Shown here: positions 1 to 64,000 of the stretch, piece by piece
Numbering within the stretch: position 1 is the stretch's first letter
How the letters are laid out: each line of letters opens with the position of its first letter
Origin: a virus
Lineage: Duplodnaviria; Caudoviricetes
Length of the DNA: 64,000 bases
Virus record (IMG/VR): IMGVR_UViG_3300032321_002024
Span: 32,001-96,000 of that record
Reading direction: 5' to 3' (one strand)
Notes under the pieces: model-generated
What the model was told of the DNA's origin: nothing
Databases searched by the model: none
What the model saw: only the letters and a program-made list of their open reading frames with translations
Program-made: the position numbers and the translations under genes

Positions 1-615
1 TTCAAGAAATACACCTTCCTCGAAAGTAAGAACCCAATCTTGAATATCTTTTGATAAATTCTTACCAGTGGCGTCATAGTAGTTGAAGATTTTACTAATA
101 GCTCCAATCGTCATTAGTATCTGAGAGAATAAAGTAGAATCTTTTCCAAGTCCTTTTACTTTGTGATTTTGAATCAAGTGATAGATATAAGTAACTTCGG
201 TAGCTGTCACTGCAAAAGGTAGAACTTCCTGATTAGTGAATTTTGATGATTTAATTTCCGTTAAAACTTTGTTTAACTCAATTGCAAAAAACACAGTATT
301 TACATCATATTCTAATTTAGAATAAATTAAATCAGTTAAAAATTTCCATTGGTCTTTATTTAGATAGAAGTTGTATTTAGTTCCTTCTAAAGTGTCAATG
401 AATTCTTTCCAAATTTTTTGAGATTCAGCATAAAGTGAGTCTTGTTCTTGAGGAGTTTTTCCTTTACCTGATTCATTTTTCATAAATTGATTTATTTCCT
501 CAATTTTAGAATCCAATGATACTTCATTCTCATTGTTGATGTGTGAGTATTCAGTTCCTAAATATTCAAATTTAGTTTCTGGTTTAACAACGTTAGTTTC
601 AATTTTTCTTGTCAT
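1..615 (-). CDS. Hypothetical protein (3' end runs off window)
   Basis: Manually read open frame from ATG at 615 (MTRKIETNVVKPETKF...) with no stop before position 1; co-oriented with upstream ORFs. Confidence 0.75.
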   Translation of the reverse strand, partial: MTRKIETNVVKPETKFEYLGTEYSHINNENEVSLDSKIEEINQFMKNESGKGKTPQEQDSLYAESQKIWKEFIDTLEGTKYNFYLNKDQWKFLTDLIYSKLEYDVNTVFFAIELNKVLTEIKSSKFTNQEVLPFAVTATEVTYIYHLIQNHKVKGLGKDSTLFSQILMTIGAISKIFNYYDATGKNLSKDIQDWVLTFEEGVFLE

Positions 616-635
616 TTCTTTTATTTTATTTTTTA

Positions 636-881
636 TTAACCTTTAATAATTTCTTCTTGTGAGCCAAAAAGCTCATTTAAAGTTTCTAGTTTATCTTTTG
701 AGTTAGTGTATTTTTCAATCCACTTATCATGCTCTTCCATTAAGTCAGAGTGTTCTCCGATAGCTACTAAATTGTTTACATAAAGTGCTAAATTTGCTTT
801 TGCTTCTGCCATCTCAGCTTCGTATTTTTTTCTTAAAGCTGTGATGTAATTCATTCCTAGTTTTGTTGTTTCCATAATCAT
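636..881 (-). CDS. Hypothetical small helical protein
   Basis: 81-aa ORF in minus-strand operon. Confidence 0.7.
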   Translation of the reverse strand: MIMETTKLGMNYITALRKKYEAEMAEAKANLALYVNNLVAIGEHSDLMEEHDKWIEKYTNSKDKLETLNELFGSQEEIIKG

Positions 882-1306
882 ATAATAAATTCTTCGTTTT
901 TTGCGTCTTTTTGTTGCTCCTGATATAACTCTTCTACTTTGTTAGCTCTTGCTACCTTTTCTACGCCATATTTGTTTACAAGAGAAGAGAATGTGTTTAA
1001 GTCTGTTTTTACAAGTTTGATTTTTCCTGAATCCAGATTGATGTTAACTTTGTCAATTTCTTGTTCGAATAAAATCGTAGCTGATTCTTCATCATAAGTA
1101 TTTAACAAATCTTCGTTGATGCTCACTTTTAATTCTTTTTGTAGAATAAAAGAAATATCATCTGCGATTTTAGCAATTTTTATTAAATTCTTTTGTTTTG
1201 AATCTCCAATAAATTGAAATTTAATTGCTATAGGAAATGATTTTTTATTAAAAACGTTAAAAAAATCATCAATTGTGTCTTGTGACAACTCATAAAATCT
1301 ATCCAT
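878..1306 (-). CDS. Hypothetical protein
   Basis: 142-aa ORF overlapping the next gene. Confidence 0.75.
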   Translation of the reverse strand: MDRFYELSQDTIDDFFNVFNKKSFPIAIKFQFIGDSKQKNLIKIAKIADDISFILQKELKVSINEDLLNTYDEESATILFEQEIDKVNINLDSGKIKLVKTDLNTFSSLVNKYGVEKVARANKVEELYQEQQKDAKNEEFII

Positions 1307-1351
1307 ATTAATCTTTTTTATTTTATAAATAAAAATGCTGTAAAAGTTTAA

Positions 1352-1768
1352 TTAAAGAAAGAAAATCAATGAAAATATAATAGAAGTTAATATAAGTAAA
1401 GGTGTTACAATATAATAAACTGTGTTATAATATCTTTGACTTTCGAAAAGTGAAAATCCAATTACCAATAAATATGAATATTTCTCTACTTTTCTAATTT
1501 CATAAACTCTAAAAAGTTCTTGAAGTCCCCTTTCGTTTAGTGTTTGAGTTAATTCTCCACTAAATCCTCTAATATATGTTTCTGATATTCTGTCTATGTC
1601 TTGTTTTTTAAGAGCATAGGCTTCACCAATTAATTCCTCTGGGACATTAATCACAGTGTATAATCTTTGTGCAGAATCTATTCTTAAATTGAATTTTTGT
1701 TGTAATTCAAATTTAGATTCTTTAATGGTTTTTCTCCAAAGAAAAAAAAGTTTAAGTCTTTTCAGCAT
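1352..1768 (-). CDS. Hypothetical protein with C-terminal TM helix
   Basis: Hydrophobic C-terminus YYIVTPLLILTSIIFSLIFFL. Confidence 0.7.
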   Translation of the reverse strand: MLKRLKLFFLWRKTIKESKFELQQKFNLRIDSAQRLYTVINVPEELIGEAYALKKQDIDRISETYIRGFSGELTQTLNERGLQELFRVYEIRKVEKYSYLLVIGFSLFESQRYYNTVYYIVTPLLILTSIIFSLIFFL

Positions 1769-1818
1769 AATTATTATATTATATATCTAAATGTTTGTTT
1801 TTTGTTCAAAATAATAGT

Positions 1819-2085
1819 TTACTTTTTTAAAAAAATTCTAAGTATTTTTTTTATTCTTCTATAATTTTTTGGTGGTGTATAAATGGAAGAATCAACATCT
1901 CTTATATAAACACCTGGGCTTATATACTTATTACCCATTTTTCCTATGTTATTTTGTTGTGTTTCATTATCTATATGAGCATTGGCATACTGAGACATCC
2001 AGTCAGCTTTTGATCCAGTCATACCCATAGAGCCTAAAATATTAGACCACTTTTTCATTATATCTTTCTTACTTGGTTGTTTCAT
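1819..2085 (-). CDS. Chimeric mini-protein: capsid-N-terminus-like + tail-sheath-N-terminus-like segments + RxxKI tag
   Basis: KKWSNILGSMG...WMSQYANAH, then YISPGVYIRDVD (sheath SPGVY motif), then RRIKKILRIF. Confidence 0.55.
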   Translation of the reverse strand: MKQPSKKDIMKKWSNILGSMGMTGSKADWMSQYANAHIDNETQQNNIGKMGNKYISPGVYIRDVDSSIYTPPKNYRRIKKILRIFLKK

Positions 2086-2131
2086 AAAACAAAAAAACTT
2101 TTCTTGTTATAGAAAAGTTTTTATTTATTGT

Positions 2132-2890
2132 TTAAATTTCGTATTTATTCTTTAGTCCATTTTTTGGAACGTCTCTGTGACTAATCTTCCAAAGGTCGTC
2201 TTTTGATAGTTTTACTAACTGTTGAAGAAGATTCAGATTTTTTTGATACTCATTCATATTTGGTTGTTCTCTATTATGAAAAAGATGATAACATCTATAA
2301 TCCATTTGTTTCCAATTTAAAAATTGTTGAACTTTAAGTGAAACAAAATCGTCTTCTGCACCCCAACCAATAAAGTTTTCATTCCATCCGGCAATCTTGT
2401 TTATTGTTTCTCTTCTAAAGATACAAATTCCGCCACAAATTGGAACTTTTTGATGATCAGTTTCTCCTCTACCTGGTCGGTTGATTTGTATAATCTGTTC
2501 TAATTGAAGATTAGCCTCATTTGATTCCAAGTCTACTACTGATTTGTATGGGTTAACCATATCGTGTGTTTCGATTTGTTTTAGGGCATCAATTAATTGA
2601 TTTGGATGCATAATTAAATCAGAGTCTGCAAAAACAATAATATCTGATTTTGCCATTTTAGTTGCATAGTTAAAACTCCAAGATTTGTTATAAGGTTTGT
2701 CTGATTTTAAGAAAAGATGTCTACATCTAAGGCTTAAATGAGAAATTTTTGAGTGAGTATCTTGTTCAACTACGATTACGTCTACTCCCTGGAATCCGTT
2801 AATCCAGTCTAATACTCTTCTAAGATTTTGTAGTCGGTCTGGTTTATGTCTGTAACCGATGATATAAGTGAAAGAATGTCCATTATTCAT
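2132..2890 (-). CDS. GT-A glycosyltransferase (GT2/GT7 galactosyltransferase-like C domain)
   Basis: DSD motif, GWNENFIGWGAEDDF, HLFH. Confidence 0.85.
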   Translation of the reverse strand: MNNGHSFTYIIGYRHKPDRLQNLRRVLDWINGFQGVDVIVVEQDTHSKISHLSLRCRHLFLKSDKPYNKSWSFNYATKMAKSDIIVFADSDLIMHPNQLIDALKQIETHDMVNPYKSVVDLESNEANLQLEQIIQINRPGRGETDHQKVPICGGICIFRRETINKIAGWNENFIGWGAEDDFVSLKVQQFLNWKQMDYRCYHLFHNREQPNMNEYQKNLNLLQQLVKLSKDDLWKISHRDVPKNGLKNKYEI

Positions 2891-2910
2891 TAAAAATAAT
2901 TATTTTTTAT

Positions 2911-3639
2911 TTATACTACTGATATATTGATTTGTTTTGATTCTATGAACTTTTTAACTTCTATTGGTTCATTCTCTTCACCTTTGTAGAATTTAGATAA
3001 TGGTAATATTTTATCAGAGTCTAATGTGTCTACTATTATATCATTATATAAATGTCTTCCAAATTCTAACCATATTTTGTGTTCATAATTTGTTTTGTGT
3101 GTTTTGTGGTATATAATTTCATCTTTTATGTGATATACATTTAGTCTATTTTTTAAGGCACAAATAGGAATCCAGTAATCCCACCAAGGCATTCCAATTA
3201 CATATTTTTCATTTTTAAATAAAGAGGCATATTTTGAGTTAAATATAAAAATATCATATCCGTATATAAACGGATATTTTTCACCATTGTCTAACTCATA
3301 TCTAGTTCCTATAAAAATTCCGTTTATTAGATATCTATTTTTAATATTTATATCTAATTCATCGGTCAAAATTATATCGGAGTTTATTATTGCTGATACT
3401 CCATTTGATACTTTTTCAATGGAATCTAATATAGAGTTTAATTTTATTAGTTTTTTATTTTTGTATAAATATGTATCATCAGTTTCTATAAAATTTACAT
3501 TTTTATAGATATCTTTTATTCTTTCAATCTCTTCTTTTCTATTTACTGAATAGACTTTATATTTTTTAGTCCAAGAAGATATAGCATTTAATTGAGTGTT
3601 ACTGAGATCATTTGGATTTATTGTAGTAAATATCTCCAT
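2911..3639 (-). CDS. Putative glycosyltransferase-like protein
   Basis: INSDII, GYDIF, GMPWWDYW; similar to the C-terminal domain of 5756..7396. Confidence 0.6.
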   Translation of the reverse strand: MEIFTTINPNDLSNTQLNAISSWTKKYKVYSVNRKEEIERIKDIYKNVNFIETDDTYLYKNKKLIKLNSILDSIEKVSNGVSAIINSDIILTDELDINIKNRYLINGIFIGTRYELDNGEKYPFIYGYDIFIFNSKYASLFKNEKYVIGMPWWDYWIPICALKNRLNVYHIKDEIIYHKTHKTNYEHKIWLEFGRHLYNDIIVDTLDSDKILPLSKFYKGEENEPIEVKKFIESKQINISVV

Positions 3640-3641
3640 AA

Positions 3642-3854
3642 TTATTTTAACTTTTTTAAGTCGTTATCTATAGGTAATTGTAAATCAAAGTCATGATTTT
3701 TTGACACAATACTTCCTTCTTTACAGGTTGCAGAATTGCAACAATTATAAAAGTTACAATATGACCATTCAACTTCTTGTTTTTCTGTTAAGTATATAAA
3801 TATTGATTCATCTAAATGTTGTCCGCTTCTTTGAAATGATGATATTATATCCAT
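3642..3854 (-). pseudogene. Short sulfotransferase-like N-terminal fragment
   Basis: SFQRSGQH resembles the PAPS-binding 5'-PSB loop, KNHDF downstream; only 70 aa. Confidence 0.4.
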
Positions 3855-4543
3855 TTTTCTATTTCATTTTTAATTTCATCTGTTAATCCACCGTATGACC
3901 AATATTGTTTACCTATTGGTGGCTCATAAGAGTAACTATCTGTATTTGTGAGTTTATAATTATCTGGTTCATTATAAAATAACCAAGCACCAATTGCGTT
4001 AAATTCTGAAAATTTCTTACTAAACTTATTCATTATAGTATCTTCGATATCATATTCTTCATTGATTTTTTCAATTGTACTTCTATGATAAATTAAAGGC
4101 AATCTTCGCATAAATTCATAATCTAATTCTCTTCCTATAAATTTCTCAGTAACTTCTTTCCAACAAATGGCATCCCCTACTTTTGAGTAATCTGTATATA
4201 ATATTTCAGGTTTATCATCATCTATTAAATTTTGTAAATCTATTTCTTTATTAAAAATTAAATCAGAATCTGAATATAATATAAATTTCGATTTACAATA
4301 TTTATGAGCAGTCATTTTTATAAACTGTTGATATATGTAACCATTACCATATTCATTTACAAAATAAACTTCACAATTTAGTTCGTTTATTAAGTCATAA
4401 TTTAATAATTCTTTTTCTTTTTCGGGTATAATTATTATTATTTTATTATAACCAGTTAGATACTTTTTTATTGATTTTAATGAGTAATATAACCACTCAA
4501 AATCTTTTGCATATGATTTGTAAAATATGTCTATCATGCCCAA
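3845..4543 (-). CDS. Putative glycosyltransferase (GT-A-like)
   Basis: YSDSDLIF DxD motif, GYIYQQFIK, FSEFNAIG. Confidence 0.65.
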   Translation of the reverse strand: MGMIDIFYKSYAKDFEWLYYSLKSIKKYLTGYNKIIIIIPEKEKELLNYDLINELNCEVYFVNEYGNGYIYQQFIKMTAHKYCKSKFILYSDSDLIFNKEIDLQNLIDDDKPEILYTDYSKVGDAICWKEVTEKFIGRELDYEFMRRLPLIYHRSTIEKINEEYDIEDTIMNKFSKKFSEFNAIGAWLFYNEPDNYKLTNTDSYSYEPPIGKQYWSYGGLTDEIKNEIEKWI

Positions 4544-5121
4544 AAGTTTATTTTTACACCAAGTTCTTCTATTTTTCTAATAAGTTCCATTTTTGATTCA
4601 TGTGTTTCTTTTGGCATATATCTATCGTGGAACTCTACATATATTTCTGATAGTTTATTTATCGAACCATCATTTAGAATATGTCTAAGTACATCAAACT
4701 CAGCTCCTTCGATATCCATTTTGCATATAATTTGAGTATCTGGTAAACTTTTTATAAATTCACCAAAATCGATACAATCAACTTCTATTTTGTTTTCGGA
4801 TCTTTCATCCATATATTCATTTCCTATATTATCAATAGATGAGCACCAACCATCAATATCAGAAACACCGTCATTTGGTGACCCACTTTTTGTTTTTTTA
4901 TGATTTTCCTGATTAAATATTACTTTACCGTTTTTAATCCATACGGCTTTGTTATGAGCTTCTATTTCAAATGGTATACTTTTAACTCTCTCAAGTATGT
5001 TACATTCTGGATTTGCTTCAAATGTGTAAATTTTGAAATTATCATCAATAATTCCATTACTTATGAACTCATTTAATCCTTCACATAGGTGAGTTCCGCA
5101 ATCAATAAATATTTTTTTCAT
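4534..5121 (-). CDS. FkbM-family SAM methyltransferase
   Basis: FIDCGTH, FEANP, KMDIEGAEF, VEFH. Confidence 0.9.
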   Translation of the reverse strand: MKKIFIDCGTHLCEGLNEFISNGIIDDNFKIYTFEANPECNILERVKSIPFEIEAHNKAVWIKNGKVIFNQENHKKTKSGSPNDGVSDIDGWCSSIDNIGNEYMDERSENKIEVDCIDFGEFIKSLPDTQIICKMDIEGAEFDVLRHILNDGSINKLSEIYVEFHDRYMPKETHESKMELIRKIEELGVKINFWA

Positions 5122-5744
5122 TATAATTCTAATTTTTTTTGTGGTAAACCAGCGTGAGTGACGTCCATTTCAACATCTTTGTTAAAAGAATTTCTATTTT
5201 CAGCTCTACCTTCGTGATTTGGATGGAATACACATTTTAAGTCGGTAAAATTCCAACTATTTTCCCAGTGATAAGAATTACCAAATGACAATAAACCTTG
5301 ATCGTCAGTGATTCCAAATCTACTGAGATTTTTTGGCATTTTTTCTAACCATTCTTCCCAAAATAATTTATTTCCTATAAAAATACTAACACCATATGGT
5401 GATGTAATCTCTGAATTTTCAATAAAATTTGGATAGTTTAATTCATCAAAACAGTATCTATGTGAAGTTGCCCATGCTGGCTCTTTTTTACTTTTAATAA
5501 ATTCAAAAACTTTAAGAATTGGTTCGGTTAGTATTATATCCGAATCCATATGTGCTCCTACATCATGTTTTATCAGTTCTTCAACTAATTCATGACAGTA
5601 AATATGACCAACTCTGGCTAAACTTGTCCATTTTAATCCTAATAAAGCCCAACTATCTTGAGCCCATTTTTGATTATCTAAATGTTGTTTTGTGCAAGGA
5701 AATCCGCTTTCCTCAAATCTAACTGCGCTAACTAAATTATACAT
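5121..5744 (-). CDS. Putative glycosyltransferase-like protein
   Basis: MDSDIIL DxD motif, FHPNH, cluster context. Confidence 0.5.
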   Translation of the reverse strand: MYNLVSAVRFEESGFPCTKQHLDNQKWAQDSWALLGLKWTSLARVGHIYCHELVEELIKHDVGAHMDSDIILTEPILKVFEFIKSKKEPAWATSHRYCFDELNYPNFIENSEITSPYGVSIFIGNKLFWEEWLEKMPKNLSRFGITDDQGLLSFGNSYHWENSWNFTDLKCVFHPNHEGRAENRNSFNKDVEMDVTHAGLPQKKLEL

Positions 5745-5755
5745 AATTTTATTAA

Positions 5756-7396
5756 TTATTTTATATATTCACCGTAAGTTTTTTCAAAGTATTTCTTACC
5801 GGTAAATTTATTATTTGATTTCTCAATCATCCAATCATATGCGATTTTTGTATTTGATATATTAGATTTTTCTAATAATGATCTATTCCAAAATGATTCG
5901 TGTGTTTCATGATATGAAATATTTGGTGTCTCACAAACTCTACCTTGATCCTCAAATTTTTTTCTAAATGTTATATCTCCTTCTAAACTAACACCCATAG
6001 TTATTCTAAAAATCCAATCCCAAGTTGGTCTACCAATTGTTTGATTGTCTGGTAGATAATCTCTCCATTCTAACCACCATCTTTTAGTCACTGCGAAAAT
6101 ATCAGCTCCTTCAGGATTTCGACTTCCATTTGAAAATAATGATTTAGATACTTCTGATGGTGTTTTAATTTCTTCTAATTTACCAAAGTCTTTTCTAAAT
6201 GAAAAAGTACATTGATATCTTTTACAAGATTCTAATATCTTATTATAAGCATCCTCAGTTATACATATATCCGAGTTTGTATAAAGAATTATATCATCAT
6301 CACTTTTACAAAATTTATATCCCCATTCAAATATATCTTTTATTTTTGGTAATTCGTCATTATCATCATATACCATAGCAGGAATAACGTTTCCTGATTC
6401 ATAAAAACTCAACCATGTTTTTTGAGCAAACTCATTTCTTCTAATTGAATCATCATCTTTTGCTCTATAAATAGACGAAACATGAATTATAAAAACATCT
6501 TTTGATTTTTCATCAAAATTTAAATCAAAATTTAAATTATTACTTTCGTGTTTAATGTTATTCAATAGGTCAATTAGATTTTTCTCTTTGTATATAACTA
6601 TTTTCTTTATATTATTTAATATTTCAGTGAATAAATTATCAGTAATAAAATTTTCTGATGTTCTTCCATTCCAATTTTTTTTAACATCTCCTAAGTGAAT
6701 TATATCAACACTTATAGTTTGTTTTTTTGGAAAATAACTACTGAATTTCAAATCAGGATGACTTGAGTTTTCTAGTTCACTTGGATACCATTTTGATTCC
6801 ATTGTATTATTAAAGTTAAAAAGTTGAAAAAATCCATATCCGTTGTCTCTTTCATATTTTGGTAAATTATTTACCGGTGTTTCGCCTTTTTTCCATTTTT
6901 CATATTGAAAATGGTTATAACAGATCCATCTATCTGATGTGTATAATGTATCGGATTCTAAATTAGTTAGTTCAATTTTATTTGTCACAATTATATCAGC
7001 ATCTAATATTAATATAAATTCAGGGTTAGTAAGTGACTCGATGCCAACATTTATCGCCTTTCCTTTATTGAATTTAAAACCATCTTCATAAAAAACATCA
7101 GTTGTTATACATTTTACTCCATAACTTTTACAAATATTTTGACATATGATATCATCATTTGATGTAACTACTGTGATGTTCTCAAAATATTTTGTATTAT
7201 TTTCTAATGATAATATCAAAAAGTCATTATAGTTAACAGATGTTATTATAACATCTATTTTCTTTTTATCAATTGTTTGATTTATTGTCGCGTTTATAAT
7301 AGATTGTGTGGATCTTTTAATAACTTTAGGTTCAGGGGCCTTTGGTCTCCATTTTTCTTTGTTTTTGTGACCAAAGATAGTATTTGCCTTATTCAT
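5756..7396 (-). CDS. Two-domain glycosyltransferase
   Basis: N domain FNKGKAIN...LDADII (GT2-like); C domain NSDIC...GRPTWDW...HETH. Confidence 0.75.
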   Translation of the reverse strand: MNKANTIFGHKNKEKWRPKAPEPKVIKRSTQSIINATINQTIDKKKIDVIITSVNYNDFLILSLENNTKYFENITVVTSNDDIICQNICKSYGVKCITTDVFYEDGFKFNKGKAINVGIESLTNPEFILILDADIIVTNKIELTNLESDTLYTSDRWICYNHFQYEKWKKGETPVNNLPKYERDNGYGFFQLFNFNNTMESKWYPSELENSSHPDLKFSSYFPKKQTISVDIIHLGDVKKNWNGRTSENFITDNLFTEILNNIKKIVIYKEKNLIDLLNNIKHESNNLNFDLNFDEKSKDVFIIHVSSIYRAKDDDSIRRNEFAQKTWLSFYESGNVIPAMVYDDNDELPKIKDIFEWGYKFCKSDDDIILYTNSDICITEDAYNKILESCKRYQCTFSFRKDFGKLEEIKTPSEVSKSLFSNGSRNPEGADIFAVTKRWWLEWRDYLPDNQTIGRPTWDWIFRITMGVSLEGDITFRKKFEDQGRVCETPNISYHETHESFWNRSLLEKSNISNTKIAYDWMIEKSNNKFTGKKYFEKTYGEYIK

Positions 7397-7452
7397 TTTG
7401 AATTTATCAACTTTTTATATTGTATTTATATATAATCCTAAAACCTCTCTAA

Positions 7453-7851
7453 TTGAAAAAAATAGGTAGATCTGAAAAAATTGCATTTTCTTCTTTAAAT
7501 GAAGGACTAATCACTGCGAAAATTGATACCGGTGCTTTTAATGCTGCTCTTCATGTAGATGAAGTAAAGATTATAGAATCTGGATTACAAATTAGAATTA
7601 AAAACAATACTTATATTTTTCATAAATGGTCTGAAGTAGAAGTAAAAAGCTCAAATGGTAAGGTTCAAAAGAGATTTGGAGTTAATTTAAAAATTCAATT
7701 AGGTAAAAAGAAGTATAAAATATTTGTTTCTTTGACTAATAGAAAAAGTATGAAGTTTTCACTTCTAATTGGTAGAAGATTTTTACATTCTAATAATTTT
7801 TTGGTAGATGTAACTAAAAAGAATATTTATGATAGACCTAAAGAAATATAA
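7453..7851 (+). CDS. RimK-associated retropepsin-like protease (putative ATP-dependent Zn protease family)
   Basis: AKIDTGA and LLIGRRFL motifs. Confidence 0.8.
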   Translation: MKKIGRSEKIAFSSLNEGLITAKIDTGAFNAALHVDEVKIIESGLQIRIKNNTYIFHKWSEVEVKSSNGKVQKRFGVNLKIQLGKKKYKIFVSLTNRKSMKFSLLIGRRFLHSNNFLVDVTKKNIYDRPKEI

Positions 7852-8362
7852 TTATTTTACCGGTGATAAATCATCAGTAGCTTTTGGTGTCAGTGATATC
7901 GTTAAGTTTTTGGATTTAGCTGGTCACAACTATGTTCTTTTTACTCCACCAAAACCTACTGGTTCAAGTAAAGTTCACGATATTTGTTTGTATCATTATT
8001 TAGATAATAAAATAGAGTTTAATAATATTGATGAGTTTAAAGATAAAATTTTAGATAAATCTAATTTATTTAGAGTTGATTTAATAGTATTTGACTTTTG
8101 GAGTATAAAAAAAATGAATTGGTCTAATTACTTAAACGAAATTGTTAACCTTTCGCAGAATTTTATAATAGTTGCTAAAGAGTTTCAGTATAAAACAACA
8201 GATGATGTTAATGATTTTTTACTTCAAACAGAGTATAAAGAACTACACAAAACTGATAATTGGCTGACTGATAGAATTAATAAAAATACAGCAACAATTG
8301 ATTCACTTAAAAAAGCTTATATAAGAGATAAGAAATTAGAGCATTTATTTGGTGATGAGTAA
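7829..8362 (+). CDS. Hypothetical protein, possibly degenerate RecA-fold, with C-terminal RxxKL tag
   Basis: DLIVFD Walker-B-like strand, no intact Walker A; ends IRDKKLEHLF. Confidence 0.55.
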   Translation: MIDLKKYNYFTGDKSSVAFGVSDIVKFLDLAGHNYVLFTPPKPTGSSKVHDICLYHYLDNKIEFNNIDEFKDKILDKSNLFRVDLIVFDFWSIKKMNWSNYLNEIVNLSQNFIIVAKEFQYKTTDDVNDFLLQTEYKELHKTDNWLTDRINKNTATIDSLKKAYIRDKKLEHLFGDE

Positions 8363-8394
8363 AATATTTGTTAAATTTATTAAAATTTGTAAAA

Positions 8395-9468
8395 ATGAAT
8401 GTAAAAAAGAAGTTTCTAAAACTTACTTCAAAGACCTATCCACACGGAACAGAGGCACAATTAAAAAATCATTTACCTAACGGCTTTAAAGAAGATGGAT
8501 CTGGTAATTATTTTATTGAAATCGGTGTTAATCCTACTACTATGTTTACTAGCCACCTTGATACTGCAGACCGTAAACAAGAAAAAGTAAAACATGTAAT
8601 AGATGGTGATATCATTAGAACTGATGGAACATCAATTCTTGGAGCTGATGATAAAGCAGGTATGACGGTGATGCTTTATATGATAGAAAAGGAAATACCT
8701 GGGCTTTATTACTTTTTCATCGGTGAAGAAAGAGGATGTGTTGGTTCAAGTAGACTATCAAAAGTTTGGAATAGTAGACCAGAGTCGAGTTATATAACAA
8801 AATGTATATCATTTGACCGTAGAGGAACTGACTCAGTAATTACTGAACAGTTGTATGGTGTTTGTTGTTCTTTAGAATTTGCTAAAGATTTATCAAAAAG
8901 ATTAAATAATGTCGAAAAGTCTTTTAATTTTAAACCAGATCCAACTGGAATTTACACTGACTCTGCTCAATTCACTAGTTTAATTTCAGAATGTACTAAT
9001 ATTTCGGTAGGATACTACAATGAGCACTCTACTTCTGAAAGACAAGACATAAAACATTTAGAAAAACTTTGTGAAGCTGTGTGTAAAGTAGATTGGGAGG
9101 CTTTAAGTATCGTAAAAGAACCAGGTTATCATCACGATGATTTTCATGATGATGATGATGATGATTGGGAAACAGATCCAAATCAAAATTTCCAAACACA
9201 TAATTTCACTTGGGTTAGTTGGGAAGGTAAAACATCAAAAATGATGATTTCAGACCAACAAATTGAGGTTGAAAAAGAAACTATCGTAAATTGGATGACC
9301 TCTGGTGGTATGTCATATGAATATGCGGACTTTACTTGGGATGGTCAGAATCTACATGGAGCAAGTTGTTCAGGTGAGTATCACTTTATTGCAAGTCGTT
9401 CTGAGTTAATAGATTATATTGAAGATTTGAAACAAATTCCAGCAGACCACTTAAAGGGTTTTATTTAG
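8395..9468 (+). CDS. M28/M20-like zinc peptidase
   Basis: SHLDT, LGADDKAG, GEERG, SFDRRG, GYYNEH; ATG at 8395 preferred over upstream TTG. Confidence 0.85.
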   Translation: MNVKKKFLKLTSKTYPHGTEAQLKNHLPNGFKEDGSGNYFIEIGVNPTTMFTSHLDTADRKQEKVKHVIDGDIIRTDGTSILGADDKAGMTVMLYMIEKEIPGLYYFFIGEERGCVGSSRLSKVWNSRPESSYITKCISFDRRGTDSVITEQLYGVCCSLEFAKDLSKRLNNVEKSFNFKPDPTGIYTDSAQFTSLISECTNISVGYYNEHSTSERQDIKHLEKLCEAVCKVDWEALSIVKEPGYHHDDFHDDDDDDWETDPNQNFQTHNFTWVSWEGKTSKMMISDQQIEVEKETIVNWMTSGGMSYEYADFTWDGQNLHGASCSGEYHFIASRSELIDYIEDLKQIPADHLKGFI

Positions 9469-9616
9469 AATTTTTTACTTCTGGTTGATTTAGGATAAAA
9501 AGCATTTGACCGGTTGTTAATTCATTTATATTCCAACCTCTTTCTTTACAAATTTTAGTCATTATTCTTTCTTTGACTAAACTTTTTACTAATTTGTTAT
9601 CTTTTTTTGAACTCAT
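9461..9616 (-). CDS. Small hypothetical protein (51 aa, not in ORF track)
   Basis: MSSKKDNKLVKSLVKERIMTKICKERGWNINELTTGQMLFILNQPEVKNSK, preceded by TTTAATATATAG motif. Confidence 0.6.
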   Translation of the reverse strand: MSSKKDNKLVKSLVKERIMTKICKERGWNINELTTGQMLFILNQPEVKNSK

Positions 9617-9652
9617 AAACTATATATTAAAAAAATTGCTTATCTTTGCCTT

Positions 9653-10120
9653 ATGTTCGAGATAAAAGGTAAAATAGTATTTGATCCAATCAATGTGACT
9701 AAAAAACACAATGCTCAATCTACGTGGAAAAAAGTTGCTATTGTAAAATTTGATTGTGATATCTACGCCTACTACTCTTGGTTCTTACAAAAGAGATTTA
9801 ATTTGTTTTTGAATAAACCATTAAGAGGAACTCACTTAACTTTTATCAATGATATTGTCGATGATGATGTTTATCTCAAAGCAAGAGATTTATTTGATGG
9901 TAAGGAAATAACTGTAAACTATGATCCTTTTTTTATTAGATCTAATAAAAAAGGTCACTGGTGGTTGAGAGCTGAATCTTTAGATGCTCAGAACATTAGA
10001 ACCGTTATGGGTTTGGGAGATCCTTATTTTGGTTATCACATCACTGTTGGTTTGGCAACTCACTTACAATTAGAACACTCTAAATATATCACTGACCAGT
10101 GTATAAGATTTGACTTATAG
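9653..10120 (+). CDS. 2H-phosphoesterase-like protein
   Basis: Two HxT motifs (THLTF, YHITV) about 70 aa apart. Confidence 0.65.
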   Translation: MFEIKGKIVFDPINVTKKHNAQSTWKKVAIVKFDCDIYAYYSWFLQKRFNLFLNKPLRGTHLTFINDIVDDDVYLKARDLFDGKEITVNYDPFFIRSNKKGHWWLRAESLDAQNIRTVMGLGDPYFGYHITVGLATHLQLEHSKYITDQCIRFDL

Positions 10121-10136
10121 GTATCAAAAATAATTT

Positions 10137-10463
10137 TTATCTTTCCTTTTGAATGTCTTCTAAAACTTCTATGGTTAGATTAAGTTCTTCTATATCTTTA
10201 TCACACATTTCGTGGTATTTCTTTTTACCACATAATGACCAAAAAAAGAAATGAACAACAAGATATATCAAATAAACATTAAGAGTCGGTCCAATAAGTA
10301 AAGGAAAAATAAAAAAAGGAATTAAAGAGATTATCCAAAAAAATAACTCAGAGTAAAGTCCTCTTAAAAATTTATGACCTTTAATATATCTATTTAGACT
10401 TTTATCAGAATAGTTTTTAGTTTTTTCCGATTCTTCTTCTTTTATTTCGTGATAGTTTAACAT
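10137..10463 (-). CDS. Hypothetical membrane protein (2 TM)
   Basis: Two hydrophobic stretches. Confidence 0.65.
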   Translation of the reverse strand: MLNYHEIKEEESEKTKNYSDKSLNRYIKGHKFLRGLYSELFFWIISLIPFFIFPLLIGPTLNVYLIYLVVHFFFWSLCGKKKYHEMCDKDIEELNLTIEVLEDIQKER

Positions 10464-10530
10464 AAATTATTCATATTATTTATGTATATATGATAAACAT
10501 TTTCAATAGTTTACCGTAAAATTTTTACCA

Positions 10531-10884
10531 ATGAATGATTTTTTTGATAGTTTTAAGGGTAAACCTAAATATGACCATAAAGTCAGAGTAGTTCATTTTA
10601 AGAAAGAACACTTTGATATTTATATTGGTCGCCTTCCAAATGGTAAGTATAATAAATGGGCTTACCCTAAAGAATTGCGTGAGTCTTTTCCAGAGGGAAC
10701 TCCGCGAAAAATAATTGTAGATGCTTATGAAGAGTATTTACTCTCAAATAAAGAATTAATGAATGATTTACACGAACTAAAAGATAAAACACTTGGATGT
10801 TGGTGTAAAAATTTAGGAGGTGGTGGGAAATCTTGCCATGGTGACATTTTAGTTAAATGGGTTAAAAAGAAATGTAATGACTGA
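10531..10884 (+). CDS. DUF4326-like protein
   Basis: DIYIGR...LGCWC...CHGDIL. Confidence 0.8.
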   Translation: MNDFFDSFKGKPKYDHKVRVVHFKKEHFDIYIGRLPNGKYNKWAYPKELRESFPEGTPRKIIVDAYEEYLLSNKELMNDLHELKDKTLGCWCKNLGGGGKSCHGDILVKWVKKKCND

Positions 10885-11221
10885 TTTAGAATTATTAGAA
10901 TGTACTCAAAGTGTTTATGATCTTCTCATAGATGATAATGATATTAGATTGAATAAAAGTTTTAATTCATTTATGGAAAATCCTTCATTTAAGAAAATGA
11001 ATGATACTCTAACGAAATATGGTTTTGGAAATGAATGGAGTGAAAGAGCTGATATGGTTTTATTTACCCAATGTCTTAATGGCTTATATAAAATATATGA
11101 CCAAAATGATTTTAGAAAATTACTAAAATATACTCCAAAAGATTTCTTTTCATCAACAAAATCACATGATTTTTATAGAACAATTTTAAGAGAATTAAAA
11201 TTGAATCTATGCCTGAACTAG
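10877..11221 (+). CDS. Hypothetical protein with C-terminal RxxKL tag
   Basis: Ends LRELKLNLCLN. Confidence 0.65.
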   Translation: MTDLELLECTQSVYDLLIDDNDIRLNKSFNSFMENPSFKKMNDTLTKYGFGNEWSERADMVLFTQCLNGLYKIYDQNDFRKLLKYTPKDFFSSTKSHDFYRTILRELKLNLCLN

Positions 11222-12012
11222 CAGAATTAAAAATCATGGCTGATTATATTAATCAGAATGTAAAACAAAAGACTTTCAATAAATCATTTCATGTCCTAAA
11301 AGGTAATAACCCTGAACAATTTCAACTACTTAATGAATTCAAAGTTGATGCTGAATCTTTTGGTAAAGAGTTAATTATTAGATTTTATAATGGTTCTGAA
11401 ATTCATAAAATATCTGTTTTTATGGGTATGTCTGGTAATTGGAAGTGGATTCCAACTGGTGTTTGGAGTGATACTAAGTATGTTAGAATGAGATTAGACA
11501 CTACTGATGGATATTCACTACTTCTTTATGGTTCTTATATGGGACCAAAATATAGAATTGGTGGATTTACTGGTGTTAAAAGAGGTCCTGATCCTACTAA
11601 GGACTTTTCAGGTTTTTGTGAAAATATAAAGTCAAATCTTAGTAAAAAAACTTTTGATAAACCTATTTGTGAGGCTTTACTTGACCAAAAGTATTTTAAT
11701 GGAATTGGTAATTATCTCAGAAGTACCATTTTATACTATTTAGATGTTAATCCATTTGAAGATGCTCGGACTATTATTAAGTCATATCCTGAAATATTAG
11801 ATATGTGTAGAGATATTCCAATAAAAGCTTATCATTTAAACGGGGGTCAGTTGGCTGATTGGAAGAATCCATTTGATACTGATTATGAGGAGTTTCAAAA
11901 ATGGGTTTATTATAAAAAAGGATTATCTTGTAAAGATAATACTGGTAGAACATTTTGGTTTGATAAAAAATGGATGGATTTCTGTCCTTACAAAACTATT
12001 CTGAAAAAATAA
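11209..12012 (+). CDS. Fpg/Nei-family DNA glycosylase/AP lyase
   Basis: N-terminal MPELAE, GKEL, H2TH motif LLDQKYFNGIGNYL, GRTFW. Confidence 0.9.
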   Translation: MPELAELKIMADYINQNVKQKTFNKSFHVLKGNNPEQFQLLNEFKVDAESFGKELIIRFYNGSEIHKISVFMGMSGNWKWIPTGVWSDTKYVRMRLDTTDGYSLLLYGSYMGPKYRIGGFTGVKRGPDPTKDFSGFCENIKSNLSKKTFDKPICEALLDQKYFNGIGNYLRSTILYYLDVNPFEDARTIIKSYPEILDMCRDIPIKAYHLNGGQLADWKNPFDTDYEEFQKWVYYKKGLSCKDNTGRTFWFDKKWMDFCPYKTILKK

Positions 12013-12023
12013 ATAAAACTATT

Positions 12024-13100
12024 ATGAAGAATAATGTAGATAAACAGTATTTAAAATATTTAAAATACATACTAAATAATGGAGTTAAAAAAGTAGATAG
12101 AACCGGAACCGGAACTATATCAATTTTTGACTATTCTATGCGTTTTAATATGTCAGAAGGATTTCCACTTCTTACATCAAAAAAGGTTTTTACAAAAGCT
12201 GTAATTCACGAACTTATTTGGTTTTTAAAAGGTGATACTAATATTAAATATCTTGTTGATAATGGTGTTCATATCTGGGATGGTGATTCCTTCGCCAATT
12301 ATTTAAAGACTAGAGATAGGTTTTCTAATAAAGATAATGTAAAAGAAGATGTTGTCATTAATGGAATGAATGGTTCTTCTAATAGACCTTATACTCAAGA
12401 AGAATTCATTGACAAAATCAAAACTGATGATGAGTTTGCTAACAAGTGGGGTGAGTTAGGTCCAGTGTATGGAAAGCAATGGAGAAGTTGGAATAGTTCA
12501 GAAGCAGAATTTGAAGGATTGGCAGGTATAGATCAAATCCAAACCCTAATCAACGACCTTAAAACAAACCCAGATAGTAGACGATTAATGGTTAATGCTT
12601 GGAATGTAGGTGAATTAGACCAAATGGTTCTTCCACCTTGTCACTTTGGTTTTCAGTGCTATACGTCTGAATTAACAATTGAACAAAGAAAAAAATGGTG
12701 GTGTGATTACTTTGAAAAAGATATATCATATGCTGATGATATTAGTGAATCTGAATTAGATGAACAGTTAGTTCCTAAAAGAAAGTTAGATCTTAAATGG
12801 TTTCAAAGATCGGTGGATTCACCACTAGGTCTTCCTTTTAATATTGCGTCATATGCTATACTATTGCATCTTTTAGCAAAAGAAGTAAATATGGTTCCTA
12901 ATGATTTGATTTTCTCTGGTGGTGATTGTCATATCTATCTTAATCAAATCAAAGGAGTTAATGAGCAGTTAAAAAGAGAAACTTTTAAATTACCAAAGTT
13001 GAAACTACATAATAAATCAATTTTTGATTTAAAATACGAAGATTTTGAAATTATAGATTATAAATATTCACCAACTATTCAGTTTCCACTTTCGAACTAA
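12024..13100 (+). CDS. thyA: Thymidylate synthase
   Basis: DRTGTGT, GPVYGKQW, SRRL, LPPCH, QRSVD, PFNIASY, HIY; ATG at 12024. Confidence 0.97.
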   Translation: MKNNVDKQYLKYLKYILNNGVKKVDRTGTGTISIFDYSMRFNMSEGFPLLTSKKVFTKAVIHELIWFLKGDTNIKYLVDNGVHIWDGDSFANYLKTRDRFSNKDNVKEDVVINGMNGSSNRPYTQEEFIDKIKTDDEFANKWGELGPVYGKQWRSWNSSEAEFEGLAGIDQIQTLINDLKTNPDSRRLMVNAWNVGELDQMVLPPCHFGFQCYTSELTIEQRKKWWCDYFEKDISYADDISESELDEQLVPKRKLDLKWFQRSVDSPLGLPFNIASYAILLHLLAKEVNMVPNDLIFSGGDCHIYLNQIKGVNEQLKRETFKLPKLKLHNKSIFDLKYEDFEIIDYKYSPTIQFPLSN

Positions 13101-13122
13101 AATAAAAAAAATAAAAATATAA

Positions 13123-13647
13123 ATGGATTTAGTAAAAACAGACTACCGAGAACAACTTCTTGAATCAATAAAAAAATTAGAAACAGAAGGTCTATCAGAT
13201 GAGATTGAGATTATCTCTAAGGTTGTTGAAGAACAAAAAGTATACTTTTGGATTAGATTGTATCTTAAAGAAGAAGACTTAAATATTCAAGTTGGTGATG
13301 ATATAGTAATTAGGTATCAACCTCGTTCAACTTTCATAGATGGTGTTAAGATATGGGAATCCGAACAAGTTGAAGAACTTGTGACAAAATTTGTTTGTTA
13401 TGGTAAGAAAGGTTTAGAGAAAGATCATGATAATGAAGTTGTTAATTATTCAAATGAAGATGATTCAAAAATATTGTGTCTTATGGTTGATGAAACTACT
13501 GTCAATTTTGGAGAAGGTATTGGATTTATCAGAACACTTTTCAAAACAGGAAGACACTATGAGTATCAGCTTGTTAGAAGAGATGAGTTACTTTTTATAA
13601 ACAAAAGAAATGGAGTTATTTTAGATTATTTTGATTGTGATTTTTAA
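13123..13647 (+). CDS. Hypothetical protein
   Basis: 174-aa ORF. Confidence 0.7.
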   Translation: MDLVKTDYREQLLESIKKLETEGLSDEIEIISKVVEEQKVYFWIRLYLKEEDLNIQVGDDIVIRYQPRSTFIDGVKIWESEQVEELVTKFVCYGKKGLEKDHDNEVVNYSNEDDSKILCLMVDETTVNFGEGIGFIRTLFKTGRHYEYQLVRRDELLFINKRNGVILDYFDCDF

Positions 13648-13728
13648 TAAATTTTCTAAATTTTTTTAAAAAATTAAAAAAACGAGTTTTTATTATAAAT
13701 ATATACATTATAAAAAAATAAAAAAAAT

Positions 13729-14379
13729 ATGAAATACGTAAAAACATTCGAAAATTTTAATCCTTCTGTTAATGAAGGATGGTTATGGGGAGAAGGAAAC
13801 ATCTTTTCAAAAATTGGTAAGTGGTATTCTGGGTGGAAAAATAAAAAAGCTGTAGAAATGGCTGAGGCTACAAAAAAAATTATGGAAGATCCTGCTAATA
13901 AAGCTAAATTTGCTAAAGTAGAAGAAGAACTCGCGAAATTGCCAGAAGAAGATCTTAAAGAATTGAAACTTAAAATGGAAAATTTCAATCCAGACGTAGC
14001 TGCTGCTAATGCTCCAGAAGGAACTGAAGAAGAATTAAAAGAATTGATTCAAGATTCTGTAAATATTTCTAGAACAAAATATGGAACACCATTATACGAA
14101 TCTAGACTTATTGCAATAAATGAAAATGCTCAATCATTGGGACAAAGGATTTTGAAAGCTTTCGGATTAGCTGCTAAATATTTAGCAATAATACTTGCCA
14201 TAGTTATTGTTCTTGTAGCACTTGGAGCACTAATTAAAATTGCTGCAGGAGCAATAGCAACTGCAGTTGCTGTTGGTAGCGGAGTAAGCATATTCGTTGC
14301 TTGTTGGTCAGCAGCTGTTGCTACAGGATTGACAATTGGTGTTGGAAGAGTTGGATATGGTTTAGCAACTGGTAAATAA
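13729..14379 (+). CDS. Putative virion internal protein with C-terminal hydrophobic hairpin
   Basis: MKYVKTFENF...VNE signal; long Ala/Gly/Ile-rich C-terminus. Confidence 0.6.
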   Translation: MKYVKTFENFNPSVNEGWLWGEGNIFSKIGKWYSGWKNKKAVEMAEATKKIMEDPANKAKFAKVEEELAKLPEEDLKELKLKMENFNPDVAAANAPEGTEEELKELIQDSVNISRTKYGTPLYESRLIAINENAQSLGQRILKAFGLAAKYLAIILAIVIVLVALGALIKIAAGAIATAVAVGSGVSIFVACWSAAVATGLTIGVGRVGYGLATGK

Positions 14380-14423
14380 TTAAAATTATTTTCGATATAA
14401 AAAAATAGTAAGTGAATAACTTA

Positions 14424-14699
14424 CTATTTTTTTTTGTCTAAATTTTCGAGTTGTTCTTTCATATAGTCGTCAGTAAGACCAGCTTTTTCTAACATAATTG
14501 GATTTACTTTAAAACAATAAGCTAAAATACCAAGTTTGAAAATTAGACCAAGTAATCCTGGTTGAAAAACCACATCAAAAATCCACCCTAACAATGGTGC
14601 AAATGATAGCAATTTGAGTGTTGAGAACACCAAAATAATAAAAAAGGAATGATGAATAAATTTGAAGTTTTTAAGGTAAAATTTTAGTAATGTTTTCAT
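14424..14699 (-). CDS. Small membrane protein
   Basis: Hydrophobic; TATATTTG promoter motif upstream. Confidence 0.6.
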   Translation of the reverse strand: MKTLLKFYLKNFKFIHHSFFIILVFSTLKLLSFAPLLGWIFDVVFQPGLLGLIFKLGILAYCFKVNPIMLEKAGLTDDYMKEQLENLDKKK

Positions 14700-14808
14700 A
14701 ATGTTTCTTTATATCTACAAATATAGTGAAACTATCTTAATAAAAAAAATATTTTTTAACTTTTTTTGAAAATGGTCTATAATATATGTAAAAATTAATA
14801 AAAATTAA

Positions 14809-16335
14809 ATGCTTGTAGAAACGCAATATCTATCAAATAGTAAAAAGTTAGTAGTAAGTTATGTTGATAAAACAGGTGATATCAAACTCAAATACTACAA
14901 TTGGGATAATCCCATGAAATATGTAGCTTGTGATGATACTGATGTTCAGAAACATCCAACATTTCGTTCTTGGGATGGTAAATCAGTTAAACAAATTGAA
15001 GTTAATCATCCAGATAGGTATGCAATATATGAGTTTCTCGATTCTTTACCACAAAAAGAAAGAGAAGAAATTTTTGAATTTAATCTACCGAAAATTTATT
15101 TTATAGATATTGAAACTGAAATCGTTGATGGTTTTCCAGAAGCAGCTGATATAAAAGATGCTGCTGGTAATGTCATTAAAGAAGGAGCTTGTACACAAGT
15201 TCTTTCTATTTCAATTGTTTATGATGATAAAATCATACTTCTTGGGTTAAAAGATATGCCTGAAGACATGCAGGAAAGAATTAAAGATAATACTAATAAG
15301 TATTTTGAAAAATTTGGTTCTGATTATAAATTCAAATATGTCAAATACGAAGATGAGTTTGATATGTTATATGCTTTCTTTTATAAGATGGTTCCTAAAA
15401 TGCCACTTCTTACTGGTTGGAACTTCTTGAAATATGACTGGTTGTATTTAGTTAATAGATCTCGTAAAATTAGTAAGTGGGTTAATGGTAAAGAATATAA
15501 AATTGATCCAGCTGTATCATCATTGACAAAAAGAATAACTAAAGCATGGGGAACAGAGTACGAAGTTCCAGCTCATAGAATGATTTTTGATTATATGCAA
15601 CTTTATGAGATTTGCGATACATCTATTAAAGTAAAAGAATCTTCTTCATTGGACTTTGTTTCTAATAAGCTTGTGGGTGTTGAGAAGATTAAATATACTG
15701 GTTCACTTCAAAAACTTTATGAAGATGATTTTGAAACATTTATGTATTACAACGCGGTCGATTCCGTGTTGGTTCAAAAGATACACGAAGCTAGAAACTA
15801 TATCTCTATCATATATGCGATATCATCACTTGCCCAAATTAGAATAGTTGATGTTGTTTCTCAGATGAACAATGCTCTTGGATCACTTGCGATTACAGAA
15901 GGTGTTTTAAGAAATAGATTCCGAGAGATGGATAATATAGTTCTTTTTAGAGATGAAAAGGGAGATGCTGAGTCAACAATTGCTGGTGGTTGGGTAAAGG
16001 ATCCAGTAGTTGGTATGAATCAGTGGTGTGTCACTTATGACTTTGCTTCACTTTATCCAACAACACAGCGTCAATTCTTTATTGCTCCTGAGACATTTAT
16101 TGGTTTACAAGATGAAAAAGATAAATCAAAGTGCACAAATGGTAGAAAAATTGATTCTCAAAAACACGTTCTTTGTGTAAATGGTGTTGTATTTGAAAAA
16201 AGAATTTCACCAACTCTGAATATGCTTGAAGATGTTTATGCTGATAGAAAGAAGAATAAAAAAATCATGATGCAAAAGAAAGAAGAGTTAAAAGAAGTCA
16301 TGGATGAAATAAAAAGATTAGAAGCGGAATTATAA
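14809..16335 (+). CDS. Family B DNA polymerase, N-terminal subunit (exonuclease + motif A; split gp43A-like)
   Basis: DIETE (ExoI), GWNFLKYD (ExoII), YNAVDS (ExoIII), DFASLYP (motif A); ends after first fingers helix, no KxxxNSxYG or DTDS. Confidence 0.9.
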   Translation: MLVETQYLSNSKKLVVSYVDKTGDIKLKYYNWDNPMKYVACDDTDVQKHPTFRSWDGKSVKQIEVNHPDRYAIYEFLDSLPQKEREEIFEFNLPKIYFIDIETEIVDGFPEAADIKDAAGNVIKEGACTQVLSISIVYDDKIILLGLKDMPEDMQERIKDNTNKYFEKFGSDYKFKYVKYEDEFDMLYAFFYKMVPKMPLLTGWNFLKYDWLYLVNRSRKISKWVNGKEYKIDPAVSSLTKRITKAWGTEYEVPAHRMIFDYMQLYEICDTSIKVKESSSLDFVSNKLVGVEKIKYTGSLQKLYEDDFETFMYYNAVDSVLVQKIHEARNYISIIYAISSLAQIRIVDVVSQMNNALGSLAITEGVLRNRFREMDNIVLFRDEKGDAESTIAGGWVKDPVVGMNQWCVTYDFASLYPTTQRQFFIAPETFIGLQDEKDKSKCTNGRKIDSQKHVLCVNGVVFEKRISPTLNMLEDVYADRKKNKKIMMQKKEELKEVMDEIKRLEAEL

Positions 16336-16388
16336 AAAAAAGAGATTTTTGAATTTAATATATAAGTTACTAAAAATTAAAATTTTAT

Positions 16389-18089
16389 ATGAGAGTTCAA
16401 AACTTCACAAATTACTCTAAACTCTACGAAGCAAAATTGATGGAATGTCAATTTCTTACAGAGCAAAATATTACAGCTGATGATATAATTACTCCATTAG
16501 AATCATTAATCACTGAAGAATTCATTAATAATCTAATTCAAAAAGGAAAACAAGCTATTTCTAATGTTTATACTAATGTAAAAGATGCTATTAGTAAATT
16601 CTTTACAGGTGTCGTTGAGTTTTTCAAAAACTTTTCACTTAAGAAATTAGCTGGTTCTATCTTTAACAAGATTAAGGAAATCGGAACTAAAGTTTGGAAC
16701 AAAATTAAAGATATGTTGAGTGGATTCAAAGAATTTATCGTATCAAATGGTTTGGCTGATGAGAATAATAGACCTAACTTTCAAAGAATTTGGACTGTAT
16801 TGTGTCAAAAAGCAAAATCTGCTGTTAATTGGCAAGAAGCTGGAGTTACTCCAGATAAATTACAATCTGTTGGTAATCAAGTTAAGTTAAATGAATCTGA
16901 TAGTAAATCAATTGGTGATGATGAGGTTAAATATTATGGAGTTTTTGAAAAAATAGCACATGCTTTAGGTATCAAAAATGCTAGATTTAATGGAGTTGTT
17001 TCTCAGATAATGAAGAAAACTACAATAGGTTTAATTATAATTGGTATTCTTAAAGTTGCTGGTATTAGTTTAGCGGGTCTTACTTTAGGTTTAAGTCCAG
17101 TTGCAATGGCCGCTATCGGTGGTATGTTGTTAATGGCTGGTTTAATTATCTTAGCAATTTGGGTTTGTAAACCTTATCCAACAGTTGATGATTGTTTAGC
17201 TTATTTGCATATGGCTTTTGGTGGAAATTTAAATCAAAACGGGGTAACTAATATTTTCATTACAGATATTGATATTACATACATTGAAGGAGGTGGTATT
17301 ACTGACACAGGATCATCTGAGGCAGGTGATTCAGATATAACATCTAAAGACATTGAAAAAGCCAAACCTTTAAAATCTCTTTATCCTACAATGATTAAAA
17401 ATCTACAAGCATTGAAAAGTATGATTATTTCTTTTGAGGGTGTGGGAATTGAAGGTGAGGAATCATCTCAAAAAGGAGATATGGTTAAAAGAAAAAATAA
17501 AGAGGAAGTTGAAAGAGCTAGAAGACAAAAAGTAAGAGAGTCTGTTCAGTCTTTTTTACTTTTTGAAAAAGAATTTTCAAAAGAATTTTCAAAACAATCA
17601 AGAAAAGTTCAAATCACAGGAGCTGAAGAACATCTTGTTCAAGCTTTTAAAAATATCACTAAATCTTTACAAGTTCTAAAAGATGAAAAAGATAAAGGTG
17701 TTGGAATTACTGATGATTTTGTCGGTGATATTTTAGATAAAAAGATGGATGTTGAGGCTAAAAAGTCTATTAAGGCTTTATATGAAGAGGTTTACGAACA
17801 TCTTTATGGTAAATATTCTAAGACTATGGCTGATTTAGGACCACTTTTCAAAGAAAGTATAGAAGTAATTTCTGATAAAAATAAAAGAAAAGTAGTTGCT
17901 GAAAAAATGGCAAGACTTTCAAAGAGAACAATGCAATTTGAAGGTGAGAATATGTATGCGTCTTTAGGTGAATTTGGAGCTGATATGAGAGATTTTAATA
18001 CAACACTTAAAGAAATAATGACTTCATTTAAAGCAGAATCTGTCGCTGAAAGTAAAGTTTTTTCTTTTAAAAACTATAATAATAAATAA
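16389..18089 (+). CDS. Putative virion internal protein with central TM hairpin
   Basis: MRVQNFTNY...LYE; hydrophobic segment IGLIIIGILKVAG...LAIW; many L/I-x-E sites. Confidence 0.6.
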   Translation: MRVQNFTNYSKLYEAKLMECQFLTEQNITADDIITPLESLITEEFINNLIQKGKQAISNVYTNVKDAISKFFTGVVEFFKNFSLKKLAGSIFNKIKEIGTKVWNKIKDMLSGFKEFIVSNGLADENNRPNFQRIWTVLCQKAKSAVNWQEAGVTPDKLQSVGNQVKLNESDSKSIGDDEVKYYGVFEKIAHALGIKNARFNGVVSQIMKKTTIGLIIIGILKVAGISLAGLTLGLSPVAMAAIGGMLLMAGLIILAIWVCKPYPTVDDCLAYLHMAFGGNLNQNGVTNIFITDIDITYIEGGGITDTGSSEAGDSDITSKDIEKAKPLKSLYPTMIKNLQALKSMIISFEGVGIEGEESSQKGDMVKRKNKEEVERARRQKVRESVQSFLLFEKEFSKEFSKQSRKVQITGAEEHLVQAFKNITKSLQVLKDEKDKGVGITDDFVGDILDKKMDVEAKKSIKALYEEVYEHLYGKYSKTMADLGPLFKESIEVISDKNKRKVVAEKMARLSKRTMQFEGENMYASLGEFGADMRDFNTTLKEIMTSFKAESVAESKVFSFKNYNNK

Positions 18090-18098
18090 ATTTAAGCT

Positions 18099-18746
18099 AT
18101 GAGTAAAATTGAAAAATTTGATGAATTTACTAACGAAGGTTTAAAAGAGTTAGCAGCAAAAATGAGAAGAACCGTTACTGGTCAATCAGCTGGTGAGGAA
18201 ATTGAAAAACTACCTCAGGACCAACAACAGAAATTGGTTGATTTATACAAACAAGATCCAACTGAAGCGGCTAAATACTTAAGAAGTATTATAATAAAAG
18301 AAAAAAATAGTCAATTTGGTTTAGGATTGGCTTTAACAATAGCTGGAGCTGCTATGATTTATAAAGCTGCTAATATCGAGCCACCACAGCCGCCACCGCC
18401 ACCATCCGATGGTAAGTTTATGCCATCAGAGGAAGGTATTACACAAACACTTAACAAGTATACTGGAAGTGAGTTAAATCCAAAATCAAGTCCTGAAGAA
18501 TTTATAAAATCAGTAAAAGACTTTGGAGGTGGAGATTATAATCAAGGTATTGAAAATCTAACAAAAGGAGTTTCAGGTTCTGATAAAAGTGAAATTATTT
18601 CTACTCTAAAAGCAATTGGTTCCGATCCACACGGAAATGGTGATACATTAGGACAAATATTCCAAGGTGATTGGTCAGGAACTGGTAAAACAGCCGGAGA
18701 CTTATTAGATTGGCCAGCTGATACAAAAGTTTGGGTTCAAAATTAA
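18099..18746 (+). CDS. Putative virion internal protein with TM helix and Pro-rich linker
   Basis: MSKIEKFDEFTNE; FGLGLALTIAGAAMI; PPQPPPPP. Confidence 0.6.
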   Translation: MSKIEKFDEFTNEGLKELAAKMRRTVTGQSAGEEIEKLPQDQQQKLVDLYKQDPTEAAKYLRSIIIKEKNSQFGLGLALTIAGAAMIYKAANIEPPQPPPPPSDGKFMPSEEGITQTLNKYTGSELNPKSSPEEFIKSVKDFGGGDYNQGIENLTKGVSGSDKSEIISTLKAIGSDPHGNGDTLGQIFQGDWSGTGKTAGDLLDWPADTKVWVQN

Positions 18747-18823
18747 ATAAAATTTTATTAAAAAAAACCTCTAATATTTATTTATTAGAGGTTTTTTTGT
18801 ATATTTGTATAAATAAATCCACT

Positions 18824-19408
18824 ATGAAATATCTAATAATTTTATCCTCTATAGTTTTTTGTTTATATTTTGTATTTTTTCAAAACAATGTCAAAGTTGA
18901 AGAAATATATGATACGAATTCGACTAAAATTGAAATAGTTGGATTGAATAATTTTTCTGAAGAAGATTTAAAAATTGTAAAATCTACAATTATAAAGTTC
19001 TATGGCTTTGATTGTGTGATATCAAATCCTGAAAATGTGAATTTATCAAGTTGTGAAGATGCTCAACTTTCTACTGGTAAAAATGATTATTTTTATTATG
19101 ACGAAAGTGAAAAAATTGTCATATATGTTACAGACCAAAAGTTATACTCAACTAAGAATAACGAATCTGTTCAAGGTCTTTGTTTTGGAAATCAAATTTA
19201 TTTAAGAAGTAATATAGTTCATGATAGAGAATCTTCTATTGAATTAATAAAATCCAATGCAATTCATGAAGTTGCACATAGCTTTGGAGTTAGTCACTGT
19301 CATAATACTTGTATAATGAATAGTGAGTCCTTTGAATTTTGGAATAAAGTTAAAGATGAGCCAATTTTCTGCGATGATTGTAAATCTAAATTACCTTCAC
19401 GGTTTTAA
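18824..19408 (+). CDS. Archaemetzincin-like Zn metalloprotease with N-terminal anchor
   Basis: HEVAHSFGVSHC..CIM...FCDDC; ATG 18824 after promoter. Confidence 0.85.
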   Translation: MKYLIILSSIVFCLYFVFFQNNVKVEEIYDTNSTKIEIVGLNNFSEEDLKIVKSTIIKFYGFDCVISNPENVNLSSCEDAQLSTGKNDYFYYDESEKIVIYVTDQKLYSTKNNESVQGLCFGNQIYLRSNIVHDRESSIELIKSNAIHEVAHSFGVSHCHNTCIMNSESFEFWNKVKDEPIFCDDCKSKLPSRF

Positions 19409-20039
19409 AATTTAAATTAGGTAGTTTCTCTGAGACTACCTTTTTTGCGCCTCTAATATATTTAGAGTTATCATCATAAAAGATAACATTTTGAAATCCG
19501 GTGGTTTCTACCAATTCTACAATCTTATCACCTTTCCATTTTCCAGCATTTACTTTACCATCTGGGCACATATGTAAACCCCATTTTGGATTTTCTAATC
19601 CAAATTGTTTCAAAACTGATTCTATTTTATTTCTCATTCTTTGTGGTCTAGCTGTTACTATGCACTTATCTTCAATTGATTTGTAAAGACTTGCCAGTTC
19701 TTTCAATTTAGTTGGTAAACTTTCATCTAAGTAACTAAATTCATCTGGTTGAACTAAATAAAGACGATTACCTTTTCTAACCCAATCTTTTTCTTCTTTA
19801 TAAATTTTATTAGGATCATCTACAAATATTCTTCTATCCTGAACTTTTAGTTTGTCTTTTGTTATTCCAATTCTTTTAACAGCTCTATCTAATAAATCTT
19901 TAACAGTTAAGTTCTCATTTAGAAACTTTATGGCAATATCTTCATATCTTGGTGTCACCATAAGAGTGTCATCAAAGTCAAAAACGTATAGAGTGTTGTT
20001 CTCTATATCAAACTCATTAAATTTATCAATCTTCACCAT
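19386..20039 (-). CDS. HAD-superfamily phosphatase (RNA-repair-like HAD) with N-terminal signal
   Basis: VFDFDDTL, VTAR, KG, FYDD; MVKIDKFNEF. Confidence 0.8.
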   Translation of the reverse strand: MVKIDKFNEFDIENNTLYVFDFDDTLMVTPRYEDIAIKFLNENLTVKDLLDRAVKRIGITKDKLKVQDRRIFVDDPNKIYKEEKDWVRKGNRLYLVQPDEFSYLDESLPTKLKELASLYKSIEDKCIVTARPQRMRNKIESVLKQFGLENPKWGLHMCPDGKVNAGKWKGDKIVELVETTGFQNVIFYDDNSKYIRGAKKVVSEKLPNLNFKTVKVI

Positions 20040-20211
20040 AAATAACTCTCTCTATCAGATCAAAATTAGATTTCCCAAACTCTAAAACACAGTTAGAAAA
20101 AATATCTTCCTCTGATGAAAGTCCTTGTTCAAATAGTGATGTGATAAAGATTTTAACATCGTCTACTGTTGTGTAGATTCCGAACTCATCGTATTGTGGA
20201 ATAACTTGCAT
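20026..20211 (-). CDS. Small hypothetical protein
   Basis: 61-aa ORF behind TAATATATA motif. Confidence 0.55.
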   Translation of the reverse strand: MQVIPQYDEFGIYTTVDDVKIFITSLFEQGLSSEEDIFSNCVLEFGKSNFDLIERVIYGED

Positions 20212-20319
20212 AAAGAAAACTGATTTTTTCTTATATATTAATCATTTTCTGTAAAAAACCTTATTTTTTAAACTAAAATAGAAATATTGATATAAATTTT
20301 ACAAAAAAATATCTTTTTA

Positions 20320-21987
20320 ATGTCGTTAAAAAATGATCTCTCAAAATACAAACCTCGTAAAGAACAAAAAGAGGCTTTAGATTTTATCGATTCTGAATAT
20401 CAGAAGAATAAATTAACAAAATTTTTCTTACTTAATTTACCAGTCGGTTCTGGTAAAAGTCACTTAGCACTTATGATCGCTGATTGGTATCGTAAAAATG
20501 TAACAAAAATGTCTAGAGTTGACATTATTACAAATTCTAAAATTTTACAAGACCAATACGCTGATACTTATGAGTCAATTGCTGATTTAAAAGGTAAAGA
20601 AAATTATGAATGTGAATCATATTCTTGTTCTTGTGCTCAGGGTGGTGAATTCAATAGATTAAATAAGACTTCTTGTGAGAGTTGTCCTTATTCATTTGCT
20701 CGAGAAAATTATATCTCTGGTGGAATATCACTTACAAATTTTTACCTTTATATCCTTTATGCTATCTATAATCCAAAATTAATGGAAAATAGAGGAGCTA
20801 GAGTTTTAATCGTTGATGAAGCTCATGATTTTGATGATGTTATGTCAGATTTTATCTCAATTAAAATAACAGATAATGTTGTTAAGAAATTTAAATTCTC
20901 AAATGAATATGATATTTTAAAAAAATTGAAAAGTGTTAATTCAATTTCAGATTATGTTGAGTTCTTAAGATACCTGAATAGTGAAATTATCACAACTACT
21001 GAAGATATGGAAAGAGGTATGTCATCTGCTCCAAGAAATATAAAGTCAGATAAAAGAGATTTAAAAATATCTAAAGTTCTTAAAACAAAAAACACTGATG
21101 TTAAAGTTATGAACTTAGTTACTGATTTGAAACAGTATCAATTAAAAATTGATGTATTTTTGAAAGAATATAAAGACAATCCTAATAACTGGGTATTGGA
21201 GTCTAGTTGGAATGAGAAGATGAAAAGTAAAGAGTTATCACTTGAGCCTATCTGGGCTTATGATTACTTAGATAAATATATCTTTTCAAATTATGATATG
21301 GTGTTTTTAATGTCTGGAACTATTTTAGATAAAAATCTTTTCTGTCAATTGAATGGACTTGATGTGACAAAGGCATCATATTATTCAATAGCTTCTCCTT
21401 TTCCTTTAAAAAATAGACCTATTTATTATATGCCAATTGGGAAAATGTCATTTAAATCTAAAGAAGATACTTTTAAAAGATATGTTCCTTACATACAAAA
21501 GTTATTAGATAAATATAAAAAGAAAAAGGGTATCATACACACTAACTCTTTTGAATTAGCAAAATGGATAGAAGACTCGATAAAAGACCCAAGATTGGTT
21601 TTTCACGATTCTTCTAATAAAGATGAGGTATTAAGAATGCATATGGAATCAGAAGAACCTACAGTTATTGTAAGTCCTTCTATGGATACTGGTGTTAGTT
21701 TTGATAATGATAGTGCTAGATTTCAAATCATTGCAAAGGTTCCTTATCCTTCATTAGCTTCTCAGAAAAATAAAATGAGACAAATGAATAATCCTGATTG
21801 GTATTCTTGGAAAACAGTTTCTGGTTTAATTCAAATGACTGGAAGGCCTGTTCGTTCAGATAAAGACTATGCTGATACAATTATTATTGATGGTGGATTT
21901 GGTGATGTTATAAAACACTCTTCTCAATTCTTACCTGATTGGATTCAGGAAGCTATTAAGAAAGTAAATGTAAAAGTAGGAGCATAA
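20320..21987 (+). CDS. DinG/YoaA-like SF2 helicase (Fe-S)
   Basis: PVGSGKS, Cys cluster, DEAH, MSGT, KVPYP, QMTGRPVRS. Confidence 0.9.
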   Translation: MSLKNDLSKYKPRKEQKEALDFIDSEYQKNKLTKFFLLNLPVGSGKSHLALMIADWYRKNVTKMSRVDIITNSKILQDQYADTYESIADLKGKENYECESYSCSCAQGGEFNRLNKTSCESCPYSFARENYISGGISLTNFYLYILYAIYNPKLMENRGARVLIVDEAHDFDDVMSDFISIKITDNVVKKFKFSNEYDILKKLKSVNSISDYVEFLRYLNSEIITTTEDMERGMSSAPRNIKSDKRDLKISKVLKTKNTDVKVMNLVTDLKQYQLKIDVFLKEYKDNPNNWVLESSWNEKMKSKELSLEPIWAYDYLDKYIFSNYDMVFLMSGTILDKNLFCQLNGLDVTKASYYSIASPFPLKNRPIYYMPIGKMSFKSKEDTFKRYVPYIQKLLDKYKKKKGIIHTNSFELAKWIEDSIKDPRLVFHDSSNKDEVLRMHMESEEPTVIVSPSMDTGVSFDNDSARFQIIAKVPYPSLASQKNKMRQMNNPDWYSWKTVSGLIQMTGRPVRSDKDYADTIIIDGGFGDVIKHSSQFLPDWIQEAIKKVNVKVGA

Positions 21988-22014
21988 AAAAACCCACCAA
22001 CTTGGTGGGTTTTT
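21986..22014. terminator. Bidirectional intrinsic terminator
   Basis: AAAAAACCCACCAA-C-TTGGTGGGTTTTT between convergent genes. Confidence 0.8.
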
Positions 22015-22028
22015 ATTTTATGTTAAGA

Positions 22029-22556
22029 TTATTTCTTTTTATTCTTTGCTTCAATTGCTTTTCTAAGACCCTCTGGAAGTTTCTTTTGTGCGGCAGTTAA
22101 ACCTTTACCGCCTTTTTCTTCCTCTTTTTTATCTTCACCTTTTTTATCTTCTTCTTTTTTACCCTTTTTATTTTCTATTGCCGCAGCAATAAAGTCACCT
22201 TTTGTAATTTTATCTTTTGGTGGATATTTAGCTGCAAGTTCTTTTTCTTTTTCATTTTTAGGAGTTTTACCTTTTGCGTTCTTTTTAGCTTCAAACTGTT
22301 TGAATGAAACAACTCTTTCTACATAGATATTCTCATCACCCCAAGTTTTTGTAGGTTCTTCTGAAGGATCTTCATCTTCATCTTCACAAGGTGCACAATA
22401 TTCATCACCTTCCTCATCTCTTTCTTCTTCTGAGTAAATATCTCCAGTTTCGTCTCCAGTAGGTTCATTTAGTTCTAATGGTGTGATTTCTTCTTCTTCT
22501 GGTGTTGAAAATCTATGACCTAAATCATATTCTTCAAATTTTCTAAGGTGTTTCAT
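22029..22556 (-). CDS. Putative internal/core protein, acidic N-half and Lys-rich C-half
   Basis: MKHLRKFEEY; second motif VVSFKQFE; KGLTAAQKKLP. Confidence 0.6.
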   Translation of the reverse strand: MKHLRKFEEYDLGHRFSTPEEEEITPLELNEPTGDETGDIYSEEERDEEGDEYCAPCEDEDEDPSEEPTKTWGDENIYVERVVSFKQFEAKKNAKGKTPKNEKEKELAAKYPPKDKITKGDFIAAAIENKKGKKEEDKKGEDKKEEEKGGKGLTAAQKKLPEGLRKAIEAKNKKK

Positions 22557-22623
22557 ATAAGGGTTTATTTTTAAGTATATATTATATTTTGATTTTCATT
22601 TTTCAACTTTTTATATATAGTTT

Positions 22624-23640
22624 ATGAGATTATTCAGATATTTTGAATTTATTTTGGAAGCAAAAGAAGAAGCGTTATTACCAACGTTTTTTAGTAAAGA
22701 ATTCACAAATAAAGTTCAAAAGATTGATTCACCTATTTCTATTGAATTTGAGAGAATGACCGCTTATGGTCATAGTCAATACAAGCCTTTGAGCAAATGG
22801 ACTTTTATTTCTGTTTCTGATTCAAATGATAAAATAGTCTATACCGACTCTAGTAAAGTAAAGACATATATTTCAGTAAACTATCAAATTGAGGATAATG
22901 ATGAAATTATCAATTTTGTAAAAAAATTACCTTTTCCATCATATGATAATAATTTATTACAATTTGCAAGAACTGAAATGAATGTTGGAAGATTTATTAG
23001 AGCTTTTTTTGGTTCTAAATTTTCCGATGTTGAGATAGAAAAATTTGTTAATCAATGGAAGTCACTTGATGAAACTTCAACTTTTGAAGTATGGTCAGGT
23101 AGTGATATTGTAAAAGGGTATTCTTCTAGATTGTATCATTTCAATGATTATGATAATGGCATGAACCCACTAATGAATTCTTGTATGAATGATATGACTT
23201 GTGTTCAGTTTTATAAATATTGTCCTGATGTAAAGTTATTAGTTCTTTTAGATAAAGAAAGTGCAATTTTAGGAAGAGCTCTTCTTTGGAAAGATAAAGA
23301 CGGTAGAAATATTATGGATAGAGTTTACTTTGTTTATGATAAGGATTATTATAAATTTATTAGATGGGCTAATGAAAATGATTTTTATTACAAAAAGTCA
23401 AATAGTGGACTTACTAAATTTATAAAATCAGGTAAAGAAGAAATTATACTAACTGGTGTTAAAATATTAAATGCTTTTGATTTTCCAGATGAAGAGTATC
23501 CTTATATGGACACTTTTAGTTATGTATACAAAGATATGGCTTATAATTATGAACCTAAGGGTAATTATTGGAGACTAATGAATACCGATGGAACCTATGA
23601 TGTTTATGATTATGACGATTGGGAAACTAAAGAAGATTGA
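22624..23640 (+). CDS. Hypothetical protein with N-terminal signal
   Basis: MRLFRYFEFILE; NSCM, GRALLW, MDRVY, YPYMDTF motifs. Confidence 0.65.
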   Translation: MRLFRYFEFILEAKEEALLPTFFSKEFTNKVQKIDSPISIEFERMTAYGHSQYKPLSKWTFISVSDSNDKIVYTDSSKVKTYISVNYQIEDNDEIINFVKKLPFPSYDNNLLQFARTEMNVGRFIRAFFGSKFSDVEIEKFVNQWKSLDETSTFEVWSGSDIVKGYSSRLYHFNDYDNGMNPLMNSCMNDMTCVQFYKYCPDVKLLVLLDKESAILGRALLWKDKDGRNIMDRVYFVYDKDYYKFIRWANENDFYYKKSNSGLTKFIKSGKEEIILTGVKILNAFDFPDEEYPYMDTFSYVYKDMAYNYEPKGNYWRLMNTDGTYDVYDYDDWETKED

Positions 23641-23664
23641 TTTCAATTTTTAATATATAGACTT

Positions 23665-24639
23665 ATGAAAATTAAAAGATTTGGAGACTTTTATAAACAG
23701 GAATCAATTATAGATGATTTCTTATCATCACTTAACGAGTCAAGTGGTGGTGATGTTAATGAAATTTTAAAAAGATTTAAAGAGGAATTTAAAGATGTTA
23801 CTCCTACAAAAACACAATTTGCTGAGTTTTATCACAAATTGAGAAGTGAAGGATTTGACGGAACTGAAATTTTTGATATTTTAGATGATTATATACCTAA
23901 AGATGATGAAGAAAATTCAGATGATTTTGAAGACCAAAAAGAATCTACTTATAAATCTATTGAAAAGAAAGTCATCTCTGACTTAAAGCTTGATTCAAAA
24001 TTGGTTTTAACATTTGGAGCAGGAATCGGAGCACTTTATCCAGTGGTTTTAGAGATGATGCAAAATATGTCGATTAGTGTTGATGTAAGTAAACAAAGTG
24101 TGGTTCTTCTCACAATAGCCGCTATCACAATTACTTATTTAGAAGAAAAGAAATTTAAAACACCTGAAGAAGAAGATATTTTAACTAAAGATTCTAAATC
24201 CATGTTAGAAGAATTGAGAATGCAGGGTATTGGTGATGGAATAGTAAAAAAAGTAATTAAAGCTCTCAATGGTATTAAAAACATCTTTTCTGCGATAGGT
24301 AAACATTTAGGAGCAGCCGTTGGTGGTATTATTGATATGTTTGCTTACACCGCAATTCTTATTCCAGTGATGAATGCTATACTATCTGTAATTGGAATGC
24401 ACGAGATGTCAGTTGATGATGTTATATCAAACTTTTTCTCACTTTCTATGGGTGTGGCCACAAGAATTGCAAAACATGGACTTGTTGAGATTTTAGATAG
24501 ATTAAGAAGATTTATTTCCCCAAGTAGTAAAAGAGAAATATTAGATGATTTAGAAACACCGGTAATACAAAAATTTGGTGATTTTACACACGGTGACACG
24601 GAGTCAGAACAAGAGGGAGATTTAATTAAGGAGCAATAG
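23665..24639 (+). CDS. Putative internal protein with hydrophobic helices
   Basis: MKIKRFGDF...LNES; several hydrophobic segments. Confidence 0.6.
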   Translation: MKIKRFGDFYKQESIIDDFLSSLNESSGGDVNEILKRFKEEFKDVTPTKTQFAEFYHKLRSEGFDGTEIFDILDDYIPKDDEENSDDFEDQKESTYKSIEKKVISDLKLDSKLVLTFGAGIGALYPVVLEMMQNMSISVDVSKQSVVLLTIAAITITYLEEKKFKTPEEEDILTKDSKSMLEELRMQGIGDGIVKKVIKALNGIKNIFSAIGKHLGAAVGGIIDMFAYTAILIPVMNAILSVIGMHEMSVDDVISNFFSLSMGVATRIAKHGLVEILDRLRRFISPSSKREILDDLETPVIQKFGDFTHGDTESEQEGDLIKEQ

Positions 24640-24687
24640 TAAACCATGTCGTTTAAATATCATATAACTTAAAATGATTTTATTTAA

Positions 24688-26019
24688 ATGACTCCGCAAT
24701 TAGAGAAGGTATTTTTCAACTATATACTGGCTTATAAAAAATACTTTGAATTAGTTAAGCCTTTTTTCTTTAGAAATTCCGAAATTCAATTTGTATATGG
24801 TATTATTAGAAGTTATATGTTAACTTCGAGTGATAGTAAAATACCATCACCAAGACAAATTTTAGATATGGTTTCTTTAGAAGATAAAGAAGGAGTTATT
24901 ACTAAAGAAATATTAAAATCCATTCTACAAGTTGATCTCAAAGAATATGACGAAAAAAACTTTATTGAACCTAAGTTCAATGCATGGATTCTTTCCAATC
25001 GGTTAAAAACAGGAACAGTTGATATTATTGATGAGACTAGAAATTTAGATCAAATATCTGATTTTGATAAAGCTGTTGAAGCAGCTGAAAGAATCAAATT
25101 AATTGTGGATGAAATGTCTTCTACAAATTTTGTTCAAGATGACGATTTAGGTTCCGATTTTGATGATCCAGAGAATCACGTTCAAGACTCTTCTAAATTT
25201 AAGATTAAATCTGGATTTGAAACTTTAGATCATATGTTAGGAGGTGGTTGGGATATCCAAACACTAAATTGTATAATGGCTGAGACTAATAATGGTAAGT
25301 CTCTATGGATGCAAAACTTCGCTGTTAAATCAGCAGATTCTGGATATAATGTTCTTTATATCACACTCGAGATGTCTGAAAGAAAAGTAATGAAAAGATT
25401 GGGAGCAATGAGATTAAAAATTCCAATCAATGATTATGATACTGCATCTAAAGATACCGATATGATTAAAAAAAGAATCAAAGCTTTAGGTAGTATAAAA
25501 GAAGGTGGAGATATCTTTGATAAAAAAGTTGGAAAGATTTATAGTAAATTCTGGGCAGCTGGCACCGCTACTATATCTGACTTTGATTATTATTTACAAA
25601 AACTAAAAGATAAAAAAGATATAAAAATAGACTTAATTATCGTTGATTACATCACATTAGTTGCTGCTCCTAAAGGTGTGGGTGCTGATAACCTTTATAC
25701 TAAAGGAAAAGCTTTAGCTGAAGGTCTTAGAGCCTTAGGTGCTAAATATAAATGTCCGGTTATTACTGGAGTTCAAGTTGCAAAAGATGCTTGGAATTCA
25801 TCTGATATTACATTAGAAAGTGTTCCTGAATCAAAGGCAATTGCTGAAACGGCCGATACTTTCTTTGCAATTATTAGAACCGAGGAAATGAAAAGGCAAA
25901 ACCTCTTTCGTTTTAAGTTATTAAAACAAAGAGATGGTGATTTTTTGAAATCACAAATTAGGTTGAACTTAAATTCGACCTATTTAACACTGGAAAATGA
26001 CCAGTTTTTAGATCAATAA
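24688..26019 (+). CDS. Replicative DnaB/gp41-like helicase
   Basis: AETNNGKS Walker A, ITLEM, IIVDY, ESKAIAETAD, KQRDG. Confidence 0.92.
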   Translation: MTPQLEKVFFNYILAYKKYFELVKPFFFRNSEIQFVYGIIRSYMLTSSDSKIPSPRQILDMVSLEDKEGVITKEILKSILQVDLKEYDEKNFIEPKFNAWILSNRLKTGTVDIIDETRNLDQISDFDKAVEAAERIKLIVDEMSSTNFVQDDDLGSDFDDPENHVQDSSKFKIKSGFETLDHMLGGGWDIQTLNCIMAETNNGKSLWMQNFAVKSADSGYNVLYITLEMSERKVMKRLGAMRLKIPINDYDTASKDTDMIKKRIKALGSIKEGGDIFDKKVGKIYSKFWAAGTATISDFDYYLQKLKDKKDIKIDLIIVDYITLVAAPKGVGADNLYTKGKALAEGLRALGAKYKCPVITGVQVAKDAWNSSDITLESVPESKAIAETADTFFAIIRTEEMKRQNLFRFKLLKQRDGDFLKSQIRLNLNSTYLTLENDQFLDQ

Positions 26020-26059
26020 ACAAATTAATATTTGATTATATAAAAATAAAAAAAATTCT

Positions 26060-27013
26060 ATGGCTAAAAAGCGAGTAGATGAAGATGACGACTTCGAAAA
26101 CGATTTTGAAAACGATGATGAACAGGATGTTTATGAAGAAGTTGAGGAAGATACAACTGAAAGTGAATCTGAAATATTAGTTGATGATGATGATTCCGAT
26201 TTAGAATTAGTTATTGAGATAGATGATTCTGATTTAGAATTGGAAGATCCAATTGAACCTGAAAAGGAAGTTGATTCGGAATCCCCTGATGAAATAATTC
26301 TTTCAAAGCATAAAATTGAAGGTAAACACTCATTAAAGTATGATTCTATCTTTAAAGGAAAAAAAGAGGATCCTGTTGATGAGGATACACTTGAAGGATT
26401 TTCAACTTATTTTAAAGAAACTATTGAAGTTGATAAGTCATCGGCTTATCATTCTGAATCAATGGATAATGAGGCTTATGTTCGAGCTAAACTTGTGAAA
26501 GAAAGAGTTTATGATATTTTAAAAGAAAATACTTCAATTAATTTTTTAAATAATAGAAGAAAACCATCTCGTAATGACTTCAATCAATATTATTCACTAT
26601 TAAAATTAAATTTAAAAGACGAAAGTTTTACTAATGTTGAATTATTTAATGAACTAGCAGTTTACTTTTCTGACAATTTATTCAATATGTTTAAATTACT
26701 AGATAACAATTGGAGAAATTTAATAATTAATGAACTACAAGATCATATTGGTAAGAATAAAAATTCAAAAGAGGTGACTAATAGAAATATCTACGAAGGA
26801 ACCGAAATTGAGTTTATTTGGTTTGATGAAATGTTAGAAGAGGATAAATTAATAACAGGTGTGGTTATGGAAACTAACTATGATGACTCAAATTTCAAAG
26901 TCGATTCTTTTGAGAAAATATATTTAGTTGAAATATCTGATGTGACAAAAATTTTAAATAATACTAAATTTAAGTACAACCTAAATAAACTAAACAATAT
27001 AGACTTTTTGTAA
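26060..27013 (+). CDS. Hypothetical protein, very acidic N-terminus
   Basis: 317-aa ORF; ends NNIDFL. Confidence 0.7.
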   Translation: MAKKRVDEDDDFENDFENDDEQDVYEEVEEDTTESESEILVDDDDSDLELVIEIDDSDLELEDPIEPEKEVDSESPDEIILSKHKIEGKHSLKYDSIFKGKKEDPVDEDTLEGFSTYFKETIEVDKSSAYHSESMDNEAYVRAKLVKERVYDILKENTSINFLNNRRKPSRNDFNQYYSLLKLNLKDESFTNVELFNELAVYFSDNLFNMFKLLDNNWRNLIINELQDHIGKNKNSKEVTNRNIYEGTEIEFIWFDEMLEEDKLITGVVMETNYDDSNFKVDSFEKIYLVEISDVTKILNNTKFKYNLNKLNNIDFL

Positions 27014-27141
27014 AAAATAAAAAAAATAAAAAAAAACAATATAAAAATAACGATATAAAAAACCTCTTAAAAATCAAAAAATGAATTTTTGATTTAAAAA
27101 GTGGTTCAATATATAACTAACAAAAAAATTATAAGGCAAAT

Positions 27142-29694
27142 ATGAATATAAAAGTAACGAAAAGAAATGGTAAAAAAGAACCAGTAATGCTGGATAAAAT
27201 TTTAGAAAGAATTAATCAACAAACTTATGGATTAGATCCAAAATGGATTTCACCGTTTGATGTCGCTCAGAAAGTTATTGCTGGTGTGGCTCCTGATATT
27301 AAAACATCTACATTAGATCAATTGGCAATGGAAACAGCTGCTTCCTTAGCCACAAAACATCCGGACTATTCCGTATTAGCGGCAAGATTGGCAATTACAG
27401 CACTTCATAAAGAAACAAAAAAATCTTTTTCTGAAACATCAAAAGATTTATATAATTATATAAATCCAATTACGGGAAAACATTCTCCTATTGTATCAAA
27501 AGAATTTAATAAAATTGTTCAGAAATATGCTGACGAATTAGATTCGGTTATTGTTCACTCAAGAGACCACAATTTTGATTATTTTGGTTTTAAAACTTTA
27601 GAAAAATCTTATCTTCTTAAGATTAATGGAGTTGTTGCTGAAAGACCTCAGTATATGTATATGAGAACTGCAATTCAAGTGTGGGGTGAGAATTTAGAAA
27701 AAGTTATTGAAACTTATAACACACTTTCTGAAGGATATTATACACATGCTACTCCAACTTTATTTAATTCAGGAACAACAAGACCACAATTATCTTCTTG
27801 TTTTTTATTAGATACTGAAAGTGACTCAATTGAAGGTATTTTTAATACACTTAAAGAATCAGCTCAAATCTCTAAAAATGCTGGAGGTATTGGAATCTCT
27901 TTTAATAAAGTAAGAGCTAAAGGAACTTACATCGCTGGAACTAACGGAACATCAAATGGAATTATTCCTTTCTTGAAAATATTTAATGAAACTGCTAGAG
28001 CGGTTGATCAAGGTGGTGGTAAACGCAAAGGTTCAATTGCAATCTATATGGAACCTTGGCATGCGGATATTATGGATTTCTTAGACCTTCGTAAAAACCA
28101 AGGTAAAGATGAAATTAGAGCAAGAGACCTTTTCTTAGCTATCTGGAATAATGACATTTTTATGGAGAGAGTTGACTTAGACGAAGATTGGTCATTAATG
28201 TGTCCACATGAATGTGAAGGTTTAAATGAATCATATGGTGAAGAGTTTAAAACACTTTATTTAAAATATGAATCAGAAGGAAAAGTTAAGAGAACAGTAA
28301 AAGCAAGAGATGTTTGGAATAAAATTTTAGAGTCACAAATCGAAACAGGAACTCCTTATATTCTTTATAAAGATTCTATCAATGAGAAATCAAATCAATC
28401 TAATATTGGTATTGTTAGAAGTTCTAATCTTTGTGCTGAAATTGTCGAAGCAACTGGTGTTACAAAAGTTCAAAAAGAGATTCTTCAAAATAAAGAACTA
28501 CTTGAATCTTTAGGATTAGGTGAGTTTTATGGTGAAGAATCGGTTAATGAAACGGCTGTTTGTAACTTAGCTTCGATTGCTCTTCCTAAGTTTATTAACA
28601 AAAATAAAACTTATAACTTTAATAAATTATATGAAGTTGCTTATACAGCAATCGTCAATTTGAATAATGTTATTGATGTTAATTACTATCCTTCAGAGAC
28701 GGCTAGATTTTCAAACGTATTGCACCGACCAGTTGGATTGGGAGTTCAAGGACTTGCTGATGTTTTCTTTACACTTAATTTACCTTATGATTCAGAAGAA
28801 GCAAAACAACTGAATAAAGAAATTTTTGAAACTATTTATTACGCATCTATTAAATCCTCTTGTGATTTAGCTAAATCTCAAGGAACTTATGCTACTTACA
28901 AAGGTTCTCCTATTTCAGAAGGTAAATTTCAATTTGATTTATGGGGCACTAAACCCACAAAAAGATGGGATTGGGAAAAATTAAGAGAAGATGTTAAAAA
29001 ACATGGTGTTAGAAACTCTTTAACAACTTGTATTATGCCAACTGCTTCTACAGCTTCTATCTTAGGAAATGAGGCTTCTTGTGAAGCTCAAACTTCAAAT
29101 ATGTATACTAGAGGAGTTCTTTCTGGAACATTTATCTTAGTAAACAAATATTTAGTGAAAGAATTAGTTAAGTTAGGACTTTGGGATGATAATTTAAGAA
29201 GAAAAATTATTGCTGAAAATGGATCTGTTCAGAATATTCCACAGATTCCAACAAATATTAAAGAGGTTTTCAAAACAGTTTATGAGATTAAACAAAAAGA
29301 TGTTATTGATATGGCTGCTGAGAGAGGAGCATTTATTGACCAAACTCAATCAATGAATATCTTTATGGATTCTCCTAATTTTGCTAAGTTAACTTCGATG
29401 CACTTTTATGGTTGGGGTAGAAGAAGTTTATTGAAAGATGGTAATGGTCAAATTATTTTACCACAAGATGAAAATTGTGAAGTGGTTTATGATAAAGATG
29501 GTAACCCAAGATTCTATAGAGAAAAGAAAAACAATCTTAAAACTGGTATTTACTACTTAAGAAACAAATCTGCTTCTGATGCTGTTAAATTTACAGTTCA
29601 AGAAGAAAAAGATGTTAAGTCTGTTGAAGAACAAATGGCTGAAATCAGTTGTTCACTTGATAACCCAGATGATTGTTTAGCTTGTGGGGCTTAA
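27142..29694 (+). CDS. nrdA: Ribonucleotide reductase class Ia alpha subunit with ATP cone
   Basis: VTKRNG cone, ATPTLFN, SSCF, SNLCAEI, VCNLAS, MPTAS, C-terminal CLAC. Confidence 0.97.
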   Translation: MNIKVTKRNGKKEPVMLDKILERINQQTYGLDPKWISPFDVAQKVIAGVAPDIKTSTLDQLAMETAASLATKHPDYSVLAARLAITALHKETKKSFSETSKDLYNYINPITGKHSPIVSKEFNKIVQKYADELDSVIVHSRDHNFDYFGFKTLEKSYLLKINGVVAERPQYMYMRTAIQVWGENLEKVIETYNTLSEGYYTHATPTLFNSGTTRPQLSSCFLLDTESDSIEGIFNTLKESAQISKNAGGIGISFNKVRAKGTYIAGTNGTSNGIIPFLKIFNETARAVDQGGGKRKGSIAIYMEPWHADIMDFLDLRKNQGKDEIRARDLFLAIWNNDIFMERVDLDEDWSLMCPHECEGLNESYGEEFKTLYLKYESEGKVKRTVKARDVWNKILESQIETGTPYILYKDSINEKSNQSNIGIVRSSNLCAEIVEATGVTKVQKEILQNKELLESLGLGEFYGEESVNETAVCNLASIALPKFINKNKTYNFNKLYEVAYTAIVNLNNVIDVNYYPSETARFSNVLHRPVGLGVQGLADVFFTLNLPYDSEEAKQLNKEIFETIYYASIKSSCDLAKSQGTYATYKGSPISEGKFQFDLWGTKPTKRWDWEKLREDVKKHGVRNSLTTCIMPTASTASILGNEASCEAQTSNMYTRGVLSGTFILVNKYLVKELVKLGLWDDNLRRKIIAENGSVQNIPQIPTNIKEVFKTVYEIKQKDVIDMAAERGAFIDQTQSMNIFMDSPNFAKLTSMHFYGWGRRSLLKDGNGQIILPQDENCEVVYDKDGNPRFYREKKNNLKTGIYYLRNKSASDAVKFTVQEEKDVKSVEEQMAEISCSLDNPDDCLACGA

Positions 29695-29762
29695 ATATAA
29701 AAGAGAGATTAAAAAATCTCTCTTTTTTTTAATATATACATTATAAAAAATAATAAAATTAT

Positions 29763-30092
29763 ATGAAATATGTAAAAACTTTTGAAAGATTTGCTTTGAA
29801 TGAAAGCCATGATATTGATTTTTCAAGACTTTGTTCTGAAGAACCAGATATGTTTCGTCTTGATTTAAGTGATGAAGGAATTGAACTTACTCGAGATCAA
29901 GAAGCTTTAGTTTCTGAATTTTCAAAGTTAGAAGAAGAATGTGTGAGAAAATCAACAAGTGGTCAATACTCCAAAGTTGTCGGGACTCCATCGTATAATA
30001 GAAGAATTGAAATACTTAAAGAATTAGGAGTTACTGATACTTCAGAATTTGAAGAAAGGTGGGCGGAGTTTGATAAACACGAAGGATTCTAA
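29763..30092 (+). CDS. Putative virion internal protein
   Basis: MKYVKTFERFALNES; upstream region nearly identical to that of 13729. Confidence 0.65.
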   Translation: MKYVKTFERFALNESHDIDFSRLCSEEPDMFRLDLSDEGIELTRDQEALVSEFSKLEEECVRKSTSGQYSKVVGTPSYNRRIEILKELGVTDTSEFEERWAEFDKHEGF

Positions 30093-30262
30093 TAAAAAAT
30101 ACTTAAAAAGGAGAAAATTAAACTTTCTCCTTTTTTTATGCTATAAAAAATCCACCTTCGAAAAAAACGAAATTTTAAAGGTGGATATATAACATACTTT
30201 TAAGAAAAAAAATTTAAATTTTTAACAACTTTTTTATTTTTGGAACTAAAAGTTAGACTGAA

Positions 30263-30344
30263 AATTACCCAGTAGTGAGTTAGAGAGTTACTTCGATATT
30301 TGGATTATGAAAAAACACTCTTTGACAATTTACTCTGGTCAATT
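30263..30344 (+). ncRNA. Structured RNA 1 upstream of Ro60 (Y-RNA-like candidate)
   Basis: Long bulged stem CCAG-T-AGTGAGT-TAGAGAGT / ACTCTTTG-ACA-ATTTACT-CTGG; TACTTCGATAT after 5' strand. Confidence 0.6.
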
Positions 30345-30357
30345 ATATAGGTTATAA

Positions 30358-30575
30358 GCAAACATAGCGATAGTTTGAGATACTTCGATATACAATTTCA
30401 ATTAAGATCGAAAAGTGTCTAATGGCGACAGCTGAGACTACCAAAAAACCGTAAAAGGTGAGGTGAAAAAGTCCGGATGATTCCACGTAAAGGGTTAAGT
30501 GAGATGGTCACTGCAACTATCGGCAAAGTTTCGGGAGAATTCTTTGTAACGCTCAGGCTAAATTATCTTGTTTGC
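30358..30575 (+). ncRNA. Structured RNA 2 upstream of Ro60 (Y-RNA-like candidate)
   Basis: Ends pair (GCAAACA/TGTTTGC; TAGTTTGAG/CTCAGGCTA); same TACTTCGATAT; GC-enriched interior. Confidence 0.6.
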
Positions 30576-30585
30576 AACATTATAT

Positions 30586-30626
30586 AAAAGACCAGATTTA
30601 TCTTCGGATAGTCTGGTCTTTTTTTT
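30586..30626 (+). terminator. Strong intrinsic terminator with cUUCGg loop
   Basis: AAAAGACCAGATTTATC-TTCG-GATAGTCTGGTC followed by a T run. Confidence 0.85.
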
Positions 30627-30658
30627 GTTAAAAAATTAAATAAAATAAAAATAAAGTT

Positions 30659-32110
30659 ATGTCAAAATTTAACCAAACATTACCAAAACAAAAAACACTA
30701 ACTGAAAACTTAGCTGGTGGTCAAGCTTACACTCAATCTAGTGAGTTGGCTCTTGTATCTTTGTTATTGACTTCATTTGTCAATGACCAATTTTATAGAG
30801 GTGCTAAAGATACACTCAATGATTTGAAGAAGTTGTCCGAGAAAGTTAAAGACAAAGAATTTGTCGCTAAATCTGCTATCTATGCTCGTGATAAGTTTGG
30901 AATGCGTAGTATAACTCACGCACTTGCTGGTGAATTGACTTCTCAGTTGAATGGTGTTGAGTGGGGTAAAGACTTTTACAACAAAGTTGTTGTAAGAGTA
31001 GATGACATGACTGAAATTCTTTCTTATTACTTAGCTTACAAAACTGAAAAAGACAATCCTAAGTTTCCAAACTCTTTGAAAAAAGGATTTGCAAAAGCTT
31101 TTGATAAATTTGACGGTTACCAGTTAGCTAAGTACAAAGGAGAAAACAAAGATGTTAAACTAGTTGATATTGTTAACTTAGTTCACCCTGTTCCAACAGT
31201 TAGAAATAAAGAAGCTTTAGAACTTCTTATCAAAGGTGAGTTGAAAAACACTGATACTTGGGAAGCTAAATTATCTCAAGTAGGACAACAAGCTGAATCT
31301 GAAGAAGAATTGGCTGATCTTAAGTCAAATGCTTGGTCAGAACTTATCTCCTCAAGAAAATTGGGTTATTTTGCACTTCTTAGAAACTTAAGAAACATTA
31401 TTACTCAGTCTCCTGGTTCTGTAAAGGCAGCTTGTGAAATGTTAGTTGATGAAAAATTAATTAAAAACTCACGAGTTCTTCCTTTCCGTTTTGCAACAGC
31501 TTATGATGAAATCAATAAAATTGGTTCATCTAAAGAAGTTAGAGACGTTTTGGTGGCTATTAATGGAGCACTTGAAGTTTCTATTCAAAACGTTCCAAAG
31601 TTTGATGGTGAGACTCTTGTTGTTATGGACGTTTCTGGTTCTATGATGGGTAGAGCATCTGAAATTGCTTCTCTTTTTGGAGCTGTTTTAGCAAAAGCAA
31701 ATAACTGTGATGTTATGACTTTTGCAACCGATGCTAACTACAAGTCATACAATCCTTTGGATTCTGTAATGTCTATTAGAAATAGCTTTAAATATTCAGG
31801 TGGTGGAACTAATTTCAAAGCCATTTTTACAAAAGCAAACAAAAAGTATGATAATATATTGATCCTTAGTGATTTACAAGGTTGGATTGGATACACATCA
31901 CCTACAAAGGAATTTAACGATTATAAGAAAATATTTAATTGTAACCCTCATGTGTTCTCATGGGATCTTGCTGGTTATGGGACATTGCAATTTCCAGAAA
32001 ATAATGTTTTTGCTTTAGCGGGATTCTCTGATAAAGTTTTCGATATAATCGAACTATTAAAAACCGATAGAAAAGCTTTGCTAAATGAGGTTAAATCTAT
32101 TCAGATATAA
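30659..32110 (+). CDS. rsr: Ro60/Rsr TROVE + vWA domain RNA-binding protein
   Basis: NLAGGQAY, YQLAKY, TWE, ALLRNLRNI, SRVLPFRF, vWA DVSGSM, GGT, SDLQ. Confidence 0.92.
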   Translation: MSKFNQTLPKQKTLTENLAGGQAYTQSSELALVSLLLTSFVNDQFYRGAKDTLNDLKKLSEKVKDKEFVAKSAIYARDKFGMRSITHALAGELTSQLNGVEWGKDFYNKVVVRVDDMTEILSYYLAYKTEKDNPKFPNSLKKGFAKAFDKFDGYQLAKYKGENKDVKLVDIVNLVHPVPTVRNKEALELLIKGELKNTDTWEAKLSQVGQQAESEEELADLKSNAWSELISSRKLGYFALLRNLRNIITQSPGSVKAACEMLVDEKLIKNSRVLPFRFATAYDEINKIGSSKEVRDVLVAINGALEVSIQNVPKFDGETLVVMDVSGSMMGRASEIASLFGAVLAKANNCDVMTFATDANYKSYNPLDSVMSIRNSFKYSGGGTNFKAIFTKANKKYDNILILSDLQGWIGYTSPTKEFNDYKKIFNCNPHVFSWDLAGYGTLQFPENNVFALAGFSDKVFDIIELLKTDRKALLNEVKSIQI

Positions 32111-33089
32111 AATCATTCTCTGATAGAATTCCTTTTTTTCTATTAATTGACCTTTTTGTTATACAGAGATTTCTAATATCTCCTATAATAGAAGGGTCAA
32201 TTTTATTTATGAATCCAAAGTGTATAGAGATTTTATGATCGATAGATGGGTAATTATTATTATTATGATGTAGGTTATAATTATCCTTTATTAATTCATT
32301 ATCATAATAATCATAACCATTCCAATTTTCTATGAGTCTTTTTTTAACTCTATGTGTTAATTTCCATACCTCATTTTTATAAATATCAAATTCGGTCTTT
32401 TTCTCTATCGGAATATATGGGTTGTATCCATGTTTTTTTTCAAAAAAGTCCCCCTTTATTTTATTTGAAGAGAATATATGGTCAAATCCATAGTTTTTAT
32501 TAAAAGTTTCTTTCTTTTTATCTTTTATAGAATCTAATTTTGAAACATTATCAACTCCAAATTTTTCGATAATATTCTTTTTAAACTTTTTCATAAATTG
32601 TTTTGATTTCATGTGATGTGAAACACCATATTTCTCTATATTTTTTTCAATTCTTGTTTGGTTTATTTCATCTGTTTGTAAATAAAAATCAACACCATAT
32701 TTATCATTATTTGTTTTTTTAGTTTTTTCTATATACTCTTTTGTTTTAGTGAAACTACTTACACCATATTTCTCTATACAGGTTTCTTTTCTTTTCTTTG
32801 ATACTTCCGGATCAGCATAAATACATTTTCTAGAGCATCTTTTGGAATAACCAATACTATATTTCAGATAGTTAACGGGACTTCCACAATAACATAAAAC
32901 CCTATTTTTAATATTATTGTCTATACAATAGATCCTTTCTCCTATACCAGACTCTTCTGGTAGAAATATGGTTCTATTTTTTAACTCAATATTTAACTCA
33001 ATATTTTTAAACCTTGATATTTTTTCTCTTATAGGTAGTTTTATAACTTCTTCAAAATCCATAATGTATATATTAAAAATGACAGTCAC
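32097..33089 (-). CDS. Putative HNH-type homing endonuclease with EKYGV repeats
   Basis: CYCG..CSRKC zinc motif, repeated (E/D)K(Y/F)GV, C-terminal SIDHKIS...NL...INRKK. Confidence 0.7.
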   Translation of the reverse strand: MTVIFNIYIMDFEEVIKLPIREKISRFKNIELNIELKNRTIFLPEESGIGERIYCIDNNIKNRVLCYCGSPVNYLKYSIGYSKRCSRKCIYADPEVSKKRKETCIEKYGVSSFTKTKEYIEKTKKTNNDKYGVDFYLQTDEINQTRIEKNIEKYGVSHHMKSKQFMKKFKKNIIEKFGVDNVSKLDSIKDKKKETFNKNYGFDHIFSSNKIKGDFFEKKHGYNPYIPIEKKTEFDIYKNEVWKLTHRVKKRLIENWNGYDYYDNELIKDNYNLHHNNNNYPSIDHKISIHFGFINKIDPSIIGDIRNLCITKRSINRKKGILSENDFISE

Positions 33090-33138
33090 TTTATATTATC
33101 TGATGAATAAATATTAAACCCACTAATTAGTGACTTTT

Positions 33139-33912
33139 TTATTTCCAGATGTTTTCTAAGTCGATTTTGGAATTTATATCGACTTCTTTTCCTTCCTTAA
33201 TTAAGGAGTATTTTTGTAGTGGTACGAAAGTTTCAATAGTTTTTTTTACTTTTTCTAACTCATCTTTTTCCAAATCGTGATTGAAAATTTGTATTAAGTT
33301 ATCAATTTCGTTAAAAGTTAAAAAGTTTTTATCTCCAACAAAATAAGTAAAGTCGTAGTTTAAACTTTGATATTTATAAGCGTCGTAAGATGATGATTTA
33401 TGAAATAAAAAAAATGTCAAACTGTTTTCAACTCCAATTGAAGGTAAAGAGTATATATAACCATTTAATTTGAAGTTTTTTTCAATTGAGTTGTAACCTT
33501 TCATAACTTCATCACCTAATTTATAATAGTTAAAAGTTTTATAGTCGAACTCAATATCATCTAATTTATTGTTGACTTCATCAACATAATTAATCATAAT
33601 GTTTTGATTCTTAGTGTATTTTACAATTTCTAAAAACAAAAAAACAACATCTATACTTTTAATATCTTCAAATATATAACCTTTGGAAAGAATTATATTA
33701 TTCTCTACAATTTGTTTTACTTTTTGAATAATTACAGCTAAATTATTCTTGACAAAGTTTTTCTCATATTCTTTGATATCCTCTTCTTTTGACTTCTTTA
33801 TAAATATAAAAAAATCATCTTTATAGAAAAGACCTTGAGATGGTAATTTAGATTTATCAATCTTTTTCTGAGAAAAAATCAAGTCTTTGAGTATGTTATA
33901 GATAGATAACAT
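33139..33912 (-). CDS. Baseplate hub-like protein (gp26-like)
   Basis: LPSQGLFY, D..FLFLEI, PSIG pattern recalled from T4-like hub proteins. Confidence 0.55.
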   Translation of the reverse strand: MLSIYNILKDLIFSQKKIDKSKLPSQGLFYKDDFFIFIKKSKEEDIKEYEKNFVKNNLAVIIQKVKQIVENNIILSKGYIFEDIKSIDVVFLFLEIVKYTKNQNIMINYVDEVNNKLDDIEFDYKTFNYYKLGDEVMKGYNSIEKNFKLNGYIYSLPSIGVENSLTFFLFHKSSSYDAYKYQSLNYDFTYFVGDKNFLTFNEIDNLIQIFNHDLEKDELEKVKKTIETFVPLQKYSLIKEGKEVDINSKIDLENIWK

Positions 33913-33973
33913 AGTTTTCTTTATTTAGATTATATATTAAATACAGAAGACTTGTAGTTTCAATATATACTGA

Positions 33974-34681
33974 ATGATTATTTTAGGGGATTGTTTACAA
34001 GAATTACCAAAAATTGAAAGTAATTCAATTGATTTGATAATTACTGATCCACCATATCTTATTTCAAGAGACTCTAATTTCAAACAAATATCCGATTCAA
34101 CATCAAAAGAAATGTCTACTAAGTATAATATTTCAATTGACTTTGGTGATTGGGATAAAGTTGAATTAGACTTTAATTATTTATTCAAAGAATGGTTTAG
34201 AATCCTAAAGAAAGGTGGAACATTAATTGTTTTTTATGATGTTTGGAAATCCAATGAAATTAAAGAATCCGCTAATATAGTTGGATTTAAACAACCAAGA
34301 GTTTGTGCATGGACAAAAACAAATCCTGTTCCTATAAACTCTAAAACAAATTATCTGTCTAATGCTACTGAATACTTTTTTACCTTTGTAAAAGGCGGTA
34401 AACCAACTTTTAATTCAGCATATGATAACGGATTTTATAAATTTCCAATTTGTCACGGTAAAGAAAGACTTCAACATCCAACACAAAAACCTTTATCATT
34501 AATTTCTCAATTAATAGAAAAACATTCAAATTCAGGAGATTTAGTTTTAGATAATTTTGCTGGAACCGGAACTGTTGGCGAAGCTTGTGTTAAGTTAGGT
34601 AGAGATTATATTTTAATAGAAAAAGAAGAAACATACTTTAATATGATTGATAGTAGATTAAACAAATCTATAATTAGTTAA
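33974..34681 (+). CDS. Beta-class N6A/N4C DNA methyltransferase
   Basis: TDPPY, HPTQKP, VLDNFAGTGT. Confidence 0.92.
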   Translation: MIILGDCLQELPKIESNSIDLIITDPPYLISRDSNFKQISDSTSKEMSTKYNISIDFGDWDKVELDFNYLFKEWFRILKKGGTLIVFYDVWKSNEIKESANIVGFKQPRVCAWTKTNPVPINSKTNYLSNATEYFFTFVKGGKPTFNSAYDNGFYKFPICHGKERLQHPTQKPLSLISQLIEKHSNSGDLVLDNFAGTGTVGEACVKLGRDYILIEKEETYFNMIDSRLNKSIIS

Positions 34682-34703
34682 TATAAAAAATAAAATTTTA
34701 ACA

Positions 34704-35105
34704 ATGTCGATAATAGTTAAAAACTCACAATTAAACACCGAAACCGTAAATGCTCTTAATTTTCTAATTGATTTAGATATAAAAGCGTCTACTGCATTTA
34801 GATTATCAAGAATAATAAAAGAGATTTCCTCAATTGTAGAAGATAAACTTAAAATGGAGAAAAGAATTCTTGATAAATGGGTTGAAAAAGATGAAGATGG
34901 AAATCCTAAGCAAGCACTTGATAATAATGGTCAAGTGATTGAAGGAGCTGTTAATTTAACTGATCCTGAATCTTTTACACAAGAGATGCAAAGTCTTATG
35001 GATGTCGAAAACGAAATACCTTTTGAAAAAATAAATTTTGAAGATTTAGAGTTGCAAACTGCTAAAGTAAAAGACCTAATGAAATTAGAGTTTCTGTTTA
35101 ATTAA
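34704..35105 (+). CDS. Hypothetical phage protein
   Basis: 133-aa ORF. Confidence 0.7.
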   Translation: MSIIVKNSQLNTETVNALNFLIDLDIKASTAFRLSRIIKEISSIVEDKLKMEKRILDKWVEKDEDGNPKQALDNNGQVIEGAVNLTDPESFTQEMQSLMDVENEIPFEKINFEDLELQTAKVKDLMKLEFLFN

Positions 35106-35175
35106 AAAGATTTTTAAGCCTGATGACATCATCAGGCTTTTTCTTTTTAATATATAATCAAAAAAGTGATTCTTA

Positions 35176-36822
35176 ATGTCAGCAACTTACAGTATTAATG
35201 TAGGAACTATAACAGAGGCCCTAAAAAAATCAGATATTTACTCAGCATTATTTGATTTACCAGATAATGTTCAAAAGAAAATATCTCCAAAAGATCTAAG
35301 AGATGCTATTTTTACATCTTGGGCATCAGCTGCTTTTAAGCTTACTACTCCTGATTCTATATCAACCGAGTATATTGGAATTGACTCTTCAAATCCTGAA
35401 GATAGAGATATTAAGAAAAAAATATTACTTGGTAAAAGAAGTGTTGGTAACTTAGATGTAGTTAGTGATACCCTTTTAAATATTTCAGATGCTGATATAT
35501 TTTTCTATAACACAAAGCCTGAAAATGTTTCTCAAAATCAAACTAAAATTTCAATATTAGCTGGAACTGATTCTAATCTTTTCTATACAGCTCCTTTTAT
35601 ATCGGCTAGTTATTCTGTTACAGATAGCACAATAAATATGGATATTACCAATCCTTCTTTAGCTGGTGGTGCTATTAATATTTATTCAAGCACTGGAAGA
35701 ATTGGAATTAATGCGGTTGCTTTTCCGACCGTTGGTGAAACAAATGCTACCGCGTCAAGTGGTAAAATCTTAAAATATTATGGAACTTATCCAAATGGAT
35801 TTTTGAAATGGGCTAATCCAGATGTTACAACTTCGGTTATTGGATCAACCGGTTCACCAACTTATATTTACGGAAGTTCTAGTTATGTAAATGGATATCC
35901 ATTAGAATTCATTGTTGATGGTCAAATTGTTCCAGAAACAATTGGTGGTATTTTACAAGGTGATAGTTTTACATCATCTTCTTATTACTCTACTATAAAT
36001 TCAGCTTATCAAAACTGGCCTATAGTTGAAGTAATGAGAAAGTTGTTATATCCTTACATTGAACCTGAATTAAACATTTCAGTTGTAAATAGTGTTACCG
36101 GAACTACTTATGCTGAAGTTGGAACTACACCATCGATTTCAATAAACTTTTCAATAAAAACATTTGCTAGAGATTCAAATGAATATATTAGAGATTATTA
36201 TATTGTAAATTCAGCTACTTATTCGAATCCAACATTCAGTGTTGGTGGATTCAGTTATTCAGCTGTTCCTGGTTCAACACTTACTTTAGCAGCGAGTGGA
36301 ACAACTTATAGTGGTGTGACTGGTTCTATTAACTATGGTTTAAAAGTTTCAAATAAATGGATTCCGGCTTGGGGATATTCATACAGTGCAACAGCTTCAA
36401 TTAATTTTATTCAACCAATTGTAAGTGCTTTTGTCGGAACAAGTAGTTTGGATTTCTTAGTTGTTGATGGAACACTACCAGAGCAAGTACACAGAGCAAA
36501 TTCGACTAAAGTCATCTTAGACGGTATTACTGTTTCAAGCACAAGAAAAATTGTTCCTTATCCTGGCTTGAGTCAATCTGTTACTATGGATGTTGATGGT
36601 CAAGGTTATTTATATTTTGCTAGTCCAACTACTTATGGTTATTTGAAGTATATTAAAGATCCAAACGGATTTATAATACATGATTATAATAACTTTACTT
36701 ATTCTGCTTTTACATACTCTATCTCTGTTAATACAGGAACTCCTTTTGGAACTTATTACTTGTATAGAACATCAGCTACTTGTAGTTATGTAGGTGGTGG
36801 TGAATTTGAATTTATATTTTAA
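35176..36822 (+). CDS. Virion structural (tail/fibre-associated) protein
   Basis: S/T/G/Y-rich beta composition; paralogous to next ORF. Confidence 0.65.
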   Translation: MSATYSINVGTITEALKKSDIYSALFDLPDNVQKKISPKDLRDAIFTSWASAAFKLTTPDSISTEYIGIDSSNPEDRDIKKKILLGKRSVGNLDVVSDTLLNISDADIFFYNTKPENVSQNQTKISILAGTDSNLFYTAPFISASYSVTDSTINMDITNPSLAGGAINIYSSTGRIGINAVAFPTVGETNATASSGKILKYYGTYPNGFLKWANPDVTTSVIGSTGSPTYIYGSSSYVNGYPLEFIVDGQIVPETIGGILQGDSFTSSSYYSTINSAYQNWPIVEVMRKLLYPYIEPELNISVVNSVTGTTYAEVGTTPSISINFSIKTFARDSNEYIRDYYIVNSATYSNPTFSVGGFSYSAVPGSTLTLAASGTTYSGVTGSINYGLKVSNKWIPAWGYSYSATASINFIQPIVSAFVGTSSLDFLVVDGTLPEQVHRANSTKVILDGITVSSTRKIVPYPGLSQSVTMDVDGQGYLYFASPTTYGYLKYIKDPNGFIIHDYNNFTYSAFTYSISVNTGTPFGTYYLYRTSATCSYVGGGEFEFIF

Positions 36823-36825
36823 AAT

Positions 36826-38340
36826 ATGTCTACATTTAGTATTAACATAGGATCTGCTACTCAAACTTCAGGTTATGAACTTGGTGGAACAAGTAGTGAT
36901 TTGGATAACATTATATTATATAATTTTAGAGACAATGTTTCTGGGTTAGTGACTCCTGAGTCGGTGAGAGATGCTGTTTTTTCTTTAAATGTGAGTTATC
37001 CTTTTAAAGAAACTACAACCGGAACCACATCTTATATTGGTATTGATACTTTAAATCCAAGTGGTAGAGATTTAAAAGATAGAAAATTATTCTTTGGAAA
37101 AAGAGCTTATTCAGGAACATATTCCTATACTGATCCTCAGACTTATAATATAATGGATTCGACACTACTTAGTAGTGATACGGATATATTTTTTTATAAT
37201 ACTAAATTAGATACTGTTTCAAATGAAGCTACTAAAATATTATTAATATCTGGAACAGGTGCTAATACTTTTCAAGATTCTCCTTTAATTCAATCACAAA
37301 TAGTAACTGGTTTAACACAAAATTCAACCTCTTTAGACTTTATAAATGCAGGAGATATATCTGTAAAAAGTGATTATGGAACAGTTTCATTAAATGATAT
37401 ACATTTTCCACAAACTGCTAATAATCCTTCAAACTTAGATACTTTGATGTTTGTTGGAGCAACTGGATCCACTGCTGCTACATCTTGGCAACAGATTACA
37501 TTTCCTCCACTATCTCAATTAGGGGGATATTTAGGTGTCACTGGTTCTCCAATTAACTTTTTTGGAACACCTGTATATATGAACGACTATCCACTTGAGT
37601 TCACTGATAGTAGAAGAATGCCAATAGATTTTAACGATTTAGATATAGGTTCTACATTTTCACAAGTTCCTTTAGTTGAAATGTTAAAAAGAATTGTATT
37701 TCCTTATCTACCACCTGAAGGACAAATTCAGATTGTTGGTCAATATGCTGGTGGATATGCTGAAGTTGGAACTTTCCCATCACCAACAATACAATGGTCT
37801 ATAAAAAAGAGAACTTTTGATACTCAGATAACATCTCTGATGAATATGATTCCAGGAGCTTATCCTGCAATTACAGGAACTGGTGAACAAACAATTTTAG
37901 GGTCTTCAATCGGTATTGTAATTTCACCTATTTCAGCAACTTCTACTGAGTTCAAAATTATAGTTGGTGATGGAACTCAATCAGGTTCTGCCTCGACAAC
38001 ATTGACGGGTATATATCCTTATTTTTATGGATATTCAACTTTATCTACTATGACTAATGTTGGTTTATCATCTTTAACAAAAGAATTATCTTTTAAAGAA
38101 GATAAAGAACTGGACCTTTACGGAAGTGGTAATTATTTTTATTTCATATATGATTTTAATTGGGGAACTTTATCAAACATATTTGATGATTATGGTGTGA
38201 CTTGTTCTGCTTCTTTTTCAGCAACGTCATCTATATTTTCTTCACCAACTGGTTTATGGGCTGGTAAAAATTTTTATATTTATAAGTGGTCTTCACCACC
38301 TACATTTACAAACTCCACATTATATGATTTTAATTTTTAA
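36826..38340 (+). CDS. Virion structural protein, paralog of 35176..36822
   Basis: Shared blocks: SIN(V/I)G, DN...P...RDA, YIGID, GKR, DIFFYNTK, YPLEF, YAEVGT. Confidence 0.65.
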   Translation: MSTFSINIGSATQTSGYELGGTSSDLDNIILYNFRDNVSGLVTPESVRDAVFSLNVSYPFKETTTGTTSYIGIDTLNPSGRDLKDRKLFFGKRAYSGTYSYTDPQTYNIMDSTLLSSDTDIFFYNTKLDTVSNEATKILLISGTGANTFQDSPLIQSQIVTGLTQNSTSLDFINAGDISVKSDYGTVSLNDIHFPQTANNPSNLDTLMFVGATGSTAATSWQQITFPPLSQLGGYLGVTGSPINFFGTPVYMNDYPLEFTDSRRMPIDFNDLDIGSTFSQVPLVEMLKRIVFPYLPPEGQIQIVGQYAGGYAEVGTFPSPTIQWSIKKRTFDTQITSLMNMIPGAYPAITGTGEQTILGSSIGIVISPISATSTEFKIIVGDGTQSGSASTTLTGIYPYFYGYSTLSTMTNVGLSSLTKELSFKEDKELDLYGSGNYFYFIYDFNWGTLSNIFDDYGVTCSASFSATSSIFSSPTGLWAGKNFYIYKWSSPPTFTNSTLYDFNF

Positions 38341-38371
38341 TAATGGGTATTTAAAATTTTATATATAGATT

Positions 38372-39949
38372 ATGTCAATACAGTTAATAGATAATTTTTA
38401 TTTAAACTCTTCAAAGCCATTGGATAATCGTTTTGTTGTTGGTTCTCAGTCTTATTATACAAATAGAGATTTAATTGATTGGAAATATGTCGGTATGAGA
38501 GTTTGGGATTTAAATGATGGTGTCAATGGTATGCCATATGTTTGGACCGGAACCACATATAGTAGTGAAAACTCGGTTTCAATTGGTGGTTCAGGAACCG
38601 TAAATCAAATTCCAAAATTTGTTACTACAACAACGGTAGATGATTCTATTATTTATGATGATGGAACTTATGTTGGTGTTGGTAATACTACTCCTGTTTA
38701 TAAATTAGATGTTAGTGGTGCTATTAGAACAACTGATGGGTTTATTGGAAATGGTGCTACTATAAGTAATATAAATGCTGATAACATAACAAGTGGGACT
38801 TTATTATTGAATAGAATTCAAAACTCTTCAAATTCAAATTGGTTATTAACTTCTGGTCTTGGTGGACCTGGTCAGTCTACTTGGGTAGATCCAACAGCCG
38901 TGACGGTTGGTAACGCGACTAACGCGACTAACGCGACAAATGCAACTAACACATCAAATGTTAATGTCACTACTACATCATTGAACAGTTCTTATAATTT
39001 GGTATTTGCTACTACAACTGGTAATACTATAATTTATACAAATACAACTAATGCTCCAAAAATAAATCCAAGTACTGGAAATGTTGGTATAGGCACTGCT
39101 GTGAATGCGTCGTATAAATTAGCAGTTGCTGGGGATGTTAGTTTCAGTAGTGCAATATATTTAAATTCTAGTTTATCTATTAGTGGTAGTGGTAATTATG
39201 TATATTTTAAAAAAACTGGTGTTAATGTTTGTGGTATATTTTTAGAAAACTCGTTAGGTCTCTCATCTGCTAAATCTTTATATCATGATGGAAATGGTGA
39301 TTTAATCACGGGTGGTAATTTGGGTAGTAGATTTGGTAACTTTAGATTAGATAACTCCACTTCTGGAACTGCTAGAGCTTTCTTACGAGATAGATTAAGA
39401 CTAGGAACTGATTCTGATACTGGTCAAAGTGGAAATTTACAAGTTACATCTAGTGCTACTAATGTAGATGGTGCTTCTTTTAAGGCACATAATGATACTA
39501 ATAATATAATAAATTTTGTTAGCACATTAGGAACTTTGAGAGGTAAAATAAGAGGTACAGGAACTGCATCTGTTTCTTATGATACTTCTTCTGATAGAAG
39601 ATTAAAAGAAGATATTTCTACTATGGAAACCATGATTGATAAAATAATGTTATTAAATCCTGCTACCTACAAATGGAAAGGAGATAATTCTAGTAGTTTT
39701 GGATTTGTAGCACAAGAGGTTTATAATGTCTTTCCTGAGTTAAGACCAGATATTTCATCTTATTGTGATGGAAATGATTTGGAAAATCCAATTGATAGAA
39801 ACGGAAATCCTTATTATTATGGACTAGATTATGGACAATTTACACCTTTTTTAACTAAGGCCTTACAGGAAGTTATATCAAATTACGAAGATTTAATTGA
39901 GAAAATAAAGACTTGTGACTCCTTAGAAGATTTGAAAAATAGTTTATAA
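38372..39949 (+). CDS. Tail fibre with C-terminal S74 intramolecular chaperone
   Basis: VGVGNTTP/GNVGIGT repeats; SSDRRLKEDI...GFVAQEV...LDYG..coiled coil. Confidence 0.85.
   Translation: MSIQLIDNFYLNSSKPLDNRFVVGSQSYYTNRDLIDWKYVGMRVWDLNDGVNGMPYVWTGTTYSSENSVSIGGSGTVNQIPKFVTTTTVDDSIIYDDGTYVGVGNTTPVYKLDVSGAIRTTDGFIGNGATISNINADNITSGTLLLNRIQNSSNSNWLLTSGLGGPGQSTWVDPTAVTVGNATNATNATNATNTSNVNVTTTSLNSSYNLVFATTTGNTIIYTNTTNAPKINPSTGNVGIGTAVNASYKLAVAGDVSFSSAIYLNSSLSISGSGNYVYFKKTGVNVCGIFLENSLGLSSAKSLYHDGNGDLITGGNLGSRFGNFRLDNSTSGTARAFLRDRLRLGTDSDTGQSGNLQVTSSATNVDGASFKAHNDTNNIINFVSTLGTLRGKIRGTGTASVSYDTSSDRRLKEDISTMETMIDKIMLLNPATYKWKGDNSSSFGFVAQEVYNVFPELRPDISSYCDGNDLENPIDRNGNPYYYGLDYGQFTPFLTKALQEVISNYEDLIEKIKTCDSLEDLKNSL
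38912..38950 (+). repeat. 9-bp tandem repeat encoding (NAT)n
   Basis: AACGCGACT AACGCGACT AACGCGACA AATGCAACT AAC. Confidence 0.8.
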
Positions 39950-39956
39950 TTTATAA

Positions 39957-40637
39957 TTAATCCATTTTCTCAAACCACCAATTAAAGTAAATATAGTTAT
40001 CACCTACTAAGTTATAGACATTAGATTCGTATCGAATTACTAACTTTTCGTCATAAGCTCTTACTAATTCAATTTCGATACCTTGTTCCATTTTAAGAAG
40101 TTTTCCAGTTTCTTGTGAATAACAAATTACTTCATCGTTAAGAAGTCTATACATACCTGGTTCTGGTTTTAACCACTCTTTAATTGTTTTAATTACTAAA
40201 CCTTTAATTTTTATTGTCCATTCGATTGGTTGATAAAGGTCCATATCTTTAAATAATTCTGACGTGAAATCGGTGTTTTGACCCAAGATATCTTCAACAA
40301 CACCCCAATAGTCGTCATCATCTATTGTAACAACAACATAACAGTCATACTTTATACCATTTTTAATAATCTTTTGAATTTTTAAGTTTTGTATATCTTG
40401 TTTTTCAAGAGCTAATTTACTTCTTAATTGAGAATAAGCAGTAGTTCCTTTAACATTCATTAAAATGTCTGTGATTCTTGACATCGCTGCTCTAATCGCA
40501 TCTTGATGTTTATCAAAAGCATCTATACTCAATTTTGGATCATCAACGTGAACTGATGCCTGAGCTGAGTCTGGATTAAAACGCTGTAGGTTGAATTCAG
40601 TGAACTCGAGGATAAGATGTTTATTTCTACGTTTCAT
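39957..40637 (-). CDS. Hypothetical protein with N-terminal signal
   Basis: ...LILEFTEF; behind palindromic TATATA element. Confidence 0.7.
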   Translation of the reverse strand: MKRRNKHLILEFTEFNLQRFNPDSAQASVHVDDPKLSIDAFDKHQDAIRAAMSRITDILMNVKGTTAYSQLRSKLALEKQDIQNLKIQKIIKNGIKYDCYVVVTIDDDDYWGVVEDILGQNTDFTSELFKDMDLYQPIEWTIKIKGLVIKTIKEWLKPEPGMYRLLNDEVICYSQETGKLLKMEQGIEIELVRAYDEKLVIRYESNVYNLVGDNYIYFNWWFEKMD

Positions 40638-40659
40638 AATTTAATATATATATTAAATT
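40638..40659. promoter_or_regulatory. Palindromic bidirectional putative late promoter
   Basis: Perfect palindrome AATTTAATATATATATTAAATT between divergent genes. Confidence 0.55.
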
Positions 40660-40673
40660 TTAAAATTCATTCT

Positions 40674-40991
40674 ATGAGAATAAAAAGATTTAATGAATCT
40701 GAAGAAGTTGATATTTCAACTGAAAGAATCGATGAGATAGTTAAAGAATTAAATGAGATTTCTGCATCTATAAAAGATAAGAATAAAACCATTGAATCTT
40801 TGAATAGTGAATTTAATAATTATGTAAGTGATTCTCAAAAAGGTAATGACCAAATAGACGATTCGATATTTGCGTTACAAGTAATCAAAAAGAATTTAGA
40901 TGATACTCAGGATAAGATAGATACGATATTGCAAAATATGAAGAGCTATACTGATGAGGGTAGAAAATACTTATATACCGAAAACAAATAA
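40674..40991 (+). CDS. Coiled-coil protein with N-terminal signal
   Basis: MRIKRFNESEE (ATG 40674). Confidence 0.7.
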   Translation: MRIKRFNESEEVDISTERIDEIVKELNEISASIKDKNKTIESLNSEFNNYVSDSQKGNDQIDDSIFALQVIKKNLDDTQDKIDTILQNMKSYTDEGRKYLYTENK

Positions 40992-41014
40992 CTCATTTTA
41001 TACTAAAACTAATA

Positions 41015-41218
41015 GTGAAAAAGTATAAAGTTAAGAGTCTTGTAGTTGATAGTATCAACAATGTATCTTCATATGGTGTAGATATAGAATCCGAACTTAC
41101 TAAAATTTTATCTGAACAAATAGCAAAAGAAATGGATAGAGATATTCTAAGATATTTAGGTGTTGAGCCTGATAGAAATAAACGTAGAATTAATTCCATA
41201 AATAAAATATTCATATGA
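41015..41218 (+). CDS. Mini-protein resembling gp23 major capsid central helix + tag
   Basis: YGVDIESELTKILSEQIAKEMDRDILRYL; ends RRINSINKIF. Confidence 0.6.
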   Translation: MKKYKVKSLVVDSINNVSSYGVDIESELTKILSEQIAKEMDRDILRYLGVEPDRNKRRINSINKIFI

Positions 41219-41784
41219 AAGATATAATCGTTGTAGAGAATATATTTGATGGATCTGATGTTACTGCTGATGAATTCAACTCAATAATTATTAAAAAAAT
41301 TAAAACTCACCCTGGTTGGCATTTAAGTGGTGATGAGCAAATTGAGAAAAAAGATATAGATTCTGATTTGTCTGACACTGGAATGTTACTTCAGTCTTTT
41401 TTTAGAATTCCTAGTCATGATTTTAATTATCACTCTGAAATAAACTCATTAGCTGATATGATATTTCAGCAGATACAAAGTAAATTACCAATTAAGTTTA
41501 CAAAAATAGAACCTGTTAGATTTCTTTGGAACTATTACAATCGATCGTCTACTGGTGTTATTCATAGAGATATGAGTGAGAAAACAGAAGGAAATTTTTG
41601 CAGTATAGTTTATCACTTAAATGATAGTGATGGTGAAACAGTTATTGAAGATAATTTTATAAAATCTAAGTCTGGTCAGTGTGTTGTTTTTGATTCAAAA
41701 AGAATACATCATGGCACTGGTCCAAAAGAATATAAAAGTAGATATTGTTTAAATATCATGTTTAAATATGAAAATATAATTTGA
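41215..41784 (+). CDS. 2OG-Fe(II) oxygenase
   Basis: HRD...YHLNDSDG...FDSKRIHHG...R.CLN. Confidence 0.85.
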   Translation: MKDIIVVENIFDGSDVTADEFNSIIIKKIKTHPGWHLSGDEQIEKKDIDSDLSDTGMLLQSFFRIPSHDFNYHSEINSLADMIFQQIQSKLPIKFTKIEPVRFLWNYYNRSSTGVIHRDMSEKTEGNFCSIVYHLNDSDGETVIEDNFIKSKSGQCVVFDSKRIHHGTGPKEYKSRYCLNIMFKYENII

Positions 41785-41785
41785 T

Positions 41786-41956
41786 ATGTTTGTCAATCCT
41801 AATAAATTAAATTCTTATCGTAAAGTTTTACGTGGTATTGAAGATAATAATAATGATATTCAAGCAACCTGGACTTTACTTAGATCTATGATAAGAAAAC
41901 AAAAAATCGAAAGAATATATGGAACAAAAAATACAGATAGGAAAGAAAAGTTCTGA
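41786..41956 (+). CDS. Small tagged protein (56 aa, not in ORF track)
   Basis: MFVNPNKLNSYRKVLRGIEDNNNDIQATWTLLRSMIRKQKIERIYG... Confidence 0.55.
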   Translation: MFVNPNKLNSYRKVLRGIEDNNNDIQATWTLLRSMIRKQKIERIYGTKNTDRKEKF

Positions 41957-42191
41957 CTTAGAACCAGGTTATGTTTATGTTCCTTATATCCCAATGACAA
42001 CATCACAAGTTATAGTTGATTATGGTTCTAAAAATATAAGTAGAAAAAGAAAGATTAATAAAATATTTGATTTAGGTTTAGATGTTAAAGATGAATTCTC
42101 ACCAAGTAAATCAATTATGAGTAGATACTCTAAAAAGATAGTGAATAGTAAATATTACGGAACTATAGAAATAAAAAAACCCACTTATTAA
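41919..42191 (+). CDS. Mini-protein resembling gp23 major capsid C-terminus with inserted tag
   Basis: IGKK...EPGYVYVPYIPM...[SRKRKINKIF]...FSPSKSIMSRYSKKIVNSKYYGTI. Confidence 0.65.
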   Translation: MEQKIQIGKKSSDLEPGYVYVPYIPMTTSQVIVDYGSKNISRKRKINKIFDLGLDVKDEFSPSKSIMSRYSKKIVNSKYYGTIEIKKPTY

Positions 42192-42204
42192 GTGGGTTTT
42201 TAGT

Positions 42205-42777
42205 TTACTTATTATAAGTTAATTTGTAGATTGTCTTATATTGAAGAGCGATTAACTCATCTACTATATTGTGAATGTGTGTATCTTCTGCTTTAATACA
42301 TTTTCTATCAGATTTTACAAATTCAACAATTTCTTTAAAATAGTCTAATCTATCTTTTGATTTAGAATCTGTTGTATCAATAACTTCATATCCTTCAATT
42401 AATCCATATTGACCTTGATAAATCTCAACGATATCATCAATAAATCCAATAACACCGTCATAGTAAGCTTCTAAAGCCAAATGAGCTGCGTGTGAACCCA
42501 TATCACCTTTAACAGTCCAATGATAAACTTGAGCCATTTCTCTACTTTCTAACAATCTAGAGATAAATTTAGAAACATCACCACCTTCTGATACTTCAAC
42601 TTTTTCTTCTTCCTCTTTTTCTGGTTCTGGTTGTTCTTTTTTACCAGCCATAAGAGCTAAAAGTTCTTCTTTAGACATATCTTCATAATTTGAAGGTAGG
42701 TTAGCTGGTGTCTCATCAGCTTCGTTTATTCTTTTTAAAACTCGCGATTTTTTTTGAATTTCTGAAAATCTTTTCAT
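42205..42777 (-). CDS. Ferritin/Dps-like four-helix protein with N-terminal signal
   Basis: YHW...HAAHLALEAYYD...DDIVEIYQG...NIVDE...YKL. Confidence 0.7.
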   Translation of the reverse strand: MKRFSEIQKKSRVLKRINEADETPANLPSNYEDMSKEELLALMAGKKEQPEPEKEEEEKVEVSEGGDVSKFISRLLESREMAQVYHWTVKGDMGSHAAHLALEAYYDGVIGFIDDIVEIYQGQYGLIEGYEVIDTTDSKSKDRLDYFKEIVEFVKSDRKCIKAEDTHIHNIVDELIALQYKTIYKLTYNK

Positions 42778-42887
42778 TTGAATTATTTAATTTTTTCTGA
42801 TTTATATATTAAATATTAAAACCTCATTTTTTGATTTAAAAAAGTAAATATTCTATTTTAATATATACTAAAAAATAAACTATAACT

Positions 42888-43271
42888 ATGAGTTATATTA
42901 AAAAATATCAAAGATTTGTGGAAGAGTTTGTGATGGATACAGAAACAAAACCATCTACGCCAATAACTACTCCAGATACTCCGACAAGACCAAGACCAAC
43001 TCGTCCAGGAATCACTCCAACTGAAGTTCCTTCTGAAGAAGATGCTCCATTGGCTTATGGAACTGAAACAAAACCATCTACGCCAATAACTACTCCAGAT
43101 ACTCCGACAAGACCGAGACCAACTCGTCCAGGAATTACTCCAACAGAAGTTCCTTCGGAAGAAGATGCTCCATTAGCGGCTGCTAAAGAAGTTATGGATA
43201 GACTACAAAGAGTTTACTCAGAAGCAACAAAAGAAGAAAAAGATAAAATCGATTCTTACTTTGAAAAATAA
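42888..43271 (+). CDS. Pro/Thr-rich protein with N-terminal signal and duplicated 41-aa unit
   Basis: MSYIKKYQRFVEE. Confidence 0.7.
   Translation: MSYIKKYQRFVEEFVMDTETKPSTPITTPDTPTRPRPTRPGITPTEVPSEEDAPLAYGTETKPSTPITTPDTPTRPRPTRPGITPTEVPSEEDAPLAAAKEVMDRLQRVYSEATKEEKDKIDSYFEK
42939..43177 (+). repeat. Two-copy 123-bp tandem duplication
   Basis: GAAACAAAACCATCTACG at 42942 and 43065; differences mostly synonymous. Confidence 0.9.
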
Positions 43272-43279
43272 ATTTAATT

Positions 43280-45001
43280 ATGAAAACATTCGGTGAATTT
43301 TTAAAAGAAGAAGTTGATTTAAGAGGTAGTAAGGTTGTTCCATCTGATTTTATGTCAAAGTCGGAAGAAGAAGCTAGAAGATCGTTAGGTGTAAGACCTG
43401 ATGATGAAAGAGGTGAAATGCCAAGAATCTGGCCAGAGTTTCAACAAAATATGATGCAATCTAATCAACTATTAAGAATAGGTCAAGATGGTCGTGAACT
43501 TAATCGAGAACAACTTGAAGAAAGAATAAAAAGATTAGAGGTGTTAGCTGAAACTGTAGTGAGAGAAGAGTTTGGTGATATATTAGACACCGCTATTAAA
43601 CCTATTGAATTAAATATTAAATTAGTTCAACAAGGTAGTGTTTCTAATCAAATTTCTGATATTAGAAATGTTCCACAACGTGCTGAACAACCTAGCGAAG
43701 AACAACAAGAAGAACAGGATAAGAGAGACGAAGAGAAAAGAAAAAAAGAAGAGGAAGAAAGATCAGAAGAAGAAAAAATTCAACACGCTGAAGAAGGTGA
43801 AGAAGTTCCAGGAACTAATTTAGCATTAGCGATTGATAAAAAGAAGTTATTAAATATGATAACTCAAGCTGCTGGTAAAGCAACAAAAGATATTATCAGA
43901 GTTTCTGAGACAGTTGAACAGGAGTTAACTCAAATTTTTGGGGAAAGACAAGGTAAACAAATTTTAGATTGTTGGGTTAGAATGTCAGACTTAGCTGATA
44001 AAATGGACTGGGTTATTCCAATTAATAGAAAATCCGAAATGATGAAAAACATGCCTCAGGGTATGGCAGGTGCTTGTCAAGTTATCTGGGAAAGTCATTC
44101 TGGTTCTGAATATAATATGAGTCTTCTTTTAGAAAAAGAAGCAACAAAAATTATTATTAAGTCGGTTGGTATTGATTTTCCGATGTTAATACATGAAACA
44201 ATTAAAGGTATTTATCTTTTCTTACAATCAGGAGCTGTTAAAAAAGACAAAGAAACCGCTAAGATTATTAAAAAAGCAACTTCTTCTTTTATGGATGAGG
44301 CTCAAGACTTTAGATATGGTCCACCCGCACTTGAAATGTTAGTTAAATTTATTAATAAATTTCCAGAATCAAATCAGTATAAAAGATTAGATACAAGAGT
44401 ATTTACAATTTTAGCTTATGATAAAGAAAGAGCTAAAGATGAAGCAAAGGAATCTTCACCAGAATTCAAACAATATTTAGAAAAAAGAGCAGATGTTTGT
44501 AGAACTGATGACCAATTTTCAGAAATTATGAAAAGTTTATTTTCAACTTTTGATTTAGAAGGACCACAATTTGTTTTAAATGAAGATAAATTTAATGACT
44601 CACATGCTAAAGATGAGATTTCAAAAATTATAAAATATATTGTTGATGATATTGAAGATTATAAGAGAGAAATCGAAGAGTGGGAAAGAGAGCAAAAAGA
44701 AAGACAAGAAGAAGAAAGTTGGAAAGCTCAATCTCAAGAAATTGAACCAGAAGAAGAGTCTGATATCGATAAGTTAGTTAGACAATCTTTATCTGGAGAA
44801 CAACCAGAACCAGCTCAACAAAAACCATATGATCAGATGACTATGGTAGAGATTCAACAAGCAATTGATGATGCAGTAGCTGAAGAAAATTATGAGCTAG
44901 CGGGTGAACTCACAAATAAATACCTTAAGGGAGAGGCTAAAAAAGTTTGGGAAAACGAACTTTTAAGAATTAATGAAAATTTACATATAAGAAGAAAATG
45001 A
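43280..45001 (+). CDS. Large putative internal protein with C-terminal UVR-like motif
   Basis: MKTFGEFLKEE; LIHETIKG; IDDAVAEENYELAGEL. Confidence 0.65.
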   Translation: MKTFGEFLKEEVDLRGSKVVPSDFMSKSEEEARRSLGVRPDDERGEMPRIWPEFQQNMMQSNQLLRIGQDGRELNREQLEERIKRLEVLAETVVREEFGDILDTAIKPIELNIKLVQQGSVSNQISDIRNVPQRAEQPSEEQQEEQDKRDEEKRKKEEEERSEEEKIQHAEEGEEVPGTNLALAIDKKKLLNMITQAAGKATKDIIRVSETVEQELTQIFGERQGKQILDCWVRMSDLADKMDWVIPINRKSEMMKNMPQGMAGACQVIWESHSGSEYNMSLLLEKEATKIIIKSVGIDFPMLIHETIKGIYLFLQSGAVKKDKETAKIIKKATSSFMDEAQDFRYGPPALEMLVKFINKFPESNQYKRLDTRVFTILAYDKERAKDEAKESSPEFKQYLEKRADVCRTDDQFSEIMKSLFSTFDLEGPQFVLNEDKFNDSHAKDEISKIIKYIVDDIEDYKREIEEWEREQKERQEEESWKAQSQEIEPEEESDIDKLVRQSLSGEQPEPAQQKPYDQMTMVEIQQAIDDAVAEENYELAGELTNKYLKGEAKKVWENELLRINENLHIRRK

Positions 45002-47064
45002 AACTATTTAGATATAACCAATTTACAAAGTTAGAACCTCTCAATGAGAATCTCGATAAGTCAAAGAAGTTTTTAAAAGACCAATTTGTTATTAAAAAAA
45101 TTGCTACTGATTTAAAATTTATTGATTCTGAATTAGATTATCAATTAAGAAATGGTGAAAAGAAAGGTCTTTCTAAAAATGACTTTACACCAGAACAATT
45201 TAACGAAATCAGAATGAAAATGAGAGATGTTAGATTGACTGATGATCAAGTTAGAAATCTTGAAAGAAATGAAGAGTTTGTAAAACTAAGAGAGCTTTTT
45301 CAACCAAACATTGGATATCTTTATAATTTTGTTTATATGTATTTTGTTGAAGGTATCTCTTATGAAGAAGTGGAAAGACTTTATGGTCTTCTTATAGAGT
45401 ATAAAGACTTATTAGATAAACTTCCGAAAAAATTTGATATTAACTTTATAGATGAGTCAATTCCAAATCCTTCCAATAATCATACAAATGCTGAGATTCT
45501 TTCAGATGAATTGGATAGGTTAGGAGACTATAGAAAAGTTAAAAAGATTATTGATACGCTTCCTCCTAAATTGAAAAGAGCCGCTAATTCAGCAACTGAA
45601 CTACAAATGGAACAGTTAATAGAAATAGCTGTTGGTTTTGAAAGTATTGAAGAAGATGATAAAAAAGAAATCGTTTGGAAAACTTTCTTTGGTGAAATGC
45701 TTGTAGATACTTATGAAACAACAAGAGATGGAAAACCAAATCCAAATTTTGGAAAATTAGTTTGGAGAAGTAGATTAGCTAGATTTAATAATGAGGAAAA
45801 TCCACTTGTTGAGTTTATTAGAGCAGCAAAACAACACTTAGATGCTTCTGGAACAGAAGGTTACTCTGATAGAATTGAAAAGATTAATAAAGTAAATGAC
45901 TTACTTGGTGTTAAAGGATGTAAAGTTATTTACAATGTATCTGGTATTATGATTGTTGAAGTTAATTCATATCCTGCTAATAAAATGTTGAATGCTCACT
46001 GTTCCCACTGTATTGTAAATAGTGAAAGTTATTGGAATAGTTATCTTGGAGAATATAATATACAATATTATATTTATAATTTTAATCTTTCATCTACAAA
46101 TACTAGATGGACTATTGGAGTTACAATGAAGCCTGATAGAACTTGGGGTAATGGAGCTTGTCAAACAGTAAATAACAACTATATTGGTGGTGAATTCAAA
46201 TCACTCTTAAAACAATGGGAAAATGAATACGAAATTAGTGATAGTCTTTTGGATATCTTACAACCTCTTAGTCAAGACGAAATCGATAGAAGAAAAAAAG
46301 CTAAAGACGCTGAGAGATTTATCATTAAGAAAACAATTCCGGATCCAGAAACCGGTAGAGAAAGAACTATTACAGCGGCTGATTTACAAGGATATGTTAA
46401 AGAATTTGGAGCTGATATCAATAAAGATAACGGAAAAGCTCTTATCAATGCTGTTGAAGATAATGATATAGAGAGAGTTAAAATGATTTTCCTATTAGGA
46501 GGAACACCTAACTTACAAAAAGGAGCTGATTCAGCAATTGCTAAAGCTAAAGATATGGAAATGATTAAGTTATTAGTTACAAATCACGCTATTCTTACAG
46601 GTGATGTATTTAATAACGTCGTTTGTGATGAAGATGCTTTAGAATTCTGTTTGAAGGCTGGAGCTGATGCTAACTTTAATTCAAATCTTCCAATCAGAAA
46701 AGTTTGTAAGGGAACTTGGAGAAGTCTTACAGAAATTGGTGAGTCTTATTTTGCTGGATACCAAATGTTACTAAAATATGGAGTTAAGACTGAAGAAGCT
46801 GGTAAAAACTTTGTAGTTAAATGGGCAGCTGAATATGGTCGTATGGATATTATTAATGACCAAATGACAAAAGGATGCAAAACAGGATTTGTTGATGCTT
46901 TTGCTTGGATGGGTCATACAAGAAAATTACCTAATGAAGACTTGAAAAAACAAGTTGGTCAATTCTTAAAAGAAAATGCACTTAAATTTGAACCTAATGA
47001 GTGGAAAGATATGTGTGATAAACTTGAAAGAAGAGGTAAGAAGCCTTGGGTTGATGAACTGTAA
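44998..47064 (+). CDS. Ankyrin-repeat-containing protein with N-terminal signal
   Basis: MKLFRYNQF...LNE; GADIN..ALINAV, GADAN, WAAEYGRMDI. Confidence 0.75.
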   Translation: MKLFRYNQFTKLEPLNENLDKSKKFLKDQFVIKKIATDLKFIDSELDYQLRNGEKKGLSKNDFTPEQFNEIRMKMRDVRLTDDQVRNLERNEEFVKLRELFQPNIGYLYNFVYMYFVEGISYEEVERLYGLLIEYKDLLDKLPKKFDINFIDESIPNPSNNHTNAEILSDELDRLGDYRKVKKIIDTLPPKLKRAANSATELQMEQLIEIAVGFESIEEDDKKEIVWKTFFGEMLVDTYETTRDGKPNPNFGKLVWRSRLARFNNEENPLVEFIRAAKQHLDASGTEGYSDRIEKINKVNDLLGVKGCKVIYNVSGIMIVEVNSYPANKMLNAHCSHCIVNSESYWNSYLGEYNIQYYIYNFNLSSTNTRWTIGVTMKPDRTWGNGACQTVNNNYIGGEFKSLLKQWENEYEISDSLLDILQPLSQDEIDRRKKAKDAERFIIKKTIPDPETGRERTITAADLQGYVKEFGADINKDNGKALINAVEDNDIERVKMIFLLGGTPNLQKGADSAIAKAKDMEMIKLLVTNHAILTGDVFNNVVCDEDALEFCLKAGADANFNSNLPIRKVCKGTWRSLTEIGESYFAGYQMLLKYGVKTEEAGKNFVVKWAAEYGRMDIINDQMTKGCKTGFVDAFAWMGHTRKLPNEDLKKQVGQFLKENALKFEPNEWKDMCDKLERRGKKPWVDEL

Positions 47065-47784
47065 TTAAAATCCTTTCAAATAGTTTTTAAGGTTTTCCTC
47101 AATAACTTCTGGTTGGCCTTCTTTAACTTGTTTACAAGTGTGGCAATTCTCACAGGGTTTTCCATCAATAGGAACTCTACAAAACCAACAAAGTTTTAAT
47201 AACTCATATGGCATCATTTTCATTACATCGGTCTTAGTAAGTCCTACAAGTGGATAAATGCATTCAACTTCTTTATCTGAGGTCAAATTCATAACTTTTC
47301 TTCTAGTTTGTTCTCTTGTTGTTTCATGTCCATAAATCGGAAAGAAAACTTTATTGATAGAACTCCAACGACTAGTGGAAAGAATTATTCCAGCAATGAA
47401 ACCACAAACTTCAACATCATATACGACTCCTGAAATATTACCATAATCAAATGTATTTTGAATATAAAAGTAATTTGTGAGTTCTTGTGAATCTAACCAT
47501 CTAAGAACTTTATCAACAGCTTCTAATTCTTCTTTATTTCTTTTTTCAAAATGTATCATGTCAATATGATGAACAACACAATATTCATCCGGATGATTTA
47601 CTAACCACCACCAAAGAACAAAAGTTGAATCAATACCACCACTAAATTGAATAAGTGTAGAAGCTTGAACAGCACCAACTGAGCTTGGTAAAGTTATTTT
47701 ATCAACTTTATTTGCTAATAATTTTATAAAAGTTTTTTCGCTAATTAAGTGACTAGATCCATATGGATATACAATACCATTCAT
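47065..47784 (-). CDS. QueC-like PP-loop ATPase
   Basis: FSGGIDST; WFC...PCENCHTC. Confidence 0.75.
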   Translation of the reverse strand: MNGIVYPYGSSHLISEKTFIKLLANKVDKITLPSSVGAVQASTLIQFSGGIDSTFVLWWWLVNHPDEYCVVHHIDMIHFEKRNKEELEAVDKVLRWLDSQELTNYFYIQNTFDYGNISGVVYDVEVCGFIAGIILSTSRWSSINKVFFPIYGHETTREQTRRKVMNLTSDKEVECIYPLVGLTKTDVMKMMPYELLKLCWFCRVPIDGKPCENCHTCKQVKEGQPEVIEENLKNYLKGF

Positions 47785-47805
47785 ATAAATTTTATTGAAA
47801 AAATA

Positions 47806-48513
47806 CTATTTGTTTAGTATTTTGTAAATAAGATAAGCGTCATTTACATCTTCATATGGTTTAGGAATTGTTGCAACTGAAAGAATATCTGATTTTGATA
47901 ATTTACAATGTTTTGACCAAAAGTCATCTATTTCATTATTATCAACTATTGATAAAAACATATCAGTTTTAGTGAATTTACCACCAGATATTCCAATAGT
48001 ATTCCTCCATATAAACTCTTGTCTTGGTTTCTTACCACCAATTTCTTTAATAATAGGTGGATAAGCTAATTTACAAGATTCTAATTTAAGTGTTGATGGT
48101 GAAAGAACTGTAATATCTTCTGATATCTTATCAAATAGTTTCTTTCTTAAAAGAGTTGAGAACGTAACTAAGTCAATAATATCACCAGCTGTTGATGAAA
48201 ATGAATATCCTTCAATTCCAACCTTGGTTGGTTTAGTAGGATCAATATTATCTAAGATATCTTTAATAATACCATCTGTTATTTTATCATAATCTTTAAG
48301 TTTGGTGATTTCACCTTCGGAGTAATCTTCAAATTCTCTATATTCAACAAACTTATAAGTTACCCATTGTTCAGCTAGTTTGAACCACTTTTTGATTCCT
48401 GTTTTACCAAATGCTGATGATTCTCTACAATAGTTAAACATCTTGAAAGTGTCACTAGAAGTGACTACAAGAGCTGTTGAGATAAGTGATGGATCAATTG
48501 CTACAATATTCAT
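47806..48513 (-). CDS. RuvC-like Holliday junction resolvase
   Basis: VAIDPSL, IEGYSF, PSTLK, EDVNDAY. Confidence 0.75.
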   Translation of the reverse strand: MNIVAIDPSLISTALVVTSSDTFKMFNYCRESSAFGKTGIKKWFKLAEQWVTYKFVEYREFEDYSEGEITKLKDYDKITDGIIKDILDNIDPTKPTKVGIEGYSFSSTAGDIIDLVTFSTLLRKKLFDKISEDITVLSPSTLKLESCKLAYPPIIKEIGGKKPRQEFIWRNTIGISGGKFTKTDMFLSIVDNNEIDDFWSKHCKLSKSDILSVATIPKPYEDVNDAYLIYKILNK

Positions 48514-48555
48514 AATTCTATATATGAATAGTAAGTGGTTTCCTCAATAGTTTGA

Positions 48556-48822
48556 TTATTCTTCAGGTTCCTCTTCTTCACCTTCCATTTGAGGTACCTC
48601 TTCTTCACCTTCCATTTCAGGTTCCTCTTCTTCTGTTTCCATATCTACATCACTATGAAACTGAGGGTTGTCTCTATTTTCAGCTGGAATATTCTTTTTA
48701 GAATCTTCTTCTTCTCTCTTAGCTTTTCTTCTTTCTTCTTCTTGTTTGGCTAATCTTTGAGCATTTGTTAATGCCGCAAATTGCATAGTTTCTAAAAAAG
48801 ATTCATATTTTAATATTTTCAC
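48556..48822 (-). CDS. Small acidic protein with N-terminal signal
   Basis: MKILKYESFLE. Confidence 0.6.
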   Translation of the reverse strand: MKILKYESFLETMQFAALTNAQRLAKQEEERRKAKREEEDSKKNIPAENRDNPQFHSDVDMETEEEEPEMEGEEEVPQMEGEEEEPEE

Positions 48823-48904
48823 GGTTAAAATTATTTTTATAATTTATATATTAAACTTTTTTTTTGAAAATTATATGATATTTATAAACTAAAAATATTG
48901 AATT

Positions 48905-49465
48905 ATGGCAAACGATTGTGACTGCAAAATTAGAATTACAGGAGAACCTGAAGATGTTAAAAGATTGAATGATAGATTACAAATTCAAGAAATTATTGAA
49001 AAAGGATCATTACATAGTGGTAATTATGAATTATTATTTGATTCTATTGATGACGTAGATGATTGGGGTTCAAAATGGCAAGTATTCTCTGATGTTGATT
49101 ATTCAGAAGGGGATACTATGATGTTTATCAATGGTTATTCAGCTTGGGCACCAGCCGATGGTCTTTGGAAAAAGATTTCTAAAGATTTCAATTTATCTGT
49201 TACTTGTGAGTATTCAGAACCAGGAATGGATTTCGCTGGTATTACATCTTGGAATGATGGTGATGAAACAGAAAGAGAAGAAATGACTTATTGGGAATAT
49301 CTTTTCGATAACGATAACGAGTATTTCTGGGAAGAAGTTGGTTATCGATGTGAATGTTTTACACTTTTAGAAGTTAAAGAAAGTTTAGATCCAATCTGGG
49401 ATAAACTTACTGAAGATGAAGTTCAAAAAATTGAAGAACTTCACACTGAAAGATTTGTGGAGTAA
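48905..49465 (+). CDS. DUF1281-like ferredoxin-fold protein
   Basis: WGSKW, SAWAP, YSEPGMDFAG. Confidence 0.65.
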   Translation: MANDCDCKIRITGEPEDVKRLNDRLQIQEIIEKGSLHSGNYELLFDSIDDVDDWGSKWQVFSDVDYSEGDTMMFINGYSAWAPADGLWKKISKDFNLSVTCEYSEPGMDFAGITSWNDGDETEREEMTYWEYLFDNDNEYFWEEVGYRCECFTLLEVKESLDPIWDKLTEDEVQKIEELHTERFVE

Positions 49466-49516
49466 AAAAAGCCGAGATTAAATTCTCGGTTTTTTTGATT
49501 TAAGATATATTTATAT

Positions 49517-49546
49517 TATATTTGTATAAATAAATCCACTATGAAA
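49517..49546 (+). promoter_or_regulatory. Bacteroidota-type promoter/leader, identical copy at 18800-18829
   Basis: TATATTTGTATAAATAAATCCACTATGAAA contains the TAnnTTTG -7 element. Confidence 0.65.
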
Positions 49547-49996
49547 GGTCATAAAATAAACACATCTAAAGAAGCTCTTAAATTTATGTTCTCTGGTAAA
49601 TCAGTAGTAACATTCCTAAATACAAAAACTGATAATAGATTTACTTTTAAACTAAAACAAGCTAAAGACTCTAATTTATTCTTTATTAGTGTTCTAACTG
49701 GACCCGAACAATATACTTATCTAGGGACTTGTAGTGAGGGAAGATATAAGCACGGTAAAAAATCGACTATCTCAGAAGATGTTCAATCTGTAAAAGTTTT
49801 TAATTATATGTTAAGAAATCTAATTCAAGATAGTGTCGAAGGCTTTTTAGAGGTTTGGCACGAAGGATTTTGTGGAAAATGTGGTAAACGTTTGACTGTT
49901 CCTTCTTCAATCCTCAGTGGAATTGGACCTGATTGTATTAAAAAACTTTCTAAGTTGGAAAAAAGAGATAAATTTTTAGAATTAATTTTAGCCTAA
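49541..49996 (+). CDS. DUF6011-like Zn-finger protein with C-terminal tag
   Basis: CGKCGKRLTVPSSI..GIGPDC; ends KRDKFLELIL. Confidence 0.75.
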   Translation: MKGHKINTSKEALKFMFSGKSVVTFLNTKTDNRFTFKLKQAKDSNLFFISVLTGPEQYTYLGTCSEGRYKHGKKSTISEDVQSVKVFNYMLRNLIQDSVEGFLEVWHEGFCGKCGKRLTVPSSILSGIGPDCIKKLSKLEKRDKFLELILA

Positions 49997-50457
49997 TGTT
50001 TTCAGTTATTTTTTGTTTTTTACCGTTTTTATTTTTATTTTTTCAATTTTATCTTCTAAAAAAGAGAAGAACATTGGTTTGGGAAATAAAAAAAGGTGAA
50101 ATTTGTTATAACTGTAAAGAAAGTTTAAATATCCCAGAAAAAGATATCTGGGATAGACTTATGAAGTCAGAAGACTTCTCAAAAATATGTATTTCTTGTA
50201 GTAGAGATAGAAAAATATCTTTACTTAAAAAACCTCTTTTTATTTGGAAATACAAATTTCAAAAAGCTATTGTAAGTAATAAATTTAAAATTCACTGGAT
50301 ATTTTTACCAATTATTTTTTTCTTTATTATCTTAGATGTTATTCTTATTTTCTGTGGTATTAGATTAGGATTATGGTTGGTTTATGGTTCTTTGAATATA
50401 ATTTGGTGGTTAATAATAACTTATAAAACATATTATACAACAATGAAAAAAAAATAA
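49996..50457 (+). CDS. Membrane protein with Zn finger and internal tag
   Basis: CYNC...CISC-SRDRKISLL; TM segments. Confidence 0.65.
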   Translation: MFSVIFCFLPFLFLFFQFYLLKKRRTLVWEIKKGEICYNCKESLNIPEKDIWDRLMKSEDFSKICISCSRDRKISLLKKPLFIWKYKFQKAIVSNKFKIHWIFLPIIFFFIILDVILIFCGIRLGLWLVYGSLNIIWWLIITYKTYYTTMKKK

Positions 50458-50486
50458 ACATTTTAGTTTTATTTGATAAAACTAAA

Positions 50487-51593
50487 ATGATAGCTAAAAA
50501 TGTGTATGGTTTATATTCAATACCAAAAGAAGTTGAATACACATATACCGCTCAGCTAATATTAGAAGGTGGTGTTCATGAAGACACGACAATTGAATAC
50601 CTACAATCTATTGGTGGAAATATTATACACGCTGGTTCTGGATTTGGTGATTTCTTACCAGCATTAAAAGATTGTGATAAAGTATGGGTTTTTGAACCAA
50701 ATCCTTTAATGTATGAATCTTCATTAGAAACTATATCCTTAAATAGTTTAGTCAATGTTGAGATATTTCCATTTGCTTTAGGTAGATATAATGGATATTC
50801 AAATCTAAAACACATAGATGAAAGTGGATTAGAAATGGGTCCGCGGAGTGAAATGGATGATGAAGGACTTAAAGTTAAAATGGTCAAGTTGGACTACATG
50901 ATTACTAAAGATACCAAAATATCACTAATACATTTAGATTTAGAAGGATATGAGTTTGCTGCTCTAAACGGTGCCAAACAAATCATCGAAAGAGATAAAC
51001 CAATAATAGTTTTAGAAATAGACAGTAGAGCCGTTATTTATAATGACTTTATGTTATCTATAAACTATGTTCCCCATAAGCAATTAATATTTAACTCAAA
51101 TGAAAGAATGGTATTTGTTAATACTGTTTATATTCATAAAGATAAAGAAGTCAAAAAAGATTACTGGGCTTCTGAATTACAAAGACCATTATCACCAGAT
51201 GATAATGATGTTGATATCTATAAAGACAATATGATTGAAGGTAGCACTTTGATGTTAGGTTGTACTAAAAAATTAATTCCTATTAGTAATATTCAAATGG
51301 ATATAGATCCTTGGTATGAAGCCAAAACGGTCATTAAAGGTGATTGGTTAGATAATAAAACTTATTATGGTAATATTATCGCTGATGGTTCTCTTTCATT
51401 CACTAAAGAACTAGCAGATGGTTTAATACAAATGGCTTCTAAAAATTGTAAAGTTTTTATTTGTAGAACATATACAAAAAGATTGCCTATTATGAGAATT
51501 GCTGATTATTTTCCTCAACCTGAGGATTTCAAAATACTACCTACAAAAACTGTAGTATTTGAAGATTATTCATTTTACATATGGCAGTTCTAA
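50487..51593 (+). CDS. FkbM-family methyltransferase with extra C-terminal domain
   Basis: HAGSGFG, FEPNP, HLDLEGYE. Confidence 0.85.
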   Translation: MIAKNVYGLYSIPKEVEYTYTAQLILEGGVHEDTTIEYLQSIGGNIIHAGSGFGDFLPALKDCDKVWVFEPNPLMYESSLETISLNSLVNVEIFPFALGRYNGYSNLKHIDESGLEMGPRSEMDDEGLKVKMVKLDYMITKDTKISLIHLDLEGYEFAALNGAKQIIERDKPIIVLEIDSRAVIYNDFMLSINYVPHKQLIFNSNERMVFVNTVYIHKDKEVKKDYWASELQRPLSPDDNDVDIYKDNMIEGSTLMLGCTKKLIPISNIQMDIDPWYEAKTVIKGDWLDNKTYYGNIIADGSLSFTKELADGLIQMASKNCKVFICRTYTKRLPIMRIADYFPQPEDFKILPTKTVVFEDYSFYIWQF

Positions 51594-51618
51594 TTAATAA
51601 AGAATTAATTAAAAGTAA

Positions 51619-52338
51619 ATGAACGACTACCAAAAAATTTTTATAAAAAGAGCAAATGATTATCATTATGCGATGCAAAAATATCCAGATGTTCGCTCTT
51701 ATGAATTTGAAAGTTTAATATCGACTACCGACTTTTCAAGCATTAAGAAAGTTTTAGATATTCCATCTGGTGGTGCATATTTAAAAAAATATCTTCCTAA
51801 AAATATTGAACTTATCTCTGCTGACTTTTCAGAAGGTTTTACAAATGAAAACATACAACTTGTGAATCCTACACAATTTTCATATTCTGATAATTCATTT
51901 GACTTAGTTCTTTCTTTAAGTGGACTACATCATTTGGATGATGTTCCTAAATTTGTACACGAATGTTTGAGAATTTTGAAAAAGAATGGTTCATTTATCT
52001 TTTCTGATGTAAAAAGAGATAGTCCGGTTGACTTTTTCTTAAATGAATTTGTCAATAAATATAATTCATTAGGTCATAATGGAGTTTTCTTTACAGAGAA
52101 TTCATTTAATGAATTTCCATTATTACAAGAAAAGATTATAAGAACACAATATAACCAGTATCCGTTTGTGTTTAAAGATAAATCTGAAATGCTTTGTTTT
52201 TTCTCGTTTTTCTTTGGACTAGATAAAGCTAATGAAAATATTATTTATGATGGAATTCGTGATATATTAGGAATAAAATCTACTGAAAATGGTATTGAAG
52301 TAGATTGGGGCTTGATTCAATTTGAATTTAAAAAGTAA
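51619..52338 (+). CDS. Class I SAM-dependent methyltransferase
   Basis: VLDIPSGG, SFDLV, GLHH, RILKKNG. Confidence 0.85.
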   Translation: MNDYQKIFIKRANDYHYAMQKYPDVRSYEFESLISTTDFSSIKKVLDIPSGGAYLKKYLPKNIELISADFSEGFTNENIQLVNPTQFSYSDNSFDLVLSLSGLHHLDDVPKFVHECLRILKKNGSFIFSDVKRDSPVDFFLNEFVNKYNSLGHNGVFFTENSFNEFPLLQEKIIRTQYNQYPFVFKDKSEMLCFFSFFFGLDKANENIIYDGIRDILGIKSTENGIEVDWGLIQFEFKK

Positions 52339-52341
52339 AAT

Positions 52342-53382
52342 ATGGCAGTTATAACACAAGAAGATGTTAACAGAGATGTTAAGTATTTATTAGACTTTAT
52401 AGAAAATGCTCAATGGAATCATGAGATAGATTTTAATCTTATTGATGGTTTAAATATAATGACCAGAGATGATTTAAGAAAATGTGAAATAAAGGATAAT
52501 ATTGGAATAACCAAAACATCTGGATCTACCGGTGAACCAGTAACAGTTGGTAAATCTTATAGAGATTATATTTGGTATATTGTATCTTCTATAAGAGAAT
52601 TTAGATGGCTAAAATGGGATGTTACAAAAAACATTGCTATAATCAAAGCCGGTAATAAAATTGAAGATGTAAATGGATGGGGAATACCTTATTCAATTGA
52701 GCCTAATCAGGGTATATCATATAAAAATAACTTACTACCAATATCAGAATTACAGAGATGGTTAGAAGAAAAAAATCCTCATTATATACACTGTTTTCCA
52801 TCAGTTTTCAAACAAATAGACACTAGTAGAATTTCCAATTTTATAGACTGGAAAGGAACTGGTGAAGTTGGTGGAAAAGCTTATTCTTCTGAAGAGTGTG
52901 GTATAATAGCTTTGACTTGTCCTGATAATCCAGATGTTTATCACGTTATGGAAAATCAAATAGTTGAAGTAGATTCTGATGGTGCTTTAATCATAACAAC
53001 AAAAAGTAATAAGTATATAAGAAGATATAAACACGGAGATCATATTGAATTAGGTGAGTGTAATTGTGGTCGTAAATTGCAGACTATAAAGAAAATACAC
53101 GGTCGTGTGAGAAATATGATGATATTACCTAATGGTGATAAAAAATGGCCTTTAGTTGGGTCTTTGGAATATGAGTCTTTTGGAATTAAAAGGTTTAAAA
53201 TGATTCAAACTAAAGTTGATGAATTAGAATTAAGTATAATTTGTGACCCTTTATATGAAAGAGAGACTGAGTTAATTGAAGTTGTTAGAAAAAAGATAGG
53301 ATTTCCTGTAAATGTAATTATAAAATATGTTGATAATTTTTCTAACTATAAATTTGAAGAATTCATTTGTGATATAAAATAA
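52342..53382 (+). CDS. PaaK/CapK-like adenylate-forming ligase
   Basis: TSGSTGEP, YSSEECG, RYKHGD, GRV. Confidence 0.8.
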   Translation: MAVITQEDVNRDVKYLLDFIENAQWNHEIDFNLIDGLNIMTRDDLRKCEIKDNIGITKTSGSTGEPVTVGKSYRDYIWYIVSSIREFRWLKWDVTKNIAIIKAGNKIEDVNGWGIPYSIEPNQGISYKNNLLPISELQRWLEEKNPHYIHCFPSVFKQIDTSRISNFIDWKGTGEVGGKAYSSEECGIIALTCPDNPDVYHVMENQIVEVDSDGALIITTKSNKYIRRYKHGDHIELGECNCGRKLQTIKKIHGRVRNMMILPNGDKKWPLVGSLEYESFGIKRFKMIQTKVDELELSIICDPLYERETELIEVVRKKIGFPVNVIIKYVDNFSNYKFEEFICDIK

Positions 53383-53451
53383 AAAAACCTTCAGAATATC
53401 TGAAGGTTTTTCTCTGTAAAAAGGCTCGAAATTTCTTCCGACTCCACCACC

Positions 53452-53670
53452 TTATTTTTGTAAACAAGGAAACTTCTTTTGTTGGATATAATTAACTATA
53501 CCTCTAATAAATAATTCTTTTATAACCGATTCACAAGTATAAGTCTTGTCAAAATAGAATTCAATGTTTTCTCTAACATTATCCATTCCTACTTTATATA
53601 AAGTATCTAATGGTAAGTTTTCAATACTTACATCTCTCTCTAAAAGAATCTCTTTAATCCTGTGTTTCAT
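53452..53670 (-). CDS. Small hypothetical protein
   Basis: 72-aa ORF. Confidence 0.55.
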   Translation of the reverse strand: MKHRIKEILLERDVSIENLPLDTLYKVGMDNVRENIEFYFDKTYTCESVIKELFIRGIVNYIQQKKFPCLQK

Positions 53671-53679
53671 TTAGTTAAA

Positions 53680-53850
53680 TTACTTTTTTGCTTCTTCAAC
53701 AGATGCGTTTCTATAAGGAGTAACCAATTTCTTAATCTCACCTAAAGCTTTGCGCGCTCTTGTATCAGAAACTTTACTTGTTGCTGCATGATTTGTTTCA
53801 AATTCAGCCCACAACGTTTTCAATTGCTCATAAACTTCTTGTTTCGTCAT
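53680..53850 (-). CDS. Histone H1-like (Bacteroidota Hc1-type) protein, 56 aa (not in ORF track)
   Basis: MTKQEVYEQLKTLWAEFETNHAATSKVSDTRARKALGEIKKLVTPYRNASVEEAKK. Confidence 0.7.
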   Translation of the reverse strand: MTKQEVYEQLKTLWAEFETNHAATSKVSDTRARKALGEIKKLVTPYRNASVEEAKK

Positions 53851-53900
53851 TTTGATTTATTTTATTTTTTAGAGTTAAAGTACTCTTGAACTTTTTCTAT

Positions 53901-55133
53901 TTATCCGAAAATATCATCTGCGTCAGCCGCATCTGTAAATCCGTTTGTATCATCTTCTTCGTCTTCGCCAATTACATTATTGAATTGTTTTTCAACTTCT
54001 TCAATTTCATCTAATGATTTGAATCTAAAATAATCATTTACGATTGGTGCCATTTTTTCTAAAACTTCTTGAGTAAATATCTCAGGTGAAAATAATTGTT
54101 TTGTTGTAACTGATTTATTTAAGTGATTGATATACCATCTGATACCACCTGGAATAAAAGTCATTTCTCCTGTTTTTTTATCAACTTCCATTTTACCTTT
54201 AGCGATTCCAATTTGTTCAAAATATTCTGGACGACAGAAAGCGTCTAATCCAGTGTAAGGGTTCATACCATTTGCAAAAGAAATATCAAATCTAATTTTC
54301 TTAGGTTTTGCTAAACGGTTCTTTTGTGTTTTGAATAAAACTGAAATACCAGAACCTCCTAAATCCATATCATCTTCTTCGCCAGTTTTTAATTTTGATT
54401 TGGTCATAAATCCAATTACTGATGCTGAATATAATAATGCTAATCCTCCCTTCATGACTGCTTGTGGAAAAAGATCCATAGTTAAGTAGGTATGGTTACA
54501 GACTATCATAGGGATGTCTAAATAACCAAGGTCATTATTGATAGATCTAAACATAGAGCCAATTGCCTTAGCTTTAGTCATATCTTGTTTGATATCACCT
54601 TTTAATAAATCAGCTTTTTCTTTATTAGAAGCCATTTGACCTAATGAGTCAAGAACAATCATTAATTTAGGTAGTTCATATCCAGCTAATTTTTGTTCTT
54701 TTAATTCATCAACTAACTGAGTTAATGTTATGTTGATATCTTCAACTTTATTCGATCTAACTAATCTAAATTTTTCTAAATCGTTGCTTACTCCAAATTT
54801 TGGAAGGTCTTCTAAATCTACCGCTTGTTCTGTATCAATATAGATAACTGAATATCCTGCTTTTTGTGCATTTTTAGCACAAGAGTATGCTAAGAAAGAT
54901 TTACCTGCTCCAGACTCTCCAGCGAATACACTAATTCTATTAGTTGCTACTCCACCTCCTAACAATCTACCTGACATTGCGGCGTCTACTATATAAACAC
55001 CTGTAGATATAAACTTTTTTTCTTTAATTTCTTTTTCAACTTGAATCGGAACTGACTTTGCTATATTGTCCAAAATTGAACCAATCTTAGAAAACTCAAA
55101 CCTTTTTGTTTCTTTTGGTTGTTGTTTTGCCAT
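53901..55133 (-). CDS. uvsX: UvsX/RecA-like recombinase
   Basis: AGESGAGKS, IDTEQA, LDSLG, DMTKAK, NHTY, KNR. Confidence 0.92.
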   Translation of the reverse strand: MAKQQPKETKRFEFSKIGSILDNIAKSVPIQVEKEIKEKKFISTGVYIVDAAMSGRLLGGGVATNRISVFAGESGAGKSFLAYSCAKNAQKAGYSVIYIDTEQAVDLEDLPKFGVSNDLEKFRLVRSNKVEDINITLTQLVDELKEQKLAGYELPKLMIVLDSLGQMASNKEKADLLKGDIKQDMTKAKAIGSMFRSINNDLGYLDIPMIVCNHTYLTMDLFPQAVMKGGLALLYSASVIGFMTKSKLKTGEEDDMDLGGSGISVLFKTQKNRLAKPKKIRFDISFANGMNPYTGLDAFCRPEYFEQIGIAKGKMEVDKKTGEMTFIPGGIRWYINHLNKSVTTKQLFSPEIFTQEVLEKMAPIVNDYFRFKSLDEIEEVEKQFNNVIGEDEEDDTNGFTDAADADDIFG

Positions 55134-55246
55134 TTTAATAATTTATTTTTTATTATATATTTATTTATTGTTCTCCCCTTTTATAATTTTCAAAAAATGC
55201 CTTAATAAAAAACAAAAGGGAGAATAAACTTTTCAATATATAGTAT

Positions 55247-56323
55247 ATGACAAAACAAGAATTTTTAGATAGAGCTAGGGATAAACACGGTTATAAATAT
55301 CAATATCCTAATCTTAGTGATAAAGTTTTATCAACTGATGATATAGATATAGTTTATAATGGAGTTTTATATAAACAAAAAGTAGTTAAACATATTACAT
55401 TGGGTAGATGTCCTGAAAAAAACACACCAACAAAGACAAATGAAGAATTTATTAAAGAAGCGGAGGAAATATGGGGTAAAAAATATGATTATTCACTTAC
55501 TGATTACCAAGGTGCTTTAAAACCAATTAAAGTAATATATGATGGTGTTATTTTTGAACAAACCGCATCAACACATTTAAGATGTGCGCCGGAATTAAAT
55601 ATGAATAAAGATTGGTTTATCAAGAGATCTCAAGATAAGTGGGGTAAAGACAAATATGATTATTCATTAGTCGAATATAAACATTGTAAGTCAAAAGTTA
55701 AAATAATTTATAATAAAACGGGTGAGATTTTTGAACAAATACCTGCTGGTCACCTAATATCTGCTCCTGAAAACATAAGATTGTCTATCAGAAAAACAAC
55801 TGAGCAATTTATTAAAGAGTCAAATGAAGTTCATGATTTTAAGTTTTCATATGATAAAACAAATTATGTTAAAAATCAAATTAAGGTTATAATAACCTGT
55901 CCAGTTCATGGAGATTTTAATCAAAATCCATTATCTCATCTACAAGGGAATGGTTGTCCTAGTTGTAATGAATCAAGAGGTGAAAAAGAAATTGCTAAAT
56001 ATTTAGACAAGAATGAAATTTCATATTATAGACAATATAAATTTGATGACTGTAAGAACATATTCTCTCTGCCATTTGATTTCTATTTACCTAAATATAG
56101 AATTGCTATAGAGTTTGATGGGAAACAACACTATGAACCGGTTGATCATTTTGGTGGATTACAAACATACGAAAGACTTAAAATCAATGATAAAATAAAG
56201 AATGATTATTGTGAGGATAATTATATTAGTTTAATTAGGATTAGATATGACCAGATTGATGATATTTATAGAATACTTTGGGATAATCTGAAGACACATA
56301 TAAAGACAAAAAAGACTAGTTAA
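55247..56323 (+). CDS. Putative homing endonuclease (YDYS repeats + PD-(D/E)xK/Vsr-like domain)
   Basis: Repeats F.K...W(G).KYDYSL; CPVHG, HLQGNGCPSC, FDFYLP, IEFDGKQH. Confidence 0.8.
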   Translation: MTKQEFLDRARDKHGYKYQYPNLSDKVLSTDDIDIVYNGVLYKQKVVKHITLGRCPEKNTPTKTNEEFIKEAEEIWGKKYDYSLTDYQGALKPIKVIYDGVIFEQTASTHLRCAPELNMNKDWFIKRSQDKWGKDKYDYSLVEYKHCKSKVKIIYNKTGEIFEQIPAGHLISAPENIRLSIRKTTEQFIKESNEVHDFKFSYDKTNYVKNQIKVIITCPVHGDFNQNPLSHLQGNGCPSCNESRGEKEIAKYLDKNEISYYRQYKFDDCKNIFSLPFDFYLPKYRIAIEFDGKQHYEPVDHFGGLQTYERLKINDKIKNDYCEDNYISLIRIRYDQIDDIYRILWDNLKTHIKTKKTS

Positions 56324-56697
56324 ATTGAATTTCTTTTCATTCCACTTCCATCACATTCTTCACAACCTGTGCCTTTACAACTTTTACAAAATGGGGATTC
56401 AAATCCAAAATCATCATCATCATAAAATTCATCCGAATCATCTTCTTCTTCATCATTATCTACTAAAAATGAGTGATCCGGAAAATATCCTTTAAGTATA
56501 TCTATTGTGCTTTTATCTTCTGATTCAAACCAAAGTTCTGGTAAGTTATCAAGTGATACTTTTCTATCTGATACTAATTTTTGTAAAGCTGGTTCAGTAG
56601 TAAACATTTCAACCTCATCACTATCGATGTATATTCTAGCTGATGAATTACTTAATTCAATATTTTCTTTTACAAATTGATTAAATTTCTTTAACAT
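56320..56697 (-). CDS. Signal-bearing protein with C-terminal CxxCxGxG Zn finger
   Basis: MLKKFNQFVKE; CKSCKGTGCEECDGSG. Confidence 0.65.
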   Translation of the reverse strand: MLKKFNQFVKENIELSNSSARIYIDSDEVEMFTTEPALQKLVSDRKVSLDNLPELWFESEDKSTIDILKGYFPDHSFLVDNDEEEDDSDEFYDDDDFGFESPFCKSCKGTGCEECDGSGMKRNSI

Positions 56698-56835
56698 AGT
56701 GATACAATATTTCTTTATATATTAAAAATCAAATATTAATTTCAAAGATAATTTAGGTGAAAAAATCATTTATTTGATTTACCCAACTATACTGTTACCA
56801 TGCAATCAACTTACACTACATTAATTATTTAAGTT

Positions 56836-57360
56836 TTATTTTCCTGGCATTTCCAAATACTGGTCTAGTAATTGTCTTGTTTCTTCATCATTCTCATCAA
56901 AAAGAACTTCTTTATTTTTAAGAGTGATTTTATTTTTAGTAATTAATTCTTGTAAAGCAGATTCATCTGAAAAAAGATTCATTTCATCATCTGAGATATG
57001 AACGCTTTTTGTGTGTGATTCTTTAATAAATTTTGAAAATTTTTCTAATTTCATACCTGATTCAGATTTTTCTGGATTAGCTTTTAGGATTCTAATTAAA
57101 CCTTCTAATTCATCTGTGTCAATAAAGTCAGAAGCTTTAACAGTAGTTCCTTCGATTTCATGAGAAATTACATCAACAGCACTCATTAATATTTCCATAA
57201 CTTGTGGGTCAGAACATCTGTCATGTAAATCCATAACAGTTCCACCGTTTAACTTTGAACTTAGTCTTTTGTTAGATTTTACTAAACTTAAGATTGTTTC
57301 TAAAGTTTTAATTACTGGTTCGTTATCGTCAAAGTTTTCAAATAATTTTAAATGTTTCAT
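56836..57360 (-). CDS. Signal-bearing protein; C-half paralogous to 56320..56697
   Basis: MKHLKLFENF; internal MKLEKFSKFIKES. Confidence 0.65.
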   Translation of the reverse strand: MKHLKLFENFDDNEPVIKTLETILSLVKSNKRLSSKLNGGTVMDLHDRCSDPQVMEILMSAVDVISHEIEGTTVKASDFIDTDELEGLIRILKANPEKSESGMKLEKFSKFIKESHTKSVHISDDEMNLFSDESALQELITKNKITLKNKEVLFDENDEETRQLLDQYLEMPGK

Positions 57361-57393
57361 AATTTATATATTAAATATGAAATTTATTTTTTA

Positions 57394-58266
57394 TTAAAAA
57401 CAGGAAAGATATCTTTCTCCTCTATCACATAGAATAGTGATGATATTACCTTCAACCTCTGGATATTTTTCTAAGAATTTTTCTGATGCTAAGATATTGG
57501 CTCCAGATGAGATACCAACAAATAAACCTTGTTCTTTTGCTAATCTTTTTGCTCTTTCTTTAGCTTCTTCAGTTGATATAATAATAATATCATCAACTTC
57601 TTTTAAGTTAACCATAAATTTAGAACCATCTCCAATTCCTTGAATTCCGTGAAGTCCTGGTTCACCACCAGACATAACAGGAGATTCTGCTGGTTCAACA
57701 GCTACAACTTTCATATTAGGATGATACATTTTAAGAATTCTAGAAGTTCCCATAAGTGTTCCTCCAGTTCCGGTTCCATCAATAAACGCTGATATCTTAT
57801 TTGTGTGTTGGTGTAAAATTTCAACACCGGTTCCTTTAAGATGGGCTTCTATATTTAGTGGATTATGAAATTGATTTGGATTAAAATATCCATTTTCTTT
57901 AGCTAATTTATCTCTTAAAGCAATTGCGTCGTCAAATTTACCATCTGGAACTTCAATAAGTTCTGCTCCGTAAAGTCTTAACATTTGTTTACGTTCTTCA
58001 CTCATATTAGATGGCATAATAATTATACACTTATATCCTCTTTCTGATGCTAAAAAGGCAAATGCTATTCCAGAGTTTCCAGATGTTGCTTCTATGATTG
58101 TATCTCCTTTTTTTATCAATCCTTTTTCTTCGGCATCATTGATTATATAAGTTGCCATTCTGTCTTTTATTGATCCACTTGGATTTTGACCTTCAAATTT
58201 TGCGAAGATTCTTTCTGAGATTTGTAAAAGTGGAGTTTGTCCAACTTCTTGTGATAATTTTTGCAT
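57394..58266 (-). CDS. cysK: Cysteine synthase (O-acetylserine sulfhydrylase)
   Basis: NPSGSIKDR, EATSGNSG, NQF, GTGTGGT, HGIQGIG, GISSGA, DRGERYLS. Confidence 0.93.
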   Translation of the reverse strand: MQKLSQEVGQTPLLQISERIFAKFEGQNPSGSIKDRMATYIINDAEEKGLIKKGDTIIEATSGNSGIAFAFLASERGYKCIIIMPSNMSEERKQMLRLYGAELIEVPDGKFDDAIALRDKLAKENGYFNPNQFHNPLNIEAHLKGTGVEILHQHTNKISAFIDGTGTGGTLMGTSRILKMYHPNMKVVAVEPAESPVMSGGEPGLHGIQGIGDGSKFMVNLKEVDDIIIISTEEAKERAKRLAKEQGLFVGISSGANILASEKFLEKYPEVEGNIITILCDRGERYLSCF

Positions 58267-58328
58267 TAAAAGAGATAATTTTTATGTTTTATATATTGTA
58301 TCTAAATAAGTTTAACTATATTTGTAAT

Positions 58329-58928
58329 ATGAATATATGGTTTACATCAGACAGTCATTACGGACATACAAATATAGCGGGTCCTAAAGTTTCTCGCTGG
58401 CAAAGAGGTTATCGTGATTTTAATAGTGTTTGGGAAATGAATCAATCTCTTATTGATTGTATTAACAAATATGTTAAAGAAGATGATATACTTTATCACT
58501 TAGGTGATTGGAGTTTTGGTGGAATTCACAATATCAAATTATTTAGAGATTCGATTATTTGTCAAAATATACATCTTATTTTAGGAAACCACGATGAACA
58601 TATTGTAGACAAAGAAGTAAAATTTCACGATTCATCATTTAATCCAATTGAACTATTTTCTTCTGTTCAGGATGTTCTACATTTAGAAATAGGTAAAACA
58701 AAAATATTCCTATCACATTATTCACATCGTGTTTGGAATGGAAGTCATAAAGGAGTAATTCATCTTTATGGTCATAGCCATGGTTCTATTCCAGACTTTG
58801 GTCGTTCAATGGATGTTGGAGTTGATGTTGCTTATAGAATGTTTGGAGAATATCGACCATTTAACATAGGAGATATTACCAGAATTATGGATAAAAGAGA
58901 AATTCATCAAATTGACCATCATGCATAA
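58329..58928 (+). CDS. Calcineurin-like metallophosphoesterase
   Basis: SDSHYGH, LGD, GNHD, YGHSH; ATG 58329 after TATATTTG. Confidence 0.9.
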   Translation: MNIWFTSDSHYGHTNIAGPKVSRWQRGYRDFNSVWEMNQSLIDCINKYVKEDDILYHLGDWSFGGIHNIKLFRDSIICQNIHLILGNHDEHIVDKEVKFHDSSFNPIELFSSVQDVLHLEIGKTKIFLSHYSHRVWNGSHKGVIHLYGHSHGSIPDFGRSMDVGVDVAYRMFGEYRPFNIGDITRIMDKREIHQIDHHA

Positions 58929-59100
58929 ATTAAGAAATGAAATGATGAATCTGAAAATTATGATTAATTCCTCTTATGGCATGAGTGGGGTTAGTCTGAG
59001 TCTTTATGATGAAATGTTAAAGAAAAAGAATAAGTTTTTCAAAATACAAAATAGAGTTTTTAAAGTTAAAAGAGTATTCAATGATAATAAAAACAAATGA
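58921..59100 (+). CDS. Mini-protein with PolB motif B + tag
   Basis: LKIMINSSYG; ends NRVFKVKRVF. Confidence 0.6.
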   Translation: MHKLRNEMMNLKIMINSSYGMSGVSLSLYDEMLKKKNKFFKIQNRVFKVKRVFNDNKNK

Positions 59101-59354
59101 CAGAAGTTAATTTATATTTAGAGAATAAAAGTAAAAAATTAAAAACCTATCATTTTGAAGAGGATGTTACTAATATTGATAATGCAAGAGTTTTACTTTT
59201 TAAATATGTGAATTCTTTTTATTTGAATTCAAAGTATAAAATAATAGTTTCAAATAGATTTATTAATGATACTCAATGTTCAAAAATCAGTGTGATTTTT
59301 GATAAAAATACTGAACTAAATAGAGAATTTTTACTAAAAGATTTATTAAAATGA
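59097..59354 (+). CDS. Small tagged hypothetical protein
   Basis: Ends NREFLLKDLLK. Confidence 0.6.
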   Translation: MTEVNLYLENKSKKLKTYHFEEDVTNIDNARVLLFKYVNSFYLNSKYKIIVSNRFINDTQCSKISVIFDKNTELNREFLLKDLLK

Positions 59355-59968
59355 TTGATATTTTTGATACTAAAAAATTAGACTTGATAAATATTACTTG
59401 TCACTCGGGTGGAGCAGTTGGTTCTGACTCTGAGTGGGAGAATATTGGTAAAGAATTTGGAGTATCAACCAGAGCTTATTCATATAAAACATCCTATCAC
59501 GTTTCTGAAAACAAAGTTGAAATTTCAGAATCTGACTATAAAGAAGGAGTTGAAGAAGTAAATAAAGCCAATAAATGGTTAAATCGATATGGGATTCATA
59601 AATATATGAATTTACTGGCCCGTAATTGGGCTCAAGTCAAATATTCTGAACAAATTATTGCAATTGGAACTATTGTAAAAGTTGGTCAAAAAAATCCAAA
59701 AGGTTATTATAATAAGGGGAAATATGACATGGTTGATGGTGGAACTGGATATGCAGTTCAAATGGCAATAAATAATCAAAAAGAAGTTTATGTTTTTGAC
59801 CAAATTAGAGATAAATGGTTTCGTTGGTCTTATTCTTCACTTTGTTATGTAGAGTGTCAGTGTCCTAAAATTACTTATCAAAACTTTGCTGGAATTGGAA
59901 CTCGTGAAATAAAATCTAATGGTGTTGGAGCAATTCGAGACGTATACAGTAAAACATTCTCAAAATAG
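59351..59968 (+). CDS. SLOG-like nucleotide-binding protein
   Basis: HSGGAVGSD, ARN, GGTGYAV, FAGIGTR. Confidence 0.55.
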   Translation: MIDIFDTKKLDLINITCHSGGAVGSDSEWENIGKEFGVSTRAYSYKTSYHVSENKVEISESDYKEGVEEVNKANKWLNRYGIHKYMNLLARNWAQVKYSEQIIAIGTIVKVGQKNPKGYYNKGKYDMVDGGTGYAVQMAINNQKEVYVFDQIRDKWFRWSYSSLCYVECQCPKITYQNFAGIGTREIKSNGVGAIRDVYSKTFSK

Positions 59969-60075
59969 TATTTTAGATTTAATATTCTTTTTTTCTCACT
60001 ATTTACGGGTTTAGCAATTCCTGAAACAATTCACATAATTTTTGTTATAATATGGAACCTTAAAATTGCATTTAA

Positions 60076-60453
60076 ATGACAAAACAAGAATTTATACTTT
60101 TTATTAAAATTTTCGGCTTTCAAGAGACTTATCAATCTGATGGATCAGGTCCATTAAACTCCTTCTCTATGGCTACTGACTCTACAAGTCAAAAATACTC
60201 ACCTGCTTATTTAGATAAATTACAAATTTCCATAAATGATGAAAGAGGATCATTTCAACTTAGTTTATCACAAATGGGTTCTCATGTGATGGTTGGTAAA
60301 AACTTTGGCAATTTCAGTTTAAATACATTTGGAGATAAAAATGATTTTCAGTTAGAATTATTTTTGAGTTTTATTTTAGGTAGTTTCAAAGAAAAACCAA
60401 AACACATTTTGCAATTTATGAGAGATAGAAAAATTGAAAATATTCTACAATAA
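60076..60453 (+). CDS. Tagged hypothetical protein
   Basis: Ends MRDRKIENILQ. Confidence 0.65.
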   Translation: MTKQEFILFIKIFGFQETYQSDGSGPLNSFSMATDSTSQKYSPAYLDKLQISINDERGSFQLSLSQMGSHVMVGKNFGNFSLNTFGDKNDFQLELFLSFILGSFKEKPKHILQFMRDRKIENILQ

Positions 60454-60842
60454 TGTTTTTATATAAATTAAAAAAAGTATTAAGAGAAAGAAAAAAAGAT
60501 ATCATTCAATCTACTTTATCATTTTCTTTAATGGCATCTGTTATTTCGTTATTTGTTTTTATGTTTATAAATAATGAAGATTTTTCTAAATCGGATAAAA
60601 GACAAATGGGTGTTACTTCCGCTATTCTAACGTCAATAAATTTAACAATTATTTATTTTGTTGATTATTTTTTAGGATATAATATAATAGTTACTATTTT
60701 ATTAGGTTATTTTTCAAGTTTTCTTTTCTTTTTTATACCTTGTTTAATTTTTATTTTGTATTTTGAGGTAACTGAATTAGAACTTGATAAAAGTGAGACC
60801 AGAGATGCTAAGTTAAATAGTCTTTTTAGAAATTTATTCTGA
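60453..60842 (+). CDS. Tagged membrane protein
   Basis: Three hydrophobic segments; ends TRDAKLNSLF. Confidence 0.65.
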   Translation: MFLYKLKKVLRERKKDIIQSTLSFSLMASVISLFVFMFINNEDFSKSDKRQMGVTSAILTSINLTIIYFVDYFLGYNIIVTILLGYFSSFLFFFIPCLIFILYFEVTELELDKSETRDAKLNSLFRNLF

Positions 60843-60859
60843 TATTTAATATATACTTT

Positions 60860-61342
60860 ATGAAAAAATTTACTCATATGGTAAATGAAGAAATAGGTGG
60901 TGGTAAATTCAAACTAGGTTTGGATATACACGGAGTTGTAGATGCTATGCCTGAGTTTTTCTCATTTCTAACAGATTCATTTATTAAAAACGGAGGTGAA
61001 GTTCATATAATAACTGGTGGTCGATGGGATTCTGAATTTGAAACCATGTTGAATAATTTCAACATAAAATGGACAAATAAGTTCTCTGTTTATGATTACT
61101 TAAAAGAATCAGATGCTGAAGTTATCGGTAAGGTTCAATTTCCAGATGGAACTATACAGAAGAAATTTAAAAATGAAGACTGGGACTCGGTAAAAGCTCA
61201 GTATTGTAAGGAAAATGGAATTGATTTACATATTGATGATACCCTAATTTACAATGATTTCTTTTCGACTCCATTTGCTAGACTTTGGACACATTCGGGT
61301 CAATCAAAATCTTCTAATAAAGATGTTAGGCATATGGATTAA
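60860..61342 (+). CDS. HAD-like protein with N-terminal signal
   Basis: MKKFTHMVNEE; LDIHGV, ITG, K, HIDD. Confidence 0.7.
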   Translation: MKKFTHMVNEEIGGGKFKLGLDIHGVVDAMPEFFSFLTDSFIKNGGEVHIITGGRWDSEFETMLNNFNIKWTNKFSVYDYLKESDAEVIGKVQFPDGTIQKKFKNEDWDSVKAQYCKENGIDLHIDDTLIYNDFFSTPFARLWTHSGQSKSSNKDVRHMD

Positions 61343-61377
61343 CTTTTATATTTTTTTAAGATATAAAAGAGAAAAGT

Positions 61378-61725
61378 ATGTTTCAGTCTGAGAAAACTCA
61401 AGAGTTAGATTTAAATAATCCTATATTTGTATTCTATTTAAACGTAGAAAACAAATCACGTCAATCAGCTCAAGAATATATAGAAGTCACTAAAAAACAC
61501 TTTGACGTTTATAAGAACGCCACAATGTGGTTCGTGGCCGCAAAAAAAGATGAAGTTGTTTGTATTTATGATGGTTGGGGTAGAGTAAGAGATTCCGAAA
61601 TAAAAGACTTAATAGAAGAAATAAATACTAAAATAGAAATAATGTCTAATTCTCATTCGTTTGATGATTTTAAGATTAATGTAAGAGATTGGAGAATAAG
61701 TAAATTAGTAGATGAAAAAGAATAA
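61378..61725 (+). CDS. Tagged hypothetical protein
   Basis: Ends VRDWRISKLV. Confidence 0.65.
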   Translation: MFQSEKTQELDLNNPIFVFYLNVENKSRQSAQEYIEVTKKHFDVYKNATMWFVAAKKDEVVCIYDGWGRVRDSEIKDLIEEINTKIEIMSNSHSFDDFKINVRDWRISKLVDEKE

Positions 61726-62071
61726 GTGGGATATAATAGGTAAAGAAATTGATAAAGATATCAACTCGGAATATGATAGTTGGTTTTATTGGTGGTATGA
61801 TGGCGGGGATTATTTTGACCACGATTATGGTCAATATTATACTTATGATTATTCTGAGCCTGTTTATAGAGAATATTTTTCAAAAAGAGGTAAATGGAGT
61901 AAAGACAGACATTTAGTTGGGAACTATATTGATATGATGTCAATTTATTCACCACAGGTATTGAGACAAAAGAAAATTGATTATCTATTAGGAATTGATA
62001 AATGGGAAGTGACGAGTAAACCAACAATTTTGGATTACATAAATTATAAAAAAGGAAATGAAAGAAATTGA
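61712..62071 (+). CDS. Tyr/Asp-rich tagged hypothetical protein
   Basis: LRQKKIDYLLG. Confidence 0.6.
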   Translation: MKKNKWDIIGKEIDKDINSEYDSWFYWWYDGGDYFDHDYGQYYTYDYSEPVYREYFSKRGKWSKDRHLVGNYIDMMSIYSPQVLRQKKIDYLLGIDKWEVTSKPTILDYINYKKGNERN

Positions 62072-62885
62072 AATTTATGAAGGTTTTTGGACAGTAAATG
62101 ATATAAAATCTAATGCAGAAAAAATATTTATTTTTGGTGATAATGATTTAAGAATTGGAACAGGTGGTCAAGCTGTAATTAGAAATTGTAGTAACACATT
62201 TGGTATAAGAACGAAAAAGAAACCATCTAACTCAGGTGATTCTTTTTATTCGGATGATGATTATGATTTCAATACTCAAAAAATATTACAAGATATTTTA
62301 CAAATAAAATATTTACAAGTTTCTGGAAAACAGCTTGTATTTTCTAACGGTGGATACGGAACAGGTTTAGCTTCACTAAAGTCAAAGGCTCCTAAAACTT
62401 TTGATTTTTTAGTTAATTGTTTAAGGAACTTTTTTCAATTTGACAATGAAAGTGGTAAGTCTTGGAAATATATTCCTTCTTTTGATGAGTTAAATTTTGC
62501 AAAGTATCTAAATATATCAAATGAGTCAGTTCTTTTACCAATAAATAATAGTTATTTTAGAAATGATTGTCTTGAAAAGGGAATTTTTAACTATTTTGAT
62601 TTAATTAAATCGGAAAATAAAGTGGCTTTTACATCAGAAACTAAATATGAACCGGGTCAAATACTTAATTTAAACGTTTTTAGTAATGAATATTTAGTAG
62701 TAAAAGTTTCACAGTCTTATAATTGTGATTTTATATCTAAAGAATATTGGTCTATGTTTGAAGGTTTTAATAACGACTTTGTTGAAGATAAAGAAATTGA
62801 TGACTTATTTCAAACACAATTTGAATTTATTTGCACTCTTAATCCAGATGGAACTATGAAATTTAAAGAAAACATTTTTAATTAA
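62058..62885 (+). CDS. Hypothetical protein with macro-like N domain
   Basis: FIFGDND..IGTGGQAVIR...FGIRTK...GYGTGLA. Confidence 0.6.
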   Translation: MKEIEIYEGFWTVNDIKSNAEKIFIFGDNDLRIGTGGQAVIRNCSNTFGIRTKKKPSNSGDSFYSDDDYDFNTQKILQDILQIKYLQVSGKQLVFSNGGYGTGLASLKSKAPKTFDFLVNCLRNFFQFDNESGKSWKYIPSFDELNFAKYLNISNESVLLPINNSYFRNDCLEKGIFNYFDLIKSENKVAFTSETKYEPGQILNLNVFSNEYLVVKVSQSYNCDFISKEYWSMFEGFNNDFVEDKEIDDLFQTQFEFICTLNPDGTMKFKENIFN

Positions 62886-63307
62886 TGGAAAATATTGAAC
62901 AAATAATGAAAGAAGAAGGTGACTTCTTTGAATGGACTTATACCGCAAAAAATGGTTTAGAAGTAGATTGTTTTATAAGAAGAAATAATTCTTTAGCCTT
63001 TTGTGGTTATGTTGTTATAACTTCAGATAATAAATTATTTGGATTAGACTATGATAATATCTACTCAAAAGTCAATATCTCTGTTCATGGTGGTTTAACT
63101 TATTCAGATGAAGGCGAAGGAGGATGGATTATTGGTTTTGATTGCTCTCATTTGGGTGACTTTTGTCCAGCTTTTTCTTATGATGGAATTTATAGAACAA
63201 AAGAATTTGTTATTTCAGAGTGTGAGAGTTTAGCAGAATCTGTTTCTAAATTTAGTGGTATAATACAAAGATTAAAAAATATTGATTCAGTTATTGGTGA
63301 TAATTAA
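62885..63307 (+). CDS. Conserved phage protein with C-terminal tag
   Basis: CGYV, VHGGLTY, GFDCSH; ends QRLKNIDSVIG. Confidence 0.7.
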   Translation: MENIEQIMKEEGDFFEWTYTAKNGLEVDCFIRRNNSLAFCGYVVITSDNKLFGLDYDNIYSKVNISVHGGLTYSDEGEGGWIIGFDCSHLGDFCPAFSYDGIYRTKEFVISECESLAESVSKFSGIIQRLKNIDSVIGDN

Positions 63308-63340
63308 AAAAATTTGTATATTTGTTAAAATATAAAAGAT

Positions 63341-63478
63341 ATGGACGCCACTACAACAATTAATGATTATTTAGAAAACCCCGCTTACGACTTTGAATCA
63401 CTTTCTGATTTAATTTCAATGGCTCAAGATTACCAATACCAACAATTGATGTCCGAACTTCAAGAAGAAGGTTTATAA
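63341..63478 (+). CDS. Small acidic protein (45 aa, not in ORF track)
   Basis: MDATTTINDYLENPAYDFESLSDLISMAQDYQYQQLMSELQEEGL after TATATTTG promoter. Confidence 0.55.
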   Translation: MDATTTINDYLENPAYDFESLSDLISMAQDYQYQQLMSELQEEGL

Positions 63479-63486
63479 TACTATAC

Positions 63487-63557
63487 GGTTGGGTGACCGA
63501 GATCTTAGGTGTCACTACGCAATAGTGAATACGGTAGTTAGTTACTATCCCCAACCT
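63487..63557 (+). tRNA. Non-canonical tRNA-Cys(GCA)-like RNA
   Basis: Acceptor GGTTGGG/CCCAACC, D stem ACC/GGT, anticodon stem TCACT/AGTGA with loop ACGCAAT, T stem GGTAG/CTATC, discriminator T. Confidence 0.7.
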
Positions 63558-63571
63558 CTAATTTATTTTTT

Positions 63572-64000
63572 ATGTCAATTTATATAAGTAGACAAGACTA
63601 CCAAAGAGACTTATTATCAGAATTTAGAGATTTCAAATTGAAGTTAATTCAATCTGATATAGAATTTTCAGTCAGTAAAGAAGTAATAAAAAAATATCAT
63701 ACAGACTTAACTTTTATTAGAAATAATTTTAAAAACGATATAATCTCAGGGTCAATCACTCTCAGTTTATTAGGTCTTATTAATAGAGTGGCTTCTGATA
63801 TTGATATTCTTATTAAAGATAAGAACCGATATTCTGGATATATCAATAGCACATATGTTGGTGATGAATCCAGTAATATGGATAATCGACTTGGTTATAT
63901 CAATTTTGAATATAAAAAGAACTTCTTTTCAAAAACCAGAGTTTATGAGGTTGATTTCTTTTTAAATTTGGATGCTAAATATATTGAATTTGATTTTGAA
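63572..64000 (+). CDS. Nucleotidyltransferase-like protein (partial)
   Basis: SGSITLSLLG...SDIDIL...VDFF; FRDFKLKLI tag-like motif near N-terminus; runs off window. Confidence 0.6.
   Translation, partial: MSIYISRQDYQRDLLSEFRDFKLKLIQSDIEFSVSKEVIKKYHTDLTFIRNNFKNDIISGSITLSLLGLINRVASDIDILIKDKNRYSGYINSTYVGDESSNMDNRLGYINFEYKKNFFSKTRVYEVDFFLNLDAKYIEFDFE

Follow-up and report, generated by a model that had tools for sequence, protein, structure and literature searches.

An 88-aa fused reading frame in a giant freshwater phage as a probable deletion allele of a two-gene cassette related to capsid and sheath N-termini

The fused reading frame and its genomic context

The window analysed here, a stretch of 64,000 nt, is part of a virus record of 262,603 nt (29.8% G+C, completeness estimated at 84%) that represents a giant freshwater phage. 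Flanked by a glycosyltransferase gene on one side and by a gene for a 138-aa protein on the other, an open reading frame (ORF) of 88 codons is found near one end of this window. The same site in relatives is occupied by two overlapping genes, here called A (108–166 aa) and B (39–69 aa), which occur in nine distinct alleles. The features of the locus are the following.

1819..2085, minus strand: 88-aa fused ORF (ATG at 2085, stop at 1819; the same protein is called in other assemblies)
1957..2085, minus strand: codons 1–43, probable remnant of gene A, a capsid-derived mini-gene (DNA alignment to the A alleles of L044 and L075)
1963..2070, minus strand: residues 6–41, match to the capsid N-terminus and predicted helix pair (alignments, shuffles)
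1939..1956, minus strand: codons 44–49, probable deletion junction, A-rich, with the breakpoint resolved only to ~10–20 nt
1819..1938, minus strand: codons 50–88, complete gene B (39 aa) with its own ATG at 1938–1936
1870..1929, minus strand: residues 53–72, motif of the sheath N-terminal arm (alignment, shuffles)
1831..1857, minus strand: residues 77–85, tag, predicted helix (R77, K80, I84 and F85 invariant in 19 B proteins)
2093..2122, minus strand: hairpin just upstream of the start, a 12-bp perfect A/U-rich stem followed by a U run (z = -4.1, alignment)

An identical 88-aa protein is encoded on four contigs from ENA, JGI and Logan assemblies, and an artefact of the assembly of this record is thus unlikely; in two of these contigs, identity to this genome is 100% along 6267 and 3303 nt. 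To judge from these sequences, the 88-aa allele, seen in one strain, is that of a single strain sampled repeatedly. A tape-measure match of the protein was discarded as weak (E 0.25), and neither the PADLOC defence-system profiles nor a search of the ESM Atlas gave a usable match. Promoter-like sites at the locus occur at chance level only. The hairpin is retained in relatives, with changes in the loop, according to the alignment, and may have a terminator-like or a translational role. Gene leaders in this genome are A-rich and devoid of Shine-Dalgarno motifs, which we take to suggest a Bacteroidota host. For the same reason, and given its presence in only 5 of 258 genes, an AGGA before Met50 was rejected as a Shine-Dalgarno sequence.

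Upstream of the 252-aa glycosyltransferase, a glycosylation block (window 2911–7396, minus strand) forms a variable island adjoining the cassette, its gene content differing among the close relatives L001, L003 and L015. A gene for the ribosomal protein bS21 was recognized by DNA match in the record (G000 144543–144734, plus strand) and by Pfam match in L013 (4868–5056); such a gene is also present in Bacteroidetes phages, in a gene context differing from the one here (PMC9723584). The record itself is classed as a provirus and lacks the full-length capsid gene, which is present in relatives. Since a contig of 321,742 nt carries the same protein and close relatives reach 436–476 kb, the completeness of the record is probably overestimated. 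Near-complete relatives span 249–483 kb; in GenBank, uncultured phages of 635 and 642 kb match best.

Two halves and a shared tag

A sequence-only reading of this DNA had proposed that the protein joins the N-termini of a capsid protein and a tail sheath protein to a short tag. All three stretches quoted there are present in the ORF, and the derivation of the halves, as well as the sharing of the tag, is supported by alignments, shuffles and the enrichment of the tag in the genome. As for the first half, codons 1–43 match positions 1–46 of a profile of gene A (E 7e-22), and residues 6–41 align with residues 8–43 of the capsid protein of a relative, confirmed as a member of the Gp23 family, with an identity of 41.7% (pairwise E 2e-9) and a score of 90 compared with a maximum of 50 in 2000 shuffles. 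The nearest near-complete relative has a capsid protein that is 40% identical to residues 6–57 (E 7e-11). The earlier reading proposed profile searches with the halves as a check: no capsid or sheath profile from Pfam or PHROG matches the 88-aa protein; the family profile of gene A has T4 gp23 as its best PDB match (residues 1–55 and 92–121, E 0.003). T4 removes the first 65 residues of gp23 by cleavage at maturation, and a contact between the N-terminal region and the scaffolding core is probable (PMC9546572).

Gene A is usually 142–172 aa long and comprises capsid residues ~5–43 and 87–128, with the tag placed inside a loop; some alleles have a second tag after the N-terminal helices. A second copy of gene A was not found in the 263 kb of this incomplete record. 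The record does hold three other short, tagged ORFs with Gp23 matches (window 40993–41212 and 41919–42191, plus strand; G000 134247–134447, minus strand), corresponding to profile positions 165–194, 303–335 and 126–171, and the relatives G003 and G004 have three and six short Gp23 matches, respectively. In three contigs (L019:2840–3004, L056:1840–2004 and L062:1840–2004), a 54-aa gene consisting of a capsid fragment and the tag lies directly upstream of gene A and overlaps its start.

The second half corresponds to gene B, in which a sheath N-terminal arm is followed by the tag. Comparison with the phage's own sheath, also suggested by the earlier reading, agrees with this assignment: residues 53–72 align with residues 7–26 of a 1336-aa protein identified as the sheath by PHROG (40%, pairwise E 8e-5), the score is reached by none of 2000 shuffles, and this sheath is the best-scoring other gene in the genome. 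The match is short, with residues 48–75 searched alone giving no profile match and PDB matches of the arm to sheath N-termini being weak (E 0.56). The assignment is strengthened by longer relatives of B, which align with sheath residues 6–63 around a 13-residue insertion that is the tag. In these long alleles (L064:667–888, L075:1521–1730 and L013:628–810), which extend into sheath residues 24–63, the tag is inserted after sheath residue 23, a design shared with gene A, where the parent sequence is interrupted in a capsid loop. Their C-terminal extension was also considered as a terminase motif; this was rejected, the alignment showing it to be a continuation of the sheath. L093:1–801 and L094:1–801 have a free-standing B-like gene of 53 aa that lies apart from A and adjoins two other small ORFs ending in tag-like helices.

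Despite these affinities, the 88-aa protein belongs neither with the capsid proteins nor with the sheath proteins. Residues 6–41 are homologous to the cleaved N-terminal region of T4-type gp23 (PF07068, phrog_138), but the protein retains only ~36 of 560–590 residues and has neither the HK97 fold nor a Pfam Gp23 match. Similarly, it shares with contractile tail sheaths (phrog_34521, phrog_23; PF04984) the handshake arm Y-x-x-P-G-V-Y-x-x-(D/E)-x-D, which in solved sheaths builds a sheet between subunits (PMC10457771), but these 20 residues cannot build a lattice, and profile searches found the sheath core and C-terminal domains to be absent. The motif in the arm of the clade's own sheath differs from that in the arm of gene B.

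The tag, with the pattern R-x-x-K-I-x-x-I, stands at the end of the 88-aa protein. Of the 293 genes of the genome, 14 have it close to the C-terminus, the shuffle mean being 0.67 and the maximum 4 (500 shuffles). The protein thus fits the description of a piece of a core protein followed by this tag. Its earlier interpretation as a third member of a fragment-plus-tag system stands as far as the fragments and the tag are concerned; the true members appear to be A and B, with the chimera being a derived allele.

The cassette in relatives and the origin of the fusion

The alleles at this site in relatives combine an A gene with capsid-derived motifs and an internal tag with a B gene bearing the sheath arm and the tag, in sizes (aa) of 159+39, 108+39, 147+42, 152+39, 156+39, 155+39, 166+39, 166+69 and 165+40. 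An overlap of a few bases between the two genes makes translational coupling probable; inspection by eye for a programmed frameshift placed B in the +1 frame and revealed no canonical slippery heptamer. The pair is also present at a second site, upstream of a gene of the T5orf172 family, and gene A is often found in relatives without an adjacent gene B. All 100 clusters of homologues of 155–172 aa have the capsid arm and the internal tag. The sheath motif is found in none of these 100 longer clusters, none of which covers more than 53% of the 88-aa query, and homologue searches in general return relatives matching one half or the other, with none fully spanning both. The notion that the fusion is a conserved unit was accordingly not upheld, lack of conservation being one of the refuting conditions named by the earlier reading: relatives have two separate genes at the site, and the 88-aa form looks like a strain-level in-frame deletion.

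Comparison of the DNA points to how this form arose. The flanks of two-gene relatives are up to 97–99% identical to this genome, the closest relative of this type (L044) having 97–98% identity in both. At this locus, the present genome is shorter by 346 nt compared with L044 and by 325 nt compared with L003, and the distance from the start of A to the start of B is 147 nt here, 493 nt in L044 and 472 nt in L003. Both 325 and 346 are a multiple of three plus one, which shifts the A frame into the B frame. Codons 50–88 are identical to free-standing B alleles at 114–115 of 120 nt, and the junction is similar to the leader of B as well as to the stretch of A that codes for its first tag, while carrying substitutions relative to both parents.

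Taken together, these comparisons make it very probable that the 88-aa ORF is an in-frame deletion allele of the two-gene cassette. The loss of 325–346 nt would have removed the last three quarters of A together with its stop codon and thereby placed A codons 1–43 in frame with B. Gene B would survive unchanged, its product forming the C-terminal half of the fusion and perhaps being made separately as well from its own Met50, while most of the function of gene A would be lost. Such a deletion would be tolerated rather than newly invented, because the proteins seem to consist of short motifs in a row, each independent of the others, instead of folded domains. AlphaFold indeed predicts separate helices (pTM 0.25 for A and 0.30 for the fusion), and lacking a compact predicted fold, the remaining motifs need not be broken by an in-frame deletion; a Foldseek search with the A model, which is of low confidence, returned nothing at E <= 0.001.

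The site appears deletion-prone, as witnessed by the 108-aa allele of A and by a 42-aa fusion in L066 (2001–2129), in which an independent deletion joins A codons 1–19 to the tag of B and a second small deletion removes the stop codon of B. A third independent fusion, of 231 aa, comes from the T5orf172 site (P0045) and consists of almost the whole of A followed by a long B; this read-through product is known from the protein alone and could be a sequencing error. A natural 56-aa gene consists of the capsid arm and the tag only, and two other truncated A alleles diverge near the first tag of A, beside the break of the 88-aa form.

Possible roles of the cassette

Allele comparisons indicate that genes A and B are under purifying selection. 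Between the 88-aa allele and close B alleles, dN/dS is 0.05–0.19, with six synonymous and two non-synonymous (conservative) differences among the latter (binomial p 0.003); it is 0.2–0.64 for A alleles and 0.3–0.8 for distant B alleles. All sampled copies of the 88-aa allele are identical, so these values concern the sequence of the parent genes and include no divergence after the fusion; as the differences may predate the deletion, it is the parents, not the fusion, that are shown to be functional. Among 70 A and 19 B proteins, the residues of the motifs do not vary.

Our favoured, albeit tentative, suggestion is that A and B present motifs of virion proteins as decoys to a host surveillance protein without triggering it, with the tag as a shared docking or inhibitory helix; we rank this role above those discussed below and above any unlisted one. 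The fragments are ~40% identical to the structural proteins of the clade, and the sheath itself is 91% conserved, which suggests an old divergence from the phage's own structural genes and counts in favour of decoys. The B arm scores 14–17 bits on two unrelated sheaths versus 3–7 bits on those of the clade (four sheaths only). Furthermore, intact gene A includes the segment aligning with T4 gp23 92–121, which we take to be the Gol region. Gol is a short gp23 peptide that triggers the Lit protease in defence (PMC3014915), and the likeness ends with the 88-aa fusion, from which the Gol-equivalent segment has been deleted. A precedent for mimicry of a trigger is DSAD1 of phage SPbeta (PMC10973363), a small protein that imitates a structural-protein trigger in the pocket of the sensor, as we propose for A and B. 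By analogy, the 88-aa protein may work like DSAD1, although it does not belong to the same family: DSAD1 is folded, has a known target and is without a structural homologue (PMC10973363), whereas A and B are homologous tagged fragments that look like unfolded strings of motifs. Against decoys stands the finding that the capsid-sensing STAND sensors Avs7, 8 and 10 make their contacts at the A-domain interface, not with the variable extensions; the sheath figures in the same study only as a possible further sensor target, not yet found (10.64898/2026.01.04.697583).

The explanation that we consider best as a whole, with a probability of about 0.72, combines a deletion allele, an intact B, the loss of most of A and a decoy role of A and B, the last component being on its own the least secure. 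A rather unlikely alternative, compatible with the deletion origin since it concerns the function of A and B, is that the arms act as a poison or regulator of assembly by competing for sites on the scaffold and the sheath lattice, in particles of co-infecting phages or in the phage's own. In line with it, both pieces serve as assembly contacts in solved systems, that of gp23 probably to the scaffolding core (PMC9546572) and that of the sheath within the handshake sheet (PMC10457771), and the cleavage and probable scaffold binding in T4 of the region matching residues 6–41 would fit such interference equally well. The greater resemblance of the B arm to foreign sheaths also speaks for it, but the A arm is closest to the capsid protein of its own clade (46–55 bits versus 37, 22 and <=2) and would therefore poison the phage itself.

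Somewhat less probable still is that the fusion is a selected module presenting capsid and sheath arms on one tag. The cassette would then belong to a stock of virion and replication motifs that these huge phages recombine on a shared docking helix, with fusions creating multi-motif decoys against sensors of both capsid and sheath, a proposal that we regard as equally doubtful and that, if true, implies an undescribed host sensor for the sheath arm. That A has been joined to the frame of B three times independently (88, 42 and 231 aa) could mean that the fused form is favoured, and would then count against a merely tolerated deletion; the 56-aa gene suggests that residues 1–43 might function on their own, and the break adjoins the first tag of A, where the two other truncated alleles diverge. 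Each fusion is, however, a single allele, compared with at least 100 clusters of intact A, and the three do not converge on one product, the 42-aa form being without the sheath arm and half of the capsid arm. In addition, an in-frame join arises by chance in one case out of three, the B frame is open upstream, and some truncated A alleles lack B.

It is improbable that A and B are non-functional remnants carrying mobile tag-coding sequence, with the fusion being a further step of decay. Deletions and truncations are frequent, B is missing beside A in many relatives, and dN/dS between distant alleles is as high as 0.3–0.8, all as expected of relics; yet no pair reaches a dN/dS of 1, close B alleles do not exceed 0.19, the motif residues are invariant as stated above, A is kept in phages of 249 to 642 kb, and the pair occupies two different genomic sites. 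An assembly artefact of this contig, finally, hardly merits consideration, given the presence of the allele on four contigs, two of them identical over 3.3–6.3 kb, and the junction substitutions.

As an ordinary strain-level deletion, the fusion is by itself of little weight. More important is the cassette, two selected and probably coupled mini-genes that copy the N-termini of capsid and sheath and recur across 100 or more sequence clusters and in phages as large as 642 kb; the literature searched, with most subscription papers outside the search, contained no description of the cassette, of capsid-fragment decoys or of the tag. What this analysis adds is the sheath-derived member, its pairing with A in a cassette and an account of how the fusion arose. 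Should the proteins be decoys, A and B would represent ready-made baits for host sensors, including one for the sheath, and the natural deletion series of 108, 88, 56 and 42 aa maps the motifs that can be dropped.

What the first reader, a model, noticed from the sequence alone, without database searches (positions are those of the whole stretch)
1819..63660. Window-wide R-x-x-K-(I/L)-x-x-(I/L) helical tag on about 16 unrelated proteins
Seen at or near C-termini: RRIKKILRIF (1819), IRDKKLEHLF (7829), LRELKLNLCL (10877), RRINSINKIF (41015), IRKQKIERIY (41786), KRDKFLELIL (49541), NRVFKVKRVF (58921), NREFLLKDLL (59097), MRDRKIENIL (60076), TRDAKLNSLF (60453), VRDWRISKLV (61378), QRLKNIDSVI (62885). 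Seen internally: SRKRKINKIF (41919), SRDRKISLL (49996), LRQKKIDYLL (61712), FRDFKLKLI (63572). It sits on soluble, membrane and Zn-finger proteins alike, is absent from the termini of the core enzymes, and was not noticed on proteins with the N-terminal capsid-targeting-like signal. Inference: a portable amphipathic docking or sorting signal (to a hub protein, protease, oligomeric scaffold or compartment), i.e. a second protein-addressing code in this phage.
Basis: partly seen in the sequence, partly recalled or inferred. Interest (0 to 1): 0.85.

Follow-up and report, generated by a model that had tools for sequence, protein, structure and literature searches.

The report
Shared C-terminal tag in huge phages
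About one in twelve proteins of this giant phage of Bacteroidota (up to one in six in its 635-kb relatives), otherwise unrelated and mostly of unknown function, end in the same two-turn helix. Selection keeps it strictly, so it looks like an address label read by one still unidentified partner, and I found no paper describing such a label in phages.

Summary
Confirmed and extended.

- **Own genome (262.6 kb contig):** 24 of 290 genes have the Arg exactly 10-13 residues from the end, against about one hit per position elsewhere. Wrong-frame ORFs give a flat profile, and Lys never substitutes for Arg.
- **Carriers:** no similarity outside the tag, none longer than 231 aa here, nearly all ORFans.
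- **Relatives:** the tag marks 7-16% of genes (37/517, 17/243, and 126+24 of 927 in the 635-kb LR745206.1) and occurs in 27 of 30 further clade contigs. It is absent from Tenacibaculum phage pT24 (same GC) and from LR756508.1.
- **Selection:** in one carrier family all 116 orthologues (42-99% identity) keep it, with invariant Arg. In a model of that carrier it forms the end of a terminal helix.
- **Gene class:** C-tag genes avoid the late-type promoter box (6%, against 27% of other genes and 62% of giant genes). They never carry the clade's N-terminal tag (0 overlaps, 8.6 expected).

Best reading: a docking or address helix, read in trans, on non-late accessory proteins. This scan has noted similar tags with other sequences in other huge phages.

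The parts
1822..1857 (-). C-tag (Arg to last residue) of the 88-aa ORF 1819-2085
   Evidence: Arg 12 residues from the end. The G001 homologue keeps the motif with a longer tail.
8324..8359 (+). C-tag of the 177-aa ORF 7829-8362 (RecA-like core plus terminal helix)
   Evidence: Arg at d=12. All 116 orthologues keep the tag, and Arg has entropy 0. AF2 model pLDDT 86.8; helix 157-174 contains the tag at 166-174. Fold matches mostly end at residue 159-168.
11189..11218 (+). Near-canonical C-tag of the 114-aa ORF 10877-11221 (Cys at the second hydrophobic position)
   Evidence: Matrix score 10.7, Arg at d=10.
41186..41215 (+). C-tag of the 67-aa ORF 41015-41218, a mini-gene holding a capsid-protein (Gp23) segment
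   Evidence: PF07068 positions 165-195, E 5e-6. Conserved as a free-standing mini-ORF with the tag in G001, G002 and LR745206.1.
49964..49993 (+). C-tag of the 151-aa ORF 49541-49996 (DUF6011 / phrog_20259)
   Evidence: The family profiles end before the tag. The tag is identical in G001 and G002.
59053..59097 (+). Weaker tag-like end of the 62-aa ORF 58912-59100 (Arg at d=15)
   Evidence: Matrix score 3.6. The G001 homologue has the same layout.
59322..59351 (+). C-tag of the 85-aa ORF 59097-59354
   Evidence: d=10. Kept in G001.
60421..60450 (+). C-tag of the 125-aa ORF 60076-60453
   Evidence: Best matrix score in the window, 23.0; d=10.
60801..60839 (+). C-tag of the 129-aa ORF 60453-60842
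   Evidence: d=13. The G001 orthologue is 47% identical overall and keeps the tag through motif-preserving changes.
61684..61722 (+). C-tag of the 115-aa ORF 61378-61725
   Evidence: d=13. Kept in G001.
63269..63304 (+). C-tag of the 140-aa ORF 62885-63307 (MazG-like, phrog_2164)
   Evidence: d=12. The phrog match ends at residue 122 and the tag starts at 129.
41894..41953 (+). Tag-like motif in the doubtful 56-aa ORF 41786-41956 (Arg at d=20)
   Evidence: Matrix score 14.1. My gene caller did not call this ORF.
42042..42068 (+). Internal copy of the motif in the 90-aa ORF 41919-42191 (second Gp23-like mini-gene)
   Evidence: Score 15.4, 49 residues from the end. Gp23 positions 303-335 lie upstream of it.
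50203..50229 (+). Internal motif copy in ORF 49996-50457
   Evidence: Score 9.6, d=84. May be a chance match.
61964..61990 (+). Internal motif copy in ORF 61712-62071
   Evidence: Score 12.8, d=35.
63626..63652 (+). Motif copy near the N-terminus of the ORF starting at 63572 (runs off the window)
   Evidence: Score 11.8.

Best explanation
The tag is a short linear docking motif. It is a two-turn amphipathic helix at the extreme C-terminus that puts one invariant arginine and three aliphatic or aromatic side chains (positions 1, 5, 8, 9) on one face, with preferred Asp/Glu at 2, Lys at 4 and Asn/Asp/Glu at 6.

I infer that this face fits a groove with an acidic residue on ONE common partner specific to this phage clade, and that the partner needs the helix to lie next to the free C-terminus. 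The tag has been added to, and is kept on, small accessory proteins encoded in tightly packed arrays of non-late genes. It is one of two mutually exclusive address codes; the other is an N-terminal tag on genes with late-type promoters.

**Shown:** existence, position rule, selection at the peptide level, clade range, helix, gene class, and exclusivity with the N-tag.

**Inferred:** a single reader acting in trans, and binding of a helix in a groove.

**Unknown:** My split of the outcome:
- recruitment or sorting to a common platform or place in the infected cell, with a reader that is not a clamp: about 0.45;
- hand-over to a Clp-type protease for turnover: 0.2;
- sliding clamp: 0.12;
- head packaging: 0.06;
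- tag-to-tag or N-tag/C-tag pairing: 0.05;
- other: the rest.
For: - **Position rule and enrichment:**
- **De novo recovery:**
- **Peptide level, not DNA level:**
- **No paralogy:**. Of the 100 longest carriers in LR745206.1, 95 have no Pfam domain.
- **Arg is required:** the Lys variant is flat. Without Arg, position 1 shows only background residues.
- **Purifying selection on exactly the motif positions:** 116 of 116 orthologues keep the tag. Entropy is 0-0.4 at R, D, K, K, 0.6-1.0 at the hydrophobic positions and 2.2-2.9 at the free positions. 15 of the 16 G000 carriers that have a homologue in G001 or G002 keep the tag.
- **Gained on lineage-specific genes:** more than 20 G001 carriers have no G000 homologue. 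Known family profiles end before the tag.
- **Helix:** AF2 helix 157-174, pLDDT 74-83 over the tag.
- **Clade-specific:** present in G000, G001, G002, G014, LR745206.1 and LR756502.1, with 93 probe hits against 5 control hits in 30 further contigs. Absent from pT24 and LR756508.1.
- **Non-late gene class:** late-type box upstream of 13 of 213 C-tag genes, 368 of 1369 other genes, 45 of 75 N-tag genes and 48 of 77 giant genes (Fisher p 2.5e-13). The box precedes the capsid, scaffold-like, portal and head-completion genes but not polymerase or helicase genes.
- **Exclusive with the N-tag:** 0 against 8.6 expected.
Against: - No reader was found, so 'one common partner' remains an inference from the uniformity of the tag.
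- In the only model, the tag continues a longer helix of the domain rather than following a flexible linker. I could not see whether its hydrophobic face is free or packed on the body.
- The 'late promoter' reading of the AATATATA box rests on which genes carry it, not on expression data.
- All gene calls come from my own simple caller.
Confidence: 0.55

Rival explanations
1. Degron or adaptor-docking peptide for a Clp protease. Tagged early or middle proteins are delivered to phage ClpP, working with the phage's N-domain-less ClpC-like unfoldase or a host unfoldase, and are cleared in a timed way.
For: - The tag must lie within 0-5 residues of the free C-terminus, as terminal degrons do.
- A catalytic reader would explain the very large number of clients.
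- The better-sampled tag-positive genomes G000, G001, G014, LR745206.1 and LR756502.1 all encode ClpP. None was found in G002 (54% complete, 6 carriers), and pT24 has none.
- G000, G001 and LR745206.1 (LR756502.1 by tblastn) encode a 701-710 aa ClpC-type Hsp100. It has D1, a UVR-type middle motif, D2 and a V-G-F loop at the expected ClpP-docking place, no Clp_N domain and an acidic disordered N-terminus.
- Removing the N-domain of S. aureus ClpC destabilises its resting state and allows ClpP binding. In a hexamer-locked mutant it also allows degradation of GFP-ssrA (PMC12583610).
- The ORF just upstream of the ClpC-like gene has a conserved tag-like motif in three genomes.
Against: - The ClpC-like gene is neither sufficient nor, apparently, necessary. 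LR756508.1 has an N-domain-less homologue (53% identical) with an I-G-F loop, plus a ClpP-family gene, yet no tag. G014 (90% complete) has 17 carriers and no ClpC-like gene, even by tblastn.
- Helical periodicity, an invariant Arg and polar residues after the motif are unlike ssrA-type ends.
- In the model the tag is part of a stable helix with almost no unstructured tail to start unfolding from.
Confidence: 0.2
2. Sliding-clamp client tail. The tag docks proteins on the phage's (unrecognised) clamp, as the C-terminal tails of T4 gp43, gp33 and gp55 dock on gp45.
For: - The core [IL]-[DNE]-x-[IL]-[LF] next to the C-terminus has the pattern of the LDFL motif at the C-termini of gp33 and gp55 (PMC9690074).
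- A gp44-type clamp loader is encoded in G001 and G002 (Gp44_lid domain).
- The C-terminal piece of the split PolB ends in a stretch that fits R-x3-V-x2-I-F, at d=13 in LR745206.1 and d=17 in G001. The chance of such a fit in a given tail is about 0.4%.
Against: - At the non-regex positions the PolB tail scores -8.8, like random body matches (median -6.05) and unlike true tags (median +6.2). About three chance hits are expected per genome of that size (my estimate from residue frequencies).
- No clamp was found: PF02916 gave nothing, and the ORFs beside the loader have no Pfam or PHROG clamp match. The 427-aa neighbour folds poorly and looks helical or coiled-coil, not beta-rich.
- The gp55-like ORF lacks the tag.
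- 95 of 100 carriers have no nucleic-acid-related or any other domain.
- pT24 also has a clamp loader but no tag.
Confidence: 0.12
3. Head-packaging signal: a C-terminal counterpart of the T4 capsid targeting sequence or of encapsulin cargo-loading peptides, loading small proteins into the prohead for ejection.
For: [quoted passage not shown]
- Two carriers are mini-genes made of capsid-protein segments.
- Two carriers lie a few kb from the head genes in G001 and G002.
Against: - Only 6% of C-tag genes have the late-type box that precedes the head genes.
- 150 different cargo species in one head is implausible.
- The clade has a separate N-terminal tag on late-box genes that fits this role better, and the two tags never coincide.
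Confidence: 0.06
4. No separate reader. The tags bind each other, or bind the N-terminal tags, to co-assemble carriers; or the tag is simply a common helix cap of small proteins.
For: - Both tags are short amphipathic helices with mixed charges.
- They occur in the same clade and on disjoint protein sets.
Against: - Nine residues are too few for a stable coiled coil.
- A generic helix cap would not need an invariant Arg, a fixed distance to the end or clade specificity.
Confidence: 0.05
5. Artefact or signal at the nucleic-acid level: a by-product of K/I/L-rich composition, a diverged paralogue family, a promoter, terminator or recombination box, or a recoding or translational-coupling signal.
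For: - The genome is 28% GC with Lys/Ile/Leu-rich proteins.
- Many carriers overlap the next gene's start.
Against: - Shuffles, wrong-frame ORFs and the GC-matched pT24 show no excess.
- Third codon positions carry little information.
- There is no similarity outside the tag.
- Overlap with the next gene occurs in 10 of 22 carriers against 53 of 192 other genes. Several carriers are followed by gaps, convergent genes or hairpins.
Confidence: 0.01

Closest known systems
Capsid targeting sequence (CTS) of T-even phage internal proteins (PMC3012670)
   Same: A short conserved terminal peptide is the only thing shared by a diverse, fast-evolving set of small accessory proteins of a T4-related phage, and it addresses them to one partner.
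   Different: The CTS is N-terminal, is used by a handful of proteins, and loads them on the scaffolding core of the prohead. This tag is C-terminal, sits on 7-16% of all genes, and its genes lack the late-type promoter box. The clade's separate N-terminal tag is the better CTS analogue.
Sliding-clamp client motifs: LDFL at the C-termini of T4 gp33 and gp55, and QL(S/D)LF of bacterial beta-clamp partners (PMC9690074)
   Same: A hydrophobic-acidic-x-hydrophobic-hydrophobic core at the very C-terminus of unrelated proteins, read by one hub pocket. Small phage proteins are among the clients.
   Different: An invariant Arg four residues upstream and a preferred Lys are not part of those motifs. 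The clients here are ORFans, not DNA or RNA enzymes. No clamp was recognised. The polymerase tail fits only loosely.
C-terminal degrons and adaptor tethers of AAA+ proteases: ssrA tag, MuA-type ends, SspB XB peptide (own knowledge; ClpC data from PMC12583610)
   Same: A terminal position close to the free carboxyl end, a portable signal, many possible clients, and Clp genes encoded by the phages.
   Different: The tag is helical with charged conserved positions and polar ends. Clp genes do not track the tag: they are present in a tag-less phage, and the ClpC-like gene is missing from a tag-positive one.
Peroxisomal PTS1 and encapsulin cargo-loading peptides (own knowledge)
   Same: Uncleaved C-terminal address peptides that sort many unrelated proteins through one receptor or shell pocket.
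   Different: There is no sequence likeness, and no compartment or receptor is known here.

Membership tests
T4-type sliding-clamp client tail | Hydrophobic L-D-F-L-type core at the extreme C-terminus | tested here: met
   The core [IL]-[NDE]-x-[IL]-[LF] lies 0-5 residues from the end. The motif definition comes from PMC9690074. This is a match of pattern only.
T4-type sliding-clamp client tail | Carried by the phage's own DNA polymerase and late-transcription factors | tested here: inconclusive
   The PolB C-piece fits the regex (d=13 and d=17) but scores like random matches at the other positions. The gp55-like 121-aa ORF lacks the tag.
T4-type sliding-clamp client tail | A clamp (gp45, PCNA or beta type) encoded alongside the clamp loader | tested here: inconclusive
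   A gp44-like loader is present. PF02916 gave no match. Neighbouring ORFs have no clamp match. The fold of the 427-aa neighbour was poor and helical.
T4-type sliding-clamp client tail | Clients are DNA or RNA transaction proteins | tested here: not met
   95 of 100 carriers have no Pfam domain. The DNA_pol_B and ClpP hits are probable chance matches.
T4 capsid targeting sequence | N-terminal position | tested here: not met
   Only 2 hits in the first 25 residues, against 24 at the C-terminal position.
T4 capsid targeting sequence | Shared by otherwise unrelated small proteins | tested here: met
T4 capsid targeting sequence | Expressed with the head genes (late) | tested here: not met
   The late-type box lies upstream of 6% of C-tag genes, against 60% of N-tag genes and 62% of giant genes. 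Promoter class is inferred, not measured.
T4 capsid targeting sequence | Incorporation into the prohead core and removal by the prohead protease | not testable with these tools
   This needs virion proteomics.
C-terminal degron of an AAA+ protease | Lies at or within a few residues of the free C-terminus | tested here: met
   Tail lengths 0-5: 15, 46, 32, 12, 11 and 10 genes in LR745206.1.
C-terminal degron of an AAA+ protease | Unstructured, mostly non-polar terminal residues (ssrA type) | tested here: not met
   The tag is helical with polar or charged residues after the motif. Only the L-G-[ILV]-end variant finishes non-polar.
C-terminal degron of an AAA+ protease | Cognate protease or unfoldase co-occurs with the tag | tested here: inconclusive
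   ClpP occurs in G000, G001, G014, LR745206.1 and LR756502.1 (none in the 54%-complete G002), but also in tag-less LR756508.1. The ClpC-like gene is absent from tag-positive G014 and present in tag-less LR756508.1.
C-terminal degron of an AAA+ protease | Tag shortens protein half-life | not testable with these tools
   This needs an experiment.
Paralogous protein family sharing a C-terminal domain | Sequence similarity outside the motif | tested here: not met
   No carrier-to-carrier BLASTP hit at E<1 once the tag is removed. There is no conservation upstream of position -3.

The most novel reading that the evidence does not exclude
The largest known phages (the Mahaphage-type clade of Bacteroidota phages, up to 642 kb) run their own two-code protein-addressing system. 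An N-terminal tag marks late, probably virion-bound proteins. A C-terminal R-x3-hydrophobic-x2-hydrophobic-hydrophobic helix marks up to a sixth of the proteome, namely the fast-evolving non-late accessory proteins. The C-terminal tag is read by a dedicated, still unannotated phage receptor that sorts, concentrates or times these proteins in the infected cell. That would be a virus-encoded analogue of cellular sorting signals.
Probability: 0.35. Interest if true: 0.9.

Novelty: new variant of a known kind. Interest (0 to 1): 0.8.

Why it matters
**A common handle on phage dark matter.** Huge phages carry hundreds of small genes of unknown function. If 7-16% of them share one address label, that part of the dark matter gains a common handle: one partner to find, and one peptide to use as bait, reporter or knock-out target. 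It would show that very large phages organise their proteome with linear sorting codes, an N-terminal and a C-terminal one that never coincide, much as cells do.

**Practical uses.**
- The tag gives a simple classifier for accessory (non-late) genes in metagenomic huge-phage contigs.
- It gives a clade marker: a 27-nt degenerate probe gave 93 hits against 5 control hits.

**Testability.** The idea can be tested with a peptide of 10-13 residues.

Tried and rejected
1. **DNA-level box.** Rejected: third codon positions are uninformative.
2. **Paralogy.** Rejected.
3. **Recoding or coupling signal.** This was prompted by start/stop overlaps and by 'fragment' carriers. Overlap is not significantly enriched.
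4. **Genes in pieces.** ORFs 40617-42191 sum to about 525 codons, the size of a capsid protein. However, 41215-41784 is a real 2OG-Fe(II) oxygenase, and relatives have a full capsid gene plus the mini-genes.
5. **ORF 58152-58928 as a polymerase piece.** It is a metallophosphatase. The 62-aa 'motif B' ORF has no Pfam hit.
6. **PolB C-piece and ClpP as carriers.** Both are probable chance regex matches.
7. **Phage ClpC-like gene as the specific reader.** It is neither sufficient (LR756508.1) nor necessary (G014).
8. **The 427-aa ORF beside the clamp loader.** This is the most conserved clade-specific protein (83%) and I considered it as a clamp. It has more than 1700 homologues, all unnamed. The AF2 model has pLDDT 44 and is helical, and there is no PDB sequence match.
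9. **gp45 Pfam model, Clp_N and ClpX zinc finger.** No matches.
10. **Subtractive gene content** (present in tag-positive genomes, absent from pT24 and LR756508.1). 193 candidates remain, too many to be useful.
11. **The 137-aa ORF upstream of the ClpC-like gene.** No Pfam family, and the ESM Atlas neighbours were uninformative.
12. **Single-protein searches of IMG/VR with two carriers.** These gave 0 and 2 loci.
13. **Host-type versus phage-type promoter labels per gene.** They did not sort the carriers until the classes were tested statistically.
14. **Literature.** Five searches found no description of such a tag. The paper describing the 634-735 kb genomes does not mention Clp or proteases.

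Full report
**What the window is.** The window is bases 32001-96000 of a single 262,603-bp virus contig with 27-32% GC. Its RNR large subunit is 83% identical to that of the 642-kb uncultured phage LR756502.1 and about 50% identical to that of Tenacibaculum phage pT24. LR745206.1 (634,780 bp) and LR756502.1 (642,428 bp) match in length the 634-kb and 642-kb genomes of the Mahaphage clade, whose phages are predicted to replicate in Bacteroidetes (PMC7162821). The contig is about 84% complete. It lacks the head module, the clamp loader and the C-terminal polymerase piece that relatives have. I called 290 genes with a simple codon-usage caller and used the same caller on all the relatives.

**The observation.** The quoted coordinates are the starts of the carrier ORFs; the peptides lie at their C-terminal ends. 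The literal motif R..K[IL]..[IL] occurs 12 times in the last 25 residues of the 290 proteins, against 0.6-0.9 in shuffles, with no excess in protein bodies (7 against 5.5).

The anatomy is much sharper than 'at or near C-termini'. For R-x3-[ILV]-x2-[ILV]-[FYLIVM], the Arg lies 10, 11, 12 or 13 residues from the end in 9, 7, 4 and 4 genes, never 9, and in 0-1 genes per position further in. 1904 wrong-frame ORFs of the same AT-rich DNA give a flat profile. Replacing Arg by Lys abolishes the excess. The N-terminal 25 residues have only 2 hits. Where the hydrophobic core is present without the Arg, position 1 shows only background residues.

A second ending, R-x2-K-[IL]-x2-L-G-[ILV]-end, adds a few more carriers. 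Nine are canonical, one is near-canonical, two have longer tails and four are internal.

**Protein level, not DNA level, and not paralogy.** In the DNA aligned on the Arg codon, the information sits in codon positions 1-2. The hydrophobic positions use ATA, ATT, TTA and CTA interchangeably. With the tag removed, no two carriers match at BLASTP E<1. Carriers are 59-177 aa long in this contig, and no protein of 400 aa or more has the tag.

Few carriers have a known family. One has DUF6011/phrog_20259 and one is MazG-like (phrog_2164); in both, the family match ends before the tag. Two are mini-genes holding a segment of the Gp23 capsid protein. The other carriers tested had no Pfam or PHROG match.

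**Range.** The same pile-up is present in several relatives:
- the 436-kb relative G001 (37 of 517 genes) and G002 (6 of 131);
- G014 (17 of 243);
- LR745206.1, most strikingly: 126 of 927 genes with tail lengths of 0-5 residues (15, 46, 32, 12, 11, 10), plus 24 with the L-G-[ILV] ending, which is about 16% of its genes.

An unbiased scan of gapped residue triplets puts the motif far ahead of everything else there (p about 1e-72). The same scan recovers it in this contig (about 1e-10). It finds only generic Lys-rich tails in pT24 and nothing significant in LR756508.1.

A 27-nt degenerate DNA probe for R-[DE]-x-K-[IL]-x2-[IL]-[LF] was calibrated locally: 9, 11, 4 and 43 hits in tag-positive genomes against 0-2.4 in shuffles, and 1 hit in pT24. 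Applied more widely, it gives 45 hits against 1 control hit in LR756502.1 and 2 against 1 in LR756508.1. It gives 93 hits against 5 control hits over 30 further contigs chosen only through their capsid protein, with 27 of the 30 positive.

pT24 has the same GC (28.7%) and 286 genes, but only one hit in the zone. Composition therefore cannot explain the motif.

**Selection.** Of the 16 G000 carriers that have a homologue in G001 or G002, 15 keep the tag at 42-91% overall identity, through motif-preserving substitutions. More than 20 G001 carriers have no homologue in this contig. Apart from the capsid-like mini-genes, carriers have no pT24 homologues.

For the 177-aa carrier at 7829-8362, all 116 full-length environmental orthologues (42-99% identical) have the tag. 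Arg has entropy 0. The next Asp, Lys and Lys have 0.08-0.38. The three hydrophobic positions have 0.55-0.98 and change only among I, L and F. The free positions and the residues after the motif have 2.2-2.9, among the most variable in the protein.

**Structure.** An AF2 model of that family is confident (pLDDT 86.8, pTM 0.83). It shows an alpha/beta core and a terminal helix spanning residues 157-174, and the tag (166-174) forms its last two turns. The core resembles RecA/Rad51-type domains (Z about 10-10.8 at 7-10% identity). Most of these matches end at residue 159-168, before or at the start of the tag. The conserved positions 1, 5, 8 and 9 fall on one face of a helix (direct reading of the spacing).

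**Which genes carry it.** A phage-specific box (AATATATA and close variants) is the strongest upstream word in this genome. It lies 28-44 nt upstream of the capsid, scaffold-like, portal and head-completion genes of G001. It does not precede the polymerase pieces, the helicases or the Clp genes, so I read it as a late-type promoter; that is an inference.

Over three genomes the box precedes 48 of 77 genes of 700 aa or more, 45 of 75 N-tag genes, 368 of 1369 other genes, and only 13 of 213 C-tag genes (Fisher p 2.5e-13). C-tag genes sit inside tight arrays, with a median upstream gap of -1 to 11 nt.

The N-terminal tag, M-[KR]-x-[LIV]-[KR]-x-[FY]-[ED]-x-[FY], is itself real. It occurs on 16, 33, 7 and 26 proteins in four clade genomes, against 0 in pT24 and 1 in LR756508.1. 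It never shares a protein with the C-tag (0 against 8.6 expected; Poisson P about 2e-4, my calculation from the counts).

*Sliding clamp.* The tag core has the pattern of the LDFL motif at the C-termini of T4 gp33 and gp55 (PMC9690074). A gp44-like loader exists. The PolB C-piece fits the regex. Against this, the PolB tail scores like random matches at the other positions. No clamp was recognisable. Carriers are not DNA enzymes. pT24 has a loader but no tag.

*Clp.* The clade encodes ClpP homologues and an N-domain-less ClpC-type unfoldase with a V-G-F loop. Published work shows that removing the ClpC N-domain destabilises its resting state, allows ClpP binding and, in a hexamer-locked mutant, permits degradation of an ssrA-tagged substrate (PMC12583610). 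However, tag-less LR756508.1 also has an N-domain-less ClpC-like gene and a ClpP-family gene. Tag-positive G014 (90% complete) has ClpP but no ClpC-like gene. The Clp link is therefore only a weak correlation.

*Head packaging.* This is disfavoured by the promoter data, by the number of carriers and by the existence of the N-tag.

*Subtractive gene content.* It leaves 193 candidates.

**Conclusion.** The reading as a 'portable amphipathic docking or sorting signal, a second addressing code' is supported as far as sequence analysis can go. The destination is open. I rank them as follows: docking on an unidentified clade-specific partner that recruits or sorts non-late accessory proteins, then Clp-linked turnover, then a clamp, then packaging.

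I found no description of such a tag in five literature searches. Earlier notes of this scan report shared terminal tags with other sequences in other huge phages. If those hold, proteome-scale terminal tags may be a general habit of very large phages. These notes are leads, not evidence for this case.

Noticed in passing
window 13729-14379(+), 22029-22556(-), 22624-23640(+), 29763-30092(+), 56836-57360(-); 16 genes in the whole contig: A second, N-terminal tag M-[KR]-x-[LIV]-[KR]-x-[FY]-[ED]-x-[FY] on otherwise different proteins of 89-538 aa. It is confined to the same clade (0 in pT24, 1 in LR756508.1), is mostly preceded by the late-type box, and never occurs together with the C-tag. It is a candidate head-targeting signal.
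   Followed up: partly
whole contig; for example upstream of window 13729, 16389, 27142 and 35176: The box AATATATA / TATATATA, 10-14 or 25-37 nt upstream of start codons, is the strongest upstream word (54 of 128 intergenic regions). It precedes head genes and giant genes but not replication genes. It is probably the late promoter of this clade.
   Followed up: partly
window 41015-41218 and 41919-42191; G000 134247-134447(-) (L001): Free-standing mini-genes encoding segments of the Gp23-type capsid protein (profile positions 165-195, 303-335 and 126-171). Two have the terminal C-tag and one has an internal copy. They are conserved as mini-ORFs in G001, G002, LR745206.1 and LR756502.1, all of which also have a full-length capsid gene. 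Their function is unknown.
   Followed up: partly
G000 223845-225974 (L090:1845-3974); G000 179559-180125 (L091:1559-2125): A phage-encoded ClpC-type Hsp100 without an N-domain. It has about 45 disordered residues with an acidic run, a V-G-F loop, and is over 80% identical among clade genomes. There is also a truncated ClpP-like gene; relatives have 1-3 ClpP genes.
   Followed up: yes
G000 223408-223821 (L090:1408-1821): The 131-137 aa ORF just upstream of the ClpC-like gene is conserved in three genomes and has a tag-like R-[DE]-[EN]-I-I-[DN]-[DE]-[IL]-L-N motif 18-20 residues from its end. It has no known family.
   Followed up: partly
ClpP genes: LR745206.1 123556-124221(-), G001 326476-327138, G014 186098-186781: The ClpP proteins' own C-terminal ends ([RK]-Y-G-M-I-D-E-I-[LIV] plus 4 residues) have the same Arg/hydrophobic/acidic spacing and the same distance to the end as the tag, but they differ at the preferred positions 2-4. 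Whether this is coincidence or a clue was not resolved.
   Followed up: no
window 14809-16335; G001 203521-204942 and 317542-318975: The family-B DNA polymerase is split. The N-terminal piece (exonuclease plus the start of the polymerase domain) is in the window. In G001 the C-terminal piece lies about 113 kb away. pT24 also has two pieces.
   Followed up: partly
G001 255184-256467 (L036:15184-16467): A 427-aa ORF beside the gp44-like clamp loader is the most conserved clade-specific protein (83% between G001 and LR745206.1). It has more than 1700 environmental homologues, all unnamed. The AF2 model is poor, helical with a long C-terminal coiled coil.
   Followed up: partly
window 7829-8362: This carrier has a RecA/Rad51-like alpha/beta core (Z about 10), but the family consensus shows no canonical GxxxxGK[ST] P-loop.
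   Followed up: partly
window 53901-55133(-): A 410-aa protein ends in an acidic tail finishing D-D-I-F-G, like SSB or gp32-type tails. A 406-aa G001 protein that may be its counterpart (not checked) is homologous to the pT24 gene next to the clamp loader.
   Followed up: no
G000 255849-256925(-), flanked by carriers at 255282-255812 and 256927-257241: A phage-encoded DnaJ-like protein (its N-terminus has the J-domain signature) with a C-tag carrier on each side.
   Followed up: no

What the first reader, a model, noticed from the sequence alone, without database searches (positions are those of the whole stretch)
30263..32110. Phage Ro60/Rsr locus preceded by two homologous structured RNAs
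Seen: the longest intergenic gap in the window holds two elements with the same architecture: a closing stem ending GAG, then (T/A)TACTTCGATAT (30289-30299 and 30381-30391), a variable interior, then AAC(A/G)CTC and the 3' stem strand. The stem sequences differ but both pair (covariation). RNA1 is about 80 nt; RNA2 is about 218 nt with a GC-enriched interior. A strong terminator separates them from the TROVE gene. Known: bacterial and some phage Rsr genes neighbour Y RNAs (YrlA/YrlB), which tether Rsr to effectors such as PNPase. Inference: a divergent Y-RNA class with a constant Ro-binding stem and swappable effector domain; neither shows an obvious YrlA tRNA-like cloverleaf to me.
Basis: partly seen in the sequence, partly recalled or inferred. 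Interest (0 to 1): 0.8.

Follow-up and report, generated by a model that had tools for sequence, protein, structure and literature searches.

The report
Two phage Y RNAs beside Ro60
A giant uncultured phage carries, just upstream of its Ro60/Rsr gene, two conserved structured RNAs that share one probable Ro-binding stem but have different tops, and the same stem also turns up on tRNA-like RNAs inside the phage's tRNA gene arrays.

Summary
The 566-nt gap before the TROVE+vWA gene (30659-32110) holds RNA1 (30267-30339, 73 nt), RNA2 (30358-30575, 218 nt) and a strong terminator (30586-30626).

Both RNAs share a scaffold:
- a closing helix and a bulged U;
- a conserved non-Watson-Crick block (AGYGA/UNNCU);
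- an AAU bulge;
- a 9-10 bp helix;
- an invariant WUACUUCG at the junction.

About 25 related IMG/VR phage loci each have exactly two ACTTCG copies upstream of rsr. The stems covary strongly (0/500 shuffles reach the observed values).

Neither RNA matches any Rfam family and neither contains a tRNA-like domain. RNA2's roughly 165-nt interior is a conserved multi-hairpin module of unknown kind.

A covariance model of the scaffold finds further copies:
- inside tRNA arrays of this phage and its relatives, carrying tRNA-like or YrlA-like tops;
- in 37 other viral loci, 14 beside a TROVE gene and 18 in tRNA arrays. All six large contigs tested encode TROVE.

A locus with a 49%-identical Rsr carries the same 5' strand on RNAs that match the Rfam YrlA tRNA-like core below its gathering score.

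Best reading: these are modular Y RNAs with a constant Rsr-binding stem and exchangeable effector domains. Binding to Rsr is inferred, not shown. This is a new variant of a known kind.

The scan's other first-stage notes covered this same stretch.

The parts
30105..30139 (+). Hairpin terminator of the upstream gene (ORF 29763-30092). It marks the 5' limit of the RNA transcription unit.
   Evidence: Terminator-like hairpin with 14 pairs, found and visible.
30152..30193 (+). Conserved box (CCACCUUCGAAAAA ... AAGGUGG, then AUAUAUAAC). Its role is unknown: possibly a promoter element or a small hairpin.
   Evidence: Conserved at sequence level in L001-L009 and partly in L012, L018. The hairpin potential is not kept in all relatives.
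30227..30252 (+). Promoter-like box AACTTTTTT-N11-TAAAAG, about 15 nt upstream of RNA1.
   Evidence: The pattern AAACTTTTT-N11-13-ATAAAAG is conserved at the same distance in most related loci. There is no sigma-70 consensus here. The promoter role is inferred.
30267..30339 (+). RNA1, a mini Y RNA. H1 is 30269-30272 with 30335-30338. The bulged U is at 30273. H2 is 30274-30278 with 30330-30334. The AAU bulge is 30327-30329. H3 is 30279-30288 with 30317-30326. The junction motif UUACUUCG is 30288-30295. The apical loop is A-rich.
   Evidence: MFE -19.7 kcal/mol, z -2.5. In alignment A1 of 21 loci, 94.7% of cells pair and 10 of 19 pairs have changes on both sides; 0/500 shuffles reach this. RNAalifold independently predicts the same helices. 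CM R1 scores 86.4 bits.
30342..30349 (+). AUUAUAUA box in the spacer after RNA1. A second copy at 30579-30586 follows RNA2.
   Evidence: AU-rich UAUA-type spacers follow both RNAs in most loci. Whether it is a processing site, a 3' tail or a -10 element is undecided.
30358..30575 (+). RNA2, a Y RNA with a large module. H1 is 30358-30364 with 30569-30575. The bulged U is at 30365. H2 is 30366-30370 with 30564-30568. The AAU bulge is 30561-30563. H3 is 30371-30379 with 30552-30560. The motif AUACUUCG is 30380-30387.
   Evidence: For the outer stems on 20 sequences, 87.9% of cells pair and 7 pairs change on both sides; 0/500 shuffles reach this, and slid controls pair at 25-57%.
30388..30551 (+). 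RNA2 effector module, about 165 nt. Ha is 30417-30420 with 30435-30438, enclosing GC-GACA-GC. Hb is 30439-30442 with 30462-30465, enclosing a variable hairpin. A conserved AAAAAG linker follows. Hf is 30498-30502 with 30508-30512. Hg is 30523-30528 with 30542-30547 and has a GGGA tetraloop. The module ends in UAACG.
   Evidence: On 12 family-A sequences, 94.9% of cells pair and 8 pairs change on both sides; 0/500 shuffles reach this. No Rfam family matches at E<=10 and there is no tRNA.
30586..30626 (+). Intrinsic terminator ending the RNA1-RNA2 unit, 32 nt before the rsr start codon.
   Evidence: -18.6 kcal/mol, z -6.1, followed by U8. It is present in nearly all related loci. In L139 and L131 it follows the RNAs even where no rsr lies downstream.
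30659..32110 (+). rsr, encoding a 483-aa Ro60 orthologue (TROVE domain, with weaker vWA-type similarity).
   Evidence: Pfam TROVE E 1.6e-20, with vWA families below their cut-offs. The best solved relative is Thermus phage phiLo Ro60 (9KOP/9L5Y), E 4e-25 over residues 12-476, followed by human and Xenopus Ro60.

Best explanation
RNA1 and RNA2 are two phage-encoded Y RNAs, meaning non-coding partners of the Ro60/Rsr ring protein encoded just downstream.

They are probably made as one transcript. It would start at a phage promoter-like box about 15 nt upstream of RNA1, end at the terminator at 30586-30626, and be cut apart in the AU-rich spacer.

Each RNA pairs its 5' and 3' ends into the same scaffold: a closing helix, a bulged U, a conserved non-canonical block, a 3-nt AAU bulge and a 9-10 bp helix. 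The scaffold ends in an invariant WUACUUCG opposite (A)AC(A/G). This scaffold is the inferred Rsr-binding site.

The apical part differs between the two. RNA1 has only a short A-rich loop, which would suit a gatekeeper or minimal form like YrlB or Yrn2. RNA2 has a 165-nt multi-hairpin domain. I infer that this domain tethers Rsr to another factor, in the way Deinococcus Y RNA tethers Rsr to PNPase.

Further copies of the scaffold sit in the phage's tRNA arrays and carry tRNA-like tops. The phage therefore makes a set of Rsr ribonucleoproteins with different specificities.

Shown here: structure, conservation, covariation, genomic association with TROVE, and homology of the scaffold to RNAs with a YrlA-type core.

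Inferred: transcription and processing, Rsr binding, and the partner of each module.
For: - TROVE ORF; its closest solved relative is a phage Ro60 that binds two upstream Y-like RNAs (PMC12135203).
- Exactly two ACTTCG copies upstream of rsr in about 25 loci whose Rsr is 68-89% identical.
- RNA1 stem covariation. RNA2 outer-stem and inner-helix covariation.
- L026, whose Rsr is 49% identical, has three upstream RNAs with the same GYAGUGAG...GGUUACUUCG 5' strand. Two of them hit the Rfam YrlA tRNA-like core at 42 and 40 bits, E 5e-8 and 2e-7.
- CM R1 finds scaffold copies in L027 (three) and L028 (one).
- It also finds copies in the own genome's tRNA array and in LR745206.1 tRNA arrays.
- It finds copies in 37 of 73 other IMG/VR loci. 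Of these, 14 lie beside a TROVE ORF and 18 lie in or abutting tRNA arrays.
- All 6 large contigs that have a tRNA-array copy also encode TROVE elsewhere. Only 101 of 50,697 phage records match this Rsr at all.
- The motif shows strand bias in relatives, for example 7 forward and 0 reverse, against 0 and 1 for the reversed-pattern control.
Against: - There are no expression data and no binding data; the phage is uncultured.
- The published bacterial Rsr-recognition motif GNCGAAN0-1G (PMC4201824) is not reproduced. Only CG is invariant within ACUUCG, and the following bases vary.
- No Rfam Y_RNA or YrlA hit for either window RNA.
- H2 and most of H1 never vary, so covariation says nothing about those parts of the stem.
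- RNA2's whole-molecule fold is not significantly more stable than shuffled sequence (z -1.6).
- L131, a 32.8-kb record, has a solo RNA1 and no rsr in the record.
Confidence: 0.8

Rival explanations
1. The two elements are a cis-acting leader of rsr. Under this reading, Rsr or another factor binds the structured 5' region and controls read-through of the terminator, giving attenuation or autoregulation. They would not be stable trans-acting RNAs.
For: - They lie directly upstream on the same strand, with a strong terminator only 32 nt before the start codon.
- No separate sigma-70 promoter for rsr was found between the terminator and the ATG.
Against: - Copies of the same scaffold sit more than 100 kb away in tRNA arrays.
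- L139 has RNA1, RNA2 and the terminator with an opposite-strand gene downstream instead of rsr. L131 has RNA1 plus the terminator alone.
- I found no conserved alternative pairing between RNA2 and the terminator.
- Both roles could coexist.
Confidence: 0.1
2. The scaffold RNAs are tRNA-derived elements, such as degenerate tRNAs, tRNA-array spacers or processing substrates. Their position next to rsr would be synteny without function, and they would not bind Rsr.
For: - Half of the scaffold copies lie within 0-15 nt of tRNA genes.
- One own-genome copy is called tRNA-Ile(UAU) by ARAGORN and scores 51.5 bits with the Rfam tRNA model.
- Another is a tRNA-shaped RNA with a long insert.
Against: - RNA1 and RNA2 have no tRNA parts, yet both are kept beside rsr across Rsr divergence down to about 68% identity. 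The scaffold itself persists beside Rsr proteins only 48-51% identical.
- 14 of 37 independent scaffold loci have TROVE within a few hundred nt, and 6 of 6 large contigs encode TROVE, although TROVE is rare in phages.
- The 'anticodon' of the tRNA-embedded copy changes between orthologues (UAU, UAA, UCU), which is unlike a decoding tRNA.
Confidence: 0.07
3. The conservation acts at the DNA level, for example as a protein-binding site, a recombination site or a replication site, and the apparent RNA structure is incidental.
For: Several blocks are invariant in sequence: GUAGUGA, UUACUUCG and CUCUGG.
Against: - Compensatory changes keep the pairing, including G-U pairs that only work in RNA on this strand.
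- The motif shows strand bias.
- The unit is flanked by a promoter-like box and an intrinsic terminator.
Confidence: 0.03

Closest known systems
YrlA, the bacterial and phage Y RNA-like RNAs (Rfam RF02553; Chen et al. 2014, PMC4201824; structure preprint 10.1101/312249)
   Same: - Encoded upstream of Ro60/Rsr on the same strand.
- A long stem formed by the 5' and 3' ends, with a conserved 5'-strand motif.
- A modular design of binding stem plus effector domain.
- More than one Y RNA per locus, processed from one precursor.
- A relative (L026) carries the same scaffold strand on RNAs that hit the YrlA core.
   Different: - RNA1 and RNA2 have no T-arm, closed acceptor-like hairpin or D-arm.
- They give no RF02553 hit even at E<=10.
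- The motif is WUACUUCG rather than GNCGAAN0-1G.
- RNA2's module is a 165-nt multi-hairpin domain with no known counterpart.
[quoted passage not shown]
   Same: RNA1 is a long bulged hairpin with a small apical loop. It sits in tandem with a larger Y RNA upstream of rsr.
   Different: The RNA1 loop is A-rich, not pyrimidine-rich. I detected no sequence similarity; YrlB homologues are reported only within Salmonella serovars.
Yrl1 and Yrl2 of Thermus phage phiLo with phiRo60 (PMC12135203; PDB 9KOP, 9L5Y)
   Same: - Two tandem Y-like RNAs directly upstream of a phage Ro60 gene.
- phiRo60 is the closest solved relative of the window's Rsr (E 4e-25).
- That study identified its RNAs by a CGAA motif in a stem-bulge-stem, and the window copies read UUCGAU.
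   Different: - The phiLo RNAs were defined by prediction plus in-vitro binding, and no covariation or family was described.
- Here there is a large family with a defined scaffold, extra copies in tRNA arrays, and a 218-nt member. No binding data exist for it.
Metazoan Y RNAs (Rfam RF00019)
   Same: A terminal stem with a bulged nucleotide and a conserved 5' strand that serves as the Ro60 site, plus a variable loop domain.
   Different: No sequence or covariance-model similarity. The Ro-contacting GGUCCGA motif is absent.

Membership tests
Y RNA in the broad sense (Ro60/Rsr-associated ncRNA) | Encoded close to a Ro60 orthologue and on the same strand | tested here: met
   RNA1 ends 320 nt and RNA2 ends 84 nt upstream of the TROVE ORF, on the same strand. 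The same arrangement holds in about 25 related loci.
Y RNA in the broad sense (Ro60/Rsr-associated ncRNA) | [quoted passage not shown] | tested here: met
   Covariation in H3 and H1 of RNA1 and in H1-H3 of RNA2.
Y RNA in the broad sense (Ro60/Rsr-associated ncRNA) | Conserved 5'-strand Ro-recognition motif (GGUCCGA in animals, GNCGAAN0-1G in bacteria) | tested here: inconclusive
   An invariant 5'-strand motif exists (WUACUUCG), but it is not the published one. Only the CG(A) core overlaps.
Y RNA in the broad sense (Ro60/Rsr-associated ncRNA) | Physical association with Ro60/Rsr | not testable with these tools
   This needs co-immunoprecipitation or a gel-shift assay. The indirect support is co-occurrence of the scaffold with TROVE.
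YrlA (Rfam RF02553) | tRNA-like core: T-arm, closed acceptor-like hairpin, D-arm | tested here: not met
   No YrlA or tRNA match in 30100-30700 at E<=10, and ARAGORN finds nothing in the window. The feature is present in relatives' other RNAs.
YrlA (Rfam RF02553) | Score at or above the family gathering threshold (69 bits) | tested here: not met
   No hit for the window. Even the L026 RNAs reach only 42 and 40 bits.
YrlB/Yrn2-type second Y RNA | [quoted passage not shown] | tested here: inconclusive
   RNA1 meets the long-hairpin part. Its loop is A-rich rather than pyrimidine-rich. Binding was not tested.
Ro60/Rsr protein | TROVE (HEAT-repeat ring) domain followed by a vWA domain | tested here: met
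   PF05731 at 74 bits. vWA families match residues 318-405 below their cut-offs. There is a full-length match to phiLo Ro60 and a partial match to human and Xenopus Ro60.

The most novel reading that the evidence does not exclude
Giant phages, and many smaller ones in IMG/VR, may carry a previously undescribed modular Y-RNA family.

One Rsr-binding scaffold (bulged stem plus WUACUUCG) would be fused to at least five different effector tops:
- a minimal loop;
- a 165-nt multi-hairpin domain of a new kind (RNA2);
- a whole tRNA body, with the scaffold extending the acceptor stem;
- a YrlA-type permuted tRNA core;
- a tRNA whose anticodon arm is the scaffold in permuted order.

Most of the tRNA-type copies lie inside tRNA arrays, where RNase P and RNase Z processing would release them.

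These forms would be living intermediates for the proposed origin of Y RNAs from tRNA transcripts. RNA2 would point Rsr at a partner or substrate that is not yet known.
Probability: 0.45. Interest if true: 0.8.

Novelty: new variant of a known kind. Interest (0 to 1): 0.68.

Why it matters
Ro60 and its Y RNAs are conserved from bacteria to humans, yet what decides their targets is still largely open. Only a handful of bacterial Y RNAs have been studied, and almost all known ones carry a tRNA-like module.

This locus gives a well-defined, covarying scaffold that can be used to find phage Y RNAs in metagenomes. It also provides a large non-tRNA effector domain (RNA2) whose partner could reveal a new use of Ro60.

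A series of tRNA/Y-RNA chimeras in tRNA arrays bears directly on the hypothesis that Y RNAs arose from tRNA transcripts (preprint 10.1101/312249).

It also suggests that phages with large tRNA sets link Ro60 to tRNA handling, which is relevant to tRNA-targeting host defences and RNA repair (PMC7824862).

Tried and rejected
- **Rfam:** gathering-threshold scans of the window and of 12 related loci found nothing. An E<=10 scan of 30100-30700 gave only terminator-like chance hits. Rfam YrlA also missed the copy in L068, which has a YrlA-like architecture by eye.
- **Terminator scan:** the simple scan missed the main terminator, probably because of a bulge. I folded it instead.
- **RNA2 alignment:** RNAalifold on a MAFFT alignment recovered only the outer stems and three inner helices, because the interior is misaligned. 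Structure-aware MAFFT was not installed, so I checked the inner helices sequence by sequence.
- **Another first-stage note on this stretch:** it proposed a long-range helix CUGAGACU/AGUUUCGG. That helix overlaps hairpin Ha, which covaries, and the GGGA-capped hairpin Hg, and it breaks in most relatives. I rejected it as the main fold. The UUCGAU/AUCGAA helix is present in the window copy but is not conserved.
- **RNase P resemblance:** GGUGAAAAAGUCCGG resembles the RNase P P4 strand, but there is no RNase P hit and the partner strand does not covary consistently. Rejected.
- **D-arm-like pairing:** GUAG with UUAC within the 5' strand was considered as an alternative. It is not kept in the tRNA-array copies (GAUG) and was left as a possible evolutionary relic.
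- **14-mer scan:** a scan of IMG/VR with a 14-mer from RNA2 returned mostly chance hits and was uninformative.
- **RtcB:** none in the 84%-complete own genome.
- **Neighbouring ORFs:** RNR large subunit, DUF7487 and a DNA methylase give no RNA-metabolism context.
Full report
**What is there.** The window is part of a 262.6-kb IMG/VR virus record with 30% G+C. Its nearest GenBank relative is the 634.8-kb uncultured phage LR745206.1. Between the terminator of an upstream ORF (30105-30139) and a 483-aa ORF (30659-32110) lies a 566-nt gap, the longest internal ORF-free stretch in the window.

The ORF is a Ro60/Rsr orthologue. Pfam TROVE matches at E 1.6e-20, with weaker matches to vWA families. 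Its best solved relative is Ro60 of Thermus phage phiLo, at E 4e-25 over the full length, followed by human and Xenopus Ro60.

A hairpin plus U8 follows at 30586-30626, folding at -18.6 kcal/mol with z = -6.1.

**Conservation.** A search with the Rsr protein fetched 29 IMG/VR loci, and a further locus was taken from LR745206.1. In every locus whose Rsr is 68-89% identical, ACTTCG occurs exactly twice in the 700 nt upstream of rsr, 82-95 nt apart. The more distant loci L026 and L027 have three copies and L028 has one.

**RNA1 structure.** An alignment of 21 RNA1 copies (A1) has invariant blocks GUAG, UUACUUCG, an A-run and CUC...GG. Between them is a helix whose sequence changes freely while staying paired.
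- 94.7% of cells pair in the structure I specified.
- 10 of 19 pairs have changes on both sides, 8 of them among the 10 pairs of helix H3.
- No shuffle out of 500 reaches any of the five measures.
- Sliding the partner strand drops pairing to 30-52%.
- RNAalifold predicts H1, the first two pairs of H2, and H3 without my input.

**RNA2 outer stems.** On 20 sequences from three subfamilies, 87.9% of cells pair and 7 pairs have changes on both sides. No shuffle out of 500 reaches the observed value on four of the five measures; the count of further pair types does not stand out. Slid controls pair at 25-57%.

**The shared scaffold.** Read 5' to 3', both RNAs have:
- a closing helix H1, 4 bp in RNA1 and 7 bp in RNA2;
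- a bulged U;
- a five-position block H2 (AGYGA opposite UNNCU), whose third position is never a consistent Watson-Crick pair and whose other pairs are invariant;
- helix H3 of 9-10 bp, ending at the junction motif WUACUUCG.

On the way back there is (A)AC(A/G), the H3 strand, a 3-nt AAU bulge, and then the H2 and H1 strands.

H3 is variable in RNA1 but nearly constant in sequence in RNA2. H2 and most of H1 do not vary, so covariation neither supports nor contradicts them. Their invariance fits a protein-recognition surface, but that is an inference.

**The tops.** RNA1 has only 5-14 variable nucleotides between ACUUCG and a conserved A-run.

RNA2 has about 165 nt that fold into several hairpins around purine-rich linkers:
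- Ha covaries: GUCU/AGAC, GAUU/AAUC, GAC/GUC and GUU/AAC. It encloses a GC-GACA-GC hairpin.
- Hb is UACC/GGUG, replaced by UACU/AGUG in two relatives. In every family-A member it encloses a hairpin of variable length.
- A conserved AAAAAG linker follows.
- Hf is AGUGA/UCACU.
- Hg is GCAAAG/CUUUGU with an inner UUC-GGGA-GAA.

On 12 family-A sequences the specified helices pair in 94.9% of cells, with 8 pairs changed on both sides. Subfamilies B and C keep the order of hairpins and the AAAAAG and AUCG linkers, but with different helix sequences.

The stretch 30466-30497 is unresolved. The module matches nothing in Rfam at E<=10 and contains no T-arm or D-arm.

**Link to known Y RNAs.** L026, whose Rsr is 49% identical, has three upstream RNAs with 5' strands reading GYAGUGAG...GGUUACUUCG. 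Two of them match the tRNA-like core of Rfam YrlA at 42.3 and 40.5 bits, E 5e-8 and 2e-7 for that search. This is below the 69-bit gathering score. The window's scaffold is therefore homologous to the stem of RNAs with a YrlA-type core.

**Further copies of the scaffold.** A covariance model built from RNA1 (R1) re-finds one copy per related locus, three in L027 and one in L028.

In the window's own genome it finds a further copy at G000:C1:197820-197934. That copy wraps a tRNA-Ile(UAU)-like body. ARAGORN calls it a tRNA and the Rfam tRNA model scores it 51.5 bits, and it lies inside a tRNA array. Its orthologues in relatives have other 'anticodons'.

A motif scan found a fourth own-genome copy near 186,900-187,030. 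It is a tRNA-shaped RNA with acceptor, D and T arms. Its anticodon arm is replaced by a roughly 79-nt arm that carries the scaffold strands in permuted order. It is conserved in three relatives.

LR745206.1 has three extra copies, all wedged between tRNA genes:
- a mini form;
- a form that reads as T-arm, closed hairpin, D-arm, which is the YrlA architecture by eye although Rfam does not call it;
- a tRNA-embedded form.

**Wider distribution and the association with TROVE.** A pattern scan of IMG/VR for the 5' strand returned at least 119 stretches. Chance alone could give many such hits, so I searched 73 of the fetched loci with R1. Of these, 37 have full-length structured hits, often several per locus.
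- 14 of the 37 have a TROVE ORF in the fetched stretch, usually within a few hundred nt.
- 18 lie in or abutting tRNA arrays.
- 5 have neither.

For six large contigs where the scaffold lay in a tRNA array, I searched the whole record. All six encode a TROVE protein elsewhere. Only 101 of 50,697 phage records match this Rsr at all. This co-occurrence is the main argument that the scaffold works with Rsr.

**Transcription unit.** A box AAACTTTTT-N11-13-ATAAAAG lies about 15-25 nt upstream of RNA1 in most loci. There is no sigma-70 consensus. No terminator separates RNA1 from RNA2 in the window, although L020 has a U-run after RNA1. AU-rich UAUA boxes follow both RNAs.

I infer one precursor that is cut in the spacer, as reported for M. 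smegmatis YrlA and YrlB (PMC4201824).

The unit can stand alone. L139 has RNA1, RNA2 and the terminator followed by an opposite-strand gene. L131 has RNA1 plus the terminator only. Both records are incomplete, so absence of rsr from those phages cannot be claimed.

**Mechanism.** From established knowledge of Ro60, the Y RNA stem binds the outer face of the Ro ring, gates its cavity, and uses its other domain to recruit a partner. Examples are PNPase in D. radiodurans and Salmonella, and host PNPase with phiLo Ro60 in vitro (PMC4201824, PMC12135203).

By analogy, the scaffold binds the phage Rsr. RNA1 would act as a minimal gate or stabiliser. RNA2's module would recruit an unknown factor. The tRNA-type copies would connect Rsr to tRNA-recognising enzymes or act on the phage's own tRNA pool. 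All of this is inference, and no partner can be named from sequence.

**Rivals.**
- A pure cis-leader role is unlikely, given the distant copies and the stand-alone units, though read-through control may coexist.
- A pure 'tRNA debris' reading does not explain two tRNA-free copies kept beside rsr, or the co-occurrence with TROVE.
- A DNA-level element does not explain the compensatory and G-U-preserving changes.

**Comparison and novelty.** Y RNAs next to phage Ro60 genes are known: Chen et al. 2014 list 22 phages, and phiLo has Yrl1 and Yrl2.

The following appear to be new:
- this scaffold, with its WUACUUCG junction;
- a 218-nt member with a non-tRNA module;
- the spread of scaffold copies through tRNA arrays in three topologies, which fits the proposal that Y RNAs derive from tRNA transcripts (10.1101/312249).

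My literature searches found no description of this, but the library does not hold most subscription journals. I file it as a new variant of a known kind.

Noticed in passing
L032:1501-1615 (= G000:C1:197820-197934, outside the window): A third scaffold copy whose stem extends the acceptor stem of a tRNA-Ile(UAU)-like body, wedged between tRNA-Thr and tRNA-Leu in an 8-gene array. Orthologues in L070, L064 and L036 carry different anticodon triplets. The genome has a separate ordinary tRNA-Ile(UAU) at 193460-193534.
   Followed up: partly
L041:503-631 (= G000:C1:~186902-187030, outside the window): A tRNA-shaped RNA of about 130 nt with a 7-bp acceptor stem, a D arm and a T arm. Its anticodon arm is replaced by a roughly 79-nt arm carrying the Y scaffold strands in permuted order. 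It is conserved in L055, L057 and L065.
   Followed up: partly
L035:1501-1639, L061:1480-1620, L068:1480-1620: Scaffold copies in tRNA arrays of related giant phages. Their tops read T-arm, closed hairpin, D-arm, which is the YrlA architecture. Rfam YrlA does not call them.
   Followed up: partly
L131:7614-7740 (32.8-kb contig with direct terminal repeats): A solo RNA1-type hairpin (64 bits with R1) followed by the same kind of terminator. There is no RNA2, and no Rsr homologue anywhere in the record.
   Followed up: partly
L139:5615-6015: RNA1, RNA2 and the terminator are present, but the next gene is on the opposite strand and is not rsr. The contig is estimated to be only 18% complete.
   Followed up: partly
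RNA2 of L004-L009, L012, L015, L016, L018, L020, L021 (not the window copy): An interior box about 25 nt after ACUUCG (CUAUGA, CUAUCA or CUAUUA) is complementary to the 5' scaffold strand (UCAUAG, UGAUAG or UAAUAG), with compensatory changes. It would compete with the outer part of H3, so it could be a switch or a pseudoknot.
   Followed up: no
window 30152-30193: A conserved box downstream of the upstream gene's terminator: CCACCUUCGAAAAA...AAGGUGG followed by AUAUAUAAC. The flanking sequence motifs are kept in relatives even where the hairpin is not.
   Followed up: no
window 27142-29694 and 32097-33089: The neighbours of the rsr locus are a class I ribonucleotide reductase large subunit with an ATP-cone (+ strand) and a DUF7487 protein (- strand). 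There is no RNA-repair gene nearby, and no RtcB in the 84%-complete genome.
   Followed up: partly
L034:2387-2746 (LR745206.1 tRNA array): Three tandem hits to the Rfam tRNA-Sec model (41-47 bits, around the 47-bit threshold) in the giant phage's tRNA array. They are probably long-variable-arm tRNAs; I did not examine them.
   Followed up: no

Follow-up and report, generated by a model that had tools for sequence, protein, structure and literature searches.

Tagged miniature proteins carrying conserved capsid blocks in a clade of giant freshwater phages

Two small open reading frames in a 64,000-nucleotide stretch of phage DNA, called the window here, encode proteins that resemble pieces of a gp23-type major capsid protein joined to a common short helix. 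Are they the remains of a capsid gene or working proteins, and if the latter, what might they do? The window is part of a record (G000) of 262.6 kb with 30% GC and 84% completeness, from a clade of giant, uncultured freshwater phages. A 634,780-bp record, LR745206, belongs to the same clade and has the same capsid type and a homologue of the first of the two proteins. TAnnTTTG, the promoter element of Bacteroidota, stands at operon heads and agrees with a Bacteroidota host. Both ORFs, their lengths and the peptides quoted from them in the original prediction are present as claimed.

ORF A (41015..41218, + strand) starts with GTG and encodes 67 amino acids. Its capsid-like block at residues 20-48 (41072..41158, +) corresponds to about residues 284-310 of T4 gp23, read as the spine helix, and a tag of the basic subtype follows at residues 58-66 near the C-terminus (41186..41212, +; NG86 dN/dS 0.26). 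A matches positions 165-195 of the Pfam Gp23 model (PF07068) at E 5.4e-6, which passes the curated cut-off, and also matches PHROG 138. ORF B (41919..42191, +) encodes 90 amino acids and carries a C-terminal gp23 block in two parts, residues 4-33 (41928..42017, +) and residues 60-85 (42096..42173, +), the latter identical to the consensus of bS21-type phage capsids at 14 of 24 positions. Between them a tag, again of the basic subtype, occupies residues 42-50 (42042..42068, +) within an insertion of about 22 residues. Alone, B reaches E 0.002 against Pfam Gp23 positions 308-335, under the cut-off; against a profile built from 12 full capsid proteins it aligns as two collinear blocks flanking the tag, with an E-value of 2.8e-18. 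These values bear out the gp23 homology first proposed for the pair. Alignment via T4 gp23 equates B with about residues 436-480, which would place its tag at the tip of a P-domain hairpin; on this mapping, we take both A and B to be P-domain pieces. The AF2 model of A contains helices at residues 19-48 and 54-66 (mean pLDDT 78, pTM 0.44), and in that of B (pLDDT 50) only the tag helix is predicted, with no fold otherwise. Searches of the PDB by sequence and fold gave weak gp24 matches only for A and nothing for B, and Foldseek returned no match for either.

One explanation for such pieces is debris or the parts of a split capsid gene, and it draws on the finding that no full capsid gene is present in the 84%-complete record. 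However, the record lacks the whole capsid, protease-scaffold and portal region of a 385-kb relative with which it is syntenic; it starts at the relative's position 47 kb, and the region lies in the part of the relative absent from the record. A capsid gene of 557-590 aa plus several fragments is found in each of five relatives, and all three relatives that are at least 95% complete have a full gene and fragments, with the true capsid gene in the head module by the protease/scaffold and the fragments elsewhere. The full-length capsid gene sought by the original prediction has therefore been located in relatives and is absent from the record itself. Furthermore, a third tagged capsid fragment outside the window, ORF C (G000:134247-134447, L001 1423-1623, − strand; Pfam Gp23 E 4e-7), has a block that overlaps the block of A. 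The overlap of pieces and the full gene in three of three near-complete relatives lead us to reject a split capsid gene.

Selection argues in the same direction. Codon models, run on 4-10 sequences with synonymous sites partly saturated, give omega values of 0.14 for A, 0.30 for B and 0.25 for C, compared with 0.04 for the neighbouring gene; in all four cases omega=1 is rejected (2 x delta lnL of 74, 59 and 26 for A, B and C). Conservation is higher at positions agreeing with the capsid consensus than at the rest, both in A (0.94 vs 0.78, p 0.008) and in B (0.95 vs 0.84, p 0.016). The DNA loci examined are intact; the protein searches, which cover called genes only, find 199 close homologues of A and 354 of B, all of nearly constant length. 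A profile of A extends to 182 clusters at 50% identity, in which 99 of 128 short new ones are tag-terminated, and the A design is kept in more than 100 such clusters. Pseudogene debris is rejected on the intact frames, the selection tests and the hundreds of constant-length relatives, and debris of either kind retains a very slight probability. The original contention that this is no broken capsid gene stands, and the neutral decay that would have spoken against it is not seen. Nor are A and B simply members of the gp23 family (PF07068). A, B and C share homology with the family's conserved blocks, and they differ from it in being shorter than 100 aa (67 and 90 aa for A and B) with no full-length HK97-fold chain, in lying outside the head module, in carrying the tag and in existing beside a full capsid gene.

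The DNA of B was also considered as a structured or antisense RNA. Both candidates are rejected: folding is no stronger than in synonymous shuffles, compensatory pairs occur in the terminator only, and DNA identity to other capsid genes is only about 75%. As a separate observation, codons 39-88 of B (window 42033-42182) show synonymous differences of 0.10-0.44 of saturation among ten relatives, compared with 0.72 in the first block of B and 0.67-0.87 in the neighbouring gene. This stretch gives no RNA-structure signal, and its low divergence may stem from recent gene flow or from a hidden DNA element.

The run of genes that ends with B is headed by a conserved gene of 105 aa, counted from its second ATG (40617..40991, +), with the motif AATATATA at 40643. 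The position of B is the same in 10 of 10 relatives compared, ahead of a bidirectional terminator hairpin that overlaps its end (42175..42201, no strand assigned) and shows compensatory stem changes. Upstream of B is a slot with up to three small tagged genes, or none, or with an unrelated enzyme. This slot contains A in three lineages; in others A lies elsewhere, so that A and B are adjacent in only some relatives; A and B are thus library members and no fixed or obligate pair. In the window the enzyme is a 2OG-Fe(II) oxygenase-like gene (41215..41784, +; Pfam PF13640 E 3e-5, below cut-off), which is confined to near-identical genomes and absent from all more distant relatives examined; it is a passenger in a variable slot, outside the system. 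An oxygenase had been described as separating A from B, and it does, on a weak Pfam match. A third tagged mini-ORF of 56 aa (41786..41956, +; tag 41894-41920) also lies between them, however, and the order is lineage-specific. No core-protein piece is recognisable in this mini-ORF, and a homologue of it sits between A and B in L014. Farther downstream, window 42888-43271 encodes a protein of 127 aa in which a Pro/Thr-rich unit of about 40 residues is duplicated.

The tag follows the pattern R-[DENK]-x-K-[IL]-x-x-[IL]-[LF], of which this genome has 22 C-terminal copies compared with 0.74 in shuffles (maximum 3 of 200), and one relative has 38 tag-terminated proteins compared with 0.94 by chance. 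The shared helix noticed originally, appended in A and inserted in B, is thereby confirmed. Five genomes carry it on 281 proteins of 185 families, near the C-terminus in 243; about 10-19% of genes, or roughly one protein in eight, bear it, and no protein is known to read it. In two bS21-type genomes it is all but missing (1/354 and 0/248). The helix is amphipathic and serves as a modular label on proteins, placed at the end or within the chain, as is seen from the B-like block of LR745206, in which the tag is terminal rather than internal. Codons at tag positions resemble background apart from a mild ATA excess, which makes the tag a peptide signal and rules out a DNA element. An origin as the C-terminus of the phage's own scaffold found no match, and a search of the ESM Atlas with the tag gave no usable match.

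Could the tag be all that matters, as a competitor for its partner or a signal for degradation or localisation, with the capsid block a mere carrier helix? The 185 families are mostly unrelated, and the tag is also conserved internally, in 5/5 genomes, in a 555-aa protein (window 20320-21987) that is helicase-like by its motifs. The capsid block is nevertheless conserved itself (NG86 0.25-0.33), most of all at consensus positions, and recurs under other tags; we consider a tag-only role very unlikely. In T4, a capsid targeting sequence at the N-terminus of internal proteins loads them into virions. The tag resembles it in marking many small, unrelated proteins with a single short label, and differs in being mostly C-terminal and in existing alongside a separate, virion-type N-terminal motif. 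The tagged proteins do not look like internal virion proteins of the T4 kind, for only 1 of the 281 has this N-terminal motif, and AATATATA lies directly upstream of 5/281 tagged genes compared with 54/101 genes with the motif. That second label, M-K-x-[ILV]-K-x-F-[EN], was observed at the N-terminus of about 100 proteins in the five genomes, linked to an upstream AATATATA; examples at window 13729, 22029-22556, 29763 and 43280 have the look of a capsid targeting sequence.

A and B are members of a scattered library of proteins of 40-90 aa that is kept by selection, each combining a single conserved T4-like core-protein block with the shared helix. The core pieces represent at least five capsid regions, the terminase Walker A motif (PHROG E 0.003) and the head protease (E 5e-4); pieces of sheath, PolB, helicase and gp32 are assigned by motif resemblance only. 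The basic subtype of the tag, ending in F, is found on 25/29 core-protein pieces compared with 26/252 other tagged proteins. A tagged 88-aa protein (1819..2085, −) combines a capsid N-terminus-like piece (capsid profile E 5.9e-6) with a sheath N-arm-like piece, the latter by motif only. A tagged 66-aa protein with the terminase Walker A block (G000:156438-156638, L062 4438-4638, +) is present in 5/5 genomes, and a tagged mini-ORF at 58921..59100 (+) has a PolB motif-B-like peptide, a motif resemblance for which Pfam and PHROG give no support. The system is not dedicated to capsid mimics, as had been proposed: recognisable core-protein pieces account for only about 10 of the 185 tagged families, and more than 90% have none. 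NCBIfam, Pfam and PHROG searches of 198 tagged proteins found no named anti-defence family.

The spine-helix block also exists apart from this tag. A separate family (P0330, P0331, P0355, P0373, P0375, P0384, P0387, P0389 and L290 419-927) carries it with an F-K-F-F-x-G label on one end or on both. An unrelated 519-kb phage has a self-like copy of 130 aa without the tag (L390 1360-1752, −), and a bS21-type phage has an untagged mini-copy, a weak match (L244 1483-1686, −). A gene neighbouring the F-K-F-F-x-G family was seen to begin with a similar label.

Longer tagged proteins were observed among the relatives. Those at L050 1138-1578, L051 1210-1629 and L042 1477-1974 are 139-165 aa long and derive from the capsid N-terminus, and in them the tag interrupts the stretch aligned with T4 Gol. 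Larger, degenerate capsid paralogues with an acidic tag occur at about 250 aa (L039 and L048, a family closer to the own capsid) and about 260 aa (L032, L045 and L047); none was seen in this record.

The fragments were compared with own and foreign capsids, as the original prediction had called for. The own capsid is here that of the relatives, 72-81% identical among themselves, since the record is without its capsid gene. Identity over all blocks is 24-27% to the own capsid, compared with 41-50% to bS21-type and 40-49% to Immutovirus-type capsids (40-50% for other phages' capsids overall). The block of A shares 18 of 27 residues with the consensus of 80 bS21-type capsids and 5 of 27 with the own-clade capsid; for C the counts are 15/37 and 7/37. 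Other library members are own-like. In a capsid tree the fragments lie along the very long stem that leads to the own-clade capsid (bootstrap 98); a position within the bS21 group is rejected (p-AU 0.025), and a grouping of fragments with own capsid is not. A specific bS21-phage donor, to which the best matches pointed, is not upheld by the tree, and capture from another phage is for the same reason not demonstrated. The fragments may be relics of an ancestral own capsid; the safe statement is that selection kept a consensus-like sequence that the real capsid has since lost.

This pattern bears on two explanations. The fragments could be dominant-negative poisons of competing Bacteroidota phages, their blocks entering capsid subunits that are folding or assembling, the tag removing the complex and the own capsid being spared through its divergence. 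Matches of A, B and C to bS21-type capsids score 37-40 bits, and those to own-clade proteins 9-14. The bS21-type phages have bS21 opposite their capsid gene, the layout of Bacteroidetes-infecting bS21 phages (PMC9723584), and metagenome 3300032288 contains both phage kinds, which points to a shared habitat. Satellites likewise use mimics of capsid or scaffold proteins to disrupt the assembly of another phage, such as Ccm of SaPIbov5 (PMC8569155) and the SaPI proteins Rcm and CpmB (PMC12409344). Ccm is a satellite-encoded capsid homologue that forms pentamers, and none of the three shares a common tag; A and B, unlike these, are tagged, and are short pieces in an autonomous giant phage rather than whole homologues. 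Against the poisons also stand the own-like library members, the self-like copy in the unrelated phage and the rejected bS21 nesting; nearly equal identity to bS21-type and Immutovirus-type capsids implies that no single rival is tracked, and frequent co-infection would be required. We hold this account, the main rival to the reading preferred below, to be unlikely.

Alternatively, capsid relics could modulate the phage's own morphogenesis by titrating chaperonin, protease or scaffold or by linking them to the tag partner. The best tree, with the fragments on the own-clade stem, agrees with this, as does the phage-type motif at the head of the run that contains A and B. Present identity to the own capsid is low, however, the own-stem tree could come from long-branch attraction, and library members come and go between genomes. 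Late-type heads precede 7/29 core pieces compared with 27/252 others (p 0.06), an enrichment that is not significant. A role in morphogenesis therefore appears decidedly improbable.

The best reading, held tentatively, is that A and B are bait-plus-tag decoys against host proteins that sense phage or bind capsids. Core phage proteins, which cannot readily change, are often what bacterial immunity senses, and capsid, terminase and head protease are of the class sensed by bacterial receptors (PMC13581612). In the proposed mechanism one common partner likely reads the helix, which would make each mini-protein a two-part adaptor of bait and handle. As a best guess, the bait would engage host proteins, immune sensors or capsid-binding factors, whose ligands are conserved phage motifs, and the handle would hold, relocate or destroy the bound protein, so that the real capsid escapes sensing. 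One possible destination may be the phage's own ClpS, ClpP and ClpC-type ATPase (G000:2125-2409, 179559-180125 and 223845-225974), the last with a short acidic N-terminus and no Clp N-domain among the matches listed; the link is weak, because tag-free bS21-type phages have a similar ATPase. A host target is favoured because the library samples core proteins read by bacterial receptors, because it mixes own-like and non-own-like pieces, and because the block recurs in the unrelated 519-kb phage in a self-like form that is easier to reconcile with a host target than with a rival phage. The precedent is DSAD1 of phage SPbeta, which mimics the tail-tube trigger and thereby blocks DSR2 (PMC10973363), a small phage protein imitating a host-sensed virion protein; by sequence comparison, A and B likewise resemble a conserved virion protein. 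Purifying selection on block and tag, strongest at consensus positions, and the same block under the F-K-F-F-x-G label lend further support to decoys.

Several findings weaken the decoy reading, for which the analysis turned up no candidate sensor and no partner of the tag. Avs7, 8 and 10 bind the folded capsid A-domain across broad surfaces, and A and B, P-domain pieces on the mapping above of which B is not predicted by AF2 to fold, offer no such surface; the only sensors to fit would be those that read short motifs, as Lit or CapRel do. A decoy that shields the own capsid might well be closer to it in sequence than these fragments are, a mimic could trigger a sensor instead of blocking it, and most tagged families have no recognisable core piece. 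In T4, a 29-residue conserved piece of gp23, Gol, is bound by a host protein and sensed through Lit (PMC3014915). Gol is matched in the tagged family of the relatives, and differs in being part of an intact capsid protein and in triggering defence; A and B come from other regions. A broader proposal, to which we give about even chances, is a modular bait-and-handle system in which one hub, possibly a protease route, reads the genome-wide tag, and core-motif mimics capture host sensors or rival-phage proteins, with the same design under other tags in other giant-phage lineages.

The bait-plus-tag design is real, selected and undescribed, and it falls within no known family. As the original prediction had supposed, no paper describing it was found in the largely open-access literature searched. 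If the mechanism is true, tagged motif mimics would form a programmable library, serving as a general counter-measure or as a general inter-phage weapon of an undescribed kind. Each bait would be a ready probe for new sensors in Bacteroidota; the genes are tiny, and the comparison capsids come from a cultured Flavobacterium phage group.

Two minor observations concern other genes of the clade. The family B polymerase is split: the window encodes one part at 14809-16335, and a relative has a separate second subunit of 477 aa with motifs B and C (G003:317542-318975), found by pattern search in that relative only. Finally, relatives G001 and G002 encode the ribosomal protein bS21 (L247 and L249) far from the capsid gene.
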